A stretch of 64,000 bases of DNA, taken from assembly GCA_030390025.1 (NCBI GenBank), contig CM059432.1, positions 52,330,001 to 52,394,000 of the forward strand. The letters run 5' to 3'. The number at the start of each line of letters is the position of its first letter. Position 1 is the first letter of the stretch. A program made the translations under genes and the position numbers. Shown one piece after another: positions 1 through 64,000 of this stretch. Under the pieces are notes generated by a model. The model saw only the letters and a program-made list of their open reading frames with translations, made no database searches and was not told the DNA's origin. The stretch is from Squalus acanthias. Taxonomy: Eukaryota.

Positions 1-399
1 ATAGATGTTTATGCACATTTAAATCCCGGAAGGCACTAGTAATGAGGGTTTAAATGAATGAGACACCTGTTTCCTGCTTAGAGCACCAGACCCATGTGAT
101 CCCAGGTACGCTTCCGCACATGCTGCGACCCTGGGACATTAAACTGCCCTCCAGCACGCAGCATCAAACAGCAAGTTTGCGAAGGAGGGACCCCATCAGG
201 TAAGTTCACGTTTTATTCAGATACTGGTGGCGTACTGCGTAGGTACGCTTCCGACCGCAAAATTCAGGTCATAATCTACTTCAGTATTGAATGAATGCTA
301 CATTGTTTTAGGTGCCATCTTTCAAATGAAATGTTAAACTGAGGCCTTCTCTACCTGTTCAGGTGGATATAAAAGATCTCATAACATTATTTGAAGAAC

Positions 400-1920
400 A
401 ATTTACAATTTGCATTTACACAGTGCCTTTACCGTGGACAAATGTCCCATGGCACTTCACAGAAACATAAACAGGCAAAAATCGATGCTGAGAAAAAAAA
501 AGAAAATATTAAGAGTGGTGACTAAAAGTTTGGTCAGAGGTGGGTTTTAAGAAGGAGAGCAAGTTGGAGAGGCTGACAAGTTTGAAGAGGGAATTCCAAA
601 GTTTAGAGCCTAGATGGCTGAAGGCATGGCTGCCAGTGATGGGGTGAAAGGAGTGATTGATACACAAGAGGACCAAGTTGGAGAGTTGTAGGGCTGGAGG
701 AGACTACAGAGATGAAGAAGGGGCTAGGCCATGAAGGGATTTAAACAAGAGGATGAGAATTTTAAATTGGAGTCATTGGGGGACTGGGAGCTAATGTAGG
801 TCAGTGGTGATGGGTGAGTGGGACTTGGTGCAGGATAGGATATGGGCAGAAGAAGTTTGGATGAGCTGAAGTTTGTGGAAGGTGGAGGATGGGAAGCTGG
901 CAAGGAGAGATTTAGAATAGTTGAGTCTAGAGGTGACAACAGCATGGATATGGATTTTGGCAGAAGATGGGCTGAAGCGGGGCGGAGACTGGTGATATTG
1001 CAGAGGTGGAAGTAGGCAGTCTTTCTGATGGAGAGGATGTGGGGTCAGAAACTCAACTTGTGATCAAATAGGACACTGAGTGTGTGAATGGTCAGGTTTA
1101 ACCTGAGACTATGGCTGGGCAGGAAGATGGAATTGGTGGCGAGGGTATGGAGATTGTGGCAGGGGTCCAAGACTATGGCTTTGGTCTTCAGTTTAACTGC
1201 AGGAAATTGCAATTTATCCAGGACTGGATGTCGGACAAGCAGTCTGACTTCACAGATGCAGTGGAGGGGCCGAGAGAGATGGTGGAGAGGTAGAGCTAGG
1301 TTTCATCAGCTAGGTGTCATCAGAGTATATGTCTTCAGATGATGTCGCCAAAGGACAGATCTTTGAGGGGACTCCAGAGGTAGCAGTGTGGGGACAGGAA
1401 GAGAAGCCATTGCTGGAGATGCTCTGGCTACAATTGGATAAGAGTGGACCAGGCAAGGGCAGTCCCACTGAGCTGGATAATAGAGAGGTGTTGAAGGAGG
1501 ATTGTGTGGTCAAACATGTCAAAGGCTGCAGAGATGAGGAGGAATAGTCCACCATGATCACAGTCACAGAGGAAGTAATTGGTGACCTTGATTAGGGCTG
1601 TTTCAGTGCTGTGGCAGGGCAAAAGCTTGATTAGAGAGATCCAAACTTGGAGTTGCAAGAAAGACGGGCCTGGATTTGGGAGGCAACAACACACTCAAGG
1701 ACTTTGTAGAGGAGAGGTTGGAGATGGGGCGGTAGTTTAAAAGGAGCGGGGTCGAGGGTGCTTTTTGTTGAGGAGGGTGATATTGCCAGTTGTTTTGAAA
1801 GCGAGGGGGACAGTAGCTGAGGAGAGGGAACCATTTACAATGTTAGCTAGCATAGGGGTCAGGAAGAGAAATTGGCTGGTTAGCAGTTTAATAGCAATAG
1901 GGACAAGGAAGCAGGAGGTT
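400..1920 (-). mobile_element. L2 LINE RT/3' fragment, degenerate
   Basis: KVLECVVASQI, HSTETAL, SAAFD..DH.ILL, LSGTALAW, GVP remnants; L2 tail at about 400-480. Confidence 0.85.
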
Positions 1921-1939
1921 TATGTCTCGTAGACAAGAT

Positions 1940-2272
1940 AAGAACTATTGGGTCCTGTTCTCGTCTGCCAAAACTGCTCACTATTCCAGGATCATCCAGG
2001 AATGCAAAGATAACCCCCGGCTTCTTTTCTGTACTGCAAACCGTCTTCTAAAACCCCTCTCCTGTCTCCTCCATCCTCACCTCCAACAAGTGCGAGGAGC
2101 TGATGGACTTCTTTCTCACTAAGATTGAGACCATCTGTTCAGCTGCCTCTGCCGCTTCCCTCCCTTCCCCAAGCCCACTGGGCTAAACTTCCTCTAAGGT
2201 TCCCCCCTGTGCCCTAGCCCTGAACTTGCATCTTTCTCTAGTTTCTCTCCTATCTCCCCTCATGCCCTCTCA
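1940..2272 (+). mobile_element. L2 LINE internal fragment
   Basis: YSRIIQECKDNPRLLF.TANRLLKP. Confidence 0.75.
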
Positions 2273-2989
2273 GAAGGGCGGGGTGGGATGTAATAGAGAT
2301 TGTGGGCTGGGGTTGAGCACTGAGAGGGGCGGAGAAGTGGGGGGGGGGGGTAAATCGGTGGCCTAGGGGTGGGAGGGGTGGATTGGTGTCGGGGGGGGGG
2401 GGGGGGGGGGGAGGTGGAGGTGGTTGAGAAAATCAGAGGCCGGGGGGTGTGTGGAGGATGTCCTTGTGGTGGGTATCGGAGGCCTGGGGGGGGGGGTGGA
2501 AAATCGGAGGCCTGGAGGGATCAGATGCCTCGTGGTGGGGGGGTGGGGTGGGTTATGTAGGAGGTAAATGTAAAGTCACTTACCTCCTAGATCCAGTAGC
2601 CCTCGCCTTGTATTAGCTGGCAGGTTTCACAAGGCATGCAAAACCCGACCAGTTAAATACAAAATGGAGGTAAAAGCAGAGGCTTCCAATAGACGACCCG
2701 CCTCCTGGCAGCAGATTGGGTGCGCTGTCCCTTTAACGAGTTGCACGGTCCATTCAAAGTTTTGCGCATGCGCAAAATTTAAAGCCGCCCCAAGCTGTGC
2801 AGGACCGGCAGACAGCTTAGAGGGAACGTTGGCCATAATTGGCTGCTATGTTTGCTTACATGATTGTACTTCAAAAAGCAATCCATTGATTGTGAAGTGC
2901 TTTGGTATGTCCTGAGGACATGATAAGGTACTTGTATAAGTGCAAGTCCTTTCCTATGCATTCCCCCTCCCTCCACTGCTTCATCAGTG

Positions 2990-3143
2990 ATGCGGAGATG
3001 TTGGACTGGGGTGGACAAAAATGAGAAGTCGCACAACACCAGGTTATAGTCCAACAGTTTTATTTGAAATTACGAGCTTTCAGAGCTCTGCTCCTTCTTC
3101 AGGTACAGTGAGGGAATATAAATCGATTACACCGTGGCAGTGG
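2990..3143 (-). mobile_element. Penelope family A pLTR fragment in an L2 3' end
   Basis: TSD TTCATCAGTG (2980-2989, 3144-3153); pLTR sequence shared with 53184-53311. Confidence 0.82.
3071..3105 (-). ncRNA. Minimal type I hammerhead motif, family A variant
   Basis: TAC-CTGAAGA-a-GGAGC-aga-GCTCT-GAAA-GCTC-GTA. Confidence 0.72.
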
Positions 3144-5410
3144 TTCATCAGTGGCAGAGCCTTTCGTCGCATCAATCCTATTCTCTGAAATTCCCTCCCT
3201 GTCTTTAAAACCCTCGTCAAAACAGTTTTCAACCAGGCTTTCAGTCATCTCTATCAGCTCTTTTACTATTGCTTGGAATCGGTTTTGCCTCTATGAGGCA
3301 CCCTAGGAATTTTACTATATTAAAGGCAGAGTCCTCACCACCTACACCATCTATGCTTATCATGGACAGTTGCCTATATCGGACAGATAATGCCAACAAT
3401 TTGTCAGTACCATAGGAGTTTAACATGCCGGCTATTTCGGGCAGTTCAATAAATTCTTCTGTATTTACCAATTTACACACCACTTTGTAACACCCCTCTA
3501 TCTGTGCAATGTTCACGTTTTATGCTCTGGTGATTTCTGTGACAAACTGTTAGTTAAACTGTAATATGGTCGCAAAATGAAGATATCGGGGATTAAAATA
3601 TCTAAAAGAATCACTAGAACATTGCACGTTACAAAAGCTGTACCATACTTGTAGATGGGAGCACATATCCTGGTTACTTGATCTAGCCCAATTATGATGC
3701 ATGCAGATGAATGAAAATACATTAGTGTTTTAAGTTTGCTTGGTTTAAACCGCACATGTTCTGCTGTTGGTCTCAAACATGAGGCACTGGTGCTCAATTT
3801 TTATATAATGAGGCAGAGATTGGTTTTACCGTCCACCGCTTATAGTGGGTAAATCGCGTTAACATTAACATGCACGCTATAAGCAGTGGGGACTGTGTAT
3901 AAATGCAAGTTTAAAAAAAATGCAAAATCATAAATGTTTCCTTTTATAAACAGGTTTATGATTTTGCTACACCTGGCACACAGGTGAAATTGTCTCGTAA
4001 TATTCTGTCTAATGACAAATGAAGGCAAACCATTCTTTGAATAATGGACAAAGTAAGTTGACAACTTTTCAGCTGTTGTATACATTTCCTCAGGCTATTC
4101 TATAATTTCGACATCTGCATACCCTGCCTTCACTGAGAGATTATCCCTGCCAATTCAAAACCAGACATACCCAGCATCCAGGCACTTCCCGCTAGAGGAG
4201 AATTGTTAATTAATGAGAATCAGCTTTAATGAAGTGCCGTTGAGAGGTGACAGTCAGAACCAGGCATAAACTAATAAGAACTGGCAGATTACACATTCTT
4301 ATTACTCAGCCAGGTTCAGCAGTAGGTTTCCCTTAAGGGGGAGTTGTGAAGAGTATCTTTTTCTTTCCAAAGTATTAAGTTAATAGCAAAACAAATTGTG
4401 TCTTTTTATAAACTTTTGTTAGAAGGTGGGGGTTGTAGAACTTTGAAAGTGGAAGCATTTTCGTCTGAATTTATGAACCATTTATATTATTTGCTAATGC
4501 ATGGGACACCCTTTAAAGTGCATGACATCACTCCTCATGGCTCAAGTTTTAACTTGCAGCCCCCACTCCTGCCTGTGATATGGGTTTCTGATGATGTGTT
4601 CATAGTACTTGAAGGAAAAAGGTCACCAGTGCACTTTCTTTTAGAAAAAATATAAATGTAGGAGGAGTGAGCATATGCCTTTCATTTCTGCAATTAAGAA
4701 AAGTGACTTTGGAAGGAAAATAATTAAACAGCAGACTGTGACTGCCACCAGACTACTTGAACATGATGAGGGGAGTGCTGTGGGGTGGCAGCATCAGAGC
4801 TAAACCTGATACTGTCCTCATATATAATCGCAAACAAGAACAGGATCCCGGGTTTGGGACCTCAGTGGCAAATGTTGCATCTCCACTGTCATCCTGGCAA
4901 GCAGAGATCAAACCTAGGCCCTTCCTGGTCGTATGATTCAGTACCATAACATGCAGTGCATTTTCCTGCTGTCCCATTGAGGGAGCTCTCTTTAACAAAG
5001 TTAAATCTGCAGCCTTTAGACCTAGATTATTTTATAGCTATTATTGTCTGGTACATTTCCTTCAATTAGTGTTTATGCTAATTTCCTGCTGCACGTCAAT
5101 GGAAAGGGAGGGGTGCAGACCAGAAATTACAATTGTCAAAAATACAGCAATCTAACAGATTAAAAAATTGCGGCAAAAATTAGGGTTGAAATTCTGATTG
5201 GCTAAACTCATATACAAACACTTAATTTGCTTCCACTACATTCCTGTGTGCATTACTTTTTACAAAGGTTTTTCTTTAAAAATAGGTTAACAATTGTATA
5301 AAAACAATAATAACATGCAGTTATATAGTGCCTTTAATGTAATATTTCCCACAGCACTTCACAGGAGTGTTATCAAACAAAAGTTGACACCAAACCACAT
5401 ACGGAGATAT

Positions 5411-5556
5411 CAGTACAGAAACAAAATACTGCGGATGCTGGAAATACACAGGTCTGGCAGCATCTATGGAGAGAGAAAGAGTTAACGTTTCAGGTCGATG
5501 ACCATTCACCAGAATTGGAAAAAGTTAGAGATGTAACAAGGTAAGAGAGACAAACT
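5411..5556 (-). mobile_element. Penelope family B short 3'-end copy (similar pieces at about 5945-6100, 16885-16975, 36930-37085, 38145-38195)
   Basis: Same tail as 13620-13713; TSD GAGATAT (5404-5410, 5557-5563). Confidence 0.7.
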
Positions 5557-5753
5557 GAGATATTAGGACAGGTTAACAGAGTTAAGCATCTGTAAGGGAA
5601 TTTAGCCAATCAGAATCTATACCCTATTATCTGCTTCACCTCAGGGACCTGGTTTTGAATCTGTTCAATTAAGCAGAGGCCTGTCCATTTTATAGAGAAA
5701 GCAGGCCAAAGGAACTGAGAGTTCGAATATCCTCACTGCTAGCTCAGCATGAA

Positions 5754-5845
5754 ATTGAGAGGTCGCACAACACCAGGTTATAGTCCAACAGTTTTATTTG
5801 AAATCACAAGCTTTCGGCGCTATCGCTCGCCCCTTCCTCAGGTGA
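5754..5845 (-). mobile_element. Penelope family A 92-nt insertion (hammerhead + tail only)
   Basis: TSD AGCATGAA (5746-5753, 5846-5853). Confidence 0.85.
5804..5845 (-). ncRNA. Minimal type I hammerhead motif, family A
   Basis: TCAC-CTGAGGA-..GGCG..CGCC-GAAA-GCTT-GTGA. Confidence 0.72.
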
Positions 5846-8800
5846 AGCATGAACCAGGGTTTGAACCTTCCAGTGGAAGCAGTTCTGCAAACACTCCACA
5901 AGTGTGGCTATTTGCTTTTCATTTACAGCACAGTACTGTAATATGAAACAAAAACAGAAAATGCTGGAAACACTCAGCTTTGACAACATGTCCACAATTG
6001 AAACATCAACTCCTCTGTTCTCTCCACAGATACTGCCTAACCTGCTGATCGTTTCCAGCATCTGCTTTTGTTTCAAATTTCACACATCTTCAGTTTCTTG
6101 CTTTTTGTTTATACTATCATGCAGTTACTTTCTTTGGGGCCACCAAGTGGCAGAAATAGGACTGTACAGCAAGTAAATTACATACTGGGATTAGACTAAT
6201 TTTACTGCACTGTAACAACTATTTTGTAATTTAAAAAATACTTTTACAGAGCGAGAAATTCACAAACTTAGTAACTTTTTCCCCCCTTCCTATCTGAAGG
6301 TGTTGTGACTCCTGTTGTAGAGTTTTATGGACACCTGATCCTTCCAGTCCCTGGCCATTCTTTGCGTGTGCCTACCCAGTGAATGTCAGTAGTCTATTTA
6401 ACCATGGAGGCATCAAAGCCCCTGATCCTGTCCTCAAACCTGGGACCTTATAGATTGTAGTCCCAGTACCATACAAGGCTGTAGATTTGAGCATCGACTC
6501 ACCTGAAAGATCTAAAGTGCATAAAAGAACATATGTTGAAAAAATAAGTGCATTCATGGTATAAACTTGAATTTCTCTGACTCCGATCGCCTAGCCTATT
6601 TAAAAGGCCAATATGCTGCTCTGATGGCTGAGGCTGTCACTGAGCCATACAAAGTAATTTTTAGGTTTAATCTCTAGTCTGTGCTGGGCCTCTTAGAATT
6701 TCATGTCACTTGAAAAAGTTAATGCCTCCATGGTGCAGGAAGATCTATACGCAAGAGATCATTCACAGTTTTCACAAAGATGCAAGAAAATGTATGTAAC
6801 CTGACAGATGTCTCATGTTCAAATATTCTAAATTTTAATAATGAGGCTCACCCATATTATGCTTTCAGAACAGGAACATTTTTCTGCTGAAAATTGTGCG
6901 CTTCAATAGCCTTCCTTAATTCTTCAAACTGGTGGAGCTTTTCAAAGATGATTCATGTCATGTTCTTCCACTAGTTTGTACAATTTTATGAAATCATGCA
7001 TTAACCCTCAAAGATGTAGACTTGAATTTTCAGACAGGCTTCAGAATTATTTTAGTGTAAGACCTTTTCATTGCCAAATCAAAAATATTTGTAGAAGGCA
7101 TTTGTTTAATGGAAAACCTGATGAATGTAAAATTTTCTCAATTAACTTGCCAGTAAGCTAGTCTTCGTACAATGCTATGCCTGAGTTTTCCATTTTCTCA
7201 CCTCAAGGGTGTCACAACCCTAAGGTCACGCCAGCTAAGAATAACAGGAAACTCTGATCTTTATACGGCTGAGAGATTATGCCTACACTAATTTATTACA
7301 CTATGGACTCAATTCTGTTAAATTGCAGTTGTAGCACAAAATTTATCCAAATTGTTTTATCTCTTTTTAGCCGATGGTGCATCTCTTCTGTACTCAAGGG
7401 GTAAGACAATCTTACAACAGGTATTACTCAATTAATTTTACCACATTGTACAGTACTCCATAGTACAATTTTCAAAAAAATTTCCTATTTCATACTCCTA
7501 AAAATGTACTTGGATTTTGGTGAGTGTTGCAAGTTAAATTTTCTCAGCACTAGCGTTGAGCACAGCCAGATTTTAAATAATTAAATTCAGAGTAAAGCTT
7601 ACACTGCAGTAAACTTTAAAAAAAAAAAATTGGGTTAACATTGCTTGAATGTCTTAAAGGTTACCTCGTGTACGCTGACAGGATATTTCTGTCACAGCTG
7701 GTAGTTTAAAGGACAACCTGAAAACAAGGGAGCAAATGTAACTCTTGTTCAACATGAAGAATCTCTATGCAATTACTGTGATTACACTTTGGCACCATTA
7801 TATTCTCTGGTTACTGCTTACTGGTCATTAGCTCAACAATCCTTTCTACCCTCTTCTCCCCACCCCGCCCAAATCTATTGATTTTCTTGCTACCCAACTT
7901 CTAAATTTTATGGAGATATAGCAGACCGCAGCTAGGGCAGCAGTGGAAAACAATGGACTTCAACTTCTACATTGAGGGGGTGTGTGTGTGTATAACAATA
8001 TATATATATATAAAAAATCAAGACAGTGTTCCCACTACTGAAAAAAGTGCATGTGTGGAGAAAGACTTACATTTATATAGTGCCTTTCACAATCAAGACA
8101 TGCTAAGGCGCTTTACAACCAATGAAGTACATTTAAAGCGTAGTTACTGCTGGAATGGAGGTCAGGAAGGCACCTGTGATTCACCAGGATCAAACAGCCT
8201 GCTGAGATTCACTTTCTAGGTTTTCAGAAGAATGGCCAGTTATAGGTATAGCAGCACTTGGCTTCCTCTTCGGTCCATACCAACAAGAGTAATCACCTTT
8301 AGGGGGAATTAATATTTTTAAAAACCGTGGAAGACAGCAAATTTTTCCATCAGTTAATTCTATTACTCAAAGTATTTGTAGGCCTGTTTTGTTTGGCAGA
8401 TTTATTTTGTGCAGTATTTAAATATTAGAAAACACTAACGTCACATTGCTCAATACGGCACTAGCAATTTGTTCCAATGCAATGTTAAAAGACCAGCCCC
8501 ATATTTTGTACATCAGTTACTATCACTGATCTTTTATTGTATCCTAACTCTACTATACCAGGGAACTCAAGCAAATTAGATCAATGTGGTGGATTTTAAC
8601 TTATAGATAATTTAAGTGAACTGTTAAGAAAACAATCTTCACTTAATATTGTCCACTGGGTTCCTCAATGCAAACACTGCATTGGGTGAAGATTCTTTTT
8701 CCACTTGATATTTTGCATTTGGTTTTCCTCAATTTGCATATCCTCACCCTGACCCTTCTAACCAGGCTCTGGCAGTTATCTCGGTGCCAGATGTAGTCAG

Positions 8801-10079
8801 TGTAGCTCAGGACAATCCCTTCAGCCTTCATTTCAAGAATCTGCTTGTGGGCTTCAGTTGGGATATTTGCAACCACATTACTGCTAGTGGCAAACTCACC
8901 AAGTATGAATGAAGGCACAAAATGGTGTGTGTTTTTTTTGTTGACTTTCTCATCTTTTGGCTCCTACTACACTTGTGCTCTGGTAACTTAGCCAAGTGAC
9001 CGTTCAGGGGAAATGTAGACAGTAAACAATACCAATTGTTATCAAAGCTCAATTTTCTGCAACATTTGAAAACTTTTCATGGGTTAAATTCTATTGCACA
9101 GCTTCCCAATATGCAATCTATATAGAGATTACAAAAGTTAACATGGATCTCTAGACTTATACAACCCCCATTGTTCATAAATATAAATTGGAGATGCAAA
9201 TATTTGAACAGTGCCCCTGGCTAATATAAAAGCCTACTGATTCAACCATACCCACAATATACCCCAGACTAATAATGCAGTCAGAAGTCATAGTTGTAGG
9301 ACAATTATTCCAATTTACCCCAATGTATTGCAGGCCCTTTCCTTCTTCCCCACCCCACCCAAATTTGACTCCTGAAGGCACCAATTCAATGCTAGAAAAT
9401 ATTTCTACTGGAACAGACTTCCCTCTAGTATTCTTTACACTGCCTTTACCCAACATCCACTCTCCAGCAGAGATGCAGACATCAAATCATAATCCTACTA
9501 CTGTTGCCTGGCTGAGGTTTGCTAATGCAGCACAACTCACTGAACTGTGGACTCTCCTAAGGTGTCACTCAGTATCACACTTGGCAGTGTATTTACCCAC
9601 TATGCCATCAGGGAAGCTGTAGTGTAGATTTGAGAGATATTAGGCAGAATAGGGTGCAGCCAAAAAGAAAATTAGGCAGACATCTCAAGTATGACTCAGT
9701 CGGTGGCTAAGTACAGAAATACATTGGGCCATGAGAAATCTGTTACCCACTGGTATAAGTACATTCTCTCTCCCAGCCCACACAAGAGCTGAACCAGGAT
9801 TGTAAGAGGTGGTAACTATGCCTTTAAAATGCATTCAAAAGATTAGAATTCCAAGCACAATGCAATGTAGACAAGGGTTGTACAGGCTTGTTATTGCTAA
9901 AGCAGCTGTACACAGATGACAGGTCTGTCTCCAAATTTAGACAGATCTCCAAACAGGTTGTGAATATTTAAGTACTGTAGATACAAAAACCTACTCAACT
10001 CACATTTTACACTTCAGTAGGAAACCACTTGAATGTTTCCAGGAAATCTATTGCCATTACTGGAGACACAGCTTGTCAG

Positions 10080-10402
10080 TCATAACGGCACAGGAGGCTG
10101 CCATTCGGCCCACCAAGTCTGTGCCAGCTCTATCCAGTCAGTCCCATTCCCCCACTATCTCCGTAGCCCTGCAAGTTTATTTCCCTCAAGTGCCTATCCA
10201 GTCTCCTTGAAAATATTGTCTCCCTGCTTCCACCGACAGTGAATTCCAGGTCATCACCACTCGCCGTGTAAAAAGGTTTTCCCTCACATCCCCCTGTACC
10301 TCTTTCCCAAAACTTTAAACTTGTGTCCCCCAGTCCTTGTATCATCAACTGGTGGGAACAGCCTTTCCCTGTCTAGCCTATCCAAACCCATCATCAGCTT
10401 GT
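10080..10402 (-). mobile_element. CR1 3' fragment
   Basis: CR1 tail (GGCCATTCGGCCC-like) and 3' ORF2 remnant. Confidence 0.72.
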
Positions 10403-11022
10403 ATTTTTTTTTATATAAAAGGACCAGTTAGAGATATCAAGTATCACACTGAACAGATTGTTTGTGGAACTTAAGACCTCATTAATTGAACTCCAAAAGC
10501 TCTATGGGTACAATTCCATAGAGTCATTGGGCAGCTTTGCAACAGGACACCCAAATGACCCTTCTGCAGACTAACAGCACATAGCAGCAACCTAATCTTT
10601 TGTGATTCCATCTCAGCCAAGTTCAGGCCTGTCTCCACAGCAAGTTTTCCAACAAAAGTCACTAGATGGCAATCAGGAGCAGGAACCTTAGTCAGTAGCT
10701 TTCCTTTCCTAATCCTTAGCATCGGAACCAATTGTGGCACTACCACTTCCTGGCTGAGATCAAGCTAACTCCATCTAAAATTAGGAATTAAGCTTGGACT
10801 GTTCTGGTCTAGGTCGTGCAGCACCACACCATGTAATGCATTTACACAATCAGTAGAGCCAGAAACTAATGCTTGGGGAGGGGAAAAAAGTGACACACAA
10901 AATCCTGGTCTATGTCTCAGTTCCATATGGACAGTCTATTACAATGTCATTTATAAGAATTGACTCAAACTAAGTATCTACTACCAAATGAAACAATTTA
11001 AACAAACACAAATTTAGAACTT

Positions 11023-11028
11023 TTTATT
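11023..11028 (-). terminator. Distal polyadenylation signal AATAAA of MYL12-like 3' UTR
   Basis: TTTATT on + strand, followed on the minus strand by the GU-rich element TGTGTTTGTTTAAATTGTTT. Confidence 0.6.
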
Positions 11029-11778
11029 TTAAGTCAGAATTTTGATAAGGACACTCAAATCTGAACAGGATGTAAAGTACGATCAAGAATAAGGCAGAAC
11101 AGATCTACACCAATCTGCAGAGTCACTTGGGACACTTTGGTGCTACCTTAGACAGAAAAACAGGGAAAAAACTCTGGATAAAATCTGAGCATTAAATTGA
11201 AATCTTGTCATTGGGATAATTTTTCACAATACCTCAATATATAGCTTACTACTCTTTATACCTTTTACAGTCATCCACAAGTATTGCCAAATAGCAGACT
11301 GATTAGATGAGTATCTTATTTAAGCAAAATATAGCTCCAAGAATGGAGAACCAAAACAGACAAACAAAACAGTTCAGACTCTTGCATATTAAGAGTGCCA
11401 TCACCACTATACCATGATCTCTAATGCAAAACCAGCCCTTTTACAGGACATATCTTCATGGTTAGCTTAAAGAGTATATTTTCAATGTTTTAGTTGGACA
11501 TAATACAGGTATATTGATCAGAATACAATTATATATGGACAATGTGGTGTATTTTCCCTTCCCATAATACTGCAAACCACACTAAGATGACACTGAATTT
11601 AAAAAGGGTTTGTTTTAGGTTTAAAAAACCTAAAACATCAGGAATTCTGACAAGGCGTTTTACTTAAGGGATCTGTTTCTATACTTTTGTTCCCTGCTAC
11701 TCATCTTCCACTTATTCTAAACATGTGCAAAGTGTGCCAACATGACTGGAAAAAAATATAAATATGAAAAAAGCAATG

Positions 11779-11784
11779 TTTATT
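11779..11784 (-). terminator. Proximal polyadenylation signal AATAAA
   Basis: About 90 nt after the stop codon, with U-rich sequence downstream on the minus strand. Confidence 0.4.
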
Positions 11785-11876
11785 TTAGAGAGCCAAGGCA
11801 TGCAATTTGTTCCAATAGGTATAAATTTTGCAAAGTAAAAGAATGAACAGGAGCTTTTTTAGTAGTTTACATTCCA

Positions 11877-12049
11877 TTAGTCATCTTTGTCCTTAGCACC
11901 ATGTTTCAGTATGCGGGTAAACTCAATGTAGTTGAAGTTGCTCTTGCTATCAATTGGTGCTTCTCGGAAAAGTTCATCCACCTCATCATCAGTAAACCGA
12001 TCCCCCATTGTTGTCAGCAGATCTCTCAGGTAGTCTTCCTGGATATAGC
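11877..12049 (-). CDS. MYL12: MYL12-like last coding exon ([19 protein letters not shown]...HGAKDKDD*)
   Basis: 173 nt, cttctttgcAG acceptor, TAA at 11879-11877; three exons total 519 nt = 172 aa + stop; IQEDYL and NYIEF residues are MYL12-type. A vs B paralog cannot be decided from this window. Confidence 0.97.
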
Positions 12050-12587
12050 CTGCAAAGAAGAAAACACAACTACAGCAAATACTTCCATTGAAACAAAATT
12101 AGTTATCCTTGTCAGAACAAAAAAAACTGTACAAGAATCACAAATGAATGGTTAGGAATAGAATAACTTCATGAATCTTGTCAAAGGTGTACAATAAAGT
12201 ATAATTAACCTCAGATGCAACATAAGGAGGTGCACAAGGGACCAGATGTTTTCCCACAAAAGGAGGGAGGGAGGGGGATAATCCAATAAAAGACTCAAAT
12301 TGCTCCTAGTGGCACATTATAAAGCAGCATTGCCAGAAGCTTGGGTGCAGGGTATGGCAGCAAGATTAAGAGTCAGCCATGACTCAGTTGGTAGCACCCT
12401 CGCTTCTGAAGGTTGTGGGTTCAAGTCCTACATCCAGAGACTTGAGCACAAAAATCTAGGCTGACACTCGTGCAGTACTGAGGGAGTGCTGCACTGTCTG
12501 AGGTGCTGCCTTTTGGATGAGACGTTAAACAAAGGCCCCCGTCTGCGTAAAAGGTCCCTTGGCACTATTTTGAAGAGCAAGGGAGTT

Positions 12588-12865
12588 ATAGAAACATAGA
12601 ATCTAGGAGCAGGAGTAGGCCATTCGGCCCGTCGAGCCTGCTCCACCATTCAATACTATCATGGCTGATCATTCAAATCCAGTACCCTGTCCCTGCTTTA
12701 ATCCCCACAGTACACATATCCCACCCTAGCCCCGTAACCCCACGTATTTAATTCCCCCTAACATATCCCATCCTATCCCCATAACCCCACATATTTAATC
12801 CCCTCCCCCTAACACTAAGGGTCAATTTATCATAGCCAAATCAACCTAACCCGCACATTTTTGGA
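12588..12865 (-). mobile_element. 5'-truncated HE1/V-SINE-like element with CR1-type tail
   Basis: V-domain-like GCGGGTTAGGTTGATT.GGC.ATGATAAATTG.CCCTTAGTGT plus CR1 tail. Confidence 0.72.
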
Positions 12866-13003
12866 CCCTGGTGTCCTGGCCAATATTTATCCATCAACAT
12901 CACACAGATTATCTGGTCATTATCACATTGCTGTTTGCAGGAGCTTGCTGTGTGCAAATTGGCTGCCACATTTCCTACATTACAACAGTGATTACACTTC
13001 AAG

Positions 13004-13713
13004 GGCCCCGCTCCAGGGCCCCAAACACCCCTTCCAGGTGAAACAGCGATTTACTTGTACTTCTTGCAATCTAGTATACTGTATTCGCTGCTCACAATGT
13101 GGTCTCCTCTACATTGGGGAGACCAAACGCAGATTGGGTGACCACTTTGCGGAACACCTCCGTTCAGTCCGTAAGGGTGACCCCAAGCTTCCGGTCGCCT
13201 GTCATTTTAATTCACCGCTCCACGCCCACTCAGACCTCACCGTCCTCGGCCTCTTGCACTGTTCCACAGAAGCTCAGCGTAAGCTCGAGGAACAGCACCT
13301 CCTCTTCCGATTAGACACTTTACAGCCTTCTGGACCCAATATCGAGTTCAACAATTTCAGAACATAACCTCGGATATATAGATCCACACTTTTGGTTTGT
13401 GCCTTTTCCCTTTTTTTTCCTTCCCCACATGGCAGCTGTCTTTCATTCTGCTAGTGCATTTCACACTTCCAGAGCCATCTTTTGTCTCTTAACCTGTCCT
13501 ATTACCATCTCGTCTCGCCTAGAGTATCTGAAATGTCTCCTCTTCTCAGACCTCCCCTTTTGTTCTTTCATTCCCTCCCCCAGCCGCCAAACTTGCTTTT
13601 TCATCTGTTTCATTTCCTGCTTTCTCAGTTCTGACGAAGGGTCTTCGACCTGAAACGTTAACTCTTTCTCTCCACAGATGTTGCCTGGCCTGCTGAGTTT
13701 TCCAGCGCTTTAT
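13004..13713 (+). mobile_element. Penelope-like family B 3' fragment (GIY-YIG + 3' UTR)
   Basis: NLVYCIRCSQCGLLYIGETKRRL..HF..E..L..N GIY-YIG domain in the 12861-13367 ORF; TTCAAG direct repeat at the flanks; inserted in a SINE. Confidence 0.88.
13627..13663 (+). ncRNA. Minimal type I hammerhead motif, family B
   Basis: AGTT-CTGACGA-a-GGGTC-ttc-GACCT-GAAA-CGTT-AACT. Confidence 0.78.
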
Positions 13714-14082
13714 TTCAAGAAAGTACTTCATTGGCTGTAAAGTGCTTTGGGACATCCGGTGGTCGTGAAAGTAGCTATATAAGTCTTTCTCCCTCCACTC
13801 AGATGTTGGGTGAACAAAAAACAAAAGCAGCAAAGAAATGGCCAAACACTCAAAAGTAGGTTGTTAAAACTGAAAATTTAGGGTCCTGGGAAGTTGTAGG
13901 CACCCAGAATTTGCTTTAACCTTCTCATTCCTATCCCCTTCCAAACTTTATCTTTCTCTCCCCACCTCCACTGAAGGCAGATCCTTATTCTGACAGTTCC
14001 ATGATGAGCAGCAGCCTTTTTGTACTTGTTCAACAAGTCATTCTGCACAGAAGCCGAATGAGAGTCAGCAGGCTATTTTATT

Positions 14083-14359
14083 ATAGAAACATAGAAACAT
14101 AGAATCTAGGAGCAGGAGTAGGCCATTCGGCCCGTCGAGCCTGCTCCGCCATTCAATACGATCATGGCTGATCATCCAAATCCAGTACCCTGTCCCTGCT
14201 TCAATCCCCACAGTACACATATCCCACCCTACCCCCGTAACCCCACGTATTTAATTCCCCCTAACATATCCCATCCTATCCCCATAACCCCACATATTTA
14301 ATCCCCCCTAACACTAAGGGTCAATTTATCATAGCCAAATCAACCTAACCCACACATTT
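14083..14359 (-). mobile_element. Second near-identical HE1/V-SINE-like copy
   Basis: Aligns end to end with 12588-12860. Confidence 0.72.
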
Positions 14360-15114
14360 ATAATCAAGTCTGAACCTTACTCACCCAAGCCTAGGCTTTC
14401 TGACTTGGAATCCAGGGGGGGGGGGGGGCACGGCAGGATGTCCTGCAGTGGGGCAGGAATTCCATCCACTAAGATGATGCTCCTGACCCCAGCCATCTTT
14501 CCAGCCCCAGCATGTTTACATGCTAGAGCCAAGCTCTCCAGGTATCAGCCAGGGAGTTGCATTAGATGGAGGCCTCTGTTGGGGGGAAAGGGTGAGGCTG
14601 CCACAGCAGGAGGAAGACAGCAACTGCTGAGCTGCTTAAAAAGTCTTCCCACAATGTGAGGTCCCATGCAGACCGCTCACCAGCTGCTGGAAGAGATACC
14701 CTGCATGCGCAGCAAATTTAAAGGGACCGTGCACAAAAAAAAGTTAGAGGGAACATTGCTTCAACTGGGCTCAAAGCACTTGCACAGACACATCTAAAAT
14801 TTAGCCCATGCAGTCTCTTATGTCTACCTTTGAACAAAGGGCCCGATGGCCGGTGTCCAACATTCGAACAGGGCATATGCCAGGAAACAGCATGGGGACA
14901 GAATGAGGAAGAGGAAGGAGGAGGAAGAGGAAGGAGGCGGCAGAGATGCAGTAGAGCACATTCCTAGCCTCCTTCATCCCAGATCTGCTGGAAAACCAGT
15001 GGGATGGGGGCCAGAAAGCCTAGACCCCAATGTCTACATATCAGTATGCTTGAGGGTACAGGGGTCTCACTGATGGCAATCTTCTGTTGTCTAGTATGAG
15101 GATGAGGTCAACTC

Positions 15115-16096
<982 letters not shown>

Positions 16097-16595
16097 TCAA
16101 AATGGTTTGTTACTTTACATCAGAAACATGAGAGAAACAGCTCATCCATAATGCATAAATTGGTGCAGGTCACTTATCAACTTGCACTGGAGGAAGAGGA
16201 CAAAGATCATAGCCAAACCTCATCCTGCTCTCAAGCATTGCTGGATTACAACTTACTCAGGGATGCAGAGACTAATTGGAGTAACCCCATTAGCTCCTCA
16301 CCTGAAATCAGTTACCAGGAATCTTCCTGATCTGCATGGCTCAGTTATTCACTAAGAGCTTCTGGAAGAACCACACCCAAGATTTCTACGTGGAATGCTT
16401 TGGGCACTGCTGGATGCAACATTTTCAAGAAAGGAAAAAATGCACATAAAGTCTGATAAGTGAACTTGGTAACACTATGCAGAATGATGCAATCCAGTTG
16501 GACAATTGATCAGTTGCGACTTTGGAACATTACATTGGAGGGAACAGGGAAGTTTGAAAGCATTGCAAAATGTATTCATTTTTAAGACTTCGTCA

Positions 16596-16856
<261 letters not shown>

Positions 16857-19079
16857 CTAGGAGAAAACAAACAGTTGAGATTATAAACAGTTCTGATGAC
16901 AGTTCATCGACCTGGATCTCTCTACAGCTGCTGTCTAACCGGCTGAGTGTTTCCAGCATTTTGTTTTTATTTTTGATAGACATGGACTTTTCCAAAGCTG
17001 AACTGGACCCAGATATTTTCTAGGTCAAATGTGCAGGTTTTCCTTACTTAAGTTTAACACACTTGATTCAGGGAATAAAATTGAGATATTCTAGTTTGTT
17101 AAAGGAGAAGGGGTATAAGAAATTCTCTGAACAAAGTTTCAGGTCAGGCCTCCATTCAGTGCCAAAGACTCAAGGGAATGTGACAGAAAAGGCACAAAGT
17201 ACAGGGAGGCACTTACACACCCCCATCCCCCAGCTTAGTTTATTATAGAACTGAGTAAATTACCCATCTTCTTGGCTGGGGATGACATGTGGCACAAGCA
17301 AGAAAAGTTTTTTTTAAAAAAAAGCTCAAATTAAAATTAGGTTTGAAGTTCCACAAATACACAATGTGGCCTACCCACAATTTTACTAGCACAGATGACC
17401 AGAGATTACAAACTAGAGTGCAAAAAGTACCACAGATCCAAAAACAAGACTGGAATGCAGGAATAAAATGTTGCGCAACCTTGGTTCTGTCCCATAGATT
17501 AGGATGTTATTATTCAGACTTAAATGATTATCTCAACACCAAGTCTCAATCATTTATATAGCACTTCACAACCAACTTGCCCAAAACAGCAAATATGACA
17601 GCACTTTATATAATTTGTTTCCCATGCATAACTGGTCTGAAGTTGGCAACAGCACTGCAAAATTAAGGGAGTGGGAGGGCACAATCACCAGCATCCATCA
17701 GAAGAGGTGGTTTCTACACATACTTCCAACACAATATAGGTAGCATTCTGGGAGCATTGTTGACTTTAACCACTAGTTGGCTGTCCCAACAGCTGCACAT
17801 CAGTGTCACACAAGCAGCTTTGCTATTACTGGCCTGTACAGACTTAGCAAGTGGGGAAGGCACCAGCCAGAGTCAGTTTTGAGGCATCTAAAAAAGTGGC
17901 TGCAGAAACCATCCCACAATAACTGCAAGAGCAGGAGTGAGCCAGTAATGCAGCTCTTCCTGCACACCCCACTTGTCATTAGAGGAAGCCCTACTACCTG
18001 ACTAGCTAGTGGCAAGAAAAATTAAATGCAGGCAGAATTCAAACCATCACATTTGGTTTTGCACAGGACCAGACTCCTATACTTAAGATTAATGGATACC
18101 TGGAAACGATTGCACCATTTTCTTTTCAATACCCAGGCTACGTAAAAGTGACTGCACTTAAAGTAATTCATTGGTTATGAAATATTTTGCGCCAGACATC
18201 CTGAGGACGTGATAAGACACTGTATAAATACAAGTTATGCCCTTGTGTAGACAGACCGCATCTAATATTTTCAAAAACCTAATTTGCAGGGGGGAAGGGG
18301 CAGGCAGGTTCACGCATTAAATTATTTTCTACAAGAGATTTTTCTTCATTGCTGCAAGTTTTCAGTAAACCTTTCAGAGAACTACCAGAGCTAGAAATTT
18401 TAGATTTCAAGAGCTTCCCATTTATTGCAGTTTGCCCATCAGGCAGGGTAAAAAAGTATTAACACTTAATACTAACATTTAAGTATAGTTAAAGCAAGAC
18501 TGTTGCTATCTAAAGAAATGTATGCTGTAGAATATATATCCTTACTCTAGAATTTGCTGGAATATAAAATTTTAGTTGGCCCTTACTGTTACTATTAAAG
18601 TTTCTATTTCATTGAAGTAATGACGGTGTTTTGGCTCCAATACTAGAAATTGTTCTTTACCAAAGGGAAATGGCAAAGCAATCAAATAAAAGGGCCACAC
18701 AGTTGAGGTGCTGTTTGGATTCCAGTTATAAATTATGCACATTGAGAATACCATAAGTAGAATTTACTCAAGTCAAATGAGTTTAAATAATTGTCATAGT
18801 ACTATACTAGATAAAAGTGACCGTCGGAAGGAAATAGGGCTGAACACGGATATCTAAAACTGTAGAAGTTTACAACAGCACCATTTGGCCATTGTCAGCT
18901 GGCCTGCTGCCAAAATTAATTCCACTGCTAGAGACCACCCCCCACATAGCTTCATACCTTCCTCTGCTTCAAATATTTATCCATTTTTCCCCTTTAAAAC
19001 ATGCAATCATTGTGGGATGGGCACTTCAATTAAGCTAGCAGTCTTTCTACAAGACTAAAAATAATATTTTTTGTGCAAA

Positions 19080-19495
19080 AAGCTTGCATTTATATAGCAC
19101 CTTTCATGACCATAGAACTTGCCATGGCATTTTGCAGCCAATTACTTTTGAAGTGTAGTAGTCACGGTTTCGTAGGCATACTCAGCAGCCAATTCAGAGC
19201 AAGGACCCACAAACAGCAATGAATTAATAGGTCATGCTTTTTGGTGGGATAAATATTGGGTCAGAACACTAGAAAAAACCTCCTGCTCACTGAATAGTGC
19301 CATGGAATCTTTACATCCACCCAAGAGCATAGACAGTGCCTTGGGTTTATTGTCTATCCAAAAGATAGTACCTGCAACGATGCAGCACTCCCTCAGAACT
19401 GTGCGGAGGTGTCAGCCTAGGTTGTGTGCTCAAATGTGGAGTTTGAGCCCACGACCTTCCAGTTAAGTGCTAGCATTGAGCCAAGGCCAACACTG
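19080..19495 (-). mobile_element. SacSINE1-like SINE (other copies or fragments: 275-400, 2835-2955, 8070-8150, 18135-18240, 20010-20430, 21225-21510, 24755-24960, 34281-34575, 59929-60030)
   Basis: Tail CTTGCATTTATATAGC.CCTTTCA and core shared among copies. Confidence 0.8.
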
Positions 19496-21357
19496 CAGAT
19501 GGTAGCAAATACAACGTGGGTCAGAAGGCAAGACGAGTTCAAGGACAATCTCAAAAGATTCTGATTTACTTCTTCCAGAAATACACAAGTCCCCATTAAA
19601 AAAAAAAATTTCCGCTCCCATAAAATAACACGAGGTACAGTTCGGTAGGCAACAGCAGCCATTGTACCTTTTTCAATTAACTTCTTTAAGCTATCAGCAA
19701 GTGTTCAGATTTGAATGTGATTTTTTTTTTTTAAAACTGAGTCTGATCCTTTAGCCTCCCAACATCTGCAGACTGCCTGAGACAATGGATAGTAATGTGG
19801 AAAACCAAATTGATTTTACCCCTTCTTAGCCAGGGAAGGAGACCAACTGTAGCATGGTCAATGCTGCCCAGTAGAGATCAGCTAATAGCATTGACTATGG
19901 AATGATACTAACAGGAAAGGCAAGATGCAAAGTCTAGTCTTAGAGTGGTTTGCAGAGATCTTCGAGACCAGTGCCCAAATATTAACCCCCCCCCCCCCAC
20001 CAGCGATAAGAATGAACTTGCATTATAATCGCACCTTTCACACCCTCAGGATGTCCAAGTGTTTTACAGCCAATGAAGTGTAGTCACTTATGTAGGAAAT
20101 GCAGCAGCAATTTGCATACACTGCCTCAGAATATGCAATGAAATAAATGACCAGATAATCTGTTTTAGTGATGTTAGTTGAGGGATAAACATTGGCCAGG
20201 ACACCAGGGAGAAATCTCCTACTCTTCTGCAAATAGTACCTTGGGATGTTTTACATCAACTTGAGGGAGCAGACAGCTTAGTTTAACATCTCACCCGTTA
20301 GACGCAAGGCACCTCCCAATAGTGAAGCACTCCCTCACTGCACTGAGCTGTCAGCTTAGACTATGTGCTCAAGTCTTGTGTGAACCCATGACCTTCAGGC
20401 AAGAGCACTACAACTGGGACAAGGCTGACTCCTAGTCTAAGTTTTACCTGGAAAAATCACAATAAGGAAGTTACCTAAAGCTATCAAAGCAACATTAAAA
20501 ACTGAGCTTACTTACCATAAGATTTGTACTAGTACTAAAAAAAAAATTAACTAATTCATAATCACATTGCAAACTATGATGTCTAGATCTTGTTTATATT
20601 GCATTGCACAGGTCTATTGATTATGTTCACACTGGCTTTTAAAAAAATGACTCATACAACAGGAACTGTTTCACAATATTGCAGACAAAAAAGATGGAAT
20701 GAATAAGGATTAAACAAAACTGCAAGGAAACAGGGGGCATATTGCATTTTTCAAATTCCTTGTGACTAATTTCTTCTGCTGGGTCCCAGACATGGCAAAA
20801 GTCAAAGGACCAAAAAAACAAGCAAATGATCAAGCCAGATGCCACTGTTTTATTAAAGACAAAGTATAATTTTCTCTTTGGGACTCCAAACTGATACAGG
20901 TTCAAGAATAAGCAGACAATTAACTTCATCTATTGCTTAGTTTGAGGAATAGGTGATAAGACACTGTTGCCAAAGTAGGCATCGGTCTTCTAAAAAGAAC
21001 TGGCAGGTATAGGATGACTAATAAGTTACAATACTATAAGAATGCAACATGTCACTGCATGTTAGGTTCATCAGTGGAAGGTATGTTAAAAGCTTTGACA
21101 ATACAAAATCATAAGATTAATCTCTGGGACAAGCATTTACAAGTAAACCTATTCCCAATGTCCTAAGGGCATAGAAGAGTCAACACATGTCACTACATAC
21201 CCATTAGTTTCCAGATCCTTCCTCCTAATCTAAATTGACACTTCAGTGCCATACTGAGGGAGTGCTGCATTGGAGTTGCATATTTGAATGAAAGGTTAAA
21301 CTGATCCCCCATCTGCCCTTTCAAGTGGATGAAAAGATTCCATGGCAGCTGAATCAA

Positions 21358-21453
21358 AATTGAGAGGTTGCACAACACCAGGTTATAGTCCAATAGTTTT
21401 ATTTGAAATCACAAGCTTTCGGAGCTTACTACTCCTTCGCCGGCATCTCCGCA
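21358..21453. mobile_element. Penelope family A micro-insertion (inverted pLTR piece + pLTR end) inside a Deu-type SINE
   Basis: TSD AGCTGAATCAA (21347-21357, 21454-21464). Confidence 0.85.
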
Positions 21454-21909
21454 AGCTGAATCAAGAGCAGGGATGTTCTCCTGGTGTCCAACCAACATTT
21501 ATCCCTCAACCAAGGCTCTGTGCAACTGAAGCATCACTTCATCCCCTTTATATTCTAGCCCACTTGCAATAAATACCTTGCTCATTTTTTGTTCCTATCT
21601 ACTAGGCCTCCCAAATTACTTTGGGATCTCTGAAGGATGTCTTAAGGCAGAGCTCCCCCTGGGGGGAAGGAGTGATGGTTATTTTTGGGGTGGGGGTGTG
21701 AGGAGGTTGCTAGCTGTAACTCAAGACAAGTAATGCCTGCAATATATGTATGTTCTCCATTAGTGGCAGTGTAGCCCAACCCTCACCCGAGGTGGATACC
21801 CAACTCTGCTCCCCTCCAAACAAGTTTAAGCTTACAGGTACTTTTAATGATCTTCAGTTTAAATGTGTTTCCTTCAATTCACAAAAATAAAATTGCTTTC
21901 GGCTCTGTA

Positions 21910-22437
21910 CCTCTATGCCGCTTGGATAGCAAGCTGGCCACAAAACAGCAGGGGTTAAGGGTAGCTGCTCAGATTGGCAAAAGGTGGAAAGTGGTGTTCC
22001 ACAAGGTTCCGTGCTTTACAGGGAATCCGAAGTACAATTTCAAAATTTTGCGGACGACTCCAAGTTGGGGGTATAGTTATTCTGAATGGGATTGACAGGG
22101 TAGATGCAGAGAGGTTGTTTCCCCTGGCTGGAGTGTCTAGAACTAGGGGGCATAGTCTCTGGATAAGGGGTAGGCCATTTAAGACTGAGATGAGAGGAAT
22201 TTCGTTACTCAGATGGTTGGGAATCTTTGGAATTCTCTATCCCAGATGGCTGTGGATGCTGAGTCTGAATATATTCAAAGCGGAGATAGATACATTTTTG
22301 GACTTTAGGGGAAATCAAGGGATATGGAGATCGGGCAGGAAAGTGGAGCCGAGGTCAATGATCAGCCGTGATCTTATTGAATGGCGGAGCAGGCTCAAGG
22401 AGCCTTATGGCCTACTCCTGCTCCTATTTATGTTCTT
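21910..22437 (+). mobile_element. CR1 fragments
   Basis: SGVPQGSV remnant, then GIDRVDAERLFP..TRGHSL and the CR1 tail. Confidence 0.8.
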
Positions 22438-23428
22438 AACCAACACCAGATTAACTGATCATTTCTCAATTCCTACTTCTGCTATTTTGCTGTGCACAAA
22501 TCAGCTGCTGTGTTTGCCTACAAAACCATCACCACACTTCAAAAAAGTAGTTTACTGGCTGTGGAAGGCACTATATGAAAGCAAGCTTGCTCCTTCTCTT
22601 CTCCCTTCAACACCAATGAAAAGCTTACTGGTCAATTTGTTACAATTAGGTCACTCCTTTACATTTTCAAATTATTTTTCCTCATTAAAACAGCAATTTT
22701 CACTGCAGTCACAATATTTCCATTCAAAAGCAGACCACAATCTGCTTCTAGGCCTCCATCCTCCCAACTGTGATCCAACTAGCTGCAACCCTTGTGTACA
22801 CAGGTGGGCTGTTTAAAATCTCCAAATGTTAACTTTATCTCAGTATTGGAGAAAAAGTGAATCCCAGCAGCAGAAGCTGAAATTGGCAGCCTAGGGAGCT
22901 GGGAAATTGAGCAGACATGCAAAACCTGAGCTATACGGAGAATGAAACAAACAGGGATTCTGGGTGATTGTAATAAGGATGGAGATAATGTACTGTTTGC
23001 TATATATGTTCATTCAAATGACCAATCTGTACATACAAGCCTGGCAAGTGTTAGAGAACTATTTAACTGTGAGGCCACCACAACCAAGCTCAAAGCTGCC
23101 TACATCCACTTCTCATTTTCAAGAGAGTTCACTGGATAGCAACATGGAGTAGTAACCTTGGTTACTGTTCTTCCCTAATTGAAGGGGAGTGATCAGGCAT
23201 AGTACCCTGCTTCAATTACCTTCCCTTTCATATTAGGCAGTTCACTGATGATTTTACAGTTCAGTTCCATTCACAACTCCTCCAATAACAAAGAAAGACT
23301 TGCATTTATATAGCGCCTTTCATGACCACCGGACGTCTCAAAGCGCTTTACAGCCAATGAATTATGTTGATTGAGGGATAAATATTGGCCAGGACACCAG
23401 GGATAACTCCCCTGCTCTTTGAAATAGT

Positions 23429-24034
23429 TGAGAGGTCGCACAACACCAGGTTATAGTCCAACAGTTTTATTTGAAATCACAAGCTTTCGGAACTATCGCT
23501 CCTTCCTCAGGTGAAGTAAATTGGATACAGAATCGTCAGAGCATATATAGATGGAAAAAAAAGCATGTGTACTTTACAATTGCAGACCAATAAATTAAAT
23601 CATCCTGACTATCTGCCGAGGTGTGATAAAGTTAATTAAGTCAGCCAGGAAGGTACCACATCAAAAGACATAGCAAGATACAACTGAGACAATGAGGTGA
23701 AGTCGCAGGGGTTCTAACGTGTCAAAAGCTGCCGTCTGTATGTAAAACGAAAAGCTTTAAAAAAAAAAAAATTTACTTTTTTACTGGGAAAATTTTTACT
23801 TTTTTACTGGGAATCACATCTGTGAACAAGCTAACGACGACTCGAGTCCGGATCACGTCATGTATCGTGACATAAACCCAAGATCCCGATTGAGACCGTC
23901 TTCATGAGTGCAGAACTTGGCTATCAGTTTCTGCTCGATGATTTTGCGTTGTCGTGTGTTTCTAAGGTTGCCTTGGAGAACGCTTACCCGCAGATCCGAG
24001 GCTGAATGTCCTTGACTGCTGAAGTGTTCCCCGA
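23429..24034 (-). mobile_element. Penelope family A 3' fragment inside a Deu-type SINE
   Basis: Near-identical to 38680-39279; TSD CTTTGAAATAGT (23417-23428, 24035-24046). Confidence 0.92.
23477..23514 (-). ncRNA. Minimal type I hammerhead motif, family A (sense to MYL12 intron 1)
   Basis: TCAC-CTGAGGA-a-GGAGC-gata-GTTCC-GAAA-GCTT-GTGA. Confidence 0.8.
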
Positions 24035-24249
24035 CTTTGAAATAGTGCCATGGGATCTTTACGTCCACCTGAGCGCAGACGGGGCCTCGGTTTAATGTCG
24101 CATCTGAAAGACGGCACCTCCGACAGTGCAGCACTCCACTGGAGTATCAGCCTAGCTTTATGTGCTCCAGTCTCTGGAGTGGAACTAGAACCCACAACCT
24201 TCTGACTCAGAGGCAAGTGTGCTACCTACTGAGCCACAGCTGACACTGC

Positions 24250-25205
24250 AGCATATGCCAACCCAGAACATTGAGGTTTGGGCTGACAAGTAGCAGGCAA
24301 CATTCACACCACTCGAGTACCAGGCAAGGATCATCAACAAGAGAAGGCCTAACCACCTCACCTTGACTGGCAGGACCATTGCTCAACTTCCAATCATCCT
24401 GATGGGTCACCAGTGATCAGAAGCTTAACCGGACCAGCCACAGCAATACCATGCCAACAAAACAGAGCAGGGGCTGGTTACACTGATGAATATCTCACCT
24501 CCGGAACCATTGTGCCTCTGTACAATCTAAATTGAACATTGTAGAAGTGTGTTGGAATGATCACCACTTACCTGGATGTGTTCAGCTGCAACAACGCTCA
24601 AGCTGACCAACATCCAAGACAAAAGTTGTCTGCTTGATCAATATTTATCACCGCACTTTTGGCTGCTCTATTTTCTATCTACAGGATACACTGCAGCACA
24701 AGCTTAATTCGATAGCAACTCCTAGTTATACAACCTCCACCACTGAAGGATAAAAAGGAAGACTTGCATTTATATAGCACCTTTCACGACCACTGGATGT
24801 CTCAAAGCTCTTTACAGCCAATGAAGTATTTTTTTAAGTAGAGTCACTGTTGTAATGTGGGAAACAGCAGCCAATTTGCACACAGCAAGCTCCCACAAAC
24901 AGCAATGTGATAATGAGCAGATAATCTGTTTTTTGGTTATGTTGGTTGAGGGATAAATATGCAGCAAGATCATGGATCAGCATCACCTTCAAGTTCTCCA
25001 ACTGACATGCCATCTTGACTTGGACAATATCACCATTCCTTCATTATTGGGTCAAAATCCTGGGTTTCTGTAGCTGCCATCATTGTGGGAGCACCATCAC
25101 AAAGACTGCAGCAGTTAACACAAAAGTCCACCACCATCTTTTTAGGGGAACTAGAGACAGGCAATAAATGTGACCTTGCTAGCGCTGACCACATCCAGAG
25201 AACAA
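24250..25205 (+). mobile_element. Old CR1/L2-group LINE 3' fragment interrupted by a SINE piece
   Basis: Degenerate RT C-terminal pattern and tail GGCAATAAATG..GACCACATCC. Confidence 0.55.
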
Positions 25206-26315
25206 AATAAAAATTAAAAGCCACCCAACATGCAAGAGGAATGAAGCCTGGATGTTTGATTTATAGTAAAGTACCACATACATTATTAACCTATTGAACC
25301 AAGGAGGAAGGGGTGCAGCATAATTTAGTTGTGCTCCTGATCAGCTTGCAGCATGACAGCTTACTGGCAGTCTCTTCAGTGAGCAGATCTGGATCAGGTG
25401 AACTGAACTCATTCAAAACTCTGCTGCCTGCATTCTAACTCGTAACAAGTCTCGTTGACCCACCACCCCTGTGCTCGCTGACCTACACTGCCTCCTGGTT
25501 AAGCAATGCCTCAATTTTAAAATTCTTAACATCGTTTTCAAATTATGGCCTCACCCCTCCCTATCTCTAACCTGCTCTAGCCCTCAGGATCTGCACTTCT
25601 CCAAATCTGGCCTCTTGCACATCCCTGATTTTAATCACTCCACCATTGGCAGCCATGCCTTCAGCTGCCTGATAGAAATAAACAGTATCTGATGAAGGGA
25701 GGTTAGTTTTGAATAAGTTTCAGTTTAACTATAAAGTATGGCTAATTTTGTAAAGTACTACATTCTCAAAGGGGAAATTCAAAAAACAAACTTGCATGTT
25801 TACAGCACTTTTCACAGCTTCAGGACATGCCAAAGTTCTGCACAGCCAATAAAACCCCCAGTACACCAGTGATCTACAGTTGTTGGTTTGGTTTCCTGCT
25901 TTGCTCATGCGGTCAAGGAGTGAAAATATGAACTAGCTAAACGGAGGATGACAACTGTGCATTTCTCCAATATTACTTCATTACAAACCATGAAGTAATT
26001 TAACTCACCATAAAGGTCAACTGGAGTAATGGCTTCCCTCCCACTCCCCAACAGCTGCTTTGGCTTCATTTTATATTTGTTGTGGACTTCCAAAACACAA
26101 GAATCTTTAGCCACTCAAACAGGCCAAGTGTGTTAAGAAACTAAAGTTGTTTGGCTGTATCACACTGTTTTACAGAGGCAAGTCCCTGCACATACCAGCC
26201 AAGGAAAGCTGAATGAATGATTAACCACAACTTGTTTTAAGCAAGCAAAACTGTTCAACATTAAGCAGCAGACTTTTCAATTAATACAGTATCTGGTATT
26301 GAAAGGATTCTATAC

Positions 26316-26357
<42 letters not shown>

Positions 26358-27310
26358 AGAAATTAAAGCAACATTTTCTGACTGTTTAATTTATACCTAT
26401 TATTCTGCCACACTTACTATTCCTTTTAAACTTGAAGGGCTTAAACAGTGATCATTTGCTTGTTGGAAATTACACAGCATGACACATCATAAGGGAGGTG
26501 TAGAAACAGAGTTAACTAATTACACAAACCTCTCAGACATGCAATTATTTAAGTCAAGCTAGTGACCTAAATTTTTACCAGGCCTACAAAAGGCTGAAAA
26601 ACAGCACAAGGGCAGATTTTTTTTTTACATTAAAAATGGCACAATTCTCACTTCTACCATTACTTAAAATGTAGATCTTAAATCCCATATAAAGCATGCC
26701 AGGCTTAAAACAAACATTCAGCACAAATGTGACAGGTATGCAAAATACATTTAGTATCATAGAAATGGTACATACTTCTTGTACAACACCAAGTGCTTGC
26801 ATGCCCACAAGAAGTTCATATCAAACAAAAACTCACTTCCCTCCTACTTTCAATGCTGTAAATGTTCAGCTCTCCCCTTTGCCAAGTCACTTCCTCCTCT
26901 ATTCAAATTCTCTCTCTTCCCCTCACCCTAATGCAGAACCATCCAGAAGTCTCAAAACTCACTTATTGGATTCAAATATATGTCTGAAGTTTGGTCTTAG
27001 TCAGGAACCAAAGGTTATAAAGCACACTAAACGCGGTTTAGTATTTAAGAATTATCAAAATTCTTAAGAATGATTTAACATTTTCACGGAGTCAGAAATG
27101 GGATGTGGTTTGAACTTCATAAACATGAACAAGTTCAGGAATCTCAGCCATGTCATCATAGAATGAGAGGAGGCCATTCGGCCCATCATGTCTGTGCTGG
27201 CTCTTATCTAATTTGTCCCACTTCCCTGCTCTTTCCCCATAGCCTTGCATTTCTCCAACACCCCCCCCCCCCCCCGGGCCACCTTTTCAATTCCCTATAG
27301 AAAGTTACTA

Positions 27311-27957
27311 AGCTCATGGTCTACAGAGCAGCAGTGATACCCGCCCTGCTGTACGCCTCAGACACATGGACCATGTACAGCAGGCACCTCATAGCACTGG
27401 AGGTACCACCAACGCTGCCTCTGCAAGATCCTGCAAATCCATTGGCAGGATAGGCGCACCAACGTCAGTGTTCTTACTCAGGCCAACATCCCCAGCATCG
27501 AAGCTTTGACCACACTCGATCAGCTCCGATGGACGGGTCACATTGTCCACATGCCCGATACGAGACTCCCAAAACAAGCGCTCTACTCGGAGCTCCGGCA
27601 CGGCAAGAGCCCCAGGTGGGCAGAGGAAACACTTCAAGGACACCCTCAAAGCCTCCTTGAAAGTGCAACATCCCCACTGACACCTGGGAATCCCTGGCCC
27701 AAGACCGCACAAAGTGGAGGAGAAGCATCCGGGAAGGCGCCGAACACTGAGTCTCTTCGCCGGGAGCTAGTGGAAGCCAAGCGCAGGCAGTGCATGTCAA
27801 CCCAAGCACCCCACCCACCTGCTCCTTCAACCACTGTCTGCCCCACCTGTGACAGACTGTAGGTCCCGCATTGGACTCATGTCACCTGCAAACTCATTTT
27901 TAATGTGGAAGCAAGTCATCCTTGGTTCCGAGGGACTGCCTAAGACAAGACGAGAAA
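27311..27957 (+). mobile_element. RTE-clade LINE 3' fragment
   Basis: VYRAAVIPALLY, QLRWTGHIVHMPDTRLPKQALYSEL, CPTC; purine-repeat tail; inserted in a CR1 3' end (27155-28000). Confidence 0.88.
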
Positions 27958-27999
27958 ACTATTGAATCTGCTTCTACTGCCCTTTCGGGCAGAGCCTTC

Positions 28000-41041: not shown

Positions 41042-41894
41042 GGGGGAGAAATTCAGTATCGCCCCGTTTGGGGCGCAATTATCAGCCGGGCGCAAAGTTT
41101 AGCGCTAATTATCGCCTCCAACTGCAAACTTGGCTTCTATCGCCCCTGGAGGTGATTGGAGCGCTAAATCAGGCGCTACACACCTCTCTTAAGGCGCTAA
41201 CGCCGAGGAGCGAGGCGCTACCTCAGAGCGCTGGCGAAGCTCATGTGATGTCAGTCAGCAATGGAACACAGACACACTGGCGCTGGCCAGTTCTTAAAGG
41301 GGAGGGTCGATCTGCTCATTGCAGCCTTGAATCTCGGCCTGGAGAGACCTGTACATCAAATCTGCTGGAAAGAACAATGAAGAGCTCAGAGTGCAGCCCC
41401 CATAATCTCTTCTAAATCGATGCAAGGAAGGTCAAACCAAAATGAACCTGCAAAGTGCTGCAGAGTACCCAAAACTCCTTCACACAGTGTTGAATCTCTC
41501 CCGAAGTCTCTCTCTCTCTCTCTCAGAATGCGTGGTGCAAAAATGTCACCAACAAAAAAAGGCAGGAAGCGGTCGCCTTTAAATAGCACTCCCCCGTCCC
41601 TTCCCAACTGCAAAACGTTCCCCTCAACCTGTCATTGTTAGCGGCAGGCAGAAAGGCAGGGGGCGCCACTCAATATCCGGTCCGGGGCGCTACCGGGGCG
41701 TTGCACGCTCGACTGACGTCACAATCTGCGGGCGCAGGAGATCATGGCGGTAGTGTTTAGCGCCGCCGTAAAATGTCTGGTCAATTTCGCGAGCGGCGCA
41801 AACATCGCCGCACCCGGGCACTAGTTGCTTTGCGTCCCATTAGCACCCTCTGAGGGCACTAACGGGAGGCGCAAAGCAACCGAATTTTTCCCCC
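41042..41894 (+). mobile_element. Non-autonomous Harbinger MITE related to the 54693-58858 element
   Basis: TIRs GGGGGAGAAATTC / GGGGGAAAAATTC; TSD ATA (41039-41041, 41895-41897); both arms align with the ends of the full element; inserted in CR1. Confidence 0.92.
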
Positions 41895-42570
41895 ATAGAG
41901 TACAAAAGCAAGGACGTTATGCTAAAACTTTATAAATCACTGGTTAGGCCCTAGCTGGAGTATTGTGTCCAATTCTGGGCACCACACTATAGGAAGGATG
42001 TCAGGGCCTTGGAGAGGGTGCAAAGGAGATTTACTAGAATGATACCAGGGATGCGGGTCATCAATTACGTGGAGAGACTAGAGAAGCTGGGGATGTTCCC
42101 AGAGGTAATTGGCAAAAGAACCAGAGGTGACATGAGGAAAAAAAAATACACAATGAGTTGTTATGATCTGGAATGCACTGCTTGAAAGGGTGGTGGAAGC
42201 AGATTCAATAATAACTTTCACAAGGGAATTGGATAAATCCTTGAATTGGAAAAATTTGCAGGGCTATGGCGAAACAGCAGGGGAGTGGGACAATTGGATA
42301 GCTCTTTCAAAGGGTTGGCATAGGCAAGATGGGCCGAATGGCCTCCTTCTGTGCTGTATCATTCTATGATTCTATGAATGCGCGCCTGAACCGAGAGGTC
42401 CGAGACCTGACCAAAATTAGTCCTTGGACCTCATTCCAATCATTTAGGCGACCTGTTGGTTCTTGTCGCGCCTCCACAGGCAGCTATCCCATTTCAGGAG
42501 ATGAAATTTGGGCCACTTGCCTCGCCTACAGCGGCTGTCAGTTGAGAGTCGTGTCTATTTGAAACACCAA

Positions 42571-43311
42571 GGGCTGGATTTTGATACTGGGGCGGGTTGG
42601 GGTCGTGTCATCCGCATTTCGTGTTATCCACCCGACTGCAATTGGATGTGGGAGATTGATGCAATTTTCACCTAATTGGGCAATTGAGTTCCAGCATGTG
42701 GGAACCCATGAACCAATTAGTGGTTTCAGTCTGAAAGTCGCCTCTGATGATGTCATCATTGCTGCTGCATTGAAGGTCAGAGACTGCCTGGCCTTTGCTG
42801 TGAGAGGACCTGGATGCAAAATGAGCAGCAGCCCTAAGGAGAGAGAGAGAGATTTTTTTTTTTGCATCCAGGCCCTCTCACAGCAAAGGCCAGCAGGTTG
42901 AACACCTTCAATGCAGCAGCATCAGAGGCGACTTTCAGACCTAATACTACTACTACCTTCATCACATCTCCGTTGTAATAGTGGACCTGCAGTTGATAGT
43001 CAGCTATCCAAATGTGCTCCCGCCAGGTTTCACAATCGTGGTTCAGAACAGGCGTGCTTCACGTAGATCAAGGGTTAAAATCACAAAGGCCTTTCAAAAT
43101 GGCATTACAGAGCCAATTTAGTGCTTGTTAAGGGCCTTAACAGCCTATCCCGCCTCTTAAAGGCGGGACGGAGTCGGGACCAGCAGACACGATTTAATGA
43201 AAATTGCGTGGAGGCGGGATGGAGGCGGACTTGTGCCCGCCCACCAGTTTTCGCAATTTTAACCCCACACGCCTCCAAACCCGCCTCCACGGGTCAATGA
43301 AAATCCAGCCC
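42571..43311. mobile_element. MITE (Harbinger-like) with internal long hairpin
   Basis: Perfect 12-bp TIR GGGCTGGATTTT / AAAATCCAGCCC; 3-bp TSD CAA. Confidence 0.8.
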
Positions 43312-43314
43312 CAA

Positions 43315-43379
43315 ATTTCTGATTGGTCCCCTTGGAGGACAAGACCAGATTTCTGATTGGTCCCCTTGGAGGACAAGAC
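43315..43379. repeat. 34-bp tandem duplication
   Basis: ATTTCTGATTGGTCCCCTTGGAGGACAAGAC twice. Confidence 0.9.
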
Positions 43380-43529
43380 ACATCCAGCAGTTTGTCTGGA
43401 ATGTGTAATTAGATCCTGCCTGCCTGAGTAATCAAGATCTTCGCAATGTGTAATTTGATCCATTCATTGTGACAGCCAGCTCCAGAGCTCACAGTGCTCA
43501 CACTACTGCTTTCATCCTCGCAGGTTAGG

Positions 43530-44000
43530 ACCTTCTCCCCTGCAACAAGTTCCTTACCTTCCCCCCCAAATTCCTGACCTTTCCCCCCAACCCCCGAGTT
43601 CCTGACCTCCTCCCCCCCCCCCCCCCCCCACCGCCGGGTTCCTGACCTTCTCCCCTATGGGTTCTTGACCTTCTCCCCCTGCCCAAGTTCCTGACCTTCT
43701 CCCCCTGCCCAAGATCCTGACCTTCTCCCCCTGCCCAAGATCCTGACCTTCTCCCCCTGCCCAAGTTCCTGACCTTCACCCCCCGGGTTCCTGACCTTCT
43801 CCCCCCCCAGCCAAGTTTCTGACCTCCCCCGGGGTCCTGACCTTCTCCCCCTGCCCAAGTTCCTGACCTTCCTCTTACCCCCACCCCCCGAGTCCCTGAC
43901 CTCCCCACCCCACCCACCCCCCTGAGTTCCTGACCACCCCCCATCCCTCACCCCGGGTTCCTGACTTTCTGCCTCCCCCCAAGTTCCTGACCTCCCCCCG
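43530..44000. repeat. ~26-bp C-rich minisatellite (CCTGACCTTCTCCCCCTGCCCAAGTT)
   Basis: Repeated TTCCTGACC core with variable C-runs. Confidence 0.9.
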
Positions 44001-44399
44001 CCCCATAGATGGGGCATTGTGTGTGGGTCATGGATTGTTAACAGGTTTATTGGGTATGAAGTGAACAGTGACAGTGTCATGACTTCCAGATTTTGTCCAG
44101 TCCAATAATGTCACTTGCCACACACGCACCGAGCTTTCCGAGAAATCAACCAGGTCTAGGGGGAGGAGAGGGAGAATGTGGTGTGGGTGTAAAGTGGATG
44201 GGGGTGGGGTAGGAAGAATGTGATCCGTCTTCCCATCTGGATTATGTTCTCGTTCTCACCCCACCCCCCGCCCCCCCCCCCCCGCTTTAGACCTGGATCA
44301 CGTTCTTCCCACATCCCCACTGTGCTCTCCATGCTCTTTACCACCCCCCCCTCGAGTTCCTGACTTCCTCTCCCCCTTCCGAGCTCTTCTCCTCTCCCC

Positions 44400-46190
44400 G
44401 CCAATCCTCTCTCTCCCCCTTCGATCCTCTCTCCCCTTCGATTCCCCCTCCCCCTTAGATCTCCTCTCTCCACGCCCCTGATCTCCTCTCTCTACTACCT
44501 TCAATCTCCTCTCTCCCCCCTGCGATCTCCTCTCTCTCTTTCCCCTTCAATCTCCACTCTCTCCCCCCTCCAATCTCCTCTCTCTATCTCCGATCTCCTT
44601 TCTCTCACCCCTCCGATCTCCTCTCTCCCACCCCCCTCCGATCTCCTCTCTCCCACCCCCCTCCGATCTCCCCTCTCTCTTCGATCTCCTCTCTCTCTTC
44701 CCCCTTCGATCTCCTCTCTCTCTCTCCGATCTCCTCTCTCTCTTCGATCCCCTTTCTCTCCCCTCCCGATCTCTTCTCTCTCTCTCCAAGCTCTCTCTCC
44801 CCACCTCCGATCTCTCTCTCTTTCCCCTTCGATCTCCTCTCTCCCCCCACTCCGATCTCCTCTCTCTCTCTGATCTCCTTTCTCCCCCCTCCGATCTTCT
44901 CTCTCTCTCCTCCTCCGATCTCCCTCTCTGTTCTCCTCTCTCTCTCCCCGATCCTCTCTCTCCCCCCTCTGATCTCCTCTCTCTCTTCCGCCTTCAATCT
45001 CCTCTCTCTCCCCCTCCGATCTCCTCTCTCTCTCTCTCCGATCTCTCTCTTGCGCCTTCAATCTCCTCTCTCCCCCCCTCTGATCTCCTCTCTCTCTCTT
45101 CATTCTCCTCTCTCTCTCTCCGATCTTCTCTCTCTCTCCGATATCCTCTCTCTCCCTCCCTTCGATCTCCTCTCTCTCTTCTCCCTTCGATCTCCTCTAT
45201 CTCTCTCCGATTTCCTCTCTCTCTGTTCTCCTCTCTCTCTCTCCGATCCTCTCTCTCTTCCCAGTCCAGTCCCCTCGCTCTCCCTCTTCGATCTCCTCTC
45301 TCTCCCCCCTTCGATCTCCTCTATCTCTCTCTCCGATCCTCCCTCTCTCCCCAGTCCAATCCCCTCGCTCTCTCTCTCCGATCTCCTCTCTCTCCCTCCC
45401 TCCGATCTCCTCTCTCCCCCTTCGATCTCCTCTTTCTCTCTCTCTGATCCTCTCTCTCTCCAGTCCAATCCCCTCGCTCTCCCACTCCGATTTCCTCTCT
45501 CTCCCTCCCTCCGATCTCCTCTCTCCCCCTTCGATCTCCTCTATCTCTCTCTCCGATCTCCTCTCTCTCCCCAGTGCAATCCCCTCGCTCTCTCTCTCCA
45601 ATCTCCTCTCTCTCCCTCAACTTCAATCTCCTCTCTCTCCCCCCTTCGATCTCCTCTCTCTCCCCCTTCAACCTCCTCTATCTCTCTCCGATCTCCTCTC
45701 TCCCCAGTCCAATCTCCTCTATCTCTCTCTCCGATCTCCTCCTGCCCTTCGATCTCCTCTCTCTCCCCCTTCGATCTCCTCTATCTCTCTCCGATCTCCT
45801 CTCTTCCCCCCCTTCGATCTCTATCTCTCTCTCCGATCTCCTCTCTTTCCCCAGTCCAATCCCCTCTCTCTCCCCCCTCTGATCTCCTCTATCTCTCTCC
45901 AATCTCCTCTCTCCTTCCCCCTTCGATCTCCTCTATCTCTCTCTCCGATCCCCTCTCTCTCCCCAGTCCAATCCCCTCTCTCTCCCTCCCTCCGATCTCC
46001 TCTCTCTCCCCCCTTCGATCTCCTCTATCTCTCTCTCGATCCCCTCTCTCTCCCCAGTCCAATCCCCTCACTCTCTCTCTCGCTCCAATCTCCTCCCCCC
46101 TTCGATCTCCTCTATCTCTCTCTCCAATCCCCTCTCTCATCCGCCCCCCCTCCGATCTCCTCTCTCCCCTGTCGATCCTCTCTCTTCCCC
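44400..46190. repeat. 1.8-kb polypyrimidine minisatellite (CGATCTCCTCTCTCTC..., with CCCAGTCCAATCCC variants)
   Basis: Directly visible; almost purely C/T on the + strand. Confidence 0.95.
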
Positions 46191-47979
46191 CCCACCACCA
46201 ATGGATCCCCTGATCTTCTCCGCATGGAGCTGAGGAAAGCCTGGCCCACGGAGCAGGCCACAACGGTTGGGTACTGTGCATGTGCGGCTCCGGAATACTG
46301 TGCGCATGTGCAGAAGGCCGCAAAGGTGTTCGTGCAAATAATCACAGTGGTCAGTTAAATGCTGGGTGGGGGGTGGGCCGAGGACAGTGGGAAGGGGAGT
46401 CGATTGTGGCCTTTAGGGGTACTGTCAAACTGGGAGAAGCATTCTTGCTCCTCCTGACTCCACCTGAATTAAAATATATATATACCTTTCCGGTGGTGAC
46501 CGCTGCGTAGGCCAGGAAAACCTGAGCGGAGAAGGCTTGACATTTGCTCCATTCAGGGCAACCCAATTTCTCAGAGAGGTCTAAAACAGGCCGTAGGCCC
46601 CTTATTAGCATATGCAAGAGGCCTAATGCCTGTTTTAAGTGGCTGATAATCAGGCTTTTCATGCTTCCTTGGGGTGCATAGCCCTGTGAAATTGTTAATT
46701 TTGGGGCCTCTTCTCCGGATGATGACCCATTTCTAGCCCTCAGTGTTACCCATGTTAAGGCCCATGGCAATACTCCATATAAATATTACCGTGGATTCGT
46801 GGCCTGTTTATTTAAATATGCGGTACCTTTAAATTTGCAGCGGCCGCGCATGGACAGTATCTTCAACGGGACAGCTTATGGACAGCCTTCGTGGTACCCT
46901 CACAGATTGCTGCGTGGCCGCGCACCCACGCAGCTTGCAGGGAACATTGATCCAAGGTATAATTGAACTGAGTGCTTGACGCTGGCATAGGTTAATCAAA
47001 GTGCAAAAATGTCCCATTAACAATGTCCCATCACGTTGATGAACACAAAAATACACCAAAAAGTAATTAAACAGAAATCAGAATTGATGAGAACTGTTTT
47101 TTAAATGACAAGTAATTATCATATCTCTACAAAGGGAACATATTTTGAAGAATTCAATGATGGTATTTTGCCCTTTTGATATTTAAAAAATGAACAGGAA
47201 CTAGGAATAATTTGCAGAACTTACAGCTTGCCACATTTTTAAAAGCTTCACACAAACCACTTCATTAGAAGATAATACAACTTCAATGAAAACAAAACTA
47301 TTCTGATGCAAATAGACTTCCAGGTTTAAAAAATGTCAGGCAGATCAAAATAATAACATCAAAGGACTCAGCTTTTTAAAGGTGCAAATCAGATCCAAGT
47401 TCAGGATTGATGCCACCAACCAACATCGAAAATGTGGCAATGTTCAATGATACTTTGCAATTCCTGACTGGAATGTTGTAAAAAAAACATTTATCACAAT
47501 GCGGCACTTACTGCTTTTCCCTCCATTCTTTTTCCAACATGAAATGAGTAATTCTATCTGTACATTATTGCACCTGCTACCTCAGTGAAGAATCCCATGT
47601 GTACCTTGTTAAATAGACTGTATAGAAGTTGTATTGATAACAGTGTAAATATGAAATTTATTTATTGCCATGAGCTTGCAAAGAAACTTCACAACTCATT
47701 GAAATGATTCAGTTTAACTTCTTCAGTGGCAATACCAGCACAGCTCACATCTGATGACATAAACTCAATGAGATTTTCCCCTTCCTATACCCATGGGTTT
47801 ATAATGAGCTCTGCTATGAGTCAGATTCTACTATTAAATATTGTGAACGCATGTTTTAATTATTGGTTCAAATCCACAAAAGATTCATACCAGGGCACTG
47901 AAAATCTGTGCGGTGGAAACTTCTACCCGTTTCTTACAAGGTAAATGTCAGAGGGCAGAGCTGGGGGCCAAGATTCATA

Positions 47980-48872
47980 GGGGGAAAAATTCAGTTGGTT
48001 GCGCCTCCCTTTAGCGCCTTAAGAGGGCGCTAATGGGGCGCAAAGCATCTAGCACCCAGGCGCGGCGATGTTTGCGCCACTCGTGAAATTAACTAGACAT
48101 TTTGCGGCTGCGCTAAACACTACCGCCACGATCTCCTGCGCCGGCAGATCGTGACGTCAGTCGAGTGCGCAACGCCCCGGTAGCGCCCCGGAGCAGATAT
48201 TGAGTGGCGCCCCCTGCCTTACCGCCTGCCGCTAGCAACGACAGGTTGAGGGGAGCGTTTTGCAGTCAGGAAGGGACTGGGGGAGTGCTATTTAAAGGCG
48301 ACCGCTTCCTGCCTTTTTTTGTTGGTGACATTTTTGAACCACGCATTCTGAGAGAGAGAAAGAGAGACTTCTGGAGAGATTCAACGCTGTGTGAAAGAGT
48401 TTTGGGTACTGAGCAGCACTTTGCAGGTTCATTTTGATTTGCCCTTCCTTGTATCGATTTAGAAGAGACTGTGGGGGTTGCACTCTGAGCTCTTTCCCTG
48501 GGCCTCTCCATTGTTCTTTCCAGCAGATTTGATGTACAGGTCTCTCCAGGCCGAGATTCAAGGCTGCAATAAGCAGGATGTGGATGGAAAGCAAGATCAA
48601 CCCTCCCCTTTAAGAACTGGCCGGCGCCATTGTGTCGGTGTTCCATTGCTGACTGTCATCACATGAGCTACGCCAGCGCTCTGAGTTAGTGCCTCGCTCC
48701 TCGGCCTTTGCGTCTTAAGACAGATGTGTAGCGCCTGATTTAGTGCTCCAATCACCTCCAGAGGCGATAAAAGTCAAGTTTGCAGTCGGAGGCGATAATT
48801 AGCGCCAGGCGCTAATCTTTGCGCCCGGCCGATAATTGCGCCCCAAACGGGGCGATACTGAATTTTTCCGCC
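47980..48872 (-). mobile_element. Non-autonomous Harbinger MITE, second copy
   Basis: Reverse-complement homologue of 41042-41894; TSD ATA (47977-47979, 48873-48875). Confidence 0.92.
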
Positions 48873-49545
48873 ATAGAATCATAGAATGATACAGCACAGA
48901 AGGTGGCTGTGTAGCCTATTGTGCCTGTGCCGGCTCCTTGAAAGAGCTATCAAATTAGTCACACTCCCCTGCTCTTTCTCCATAATCTTGCAAATTTTTC
49001 CACTTCAAGTATTTATCCAATTCCCTTTAAAAAGTTATTTTTGAATCTGCTTCCACCATCCTTTCAGGCAGTGCATTCCACACCATAACAACTTGCTGCG
49101 TAAAATTTTGTTTCCTCATGTTGTCTCTGGTTCTTTTGCCAATTACCTTAAATCTGTTTCACGTTGAAGACCTTTTGTCAAAAAGGTCATCGACCTGAAA
49201 CGTTAACTCTGTTTCTCTCTCCACAGATGCTGCCTGACCTGCTGAGTATTTTCAGCATTTTCTGTTTTTATTTCAGATTTCCAACATCCGCAGTATATTG
49301 GGCCAAAAATTCGGCCCTTCGCGGGTGAGTACACAATGCGTACTCACCCGTAAGGCGTCCCGAAGTGTCGGTTTCCTGCATGCACTGCGCATGCACGGGA
49401 AACCGGAACTTCCGGTCTGGTGAAGGGGGCGGTTCAGAGGTGAACCGCATGCGTGGGAGAGGCTGCGCGCACGCAGCAAACTTAGGTTTTTTTTCAGGTT
49501 TCTCCGGGAGGTTAAGTATTGAAGAACCTGCGCTTTTAAAAAGGA

Positions 49546-50505
49546 CGACGAACACCTCGCTAAGGCCATCCCCACGCCTCCACTACTTGCCTTCAAACAG
49601 CCGCCTAACCTCAGAAGTACCATCGTTCGCAGCAAATTACCCAGCTTTCAGGATAACAGCGACCACGACACCACACAACACTGCCACGGCAACCTCTGCA
49701 AGACATGCCAGATCATCAACACAGATACCATCATCACACGTGAGGACACTACCCACCAGGTACATGGTACATACTCATGTGACTCGGCCAACGTTGTCTA
49801 CCTCATACGTTGCAGGAAAGAATGCACCGCGGCATGGTACATCGGCGAGACCATGCAGACACTGAGACAACGTATGAACGGACACCGCGCAACAATCACC
49901 AGGCAGGAGTGTTCCCTCCCAGTCGGGAAACACTTCAGCAGTCAAGGACATTCAGCCTCGGATCTGCGGGTAAGCGTTCTCCAAGGCGGCCTTAGAAACA
50001 CACGACAACGCAAAATCATCGAGCAGAAACTGATAGCCAAGTTCCGCACTCATGAGGACGGCCTCAACCGGGATCTTGGGTTTATGTCACGATACATGAC
50101 GTGATCCAGACTCGAGTCGTCGTTGGCTTGTTCACAGATGTGATTCCCAGTAAAAAAGTAAAAATTTTAAAGTTTATCGTTTCCCATACCGACTGCGGCT
50201 TTTGACACATTGGACCCCCTGTGACTCCACCTCATTGTTTCAGTTGTATCTTGCTATGTCTTTGATGTGGTACCTTCCTGGCTGACCTGATTGCCTTTTG
50301 TCACACCTCGGCAGATAAACAGTCAGGATGATTTAAATGTAGTCGTCTGCCATTGTAAGTTACACATGCATTGTTCTCTATCTATATATGCTTTGTCGAT
50401 TCTGTATTTCTTTACTTCACCTGAGGAAGGGGCCACGTAAGCTCCGAAAGCTTGTGATTTCAAATAAAACTGTTGGACTATAACCTGGTGTTGTGCGACT
50501 TCTCA
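49546..50505 (+). mobile_element. Penelope family A 3' fragment (GIY-YIG end, 3' UTR, pLTR)
   Basis: Homologous to the 51701-52270 ORF end; 12-bp TSD TTTTAAAAAGGA (49534-49545, 50506-50517). Confidence 0.92.
50417..50457 (+). ncRNA. Minimal type I hammerhead motif, family A
   Basis: TCAC-CTGAGGA-stem II-GAAA-GCTT-GTGA. Confidence 0.8.
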
Positions 50506-51435
50506 TTTTAAAAAGGAGGCGCAGGAGCCGTTTTCAACAAGGTAAGTGGTTAATTAAGTATAATTTAAAAAAATTTTCAACAGGTTTATCTTTTTTAGAT
50601 ACTTTAAAGAAAGGTAAGTTTATTTTTAGCACTGTTAAAAAGTATTTTAATTTTTTCAAAAATTTAAATTTTTGTTTAAAGTGGTTAATTTATTTAACTA
50701 TAGTTATTTTATAAATGTGATGGTTTTTAAAAAAAATTATTTTAAGTTTAGCTGTTCTTTTGGGGCTGATTTCAATTCACAGATTTGACAGGTCTTCCTG
50801 TCAAATCTATGAATGAAAGATGGTCTGCTGCCATTGGCTCTCCATGGCCCACGTGATCCCAGGGGACGCATCGCGCTAACTGCGCCCCTGGGACACGCAA
50901 GCACTGCGCGCCGGCACTTGGAGCAGGCCCAGGAGCTGAAGTTCCCGTGGGCCCAAAACACAACGGCAGGTGCGGTAGGTAAGTGCGCACGCGATCCTTA
51001 CCCCCACGGCAAGCCGGAGAGGCGAATTTCAGGGCCATTGCTTTTGTACCTTAAATCTGTGTCTTCTAGTTACCGACCCTTCTGCCACTGGAAACAGTTT
51101 CTACTTATTCTATCAAAACCCTTCATGATTTTGTACACCTTTATCAAATCTCCCCATAGCCTTCTCTGTTCTAAGGAGAACAACCCCAGTTTCTCTAGTC
51201 TCTCCACGTAACTGAAGTCTTTCGTCTCTGGTACCTTTCTAATAGATCTCCTCTGCACCCTCTGACATCCTTCCTAAAGTGTGGTGCCCAGAATTAGACA
51301 CAATACTCCAGTTGGAGCCTAACCAGCGTTTTATAAAGGTTTCGCATAACTTCCTTGCTTGTGTACTCTATGCCTCTATTCATAAATGAGAAGTCGCACA
51401 ACACCAGGTTATAGTCCAACAGATTTATTTAATTT

Positions 51436-51471
51436 TACAAGCTTTCGGAGCTGTCGCTCCTTCCTCAGGTA
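51436..51471 (-). ncRNA. Minimal type I hammerhead motif, 3' pLTR
   Basis: TAC-CTGAGGA-a-GGAGC-gaca-GCTCC-GAAA-GCTT-GTA. Confidence 0.8.
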
Positions 51472-51700
51472 GGGTAGCTGTGAGAGAATCTCCCAGAATT
51501 CACAATATAAACACAGAAAAAATGTATTAAAATCTTTCCCTACATCAAAGACACACTAAGAGCACAGCCAAGACAATGAGATGTGTCCCAGGGGGTCCAA
51601 CGTGTCAAAACACCTGCTGGCTGCATATCCTCTCCATTTGTGTTGGTTCTTGTGTTAGTTTTTTTTAAAAAAACCTGGAAAGACCGGCCATGATGTCAAG

Positions 51701-53180
51701 TCACGTTCTGTATCGTGACATGAACCCGATATCGCGATTGAAGCCATCCTCATGAGTGCAGAACTTGGCTATCAGTTTCTGCTCTATGATTTTGCGCTGT
51801 CGTGTATCCCGAAGGCCGCCTTGGAGAACGCTTACCCGCAGATCCGAGGCTGAATGCCCCTGACTGCTGAAGTGTTCCCCGACTGGGAGGCAACCCTCCT
51901 GCCTGGCGATTGTTGCACGGTGTCCGTTCATACGTTGTCTCAGTGTCTGCATGGTCTCGCCGATGTACCATGCTCTGGGGCATCCTTTACTGCAACGTAT
52001 CAGGTAGACAACGTTGGCCGAGTCACATGAGTATGTACCATGTACCTGGTGGGTAGTGTCCTCACGTGTGATGATGGTATCTGTGTCCATGATCTGGCAT
52101 GTCTTGCAGAGGTTGCCGTGGCAGGGTTGTGTGGTGTCGTGGTTGCTGTTCTCCTGAAAGATGGGTAATCTGCTGCGAACGATGGTACTTTTGAGGTTAG
52201 GCGGCTGCTTGAAGGCGAGTAGTGGAGGCGTGGGGATGGCCTTAGCAAGGTGTTCGTCGTCATCGATGACATGTTGAAGGCTGCGAAGAACATGGCGTAG
52301 TTTTTCCACTCCGGGGAAGTACTGGACGACGTAGGGTACTCTGTTGGTTGTGTCCCGTGTTCGTCTTCTGAGGAGGTCTATGCGGTTTTTCGCTGTGGCC
52401 CGTCGGAACTGTCGATCGACGAGTTGAGCGTCATATCCCGTTCTTACGAGAGCGTCTTTCAGTGTCCGTAGGTGTCCATCGCGTTCCTCCTCGTCTGAGC
52501 AGATCCTGTGTATTCGCAGGGCTTGTCCATAGGGGATGGCTTCTTTAACGTGGTTAGGGTGGAAGCTGGAGAAGTGGAGCATCGTGAGGTTGTCCATGGG
52601 CTTGCGGTAGAGTGAAGTGCTGAGGCGTCCGTCTTTGATGGAGATTCGTGTGTCCAAGAATGAAACCGATTCTGAGGAGTAGTCCATGGTGAGTTTGATG
52701 GTGGGATGGAACCTGTTGATGCTATCGTGTAGTCCTTTCAGTGATCCTTCGCCGTGGGTCCAAAGGAAGAAGATGTCGTCGATGTATCTGGTGTACAGCG
52801 TTGGTTGGAGGTCCTGTGCAGCGAAGAAGTCTTGCTCGAACTTGTGCATGAAGATGTTGGCGTATTGGGGTGCGAATTTGGTCCCCATGGCTGTTCCGTG
52901 TGTTTGGGTAAAAAAATGGTTGTCGAAGGTGAAGACATTGTGGTCAAGGATGAAGCGGATGAGTTGTAGGATGGCGTCCGGAGATTGGCTGTTGTTGGTG
53001 TTGAGTACTGAGGCTGTCGCAGCGATGCCGTCATTGTGGGGGATATTGGTGTAGAGTGCCGATACGTCCATCGTGACGAGGAGTGTTCCTGGTTCAACTG
53101 GTCCATGGGTGCTGAGTTTCTGCAAGAAGTCTGTAGTGTCGCGACAGAAGCTGGGGGTTCCCTGTATGATGGGTTTCAGG
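51701..53180 (-). CDS. Penelope RT + GIY-YIG endonuclease, N-terminally truncated but uninterrupted
   Basis: RT motifs MDVSALYTNI, GTAMGTKFAP, RYIDD; CxxxxCxxC knuckle; VYLIRCSKGCPRAWYIG (GIY-YIG with Cys insert, Neptune-like). The first ~30 aa of the track ORF come from the inverted pLTR. Confidence 0.9.
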
Positions 53181-53183
53181 AAG

Positions 53184-53219
53184 TACCTGACGAAGGAGCG
53201 ACAGCTCCGAAAGCTTGTA
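53184..53219 (+). ncRNA. Minimal type I hammerhead motif, inverted 5' pLTR
   Basis: TAC-CTGACGA-a-GGAGC-gaca-GCTCC-GAAA-GCTT-GTA. Confidence 0.8.
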
Positions 53220-55052
53220 AAATTAAATAAATCTGTTGGACTATAACCTGGTGTTGTGCGACTTCTCATTTTTGTCCACCCCAGTCCAACGCCGGCATCT
53301 CCACATCATGACCTCTATTCATAAAGCCAAGGATCCCGTATGTCTTTTGAACAGCCTTCTCAGCTTGTCCTGCCATCTTCAAAGACTTGTGTACATACAC
53401 CCCCAGGCCTCCGTTCCTGCGCCCACTTTCAAATTGTGCCTTTTAGTTCATATTGCATCTCCTCATTCTTCCTACCAAAATGAATCACTTCACACTCCTC
53501 TGCATTAAATTTCATCTGCATGTGTTTGCCCATTTCACCAGTCTGTCTATGTTCTCCTGAAGTCTGTTACTACCCTCCTCACTGTTTACTACATTTCCGA
53601 GTTTCGTGTTACCTGCAAACTTTGAAATTATGCCCTGTATACTCAATTCCAAGTTATTAATATATATCAAAAAGAGCAATGGTCCCAACACCGACCCCTG
53701 GGGGACACCACTGCACACTTCCCTCCTGTCTGAAAAACAACTGTTCACTTCTACTCTCTGCTTTCTGTTCGTTAGCCAATTTCATATCCATGCAGCCACG
53801 GTCCCCTTAATTCCATGGACTTCAATTCTGCTAACAAGTCTATTATGTGGTACTTTGTCAAACACCTTTTGAAAGTCCATATACACAACATCAACCACAC
53901 TATCCTCATAAACCCTTTCCGTTACTTCATCAAAGAAGTCAATCAAGTTAGTCAAACACGGTTTGCCTTTAACAAATCCGTGCTGGCTTTCATTTACTAA
54001 CCCATATTTTTCCCAGTGCCAATTAATTTTGTCTTGGATTAAAGTCTCTAAAAGTTTCCCCACCATTGACGTTAGGCTAACTAGCCTGTGGTTGCCAGGT
54101 TTAACACTCGCCCCCCTTTTTTAAACAGGACTGTAACATTTGCAATCCTCCAGTCTTCTGGCACCACTCCCATATCTAAGGACAATTGGAAGACTGTGAC
54201 CAGAGGCTCCGCAATTTCCACCTTTACTTCCCTCAGCAATTTTGTATGCATCCCATCCGGTCCAGGTGACTTTTCTACTTTGAGCGCTGCCAAGCCTTTT
54301 AGTACCTCCTCTTTATCTATTTTTATCCTATCTAATTTCTCAACTACCTCCTAATTTACTGTGACATTGGCAGCATCCTCTTCTTTAGTGAAGACAGATG
54401 CAAAGTACTCATTTAGTGCCTCAACCATGCCCTCTGCCTCCATAAGATAATCTCCTTTTTGGTCCCTAATCGGCCCCACCCTTCCTTTAACTACCCTATT
54501 TATATGTTTATAAAAGACTTTTGGGTTCCCTTTTATGTTGCTCGCTAATCTATGCTCATACACTCTCTTTACCCCTCTTATTCCCTTTTTCAGTTCTCCC
54601 CTGTACTTCTTGTATTCAGCTTGGTTCTATACTGAATTATGAACGCAATACTTATCATAAGCCTCCTTTTACTGCTTAATTTTAGTCTCTATGGGGGAAA
54701 AATTAGGTCGCGCCCCGTTTGGGGCGCAAATATCGTCTGGACGCAAATATTAGCGCCTGGCGCTAATTATCGCCACTGACTGGAAACTTCACTTTTACCG
54801 CCCCGGGAGGTGAGTGGAGCGCTAAATCAGGCGCTGCACACCTGTCTTAAGGCGCAAAGGCCGAGCAGTGAGGCGCTAACTCAGCGCGCGAGCGCAGCGC
54901 AGGTGCTGCCAGTTAGCGAGGGAACACAGACACACTGGCGCCGGCCAGTTCTTAAAGCGGGGGGGGGCCAACTTGCTCCCCAGCCACACCCTGCTCATTG
55001 CAGCCTTGAATCTCGGCCTGGAGAGACCTGTGAATCCATTTTGCTGCCAAGG

Positions 55053-56872
55053 ATGGAGAGGGTGAGAGAACGAGCTCAGCGCTTCACCGAGCGGGCCTTG
55101 GATGCTCTGGTTGGCGCGGTGGAGTGCAGAAGATGTATACTCTTCCCTGAGAGTGGCAGGAGGCCTTTGCCACGCGAGTACAGAAGAGTGTGGAGGGAGG
55201 TGGCTCAGAGCGTCTCCTCCAGGAGCATGGTGCCCAGGACCCATGTTCAATGCCGCAAAAAGTTCAACGACCTCACTCGGGTCGTCAGGGTGGGTGGCTT
55301 TTTCTCAATACCTCTCCATCCCTCCATCTCAACCTCACTCTATGGCCAGAGGGTCTTAAAACCCCAATGCACAACACTCATCCAACACCTATGGCCCTTT
55401 CATGAAACACACACACACATTCCACACTTTGCATACAGTAAGGGCTATTCACCTATGGGAGGCACATCAGGCAAGACCATGGCTGCATACAGTAAGGGCT
55501 ATTCACCTATGGGAGGCACATCAGGCAAGACCATGGCTGTATATTTACTCAGATGCTGTCCTTTTTCTTGCAGGCCAAGCTGGCGCATAATAGGAGACAG
55601 CAGCAACGGACAGGTGGAGGGCGGCCTCAGCTGCAACCCCTCAGCGATCTGGAGGAGCGCGTCCACAGGATTGTGGCAAGCCGGGTGATCGGTCCCGTCG
55701 CCACTGGAGACGCCGACCCCGTTCTGGACAGCAATGGTAAGGTCATCACCTTTTTGTCCTCTGTCCTTCCACTTGTCCCTCACAACACCAGCCTTTGACA
55801 CTTTCAATCCAACTTGCTAACTCACTGCACTTATTCCTCCCTTACTGCCACCCTGTCCTCACGCTAAAGCCACTCTTGTACCTCCCTGCTTTCAGATGGT
55901 GATTCACCAGCTGAGGAGACGGGCCCTGAAGCTGCCAGTGGGAGTGAAGCTGCAGCCGAGGAGGAAGAGGAAGCTGGAGCATCAGTGCCACCCTCTCCCG
56001 AGGAAGCCCATGCCCACACTGGGAACACGCCTTCCCTGGAGGGGAGCAGGGGGGAAGGGTCTGATGAGGGTGAAGCTCCAGGACCCAGTGGGCTGCAGCA
56101 ACGCCATGGGGGTAGGGAAGAACGGAGGCCTTCTCCCCAGAGGGAGAGTATGCCAGAGACTCCTACTGCAATGGACGCAGAGGAGGAGCGGCTGATCGCA
56201 GAAATGAACACCCAGGCGGTGGGCATGCACACTGAGCTCATGGTTGCAGTGGGAAGGGTGCCCGAATGCATTGAGTCACTGGCAAGGAGTGTGGAGCACT
56301 TCGCTGTAGCACAGGCGGATGCCACACTAATGCTTAGTGCTGCAATTCAGTCACTGACTGCCGTGATCCCATCTCTGACTGCTCTCATGCAGACTCAGAT
56401 TGAGGCCACGCGAGCACAGACTGCTGCCAACCTCGATGGTTCGTTCACATGTCCCTGGGGCTCTCACCGCGCCGCAGCAGGCCAGCAATCTGTGCTCCAG
56501 CAGATTGCTCCGGAAGCTGAAGTGCTGCCCCGTGGGAGTGCCAGTGTGTCGGGCGAGCAGGGAGTTGCTGTCCTCTCTCACGATGACAGCATTCCTGCTG
56601 CCAACACTGTCACTTCTCCACTGCACTTGCCACCGCCTGTAGGACAGACTGCTGCCGCCCATGCAGAGTTGGTGCAGTCTGCAGCCGGGCCCTCCAGGCC
56701 CAGAAGTGGTCGAGGCCGTCCTTCAGGGGCATCTGCAGTGTCAGGGTCTGACGATCAGCAGCCTTCCACCAGCCTTGCTGCAGCCACTGAGGTCCCATTA
56801 TGGAGGAGCAGTAGGGTTAGAAGGGGGGAAGTGCGCAAGGGAAGGAGATCACCCTCGAAGGGCAAAAAGTAG
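55053..56872 (+). CDS. Harbinger Myb/SANT-like DNA-binding protein, spliced 55053-55289, 55574-55736, 55896-56872 (458 aa)
   Basis: RFTERALDALV...WREVAQSVSSRSMVPRTHVQCRKKFNDL trihelix/Myb motif and RTGGG motif; GT-AG introns with matching phases (0 and 1); open through to TAG; basic C-terminus RVRRGEVRKGRRSPSKGKK. Confidence 0.88.
55431..55538. repeat. Perfect 54-bp tandem duplication in intron 1 of the Harbinger Myb gene
   Basis: GCATACAGTAAGGG...GACCATGGCT twice. Confidence 0.95.
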
Positions 56873-57184
56873 GAGGTGTGACAAAATGGTGGTCATTTTT
56901 TTATTAAAGGCTGAGGTTCGTGGTCCAACTTTTGTTTAGTGTTTTGGACATTATCTCCAGGTTGTGAGAACCAGTTATGTTATTGACTGTTTTTTTGTGT
57001 TTATTTCTATGAATTTATCATGAGGAAATGACACACACAGAGTTCGTAAAATAAATAAGTTTTTGTATTCAAAATATACATGTTTGGTGTTTGGAATTAT
57101 TGGTGCCTTGGCCGGCTTAGGGGTTGCGTGCTGGGTACATTGCTGTTGTTAGCAATGGCAGAAGCCATTTCCACAGCAGGGGCC

Positions 57185-58345
57185 CTAGAAGCGGCTTGCT
57201 ATCAGCCGTTGACGGACGGCCCTTGCAGTTTCACCATTGTGGGCCGCCCTCCTGCCTTGGTGCTGCTGATGATCATCCTCCTCGTCCTCTTCCTCCTCTT
57301 CCTCCTCCTCCTCTGGTGGTGCTCCAAGGCCTGGTGGCATTGGCTGGGTCCTGACGATTGCCATGTTATGCAACATGCAGCACACAACTACGAAGTTGGA
57401 TACTCGCTCAGGCGAGTACTGCAGGGCTCCTCCAGAATGGTCGAGACAGCGGAACCGTTGCTTCAGCACGTCGATTGTGCGCTCAATGATGTTCCTGGTA
57501 GCTTGATGGCTCTCATTGTACCGCAGCTCAGCAGGGGTGTTGGGCGTATGGAGCGGTGTCATCAGCCAGGTGCTCAATGGATACCCCTTGTCCCCGAGAA
57601 GCCAACCAACTGGCTGATGCGGTGCCTCGAAAAGTTCTGCCACAGTAGTCTGGCGCAGGATAAAAGCATCGTGGCAGCTGCCAGGATAGTGGGCATTGAC
57701 AGCGAGTATCAGCTGTCTATGGTCACAGACCAACTGAACATTCAAGGAATGGAACCCCTTTCTGTTCCGGAATTCCTCGGCATTCTCATGTGGAGCACGC
57801 AAAGCCACATGCATGCAGTCAATGGCGCCCTGCACCATGGGGAAGCCCGCTATCCTCGCAAAGCCCAGAGCGCGGTCATGCTGCTTGTCTGGAGTCATGG
57901 GGAAAGAGATGAACTCTCTTCACCTTTTAAAGAGGGCATTTGTGACCTGCCAGATGCAGCAATGCACCGTGAACTGGGAGATATTGGCGAGGTCCCCAGC
58001 AGCAGCTTGAAATGAGCCAGTAGCATAGAAGTTGAGAGCCACTGTGACCTTCACTGCCACCGACAGAGACGTCCTGGACCTCAGTTGAGGCTGCAGCTCT
58101 GGCTGCAGCAGGTGGCAGAGCTCAGTGACCACCTCCTTGCTGAATCGCAGCCTTCGCAAACACAGCTCCTCAGACATATGAATGTAGGAGAGCTGTTCAC
58201 GATATACCCTGGGAGGGTAAGCTCTCCTGTACATACGCCTGTTGGCCCTCCTCCATCTGGCCATCATTGCCACTGTCTCTCTGCGTCTCTGTGTCCTCTG
58301 ATTCAGCTGGAGCAGGACGACGCCCCCAATCAGTGCAGCCCCCAT
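57185..58345 (-). pseudogene. Harbinger (HARBI1-like) DDE transposase, 386 codons with a single in-frame TGA at 57922-57920
   Basis: HTH region LRFSKEVV..YATGSFQ; catalytic motifs [30 protein letters not shown]; the 164-aa and 237-aa ORFs share a frame, separated by TGA plus 7 codons. Confidence 0.92.
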
Positions 58346-59374
58346 AGTCTCTTTGCAAGCAAAGTAATGAAGGACAGCAACCAAAGTACCAGCGAAGTTA
58401 GGATCAGTAGGCAAAACTACCTCACAAAGCGTTGACTCAATGCAGAAGTCTCTCTTTCTCTCTCTCCGAATCTCTCTCTCTCTCTCAGAACGAGTGGTGC
58501 AAAAATGTCAACCACAGAAAAAGACAGGAAGAGGCCCCCTTTAAATAGCGCCCCCCCCCCAGCCCCACAGCGATTGATAGCGTTCCAGTCTTCCGGTCGT
58601 TGGATGCGCCAGGCGGTAAGGCAGGGGGCGCCACTCAATTTCCGCTCCGGGGCGCCACAAGGGCGTTGCACCATGGAATGACGTCACAATCTGCGCGCGC
58701 AGGTGGTCGCGGCGGTAAGGTTTAGCGTCGCCGCACAATGTCTAGTTAAGTTCCCGAGCGGCGCAAACATCGCTGCGCCCGGGCGCTCGCGGCTTTGCGC
58801 CCCATTAGCGCCCTCTTAAGGCGCTAACGGGAGGCGCAACCAACTGAATTTTTACCCCTATATCTTTAGTCATCCAGGGAGCTCGAGCTTTGGATGCCCT
58901 TCCTTTCCCCCTCATGTCTAGTCTGTACCCAAACTATCTCCTCTATGAAGGCCTCCCATTGCTCATTTACTGTTTTACCTGCCAATCTTTGATTCCAATC
59001 AACCTGGGCCAGATCCCTTTTCAACTCACTAAAATTAGCCCTCCTCCAGTTGAGTATTTTCACATTTGATTTTTTTCTTGTCCTTTTCCATAACTACTCT
59101 AAACCTAATGATATTATGATCACTGTTTTTCAAATGCTCTCCCACTAAACATGCTCCACTTCATTCCCCAGAACTAGATCCAGCACTGCTTCCTTTCTCG
59201 TTGGGCTGGAAACACACTGATCAAGAAAGTTCTCCTCTACACATTTCAGAAATTCCTCCCCCTCTTTGCCCTTTACACTGTTATTTTCACAGTCTATATT
59301 AGGATAATTGAAGTCCCTTATTATCACTACTCTAAAGTTCTTGCATCTTTCTGCAATTTGCCTGCAAATTAGTG

Positions 59375-60705
59375 AGCACTTAGAGATGCATGAGATAATC
59401 AAGGACAGCGAGCAAAAGATTTGTTAAAAGCAAGTTGTATTCGACAAACCTAACAGAGTTTTTTGAAGAAGTGGCTAATTGTATAGATAAAGAGAATGCA
59501 GTAGATGTGATGTAAATGAATTTTCAGAAGGCGTGAACAGGAAGATCGTTACAAAACTTTAGGTGTCTGGTGTAAGAGGAAATGTAGCAGCAGTTGGTTG
59601 ATGAACAGGAAGCAAAGAGGGTGAATTTTTGTGGGGTTCTCTTGCTCGTCTACCACAAATTCAACAGAAAACACTGGAAAAAGATGGTTAAAAAAACTCA
59701 GGAAGACATGGACAAGTGGAATGGATGGACAGGAGGCAGGTGCAACTTAATACAGAGGTGAGGAAAACAAAGACTTGAGAGTACACAATCAATGCAAAGT
59801 GCTGAATGGTGTTGAGGAACAGAGGGGTTCAAATGGATACTTTCTAGAATGTGCAAGTAGATAAATTCATAAAAATGGCCTTTTTAATAGGGACATAGAG
59901 TATAAGAGCAAAGAGGTTATGGTAAAACGAAAGAAAGACTTGCATTTCCATAGCGCCATTCACAACCACCGGACGTCCCAAAGCGCTTTACAGCCAATGA
60001 AGTACTTTTTGAAGTGTAGACAGTGTTGTAATTTAGTTAAATTTGTCCAAGGCAATGGTTAAGACACAGTTACTATGGGGATAATTTTACCCGAACCGCC
60101 CGATGGGAAACTGATGGCGGCCGATCCGAAACCGTTATTTTCTCGCTGGGCAGGCTAGATTAAAATTAGCCCCATTTCTGTAGTTTGGAGGCCCAATAGT
60201 AGAAAGAAATTAAAAGCCATATCGAGCCTACAGCATCGATTCACCAGGATGATATAAGGGATGGGAAAACATAGTTCTGAGGAGAGACTCGAGATACTGG
60301 AACTATTTCCACCAGACTAGTGAAGGTTAAGAGCAGATTTAATCAAGGTTTTCAAAATTATGATGGGTTCTAATAGATTGAATAGAGAAATACTATTTAC
60401 TCTGGTTTACAAATAATGATGAGGGGTCATCAATTTAAAATTGATACTAAGAGAGTAAGGAGATGGGTGAGGGGAAATTTCTTTAAACAGAGAGTTTTTG
60501 GAGCATGGAATGCTTTACCATTGGGAGTAGTTGAAGCAGGCCAATGCATCTTTTAAGAGAAGAGTAGAAAAACATTTTAAGCAGAGGAAGATACAGGACT
60601 ATGGGGATAGAACAAAGCTATGGGATTAGTTTAGGATTGCTCCAACAAATACCCAGCACAGACACAATGGGCCAAAAGCTCCCTTCTCTGCTGTAACCTT
60701 CTATG
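59375..60705 (+). mobile_element. Old CR1 RT/3' fragment
   Basis: Degenerate homology to the other CR1 copies; interrupted by a SINE tail and a mini-MITE. Confidence 0.7.
60077..60173. mobile_element. Very short MITE-like element
   Basis: TIR GGGGATAATTTTA / GGGGCTAATTTTA interrupting a CR1; TSD not clean. Confidence 0.45.
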
Positions 60706-62699
60706 GGTCTGTGGTACTAAGCTGTAACAACAATGCTAGAATTTACAAACTCCTGGATGGCAGCAGAATTATGACATGACATTGATGGATCTTTACATCA
60801 GTGATGTTGCTGCTGAAAGAGTGGTCAGTTTAATACTATTGAAAATGCAGTTGAACATTGTTGCCCCTTAAGTATTGTTAGACATTTCTAAAAACATCAT
60901 CTTCAGTCAGAAGCTTTATGTGATTTCACATTCAAAACTACTCAAAAACATGTGCATCATAAAAGCTTTTTCAGACTTACATTTCTCTTGCTCACACTGA
61001 AAGCATTGCACTAATACTGCTTTTAGGTCTTATCTGTTGCCATGCTAATGCTGCCTCCTTGTGGCAAATAGCATAGTGACTCATGGGCCTGCAACTCCAC
61101 AGGCCACTATCCTGACACTTATTTTGTGATCATACCCGCTGATGTCCTCCAGTGTTGACCCCGCCAGAGTATGCGAGTTTAGGGAGAAGGCACCTAATTA
61201 GCATGGGTCCGGTGAAGCAAAGGTGGAGATGTGCCTGCACCACTAGGAGCACATCTTGGGCACTTGTCTGCCCCAAACTGCTGGGAAATCAGGTCTATGG
61301 CTTCAGGTTGCCCAGGGAGAAGGGGGTAGATGAGGTGGAGTTGGCCAGGACCCCAAAGATGGGCTCCACTGGCATCAGGTTAGCAGCCAGTACGTCACTT
61401 CTCACTGGGCATACTAGCCACCACTTGAACACCAGACCACATGACAGGCTGTGGCTGAGGAAACTCTCTTCCAGGAGTCCCCACCCACAACAGTTCCTTT
61501 TCTGATGTCAGGGAACAATGTTTGGGGTGGACGGAGGTTCCAGCCTAAACAAGACCCAAAACTGAAACAGCACCCTTTTCTGCACTCCTGCTGAAGTTAT
61601 GGCAGGAGTTTGCCAGATGGATTTTCAAAATGACATGCTTGAGAATCTTAATACATGTTAAATTGTCAAATCTAGATTTGTGTTGGATCATTAAATATGA
61701 GTGTTTTGAACAGAGAAGTGCTTTCTTTTCTTATCAATTACCTCTTCTCTGCTTTTGAAAGTATTGAAGGTACACAGTCCACCGGTTCTAGTCACCTTTG
61801 GATATCTTAACTAAGTGGACAGACTCCATGTGTGAGCCCAGGCAGTGAGTGTTGGTGGGCTATTCCATCATGTGGGGACGGGGGTTTGCATCACAGGCAA
61901 GTCTGATTCTGTCCTCACCTGATGTCCACATGAACACAGTTTCCAGCAGGAGCCACATTGGAGCAGGAACCCGGTATGATTTTGCCCCTCCCTAGCTCAG
62001 GTGCATCGAGTCCAATTGTAGCATCATTATTGTCATCCAGATTGAAATCAGAAAACTCAACTCAGAATACAAATGGAATCTGGGACCTTTCTACTTTGTA
62101 TAGTTGTACAATCATCTCAAGTGCGTCCCAAGGTTCCAATCTTGGTCCCCTCCTATTTCACGTTTACATGCTGCCCCCTAGCGACATTATTCATAATTGT
62201 GAGATCAGCCCCACATGTGATGCTAATGACAGCCAACTCTACCTCTCTGTCACCACCCTCAACTCCACAAATGTGCTCTTGGACTGCTTGTCTGACATCA
62301 AGTTGTGAATGAGCCAGAATGCCACCACAAACCTCTGCAAGAGCCTCTCCGTTAAGAGGACACCAATAACAAGAACAAATGGTCTGTCCAAATTAATATC
62401 CTAAAATAAATAACTTAAATTGCAATTGTCAGATCAGGCTGAAGGAAATAGTCAATCTCATCTGGTGCCCTCCAGTGCGGAATGCTTTTAGTGAATCATT
62501 AACTATTATTATGGCTATTAGATTACCTGATTATATCGGTGAGTTGCAGAAAATCTGTTTGGCTTAATTATGTAAAATGTCAAAATTTTCTGCAACTCTG
62601 CATTTTGACAAAATTAGGATTTGTTTTTATGATGGCTAGTATTTTAATAATAGAAAATCTCTGCATTTTACAGGCTTCTGGCAAACCAATTAGTTATGC

Positions 62700-63400
62700 C
62701 TCTTTTAATTGAACCCTTAAGGGGACACTGGGTTGCCCCAGTGTCATCAAACAAAAAGATCTAACAAAAGTGTCCCTTCTTTATAGAGGGGCACAACTAA
62801 TAAAACCCAAATCATAAAAAAAGACAAAGGAAACTTAACAATTTAAATAATAATGTTTCCGCCCATGTCGACCACACAGTCCCTGCTGTGCCCACTGGCC
62901 GCAGAAGGCCTCAAGTGTACAGGCAGACACTGTGTGCTCCTTCTCCAGGGCCACCGGAGCGCAAATAAAGCTGCGGAAGTAAGGCAGGCAGCCAGAGCGA
63001 CCAACCCCATGGCTCGCGTCCAACCTGGACCTGTGGATGGCCACCTTGGCCAGGCCCAGGAGCATACCCACGAGAAGGTCATCTGACTTGCCCTCCCCAC
63101 TCTGCACCGGGTGACCAAAGATCAGGAGCATGGGACAGAAGTGGAGCCAGAAATTGAGGAGCCTTCAAATAATGGAACAGGGGCTGCAACCTCTCACATT
63201 CCATATAGACATGGAACACGGACTCATTCAGGCCACAAATGTTACAAGTGGCCTAGGAGCTTGTGAAGTGGCTCAAAAACGTTTTGTCGGTATTGCTTCG
63301 TGCAACACTCTCCACCCCAGATCCCCAGTAGTGCAGGGGAGGACTACCGTGTAGAGAGCCCTCCATTGGGGACCCCCACCTCCGCTAGACGGCAAGATGG
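62700..63400 (-). mobile_element. Tx1/L1-clade LINE 3' fragment (second piece 37895-38140; possible third 61150-61560)
   Basis: ESVFHVYMEC.RLQPL zinc-knuckle remnant; LLIFGHPV..LLGLAKVAIHRSR; shared 3' hairpin CACTGGGTTGCCCCAGTG. Confidence 0.75.
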
Positions 63401-64000
63401 CACACCAAGACCAATTTGTTATGGCATGCAAGTACTCAGAAACATTCCAGTTTCAATATATTGGTCAGGGGCGTGACTTCTTTTGGAAGAAGGCAGCAGA
63501 AAAATGCCCAAGGAACATTCTCTACATCAGCATAAGGCAAAGTTCTCAATGGAAGGCTCCCCCTGATGGCTCAGTGAGTTTACCCAGTAGCTGGTTAAGC
63601 CATACATGACCTAGGTCTGTTACACTTAATAATGAAGGAAAAGTTGGCTTCAATTCCTGCTTCTGATCACTATCCAGCACCCCCTGCTGGGAACCAGATG
63701 GAGACAGGATTGAGTTCAGCTGCTTTGGCCCTTGTGGTTGACACTCACTGTCAAGGCCACCTGAGCATAATACCAGAAGCAGAAAGAGGAAAAAATCGGC
63801 ATGCAAATTCTTGTGAGATTTTAAAATCATAGGATTTAGGCCTCATAATCACAAGATTACAAGTGGCCAATTAAAAGACAAAATTATGAGTTACCTTATA
63901 AAATCCCATATGGATAGTGCTATGAGCTTACAGCATTTCAAAGAAAATTACTGAACCCTGTCCAGTTCAATCATTGAGTTTTCCTTTGCGCAAGTATAAC

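What the first reader, a model, noticed from the sequence alone, without database searches (positions are those of the whole stretch)
3071..53219. Nine minimal hammerhead ribozyme motifs in two Penelope families, with covariation
Seen: stemI-CTGANGA-stemII-GAAA-NN-TH-stemI' at 3071, 5804, 23477, 39192, 50417, 51436, 53184 (family A) and 13627, 36950 (family B). Variation falls where a hammerhead tolerates it: N7 is G, C or A; stem I switches TCAC/GTGA to TAC/GTA to AGTT/AACT; stem II loops vary while pairing is kept, partly by G-U; the cleavage triplet is CUU, CUC or GUU. Stem III is reduced to a palindrome (AGCT or ACGT). Known: PLE pLTRs carry such minimal hammerheads, thought to cleave as dimers. 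Inference: two independent ribozyme-bearing lineages were recently active here.
Basis: partly seen in the sequence, partly recalled or inferred. Interest (0 to 1): 0.75.

Follow-up and report, generated by a model that had tools for sequence, protein, structure and literature searches.

The report
Shark Penelope retrotransposon hammerhead ribozyme motifs
These nine motifs are real copies of the tiny hammerhead self-cutting RNA motif already known from Penelope-like jumping genes, two families of which carry over 117,000 intact copies in this likely shark genome, and the shapes of the copies suggest that the element's RNA likely starts at the motif and that full-length copies are likely made from a cut-and-circularised RNA.

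Summary
Eight pass a strict hammerhead descriptor, against 0 in 60 shuffles. They lie in the pseudo-LTRs of two Neptune-type Penelope-like retrotransposon families (RT + GIY-YIG; 31% protein identity) and come from eight insertions. Genome-wide there are 73,556 intact A and 43,845 intact B motifs; both families have young full-length HHR-ORF-HHR copies. In 99 A copies the core is almost invariant, N7 and loop II vary freely, and two stem pairs change compensatorily; B shows wobble changes only. This is a known kind (Cervera and De la Pena 2014).

Side results: copies seldom begin at the cut site (about 1% in A). Their 5' ends pile up at the motif's 5' half, about 30 nt after a TATA-like box. 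In contrast, 15 of 16 complete elements run past that point, as a circular template would give. Cleavage itself was not tested, and no RNA reads covered the motifs. The scan noted these ideas before, in this genome and others.

The parts
3070..3106 (-). Family A hammerhead (N7=A, triplet CUC, G10.1-U11.1, 3-bp stem I) in a short copy about 2988-3135 that carries the 3' tail
5804..5845 (-). Family A hammerhead with a G.G mismatch in stem II; mini-copy 5752-5847 beginning 6 nt 5' of C3
12993..13711 (+). 5'-truncated family B element: GIY-YIG C-terminus (stop at 13367), pLTR and hammerhead; antisense in the last intron of a myosin regulatory light chain gene
13627..13663 (+). Family B hammerhead (GUU, ACGU palindrome), predicted cut 13659/13660
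23428..24041 (-). 5'-truncated family A element (EN end + pLTR) with hammerhead at 23477-23514
36946..37083 (+). Family B mini-copy with hammerhead at 36950-36986 and 3' tail
38610..39281 (+). 5'-truncated family A element with hammerhead at 39192-39233
49544..50509 (+). 5'-truncated family A element (linker Zn-finger + EN, stop at 50104) with hammerhead at 50417-50457
51381..53181 (-). Young 5'-truncated family A element (98% to full-length copies): RT core, CX5CxxC linker, GIY-YIG EN, stop at 51701, 3' pLTR with hammerhead at 51435-51472
53184..53311 (+). Inverted arm of the same insertion: hammerhead (53183-53220) plus the roughly 35-nt tail ending at the ORF start; differs from the other arm at N7
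51373..51386 (.). Left copy of the 14-nt target-site duplication (right copy 53312-53325), partly microhomologous to the element ends; the target is a LINE fragment
21354..21440 (-).
5435..5538 (-). Extra family B copy with a mutated core (A6 to G)
16888..16972 (+). Extra decayed family B copy
49182..49300 (+). Extra family B copy truncated inside the core

Best explanation
The motifs are minimal type-I hammerhead ribozyme sequences in the pseudo-LTRs of two young Neptune-type Penelope-like retrotransposon families, and they likely cut the element's RNA as a pair so that a unit-length RNA would be circularised and copied into full-length insertions. Shown: full-length elements carry two motifs 3,023-3,046 nt (A) or 3,193-3,209 nt (B) apart around one RT-EN ORF; the core is conserved while free positions vary; copies end at two sites about 35 nt apart downstream of the motif; 5' ends cluster at the motif's 5' half, not at the cut site. 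Inferred: transcription starts at the 5' edge of stem I. RT initiating internally on uncut capped RNA runs off that end and makes the roughly 90-130 nt mini-copies and fold-backs. In HHR-ORF-HHR transcripts the two motifs pair through the 4-nt palindrome (perhaps with help from the element's protein), both cut, the ends are ligated, and RT runs round the circle, which restores the promoter. Solo copies such as those in the window are likely inert. Identity as a PLE hammerhead motif is about 0.97 likely; the confidence given is for the whole mechanism.
For: Anatomy. Selection on the fold, in 99 motif-spanning A copies picked by a downstream anchor: C3, G5, A6, A9, A13, A14, A15.1 and U16.1 are 99/99; G8 and G12 98/99; U4 94/99; N7 is C43/G43/A12/U1; H17 is never G. 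Pair I.3 is C-G 65, U-A 31, U-G 2, mismatch 1; pair II.5 is C-G 92, U-A 4. On 44 distinct A haplotypes, 96% of cells pair and the covariation score is 0.189, with 0 of 500 shuffles as high. RNAcofold puts the palindrome and intermolecular stem I in the minimum-energy dimer for 3 of 6 copies folded, and the palindrome alone for 2 more (prediction). 5' ends 16-45 nt upstream of the cut are 5.6x (A, 90 events) and 11x (B, 87 events) denser per nt than at 46-235 nt. A TATA-like box lies about 30-33 nt before the modal A end and about 30 nt before the clustered B ends, in unrelated pLTRs. Of 16 complete elements with an upstream motif, 15 extend 130 nt or more beyond it and none stops at the predicted start; the two pLTRs differ by 0-5 nt in 12 of the 13 pairs measured, whereas pLTRs of different young copies average 90%. 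The circle model is proposed in PMC4209133 and internal RT initiation is shown in PMC11167929.
Against: No cleavage, RNA end or circle was observed. Only two stem pairs in A covary on both sides, and the tool's count of such pairs is not significant (64 of 500 shuffles); B shows none. The sequence just 3' of the motif is also highly conserved (97.7%), so conservation alone is not proof. U4C subfamilies spread in both families, and B lacks the usual G10.1-C11.1 pair in all 60 copies. For the anole element, core mutants did not affect insertion in vitro and no reads ended at the cut site (PMC11167929). Minimal HHRs cleave weakly in vitro (PMC4209133), and Naiad PLEs thrive without them (PMC8557442). 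The 16-45 nt bin was chosen after seeing the data, and most A junctions in it are fold-backs (33 of 42).
Confidence: 0.5

Rival explanations
1. The motif is a real, weakly active ribozyme, but it is not needed to make the template. Full-length copies come from uncut read-through or multimeric transcripts, or from RT jumping between transcripts of one locus. Cleavage only trims, decaps or regulates the RNA.
For: Copies almost never begin at the cut. Of 72,280 A copies with stem I', 70,571 keep the 3 nt upstream of the cut, against 71,179 for a 3-nt control extension: an excess loss of 0.8%. In the sample 1 of 127 A and 4 of 99 B ends lie within 2 nt of the cut. PMC11167929 found uncut RNA to be the main substrate in vitro. 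Tandem arrays exist (L062, L121).
Against: A re-ligated circle also gives copies that span the cut, so the test excludes only linear cut RNA. A transcript from the pLTR promoter should end at the predicted start, yet 0 of 16 complete elements stop there.
Confidence: 0.35
2. The fold is kept for a non-catalytic role, such as a protein-binding or promoter/5'-UTR structure or a splice-site context, and it does not cleave in vivo.
For: U4C lineages and the non-canonical 10.1-11.1 pair in B. The motif abuts an initiator-like or, in B, 3'-splice-site-like sequence; in D. virilis an intron ends at helix I (PMC4209133).
Against: The catalytic positions are kept while N7 is free and H17 avoids G, in two families with unrelated pLTRs. 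U4C is a known, weaker but viable natural variant (PMC3088659, passage). No spliced-type junction appeared among short copies.
Confidence: 0.12
3. The motifs are chance matches or merely copies of one repeat, with no structural selection.
For: All copies descend from a few master lineages, so counts are not independent.
Against: 0 hits in shuffles, 0 for reversed control patterns genome-wide, and compensatory changes in A.
Confidence: 0.02

Closest known systems
Minimal hammerheads (min-HHR) in pLTRs of metazoan Penelope-like elements (Cervera and De la Pena 2014, PMC4209133; parts 1-2 of 4 read, supplements not read)
   Same: Type I; no helix III beyond a palindromic 15.2-16.2; an extra nucleotide between 9 and 10.1; short helix I; located in both pLTRs; mostly solo or opposite-strand copies; many sequence families per genome.
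   Different: Copy number is at least 117,401 intact motifs here, against about 4,000 (coelacanth) and 9,000 (Xenopus) there, though the descriptors differ. Helix II is 5 bp. Family B has A-U or G-U instead of G10.1-C11.1. U4C sublineages occur. No cartilaginous fish is named in the parts read.
PAc, Poseidon element of Anolis carolinensis (Frangieh et al. 2024, PMC11167929; parts 1-2 of 4 read)
   Same: HHR at the pLTR-ORF junction, two RT start sites that give the optional tail, and no sign of ends at the cut site.
   Different: PAc is Poseidon clade and its ORF begins inside the HHR. Here the A start codon is 91 nt after the cut and the tail ends at it, and both families have the Neptune-type linker.
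Neptune clade EN+ PLEs (PMC8557442 and PMC3846280, passages read)
   Same: C-terminal GIY-YIG with two cysteines inside the motif, CX5CxxC linker, pLTRs, inverted 5'-truncated arm, 30-40 bp tail.
   Different: Clade not placed on a tree here, and Nematis shares the linker. No (TA)n targeting was tested.
Non-LTR retrozymes (bioRxiv 10.64898/2026.07.22.740005; part 1 of 5 and passages read)
   Same: Type I HHR, short non-coding PLE-derived copies; reported in one chondrichthyan.
   Different: The window copies are dispersed or inverted truncations, not head-to-tail tandem repeats (one search finds no HHR-bearing array).

Membership tests
Minimal type-I hammerhead | Core CUGANGA / GAAA / NUH | tested here: met
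   9 of 9 window copies; 94-99 of 99 A and 56-60 of 60 B copies per core position
Minimal type-I hammerhead | Helix I and helix II pairing supported by variation | tested here: met
   A: two compensatory pairs and several wobbles, 96% of cells paired. B: wobble changes only. The outer helix I pair is lost in 16 of 99 A copies.
Minimal type-I hammerhead | Palindromic 15.2-16.2 allowing a dimer | tested here: met
   G-C in 97 of 99 A, C-G in 53 of 60 B; predicted dimer pairing
Minimal type-I hammerhead | G10.1-C11.1 pair | tested here: inconclusive
   Met in A (96 of 99); not met in B (A-U 37, G-U 23 of 60)
Minimal type-I hammerhead | Self-cleavage after H17 | not testable with these tools
   The only raw RNA run is from a distant species and laid no reads on either family
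Rfam hammerhead families | Match to an Rfam covariance model | tested here: not met
   0 hits at E<=1 in the window
EN+ Penelope-like element | Single ORF with RT and C-terminal GIY-YIG EN | tested here: met
   A 892 aa, RVT_1 E=2e-8, EN seen by motif only; B RVT_1 E=3e-5 and GIY-YIG E=3e-4, both below the curated cut-off
EN+ Penelope-like element | pLTR-ORF-pLTR or partial tandem, inverted truncated arm, optional tail | tested here: met
Neptune clade | CX2-5CxxC linker between RT and EN | tested here: met
   Present in both proteins
Neptune clade | RT phylogeny with reference PLEs | not tested
   No reference PLE set was available
Non-LTR retrozyme | Short head-to-tail tandem units, each with an HHR | tested here: not met
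   No such array in the window; tandem HHRs seen are about 3 kb apart around an ORF

The most novel reading that the evidence does not exclude
More than 100,000 genomic copies act as a fossil record of the Penelope cycle. The transcript starts at the first bases of the hammerhead, mini-copies are run-off cDNAs from uncut capped RNA, and full-length pLTR-ORF-pLTR copies are made by rolling-circle reverse transcription of a ribozyme-cut, re-ligated circle. That would give the PLE hammerhead an in vivo job and explain how the promoter is regenerated.
Probability: 0.4. Interest if true: 0.65.

Novelty: new member of a known kind. Interest (0 to 1): 0.33.

Why it matters
The motif and its host class have been in print since 2014, so the finding as given is ordinary. 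Its value is as test material. What PLE hammerheads do in vivo is open (PMC8557442, PMC11167929). This genome offers two young families with intact ORFs, natural compensatory and U4C variants, and enough copies to map where cDNAs start and stop. The end mapping makes specific, cheap predictions: a capped 5' end at the stem I edge and a circular RNA of about 3.0 or 3.2 kb.

Tried and rejected
Rfam scan: no hit.

RNA evidence: no RNA holder listed. Raw RNA run X22 laid 0 reads on family A and only on the host exon at under 90% identity, so it is no test. Contig runs X1, X3 and X19 cannot show ends. The joints shown were subfamily or SINE artefacts, and I saw no intron inside either pLTR (118 more joints were not shown).

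First truncation mapping (all against all) was discarded because fold-back copies matched each other; it was redone against EN-attached pLTRs.

Pile-up of 5' ends at the cut site: not found in A. B has 4 of 99, too few to judge.

Spliced-template junctions: none among short copies.

Cap-derived extra G: 6 of 8 modal A ends follow a G, but all six are fold-back junctions where the G can be templated, so this is inconclusive.

Two different RNAs for the two arms of an inverted insertion: mostly rejected. In A, 20 of 35 compared pairs are identical against 2.6% of random pairs, and most others differ by one change; B gives 2 of 8. A few pairs (L216, L197, the window's) stay open.

Literature: searches for Penelope + shark + hammerhead, Penelope + elasmobranch and PLE + hammerhead + start site returned no paper whose listing describes these motifs in sharks or a start at the motif. 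Lunse et al. 2017 is not held (title only, from a reference list). It and the unread supplements of PMC4209133 may list shark examples.
Full report
Observation. All nine motifs are present. Four lie on the minus strand (3071, 5804, 23477, 51436). A strict, family-independent descriptor finds eight in the window and none in 60 dinucleotide shuffles; 5804 fails through a G.G mismatch in stem II. Rfam has no matching model. At least four more decayed or truncated copies are present. The window is repeat-rich vertebrate DNA from a 3.71-Gb genome. 'Shark-like' rests on my recall of such repeats and on earlier scan notes, not on a test.

Host elements. The frame at 51701-53305 (-) encodes an RT (Pfam RVT_1), a CX5CxxC linker and a GIY-YIG-type endonuclease. 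A protein search of the genome gave 65,645 candidates; the 87 scored were 98-100% identical, 84 of them without stops. Complete family A elements are HHR-ORF-HHR units with motifs 3,023-3,046 nt apart and an 892-aa ORF starting 91 nt after the cut. The endonuclease at 12993-13364 leads to family B, whose complete elements have motifs 3,193-3,209 nt apart. A and B proteins are 31% identical and their pLTRs do not align. The linker marks Neptune or Nematis (PMC8557442, passages); no tree was built. 51436 and 53184 are the head-to-head arms of one insertion with a 14-nt duplication, the standard PLE layout.

Abundance and age. Exact patterns count 73,556 intact A and 43,845 intact B motifs, with 0 for reversed controls. 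An independent sample of 73 evenly spread 10-kb stretches gave 26 strict motifs in 730 kb and 0 in three shuffles, about 130,000 by extrapolation. A ORFs average 98.9% identity over 29 loci, while their pLTRs average 90% and the motif 93%. B has nearest neighbours at 97-100% among loci picked by similarity to the window's copy, which itself is 93%.

Selection on the fold. To avoid circularity, copies were picked by an exact anchor 3' of the motif: 127 A and 99 B from the spread sample, the first 7 Mb of contig C1 and the window. The B anchor excludes one subfamily that carries U4C. 99 A and 60 B copies span the motif; 27 A and 36 B were truncated inside it, and 1 A and 3 B were dropped as unparsable. 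In A, eight core positions are 99/99, G8 and G12 are 98/99 and U4 is 94/99. N7 is free, H17 is U or C, and loop II runs from 3 to 9 nt. Pair I.3 shows C-G 65, U-A 31 and the U-G intermediate 2; pair II.5 shows C-G 92 and U-A 4; II.3 and II.4 wobble. The outer helix I pair is broken in 16. On 44 distinct haplotypes, 96% of cells pair and the covariation score beats all 500 shuffles, but the number of doubly changed pairs (2) does not (64 of 500), and related sequences inflate such scores. B has only wobble changes and has A-U or G-U at 10.1-11.1. U4C sublineages occur in both families, including long-ORF B elements; U4C is reported as weaker but viable in a viroid (PMC3088659, passage).

Where copies end. 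3' ends are bimodal, about 35 nt apart, in both families. This matches the two internal RT start sites and the tail shown for the anole element (PMC11167929). 5' ends rarely fall at the cut: 1 of 127 A and 4 of 99 B in the sample. Genome-wide, 2.4% of 72,280 A copies lose the three bases before the cut, against 1.5% for a control extension. Instead, 5' ends crowd 16-45 nt upstream of the cut. Counting one copy per insertion, the rate is 5.6 times (A) and 11 times (B) that further upstream; without fold-backs the excess stays strong in B (22 versus 12) and is weak in A (8 versus 11, p=0.04). The bins were chosen after seeing the data. The A mode is 7 nt 5' of C3, at the A of a pyrimidine-A initiator-like site (consensus recalled), and B ends cluster 2-4 nt 5' of C3. 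A TATA-like box lies about 30 nt further up in both families. That lead came from earlier scan notes, and I ran no shuffle control for it. In D. virilis the start lies 46 nt before a 75-nt intron (PMC2377424, passage) whose end abuts helix I (PMC4209133), so a start at the motif would differ from the studied case.

Long copies. A linear transcript starting at the motif would give full-length cDNAs that stop there. Of 16 complete elements with an upstream motif (12 A, two of them probably duplicates, and 4 B, chosen for long open frames), 15 extend 130 nt or more beyond it. One stops 22 nt 5' of C3 and none at the predicted start. Their two pLTRs differ by 0-5 nt in 12 of 13 measured pairs, and by 25 in 678 nt in one, by an ungapped count. 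This fits copying round a circle formed after double cleavage, as proposed in PMC4209133, but also long read-through transcripts or same-locus template jumps.

Mechanism. Shown: anatomy, conservation pattern and end distributions. Inferred: start site at stem I, run-off mini-copies from uncut RNA, dimer cleavage through the palindrome (predicted), ligation and rolling-circle copying. Not shown: any cleavage or RNA species (searches gave no test). The inverted arms lie on opposite strands and mostly share one template, so they cannot form a cis dimer, and the window's copies are likely inert.

Verdict. This is a new member of a known kind. The end-mapping results add modest mechanistic interest. 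I did not find them in print in the searches named, but the scan noted the same ideas before in this and other shark-type genomes.

Noticed in passing
window about 11880-16860 (-): Myosin regulatory light chain (MYL12-like, name recalled) gene with three coding exons near 16860-16680, 16076-15915 and 12070-11880. RNA reads of a distant species splice at the middle exon's ends. The 13627 motif is antisense in its last intron.
   Followed up: partly
window 57185-58507 (-) and 54780-56872 (+): DDE_Tnp_4 (PIF/Harbinger-type) transposase split over two frames (Pfam E=1e-39), with neighbouring ORFs that look like its Myb/SANT-type partner; related pieces at 41042-41894 and 47970-48872.
   Followed up: no
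L063, L064, L037, L038 (family B); L178, L201, L217 (family A): U4C core variant in separate sublineages of both families. In A it comes with a compensatory U-A pair at the end of stem II.
   Followed up: partly
window 51435-51472 and 53183-53220; L216; L197: The two arms of one inverted insertion carry different motif variants (N7 G versus C in the window), possibly from two different RNA templates.
   Followed up: partly
L001-L030: Among young family A copies the pLTR (90%) and motif (93%) vary far more than the ORF (98.9%) or the 45 nt after the motif (97.7%), which suggests fast turnover or swapping of the promoter region.
   Followed up: partly
L291, L293, L285, L295: Family A and B pieces lie directly adjacent at 4 of the 20 loci, hinting at insertion next to each other or cross-family template switching.
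   Followed up: no
window 44400-46200 and 43500-43970: Long CT-rich degenerate tandem array and a C-rich 26-33 nt array.
   Followed up: no
window 26327-26356: Run of 30 G.
   Followed up: no

Follow-up and report, generated by a model that had tools for sequence, protein, structure and literature searches.

A loose mirror-symmetric target motif for a Penelope element of Squalus acanthias, and a probable double-nick route of insertion

We analysed a stretch of 64,000 nt (the window) from the 3.7-Gb genome of Squalus acanthias, at positions 52,330,001-52,394,000 of CM059432.1. The window contains seven insertions of a Penelope element, all located where a first-pass annotation of this DNA had placed them; their coordinates and target site duplications (TSDs) are presented in Table 1. 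The 25-nt end motif of the element has 94,568 exact matches genome-wide. The three insertions found in SINEs are independent, as the annotation had proposed: their hosts are three diverged copies of a single SINE, labelled SacSINE-like in the annotation, and they measure 96, 606 and ~658 bp. All three begin after ATGGC in exact register, including the one at 38615, where the C at 38614 is common to the target and the element end. The site in a LINE (53325, minus) and the three sites described as looser also read as they had been quoted.

Table 1. Features of the Penelope insertions in the window
Feature	Position	Strand	Description
Insertion 7	2980..3153	-	~155-bp long-tailed copy; duplication CACTGATGAA; left half-site CTCTGCC
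Insertion 6	5746..5853	-	92-bp mini copy; 7-8-nt duplication
Left half-site CCATGGC, SINE copy 1	21340..21346	+	full match to CNNTGNY; 6.2 bits
Insertion 1	21347..21464	.	TSD AGCTGAATCAA, 21347-57 and 21454-64; 96-bp head-to-head mini copy
Insertion 2	23417..24046	-	TSD ACTATTTCAAAG, 24035-46 and 23417-28; 606-bp 5'-truncated copy
Insertion 3	38615..39288	+	TSD ACTACTGA, 38615-22 and 39281-88; ~658-bp 5'-truncated copy in a diverged SINE
Hammerhead-type motif in terminal repeat	39196..39231	+	also 50421-55 (+), 53187-218 (+), 51437-68 (-), 23479-510 (-), 5806-41 (-)
Insertion 4	49534..50517	+	12-bp TSD TTTTAAAAAGGA; 960-bp copy; site CCTGCGC / GGCGCAG
Insertion 5	51375..53325	-	head-to-head 1.9-kb copy in a LINE, presumably CR1-type; 12-bp TSD TTTATGAATAGA
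Open 5'-truncated ORF	51701..53185	-	RT, CX4CX2C linker, GIY-YIG-type endonuclease (CCHH and R/H/E/N)
Inverted arm of insertion 5	53187..53311	+	hammerhead-type motif and long (tailed) 3' end

The reverse transcriptase (RT) of the window ORF matches Pfam RVT_1 (E 2e-8), and at locus L057 a single frame of at least 848 aa is found, with a frameshift near its end. The RT lies in one ORF with a C-terminal GIY-YIG domain that carries the CCHH motif and the catalytic R, H, E and N, as in endonuclease-positive Penelope-like elements. In an alignment of seven proteins, residues Y69, C73, C77, Y82, G84, R93, H97, H113, E143 and N158 of the endonuclease domain are invariant, as are C30, C35 and C38 of the linker (CX4CX2C). 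The Pfam GIY-YIG profile matched the homolog P0024 and did not match the window domain. The closest named homologs of the window ORF are shark proteins (80-94% identity), and the homolog search yielded no clade names. A CX2-5CxxC linker between RT and endonuclease is described as a trait of Neptune that is also present in Nematis (PMC8557442, in part); the element appears Neptune-like by this linker motif.

The insertions show the inverted or tandem arrangement with a tail at one end, and the tail extends into the beginning of the ORF. Concerning the candidate hammerhead of the terminal repeat, the core motif is present and stem I covaries (CAC/GTG vs TAC/GTA). An Rfam scan gave no match for the hammerhead-type motif, and the minimum free energy fold of the single-stranded element 3' end did not show a hammerhead and was no more stable than shuffled sequences (z -0.47). 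A metagenome scan for the element end in other species returned 0 matches.

Ends were sampled regardless of their target. The sources were the window, 160 kb taken from neighbouring or random DNA, the first 100 matches on C1, 30 of the 39 loci of a small subfamily, and a rare point variant, of whose 81 loci 50 were retrieved and 46 entered the analysis. The 243 ends gave 125 unique TSD calls; no TSD could be called for 71 ends over all sets, and the tandem cluster of loci L181-L184 was left out. The mode of the TSD lengths is 12 bp: 9 calls are of 7 bp, 11 of 8, 6 of 9, 6 of 10, 11 of 11, 43 of 12, 19 of 13, 15 of 14, 4 of 15 and 1 of 16 bp, the longer calls including chance matches to element ends and some of the short calls being false. 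The logo was built from the 43 sites with a TSD of exactly 12 bp, length being the sole criterion; 20 of them lie within 3 Mb at the start of a single chromosome.

In this set the same half-site is present on both flanks, giving CNNTGNY^N12^RNCANNG. Among the 86 pooled half-sites, 54 have C-7, 55 have T-4, 58 have G-3 and 77 have C or T at -1 (p 1e-11 to 1e-17), and the 12-bp core between the half-sites is AT-rich. The signal is kept after de-clustering to one site per repeat (35 clusters), and that at position -1 survives correction for excluded bases (A 2 vs 16.6 expected, G 7 vs 22.8). Shifting the register by 1-3 nt cuts the flank matches from 81-86 to 13-32 of 129, and the left and right flanks agree. 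Averaging of one-sided sites can produce palindromic consensuses (bioRxiv 10.1101/034991, in part). Here, full half-site matches are found on the left in 15 of the 43 sites and on the right in 16; both halves are full in 5, with 5.6 expected if the motif is two-sided and 0.2 if it is one-sided. Both halves score positively in 23 of the 43 sites (p 7e-7 against a one-sided mixture). The target is a mirror-symmetric motif with half-sites 12 bp apart, and it is a loose one, both halves being full in so few sites. Because the median background tail probability of held-out sites is 0.002, we regard it as a strong preference rather than a unique site. The 125 calls fall into 97 clusters, the largest of 12, which differs from the single-position site specificity of the R2/Tx1 type; also, the 35 site clusters listed contain no microsatellites, so that the microsatellite bias reported for Neptune was not seen.

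One subfamily is weaker at G-3 (27/52 vs 31/34); age is an unlikely cause, arm divergence being 0.25% and 0.6%. The 31 sites with short TSDs, a set with false calls and register shifts, show no spacing peak at 12 nt. An early one-sided motif, YTGGC, was dropped once the logo of the 12-bp TSDs showed both flanks. The motif first proposed for this DNA, CCWTGGC^W, was right in its sequence preference and in its register (C-7, T-4, G-3, C-1) and proved too narrow: it is one case of the half-site, TGGC being found in 6 of the 86 half-sites vs 12 with TGCC and 7 with TGCT, and the mirror-image second half 12 bp away had been missed.

Scored with the matrix, five of the seven window sites reach 7.9-18.2 bits, the site at 5852 reaches 6.2 and that at 38615 reaches 0.1. 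The empty site of insertion 1 has a 12-nt spacer and the right half-site AGCAGGG, which is the spacing of a SINE shorter by 3 bp; the host SINE of insertion 2 is also this short variant and matches fully at both half-sites, so the sites at 21347 and 24046 share the short spacing. Full two-sided matches are likewise found at insertion 5 (CCTTGGC / GGCATAG) and in the empty site of insertion 6 (CCCTGGT / AGCAGTG, 12-nt spacing). At insertion 3 the left half-site is partial and the right half-site fits at 13, not 12.

Head-to-head insertions account for 87 of the 125 calls (~70%). In the 63 of those for which both ends were called, a short end was paired in every case with a long one, the latter with a ~40-nt tail; the other 24 obey the same rule, a few calls being two sides of one event. 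Plain copies have a short end in 29 cases and a long end in 9. At both kinds of end, the first 6 nt of the TSD match the RNA downstream of the junction in excess: 125 matches vs 83 permuted for 40 short ends, and 70 vs 48 for 28 long ends, values reached in 0 of 5000 permutations (exact-12 set). Also, base +8 of the TSD at the SINE position shifts the junction. The full CTCTCA end is found in 33 of 45 junctions with C and in 1 of 44 with T (p 4e-13; 89 subfamily-a junction rows, tallied by hand), and the most frequent end among those with T is shorter by 3 nt, at an ATTTTG common to overhang and RNA. In 26 of 30 events, vs 2.6 when shuffled, the two arms share one version of the variable hammerhead stem. 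In the 4 remaining events they differ, some of them clearly, and two RNAs are therefore used at least sometimes; a strict one-RNA model was dropped on this basis, and competition for one RNA alone cannot explain the rule of one long and one short end. The idea that the long-tail arm is the shorter was rejected: of 22 elements that exceed 400 bp, 9 have the longer arm at the short end.

We consider it probable that the element inserts at a degenerate palindrome and duplicates its 12-bp AT-rich core, likely by a double nick that leaves two overhangs, each of which would prime reverse transcription. This reading draws on the two-sided motif, the 12-bp mode, the strict pairing of long and short ends, the excess TSD-RNA homology and the effect of the SINE variants described below. 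The GIY-YIG endonuclease, as a putative two-nuclease (dimeric) enzyme, would likely nick each strand just 5' of RNCANNG, and such a double nick, staggered by 12 nt, would leave two 12-nt 3' overhangs. Each overhang could pair loosely with the sense element RNA and prime reverse transcription, one cDNA starting from the short start site and the other from the long (tail) start site, and host end-joining would unite the two cDNAs. A two-copy dimer prediction (residues 1-135, alignment not used) scored 0.01 and is counted neither for nor against. The window site 38615, which fits poorly at 12, is evidence against the 12-nt model; the report that an anole element in vitro began copying at sites without homology to the DNA that had been cut (PMC11167929, in part) also counts against this mechanism.

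The same target and stagger could arise without a dimer if one endonuclease domain nicked the two strands one after the other, the Cys-rich linker serving as ruler, which we hold to be possible, if doubtful. A single nuclease would yield an identical mirror-image motif, and I-TevI and I-BmoI nick sequentially as monomers (PMC3664794, in part). A reference title in PMC12774661 names a linker zinc finger as a distance determinant, and the CX4CX2C linker is invariant in this element. I-TevI and I-BmoI also resemble our case in their short, tolerant base preferences near the nick and their preferred AT-rich centre (PMC12774661, in part). However, their CNNNG motif is nicked 2 nt apart, not 12, and is positioned by a separate binding domain, whereas here two half-sites lie outside nicks that would be 12 nt apart. 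Priming at both ends would moreover require two RT events, and a dimer is predicted for the anole protein (PMC11167929, in part).

According to a published proposal (PMC3846280, in part), inverted ends may form on an antisense template, through self-priming or fold-back, after which one ordinary target-primed event would suffice; the motif alone would then be new. Several of the inversion joints are palindromic, which suits this route, but many are not, and the arms often end at different places. Some arms come from different templates, and both outer ends exceed permuted TSDs in their match to the sense RNA downstream of the junction. We regard fold-back as unlikely here and retain priming from both overhangs as the preferred reading.

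The second half-site can be followed in the variants of the SINE, as the left half CCATGGC is identical in all those counted. The common spacing is found at 19,586 intact sites, 298 of them with a G-to-C change, and a further 656 intact sites are without three bases; with this 3-bp deletion, AGCAGGG and the left half come to lie exactly 12 nt apart, which completes the palindrome. The 165 forward short-end junctions include 13 in the long variant (7 common, 5 G-to-C and 1 other), the remaining junctions among the 100 listed being all of the short variant. Junctions per intact site are 152/656 for the short variant, 5/298 for G-to-C and 8/19,288 for the common one, i.e. 560 : 40 : 1, and only these ratios, not the absolute frequencies, are meaningful, the search patterns for intact and occupied sites being unequal in stringency. 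A matrix from 41 sites, none of them at this SINE position, predicts 8.5 bits (~360-fold) for the short variant vs ~560-fold seen, and 3.1 bits (~9-fold) for G-to-C vs ~40-fold seen. All 9 readable loci (of 12) with reverse-oriented junctions have the short variant. As a control for age, SINEs with an insertion at a second position are clearly of the long variant in 7 of 10 independent cases (9 duplicates collapsed), and the median divergence is 0.09 for short (20), 0.07 for long (20) and 0.09 for occupied copies (28 SINE copies).

The first-pass annotation had instead read these insertions as the product of its one-sided motif, with the abundant SINE as a landing pad used in a fixed orientation. 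In its favour, CCATGGC matches the half-site in full, and the SINE position has 211 exact short-end junctions genome-wide (patterns of equal length). This model is nevertheless very improbable: the left half is constant, yet the right half changes junction frequency 40- to 560-fold, and the common variant, which makes up ~97% of the intact exact sites, has 13 junctions in total. Both orientations are found, 165 short ends lying with the SINE vs 46 against it; at 21347 the short end faces left, opposing the SINE, and only the 16-nt long-tail arm, facing right, points with it. The collection of TSDs and the oriented logo that the annotation had suggested (125 sampled calls) bore out a preference, which is two-sided. 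Of 118 unbiased insertions from outside the window's region, 4-5 touch this SINE vs 1.3% of random DNA (p 0.07 and 0.02), and 1 is at the exact position. The window, with a SINE content of 3.4% and three SINE-position insertions of seven, is an outlier rather than typical (p = 2e-5 to 3e-3).

The largest cluster (12 of the 125 calls) is the LINE site that includes 53325 of insertion 5, the host of which reads as a LINE RT frame and is presumably CR1. One variant of this site has 961 junctions in one orientation vs 165 for the SINE (raw counts, not per intact site). Repeats turn into hot spots only where both half-sites happen to occur 12 bp apart. The SINE is no landing pad; among its variants, only the rare three-base-shorter copies are hot spots.

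From 64 exact junctions at the SINE site, 30 loci were read; 26 of them yielded a clean TSD, which measured 12-13 bp in 20 and less in 6. Their inserts have 25 different lengths (71-1021 bp) and come from several subfamilies, one locus being the window's own; as had been supposed, they are not one amplified composite. We give hardly any weight to the 3-bp deletion having been created by the insertion itself, or to one composite SINE-Penelope unit having been amplified: the deletion lies within an AAGAAG repeat adjoining the TSD end and one of the control junctions had been amplified nine times on a single chromosome, yet the 656 intact short-variant sites are present, the substitution without deletion has a 40-fold effect, the short variant is found in both orientations and the insert lengths differ.

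In twin priming of mammalian L1, the second target end primes a second cDNA, which results in an inverted 5' part within one TSD; the internal position from which that second primer starts varies, and there is hardly any overlap between the arms. Here, unlike L1, the two arms are copies of one terminal repeat, made from two fixed start zones, and this is seen in ~70% of insertions. Common traits with Neptune (PMC8557442, in part) are the RT followed by a C-terminal GIY-YIG-type domain, the CX2-5CxxC linker, the CCHH motif, a hammerhead in the terminal repeat (a candidate one here), an inverted 5' copy and a 30-40-bp tail at one end. The targets of Neptune are described there as biased to microsatellites, with moderate preferences and a variable nick distance and TSD, unlike the non-repetitive palindrome, 12-bp mode and sequence-defined second side found here. 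Poseidon of Anolis carolinensis, studied in vitro (PMC11167929, in part), is alike in that both strands are cut and extended, a dimer is predicted and two RT start sites bracket the tail. It is described as preferring ATT or AT-rich DNA, without the Neptune linker and with non-homologous starts, unlike the bipartite motif and the excess homology of primer and RNA read here from genomic copies.

The element type, the inverted ends, the tail and TSDs of about this size are already known, Penelope TSDs being given as 8-10 bp (PMC3846280, in part) and the single-end tail having been described before (PMC8557442, in part). We found no palindromic Penelope target and no twin-priming account in the openly accessible literature searched, nor did a search of the PMC8557442 supplement turn up a palindromic target. 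The same paper names the formation of the inverted ends and the one-sided tail as an open task.

Hot spots of one repeat within another should not be taken for evolved 'landing pads'. A two-sided motif of fixed spacing, together with natural experiments of one and three bases in ~20,000 SINE copies, provides exact substrates and numerical predictions, and suggests a target-primed retroelement with a sequence-defined second cut. Neptune-type Penelope elements in general may insert by a concerted two-ended reaction, in which a dimer would recognise a palindrome and produce a fixed 12-nt staggered break, and the element RNA would be paired, at two inherent start sites, with the two 3' overhangs. 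We put this generalisation forward tentatively; the fixed staggered break would liken them to a DNA transposase or integrase. If true, such a reaction would account jointly for the TSD, the inverted repeats and the tail at one side, and would supply a defined substrate for reconstitution.

Target stringency differs between the two end subfamilies of the Neptune-like Penelope element. Among half-sites flanking exact 12-bp TSDs in the genome-wide sample, G-3 is found in 31/34 for subfamily a vs 27/52 for subfamily b, and T-4 in 28 of 34 vs 27 of 52. All seven insertions into the common SINE variant, which has the spacing of most intact host-SINE sites, belong to subfamily b. Based on the divergence between arms (0.25% and 0.6%), both look young.

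A single SINE–Penelope junction is found nine times on chromosome C10 (loci L154-L162), in three clusters with within-cluster distances of 28-37 kb; this is segmental or tandem duplication. Other repeats also contain recurrent hot spots, with three to four insertions each (L175, L144, L150; L024, L053, L180), and the left side of one of them has GAT at -3..-1.

The features located are presented in the table below. The near-full ORF spans at least 848 aa, with a frameshift within the endonuclease, and the long tail continues into its start codon. A segment of the 302-aa frame has the look of a Myb/SANT-like motif; the frame may be a Harbinger-type transposon gene.

Features of the window and of other loci
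Feature	Location	Remark
Subfamily a ends	23429, 39280	examples in window
Subfamily b ends	50505, 51387	examples in window
Arm-stop region	39150-39200	window example
Mini head-to-head copies with arm stops	L014, L017, L030	examples
Tandem unit with near-full ORF	L057:3334-6520	
Diverged tandem or near-tandem repeat array	43529-46199	in window; self-comparison, 65-76% identity
Stop-free frame	54780-55688	in window; 302 aa

The inversion joint of one head-to-head copy (L004/L005, G000:C1:176090-178570) carries a short telomere-like GTTAGGGTTAGGG stretch. In mini head-to-head copies, many arms break off at a TCAC that lies immediately 5' of the hammerhead motif and ~85 nt away from the short end; this TCAC comes behind a TATATA ~35 nt away, as if the element RNA started there.

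Follow-up and report, generated by a model that had tools for sequence, protein, structure and literature searches.

The DNA analysed here, a window of 64,000 nucleotides from Squalus acanthias, contains at positions 54693-58858 a full-length copy of a Harbinger-type DNA transposon, 4,166 bp long and with two convergent genes. The question raised by this locus is whether the copy is a young element one nucleotide away from an intact two-component system, as an earlier note had proposed, or an ordinary decaying member of its family. It is the latter. Very probably, the two-gene Harbinger-type transposon found here, full-length and belonging to a very abundant family, lies in a decayed LINE and has had its transposase broken by a stop codon that its sisters lack, most likely through neutral decay after insertion. 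The features are collected in Table 1.

Table 1. Features of the element, its host LINE and its non-coding relatives, in window positions.
Feature	Positions	Strand	Basis
Left target-site duplication, TAT	54690..54692	+	Sequence reading and frame test of host LINE
Right target-site duplication, TAT	58859..58861	+	Sequence reading and frame test of host LINE
Left TIR, 12 bp	54693..54704	+	End comparison
Right TIR, 11/12 bases match left TIR	58847..58858	-	End comparison
Left subterminal region, GGCGC/GCGCC words 25 per kb vs 1.8 per kb inside	54705..55052	+	Word count
Right subterminal region, GGCGC/GCGCC words 36 per kb	58500..58846	-	Word count
Myb/SANT exon 1 (Myb_DNA-bind_5); R25C is private, in a column that varies	55053..55289	+	
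Myb/SANT intron 1 (GT..AG), perfect 54-bp tandem duplication at 55430-55537	55290..55573	+	Protein homology only
Myb/SANT exon 2	55574..55736	+	
Myb/SANT intron 2 (GT..AG)	55737..55895	+	Spliced joint in runs X8, X18
Myb/SANT exon 3, low-complexity, basic C-terminus, five private missense changes	55896..56872	+	
Transposase gene, 386 codons, ATG 58345 to stop 57185	57185..58345	-	
Codon 292, Asp here vs Gly in 99% of sibling depth and 82/115 relatives	57470..57472	-	
Candidate 70-nt intron in the 5' leader of the transposase (donor and acceptor motifs plus a branch-like one, by eye)	58351..58420	-	
Decayed host LINE ORF2, downstream part (RVT_1)	53325..54689	-	
Decayed host LINE ORF2, upstream part (Exo_endo_phos_2)	58862..59423	-	
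Non-coding relative (MITE), 853 bp, 76-78% to element's ends, TSD ATA	41042..41894	+	
Non-coding relative (MITE), 893 bp, 77-83% to element's ends, TSD TAT in element orientation	47980..48872	-	

The terminal inverted repeats (TIRs) start with G, and the similarity between left and right breaks down past about base 12; the bases that follow the left TIR agree neither with the right end nor with the left end of either MITE relative. Of 59,827 starts in the window, taken at the element's spacing, a single one gives an inverted match of 11/12, namely the element itself with its 3-bp direct flank. The broad Harbinger/PHIS group has TIRs mostly shorter than 60 bp with A or G as first base, together with a target-site duplication (TSD) of 3 bp, and both properties are found here, TAT being present on both sides. 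The TIR is shorter than the 25-50 bp called usual for Harbinger (PMC9179366), but lies within the range of 5-1042 bp given in the accessible part of PMC4482050.

The element interrupts a LINE that we take to be a CR1. Among six removal lengths tried at the insertion point, only 0 and 3 keep the LINE reading frame; the window contains no paralogous empty site spanning that point. Both MITEs are likewise flanked by 3-bp repeats, and at all three sites in the window (two of them belonging to sister-family MITEs) the duplication is TAT/ATA inside Y|WWW|R, with the contexts C|TAT|A, C|TAT|G and C|TAT|G. The left subterminal region, dense in GGCGC/GCGCC words, may hold candidate binding sites for the Myb-like protein. 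CpGs had been described as well preserved, and the observed/expected ratio is indeed higher in the element (0.54) than in the LINE sequence on either side (0.37 and 0.17); nevertheless, it is driven by the ends (0.83-1.0), the values being 0.49 in the transposase and 0.39 in Myb exon 3. The CpG content was not accepted as a proof that the copy is young, since the ends of the MITEs have the same ratio as those of the element (0.85-0.86) despite a likeness of 76-83%, and five of the 19 private changes treated below are CpG decay.

The transposase gives a Pfam match to DDE_Tnp_4 (E=3.8e-39), as in the broad Harbinger/PHIS group, and its catalytic triad is present: D176 (57820-57818), D252 (57592-57590) and E288 (57484-57482). 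All 81 strongly conserved columns are kept. In the predicted structural model (mean pLDDT 91; model numbering equals codon minus 142), D176 lies in strand 29-40, D252 just past strand 106-108 and E288 in helix 129-155, which is the RNase-H-like arrangement of a first D on a strand, a second D after a strand and an E on a helix. Foldseek with this model gave no row at E<=0.001, the weak rows being led by integrases and transposases, and no solved structure was matched by sequence at E<=0.01. Besides, a TATA-like word picked out by eye lies near 58545, upstream of the gene. Thus the Harbinger identity, the TIRs and TSD, the DDE motifs and the 386-codon frame with its TGA were all read correctly in the earlier note.

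This single internal TGA occupies codon 142 (57922-57920), where the sequence reads AGG-TGA-AGA. A potentially autonomous copy has both open reading frames intact, and here the transposase frame is closed by this stop. Siblings open at codon 142 exist in bulk: the forward strand has T at 57922 in 322,118/322,118 of the depth of run X1 (40 contigs), in 262,101/262,402 of that of X2 (47 contigs) and in all the depth of X8 and X18, so that the sibling codon is AGA (Arg) in the four runs, at 100% of depth in X1, X8 and X18 and 99.9% in X2. The other 301 of 262,402 in X2 (0.11%) are letters other than T. Among the sibling pieces listed, none extends over the whole element. Since the siblings read AGA, the stop is an A-to-T transversion and not the result of CpG decay, and readthrough or recoding of the TGA is rejected because the siblings have a sense codon.

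The origin originally proposed for the stop was CpG deamination of a CGA (Arg) codon in an otherwise intact and very young copy, in which reverting one base would give an active element. The arginine was correctly recognised: it is the commonest residue at this column among the relatives (73/118), a CGA codon occurs in the family just one codon downstream, the conserved columns are intact, and the small fraction of X2 depth with another letter could be called upon too. But the AGA codon of the siblings largely refutes this origin, six missense changes in the Myb gene and one in the transposase (G292D) are private as well, and beyond base 12 the left TIR no longer resembles the right end or the left end of either MITE; the proposal is therefore highly improbable. 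Another possibility is that the stop, together with a second private transversion three bases away at 57919 (synonymous, codon 143), is an error of the assembly consensus, the real locus having an open transposase frame. No contig of X1, X8 or X18 was reported with the stop base, and two transversions so close together would suit an error, although they could also be one mutational event. On the other hand, contigs drop rare alleles, for which reason this copy's own stop base is confirmed in no run; the 17 other private substitutions, five of them CpG decay, with no frameshift in the 2.5 kb of coding sequence, point to real ageing; and G292D would persist in any case. An assembly error is thus quite improbable, and a real stop in a decaying copy is retained.

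For the bare sequence it is true that the TGA is the only visible lesion, but this does not hold once the siblings are compared. At 19 of 34 tabulated sites, this copy differs from at least 85% of the sibling depth; the tally comes from the 40 best-supported of 331 variant rows, so that both it and the nonsynonymous ratio are partial and biased to private sites. Eight of the 19 changes alter protein, two are synonymous and nine are non-coding, so the copy is not one nucleotide from intact. Residue 292 is other than Gly in 33/115 relatives, of which many are evidently decayed or have an altered catalytic site. This residue lies four residues, or one helical turn, past the catalytic E288 in the same predicted helix, and judged by conservation and position G292D is likely a second lesion. 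Re-initiation at Met150 was also considered; it would give a protein of 237 aa with the triad, lacking the N-terminal 149 residues and carrying D292, which appears unlikely to work. The private divergence of about 1% could correspond to millions of generations in a shark. With 1% of random substitution, the frame is expected to stay open in 64% of the copies for the Myb gene and in 67% for the transposase, so a near-intact copy is unremarkable.

The second gene was likewise well described, as an open three-exon Myb/SANT gene with GT..AG introns, encoding 458 aa and having a single terminal stop. The joining of its exons is the only GT/AG combination with an open frame among the offsets scanned. 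Its Myb_DNA-bind_5 domain (Pfam E=1.6e-09, 38 bits against a cut-off of 21.7) is that of the second gene of Harbinger/PHIS elements; exon 3 contains no Pfam family. A search of representative proteins with exon 1 gave 69 relatives, a longer one gave one match among 90 candidates, and the junction of intron 1 is crossed by 54/67 aligned relative proteins. The joint of intron 2 (55736/55896), for which a check had been suggested, is used by the family: among the best 15 of 113 splice joints, it is present in X8 and X18, taken as RNA only from this joint, no run with the family being recorded as such, and absent from the DNA runs X1 and X2. The joint of intron 1 lies outside these 15, which counts neither for nor against its use.

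The intact frame and splice sites, as well as the repeated domestication of Harbinger Myb genes in vertebrates described in the available part of PMC9392472, would fit a copy that the host retains because it provides Myb-like protein, either as incipient domestication or as a trans-acting helper. Against this, the private changes seen in the gene are six missense and none synonymous, and the putative RNA contigs have the family allele, not that of this copy, at the six private sites (55125, 56126, 56357, 56456, 56515 and 56801). Expression of this copy is therefore not demonstrated by these contigs, and the suggestion that it supplies Myb protein in trans loses its footing. Moreover, at 1-2% divergence chance alone should leave the Myb frame open in 41-64% of the copies, and many siblings could provide the protein. 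Retention by the host is accordingly very improbable, and neutral decay continues to be preferred.

The family is deep in the DNA runs, with 41,752 records aligned to the element in X1 and 62,287 in X2, summed read depth not being taken as copy number, and it is found under six organism labels. The best runs contain 0.72-0.78 of the element's sampled words; organisms C-F contain 0.44-0.47, shares from which no sequence identity is deduced. These incomplete shares, and the fact that organism A may not be the species of the window, leave some room for the differences to mark a distinct subfamily or species lineage absent from the runs compared. Nevertheless, at the private sites the alternative letters of organisms A and B are identical, and a propagating lineage should not fix a stop together with an excess of protein-changing substitutions, which makes a separate lineage hardly credible in comparison with private decay. 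Metagenome scans confirmed none of 622 pattern matches and gave no match to a 25-base end motif.

By analogy with Harbinger3_DR and Ping/Pong, and with the two-protein mechanism outlined in the accessible parts of PMC2836001 and PMC9179366, the Myb-like protein would bind the ends of the element and bring the DDE transposase to the nucleus and to the TIRs; both proteins would then excise the element and place it into a favoured target, which is Y|TAT|R here, and would also mobilise derivatives consisting only of ends. After its insertion, this copy would have gathered its private changes without selection, as suggested by the ratio of eight protein-changing to two synonymous substitutions among the changes seen. 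Its transposase would be disabled by the codon-142 stop and probably by G292D, and the copy could move only if a sibling supplied this enzyme and if its own left end worked.

Among the known systems, the reconstructed Harbinger3_DR of zebrafish (Sinzelle et al. 2008, cited in PMC2836001 and PMC3016246) is similar, the likeness resting on its description in the portions of these sources at hand: a DDE transposase and a Myb-like gene, short TIRs, a 3-bp TSD in a longer preferred site and end-only derivatives. However, its TSD is CWG within AAACACCWGGTCTTT, against TAT/ATA within Y|WWW|R at the three window sites, and activity in human cells was shown for it. Within the PHIS superfamily, the groups NuwaII and NuwaI, in the available text of PMC4482050, also have two ORFs, TIRs starting with GG or GGG and lengths of 4.2-4.7 kb. 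The window sites have NuwaII-like flanks (C before the TSD at 3/3, G after it at 2/3), but they depart from the NuwaII target C|TNA|G, both flanks fitting at 2/3 and the third TSD base at 0/3; they also differ from the NuwaI TSD 5'-CWG-3' and from the 5'-TWA-3' that the same text gives for PIF/Harbinger in the narrow sense.

Regarding abundance, a parallel is Harbinger-Snek of sea kraits, another high-copy vertebrate Harbinger. As far as the accessible part of 10.1101/2021.06.13.448261 goes, it occurs as full-length, single-gene and non-coding forms that hardly differ from one species to the other, RNA reads cover both genes, and intact copies number 269 in one sea krait species and one in the other. 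It was shown to be horizontally acquired, while a slow shark clock could account for the six organism labels of the shark family. That this family is still transposing in living sharks is rather doubtful; it would then be a vertebrate two-component Harbinger that is active in nature, duplicates TAT/ATA, a target not yet listed, and prefers Y|WWW|R. Its near-identity across six or more organism labels would be due to a slow clock or horizontal spread, and its intact siblings could serve in an assay without reconstruction. No Harbinger was found in elephant shark, and other cartilaginous fish were proposed for examination (PMC9179366, 2022); the superfamily is already included in shark repeat tables (PMC8455134; PMC12498223). 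Literature searches gave no paper describing a full-length shark Harbinger, and Repbase and Dfam, outside this search, may already include the family. The copy itself matters little, as one decaying member of a large family in which near-intact copies are expected at its divergence, but a shark family that is transcribed, spliced and present in high copy, and whose duplication is not TWA, offers a starting point for studies of target choice and, if intact siblings are mobile, the basis for a vertebrate Harbinger tool.

Sharks and rays supply 115 of the 120 listed transposase matches. The closest among these are proteins annotated as 'putative nuclease HARBI1' (45-66% identity), the nearest being P0001 of Pristiophorus japonicus, and in a quick tree, which also includes five clades that cross orders, the transposase of this copy groups with the sawshark proteins. 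HARBI1 itself, a host gene, exists as a single copy and does not move, whereas the element is flanked by a TSD, ends in TIRs and counts very many siblings; this name does not apply to it. Several candidate domesticated transposase genes were also observed in sharks and rays.

The features discussed below are collected in the table. The coordinates that the earlier note had given for the element, both genes and the stop were recomputed and all hold, and its reading of an intact three-exon Myb/SANT gene of 458 aa beside a 386-codon DDE transposase with all catalytic residues and one TGA was borne out.

Features of the element, its relatives in the window and HARBI1-like protein clades
Feature	Position or members	Strand	Details
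Harbinger-type element	54693-58858		4,166 bp; flanked by TAT on both sides
Myb/SANT gene		plus	three exons, 458 aa; Myb/SANT domain in exon 1
Transposase gene		minus	386 codons; DDE_Tnp_4; D176, D252, E288; single TGA at codon 142
MITE (non-coding relative)	41042-41894		ATA duplication on plus strand
MITE (non-coding relative)	47980-48872		ATA duplication on plus strand
HARBI1-like clade	P0006, P0012, P0014, P0015, P0018, P0023		splits: rays, galeomorph sharks, Heptranchias
HARBI1-like clade	P0021, P0022, P0051
HARBI1-like clade	P0042, P0044		catalytic E lost
HARBI1-like clade	P0011, P0013		catalytic E lost
HARBI1-like clade	P0004, P0005		catalytic E lost

The termini of the element match at 11 of 12 bases, which at its spacing is unique among 59,827 window positions; past base 12 the left end diverges both from its right-hand counterpart and from the left termini of the two MITEs, either through damage or as a family trait. 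GGCGC-rich subterminal blocks are candidate binding sites for the Myb-like protein. The element interrupts a decayed, minus-strand LINE ORF2, presumably of a CR1, with Exo_endo_phos_2 on one side and RVT_1 on the other (two of five fragments above the cut-off). Among six removal lengths tried, the LINE frame was kept only when 0 or 3 extra bases were removed, in keeping with a 3-bp duplication; within the window, no paralogous empty site was found across the insertion point.

According to the portions available of PMC2836001 and PMC9179366, Harbinger transposition requires both proteins, and the Myb-like protein binds the TIRs and the transposase and mediates nuclear import of the latter; by extension from these Harbingers, the Myb-like protein here would bind the TIRs and carry the transposase into the nucleus. 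The same portion of PMC9179366 reports that Harbinger was not found in elephant shark and calls for more cartilaginous fish, and PIF-Harbinger appears in excerpts on the repeat annotations of whale shark and grey reef shark (PMC8455134, PMC12498223). A closely parallel case is Harbinger-Snek, which includes intact and expressed copies in the part available of 10.1101/2021.06.13.448261. No description of a full-length shark Harbinger was found in the literature, paper supplements, Repbase and Dfam being outside the search.

The stretch or part of it is present in 20 of 23 listed sequencing runs, from 10 studies, and six organism labels hold at least 0.43 of its words. Four of the 23 runs were compared (two DNA runs, X1 and X2, and one guessed-RNA run from organism A, and one guessed-RNA run from organism B, the guessed-RNA runs being X8 and X18), each covering 30/30 bins. 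The DNA runs matched 41,752 and 62,287 records, summed depth not being copy number, and we infer that the family is very abundant and that its ends have more depth than its middle. At plus-strand position 57922, T makes up the entire depth in X1, X8 and X18 and 99.9% in X2, and the sibling codon 142 is AGA on the coding strand; the stop is therefore an A-to-T transversion. The earlier note had derived TGA from CGA by CpG deamination and proposed reading this codon in siblings: they do lack the stop, but AGA in sibling contigs of all four runs contradicts the CGA origin. The family CGA is the codon after 142, where the copy reads AGA; among protein relatives, 73 of 118 have Arg at column 142. 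Since no listed contig piece spans the whole element, an intact sibling is implied rather than observed. It seems unlikely that intact siblings are still mobile. Loose ends recur at 56755-56789, 57865 and 54921-55031 in both kinds of run, DNA and guessed-RNA, and suggest diverged sister subfamilies that have blocks in common with the element.

Of 331 variant rows 40 were shown, 35 of them inside the element; 34 were tabulated, 58018 (driven by RNA runs) being omitted. At 19 of these 34 sites the copy differs from at least 85% of the depth in both DNA runs, with six Myb missense changes, the stop, G292D, two synonymous and nine non-coding changes. CpG decay accounts for five of the 19. Because rows were chosen by support, ratios among private changes are indicative only; besides, contigs lose rare alleles and the copy's own bases are without independent confirmation. 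Private substitutions are closely paired at three places (57013/57017, 57137/57143 and 57919/57922); multi-nucleotide mutation or a local error would produce such pairs.

The search for transposase relatives returned 235 proteins at E<=1e-20; sharks and rays supply 115 of the best 120, with a top identity of 66%, so a shark is the likely host. The copy agrees at 81/81 columns with conservation of 80% or more. Residue 292 is Gly in 82 of 115 relatives and Asp in one, and in the structure model (codons 143-352, mean pLDDT 91, 69 sequences) it lies four residues past E288 on the same predicted helix, so that G292D is likely a second lesion. The view that the copy is one nucleotide from intact thus gives way to a stop, a likely second lesion and 19 private sites among those tabulated. 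The copy is unable to make full-length transposase, and a sibling's proteins could at most move it. The predicted strands and helices follow an RNase-H-like order; Foldseek gave weak rows only, with integrases and transposases at the top. One relative, P0007, is a 523-aa sawshark model in which DDE_Tnp_4 and Myb_DNA-bind_5 occur together, probably because annotation fused the two Harbinger genes. A candidate 70-nt intron can be read in the 5' leader of the transposase gene (58351-58420, minus strand), where motifs resembling a donor, a branch point and an acceptor occur; a GA repeat and, near 58545, a TATA-like word lie upstream of it.

Regarding the Myb/SANT gene, 67 of the 70 relatives given were aligned, and 54 of them cross the exon 1/2 junction in register. 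For the 55736/55896 junction, which the earlier note proposed to check in RNA, a spliced intron 2 joint (GT..AG) was found at family level in X8 (one contig with 19 bases on its shorter side) and X18 (two contigs, 41 bases), together with unspliced contigs; it is absent from both DNA runs. Guessed-RNA contigs show the family letters at all six private sites of the Myb gene, thus giving no sign of the copy's own expression; one of these changes, R25C, falls at a variable column. Intron 1 contains a perfect 54-bp tandem duplication (55430-55537).

The best word share, 0.72-0.78, corresponds to about 0.8-1.05% private difference if substitutions explain all missing words, an upper-side estimate because junctions and filters also take out words; the 19 sites set a floor of ~0.46%. 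For the epaulette shark, the part available of PMC10587355 gives a rate of 7e-10 per base per generation, by which 0.8-1.05% equals 11-15 million generations (confidence range 6-75 million), with the rate borrowed from another species and methylated repeats mutating faster. A near-intact state in a shark need not imply recent insertion. With 1% random substitution, each frame is computed to stay stop-free in about two thirds of copies, so this state would be common. Longer pieces from organism B differ from the copy at 10/610 and 8/318 bases, mostly at organism A's sites, which fits a burst predating the A/B split, or horizontal spread.

Both MITEs are 76-83% alike to the element's ends and therefore probably belong to sister families; they are 87.6% alike to each other. 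The second MITE is inserted in a ATCATAGA-type repeat, which we take to resemble a LINE 3' tail. All three target sites (54690-54692, 41039-41041 and 47977-47979) read C-TAT-R on one strand, and the element's site and that of the first MITE share a longer similar flank; as a lead from n=3, this suggests an extended target preference. The groups in the portion available of PMC4482050 have TWA, CWG or TNA duplications, whereas TAT, also of 3 bp, is none of these; the element is placed in the Harbinger/PHIS superfamily and not in a narrow group.

Among the relatives annotated 'putative nuclease HARBI1', a quick tree of 40 hand-picked from the 120 listed matches contains five clades (SH-aLRT 99-100) that span shark/ray genera or orders with short branches and 63-89% identity. 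They are candidate domesticated elasmobranch Harbinger transposase genes, and one may be true HARBI1; none of the six members of the largest retains the full DDE triad. No paper on such elasmobranch candidates was found. A separate dispersed repeat family of ~0.9 kb (23312-24247, 38420-39387, 49544-50505 and 51701-52261; 83-93% alike) has no element-type TIR at the ends of its four copies. Finally, about 1.7 kb within 44400-46200 is a degenerate tandem repeat, rich in CT, whose strand skew is extreme.
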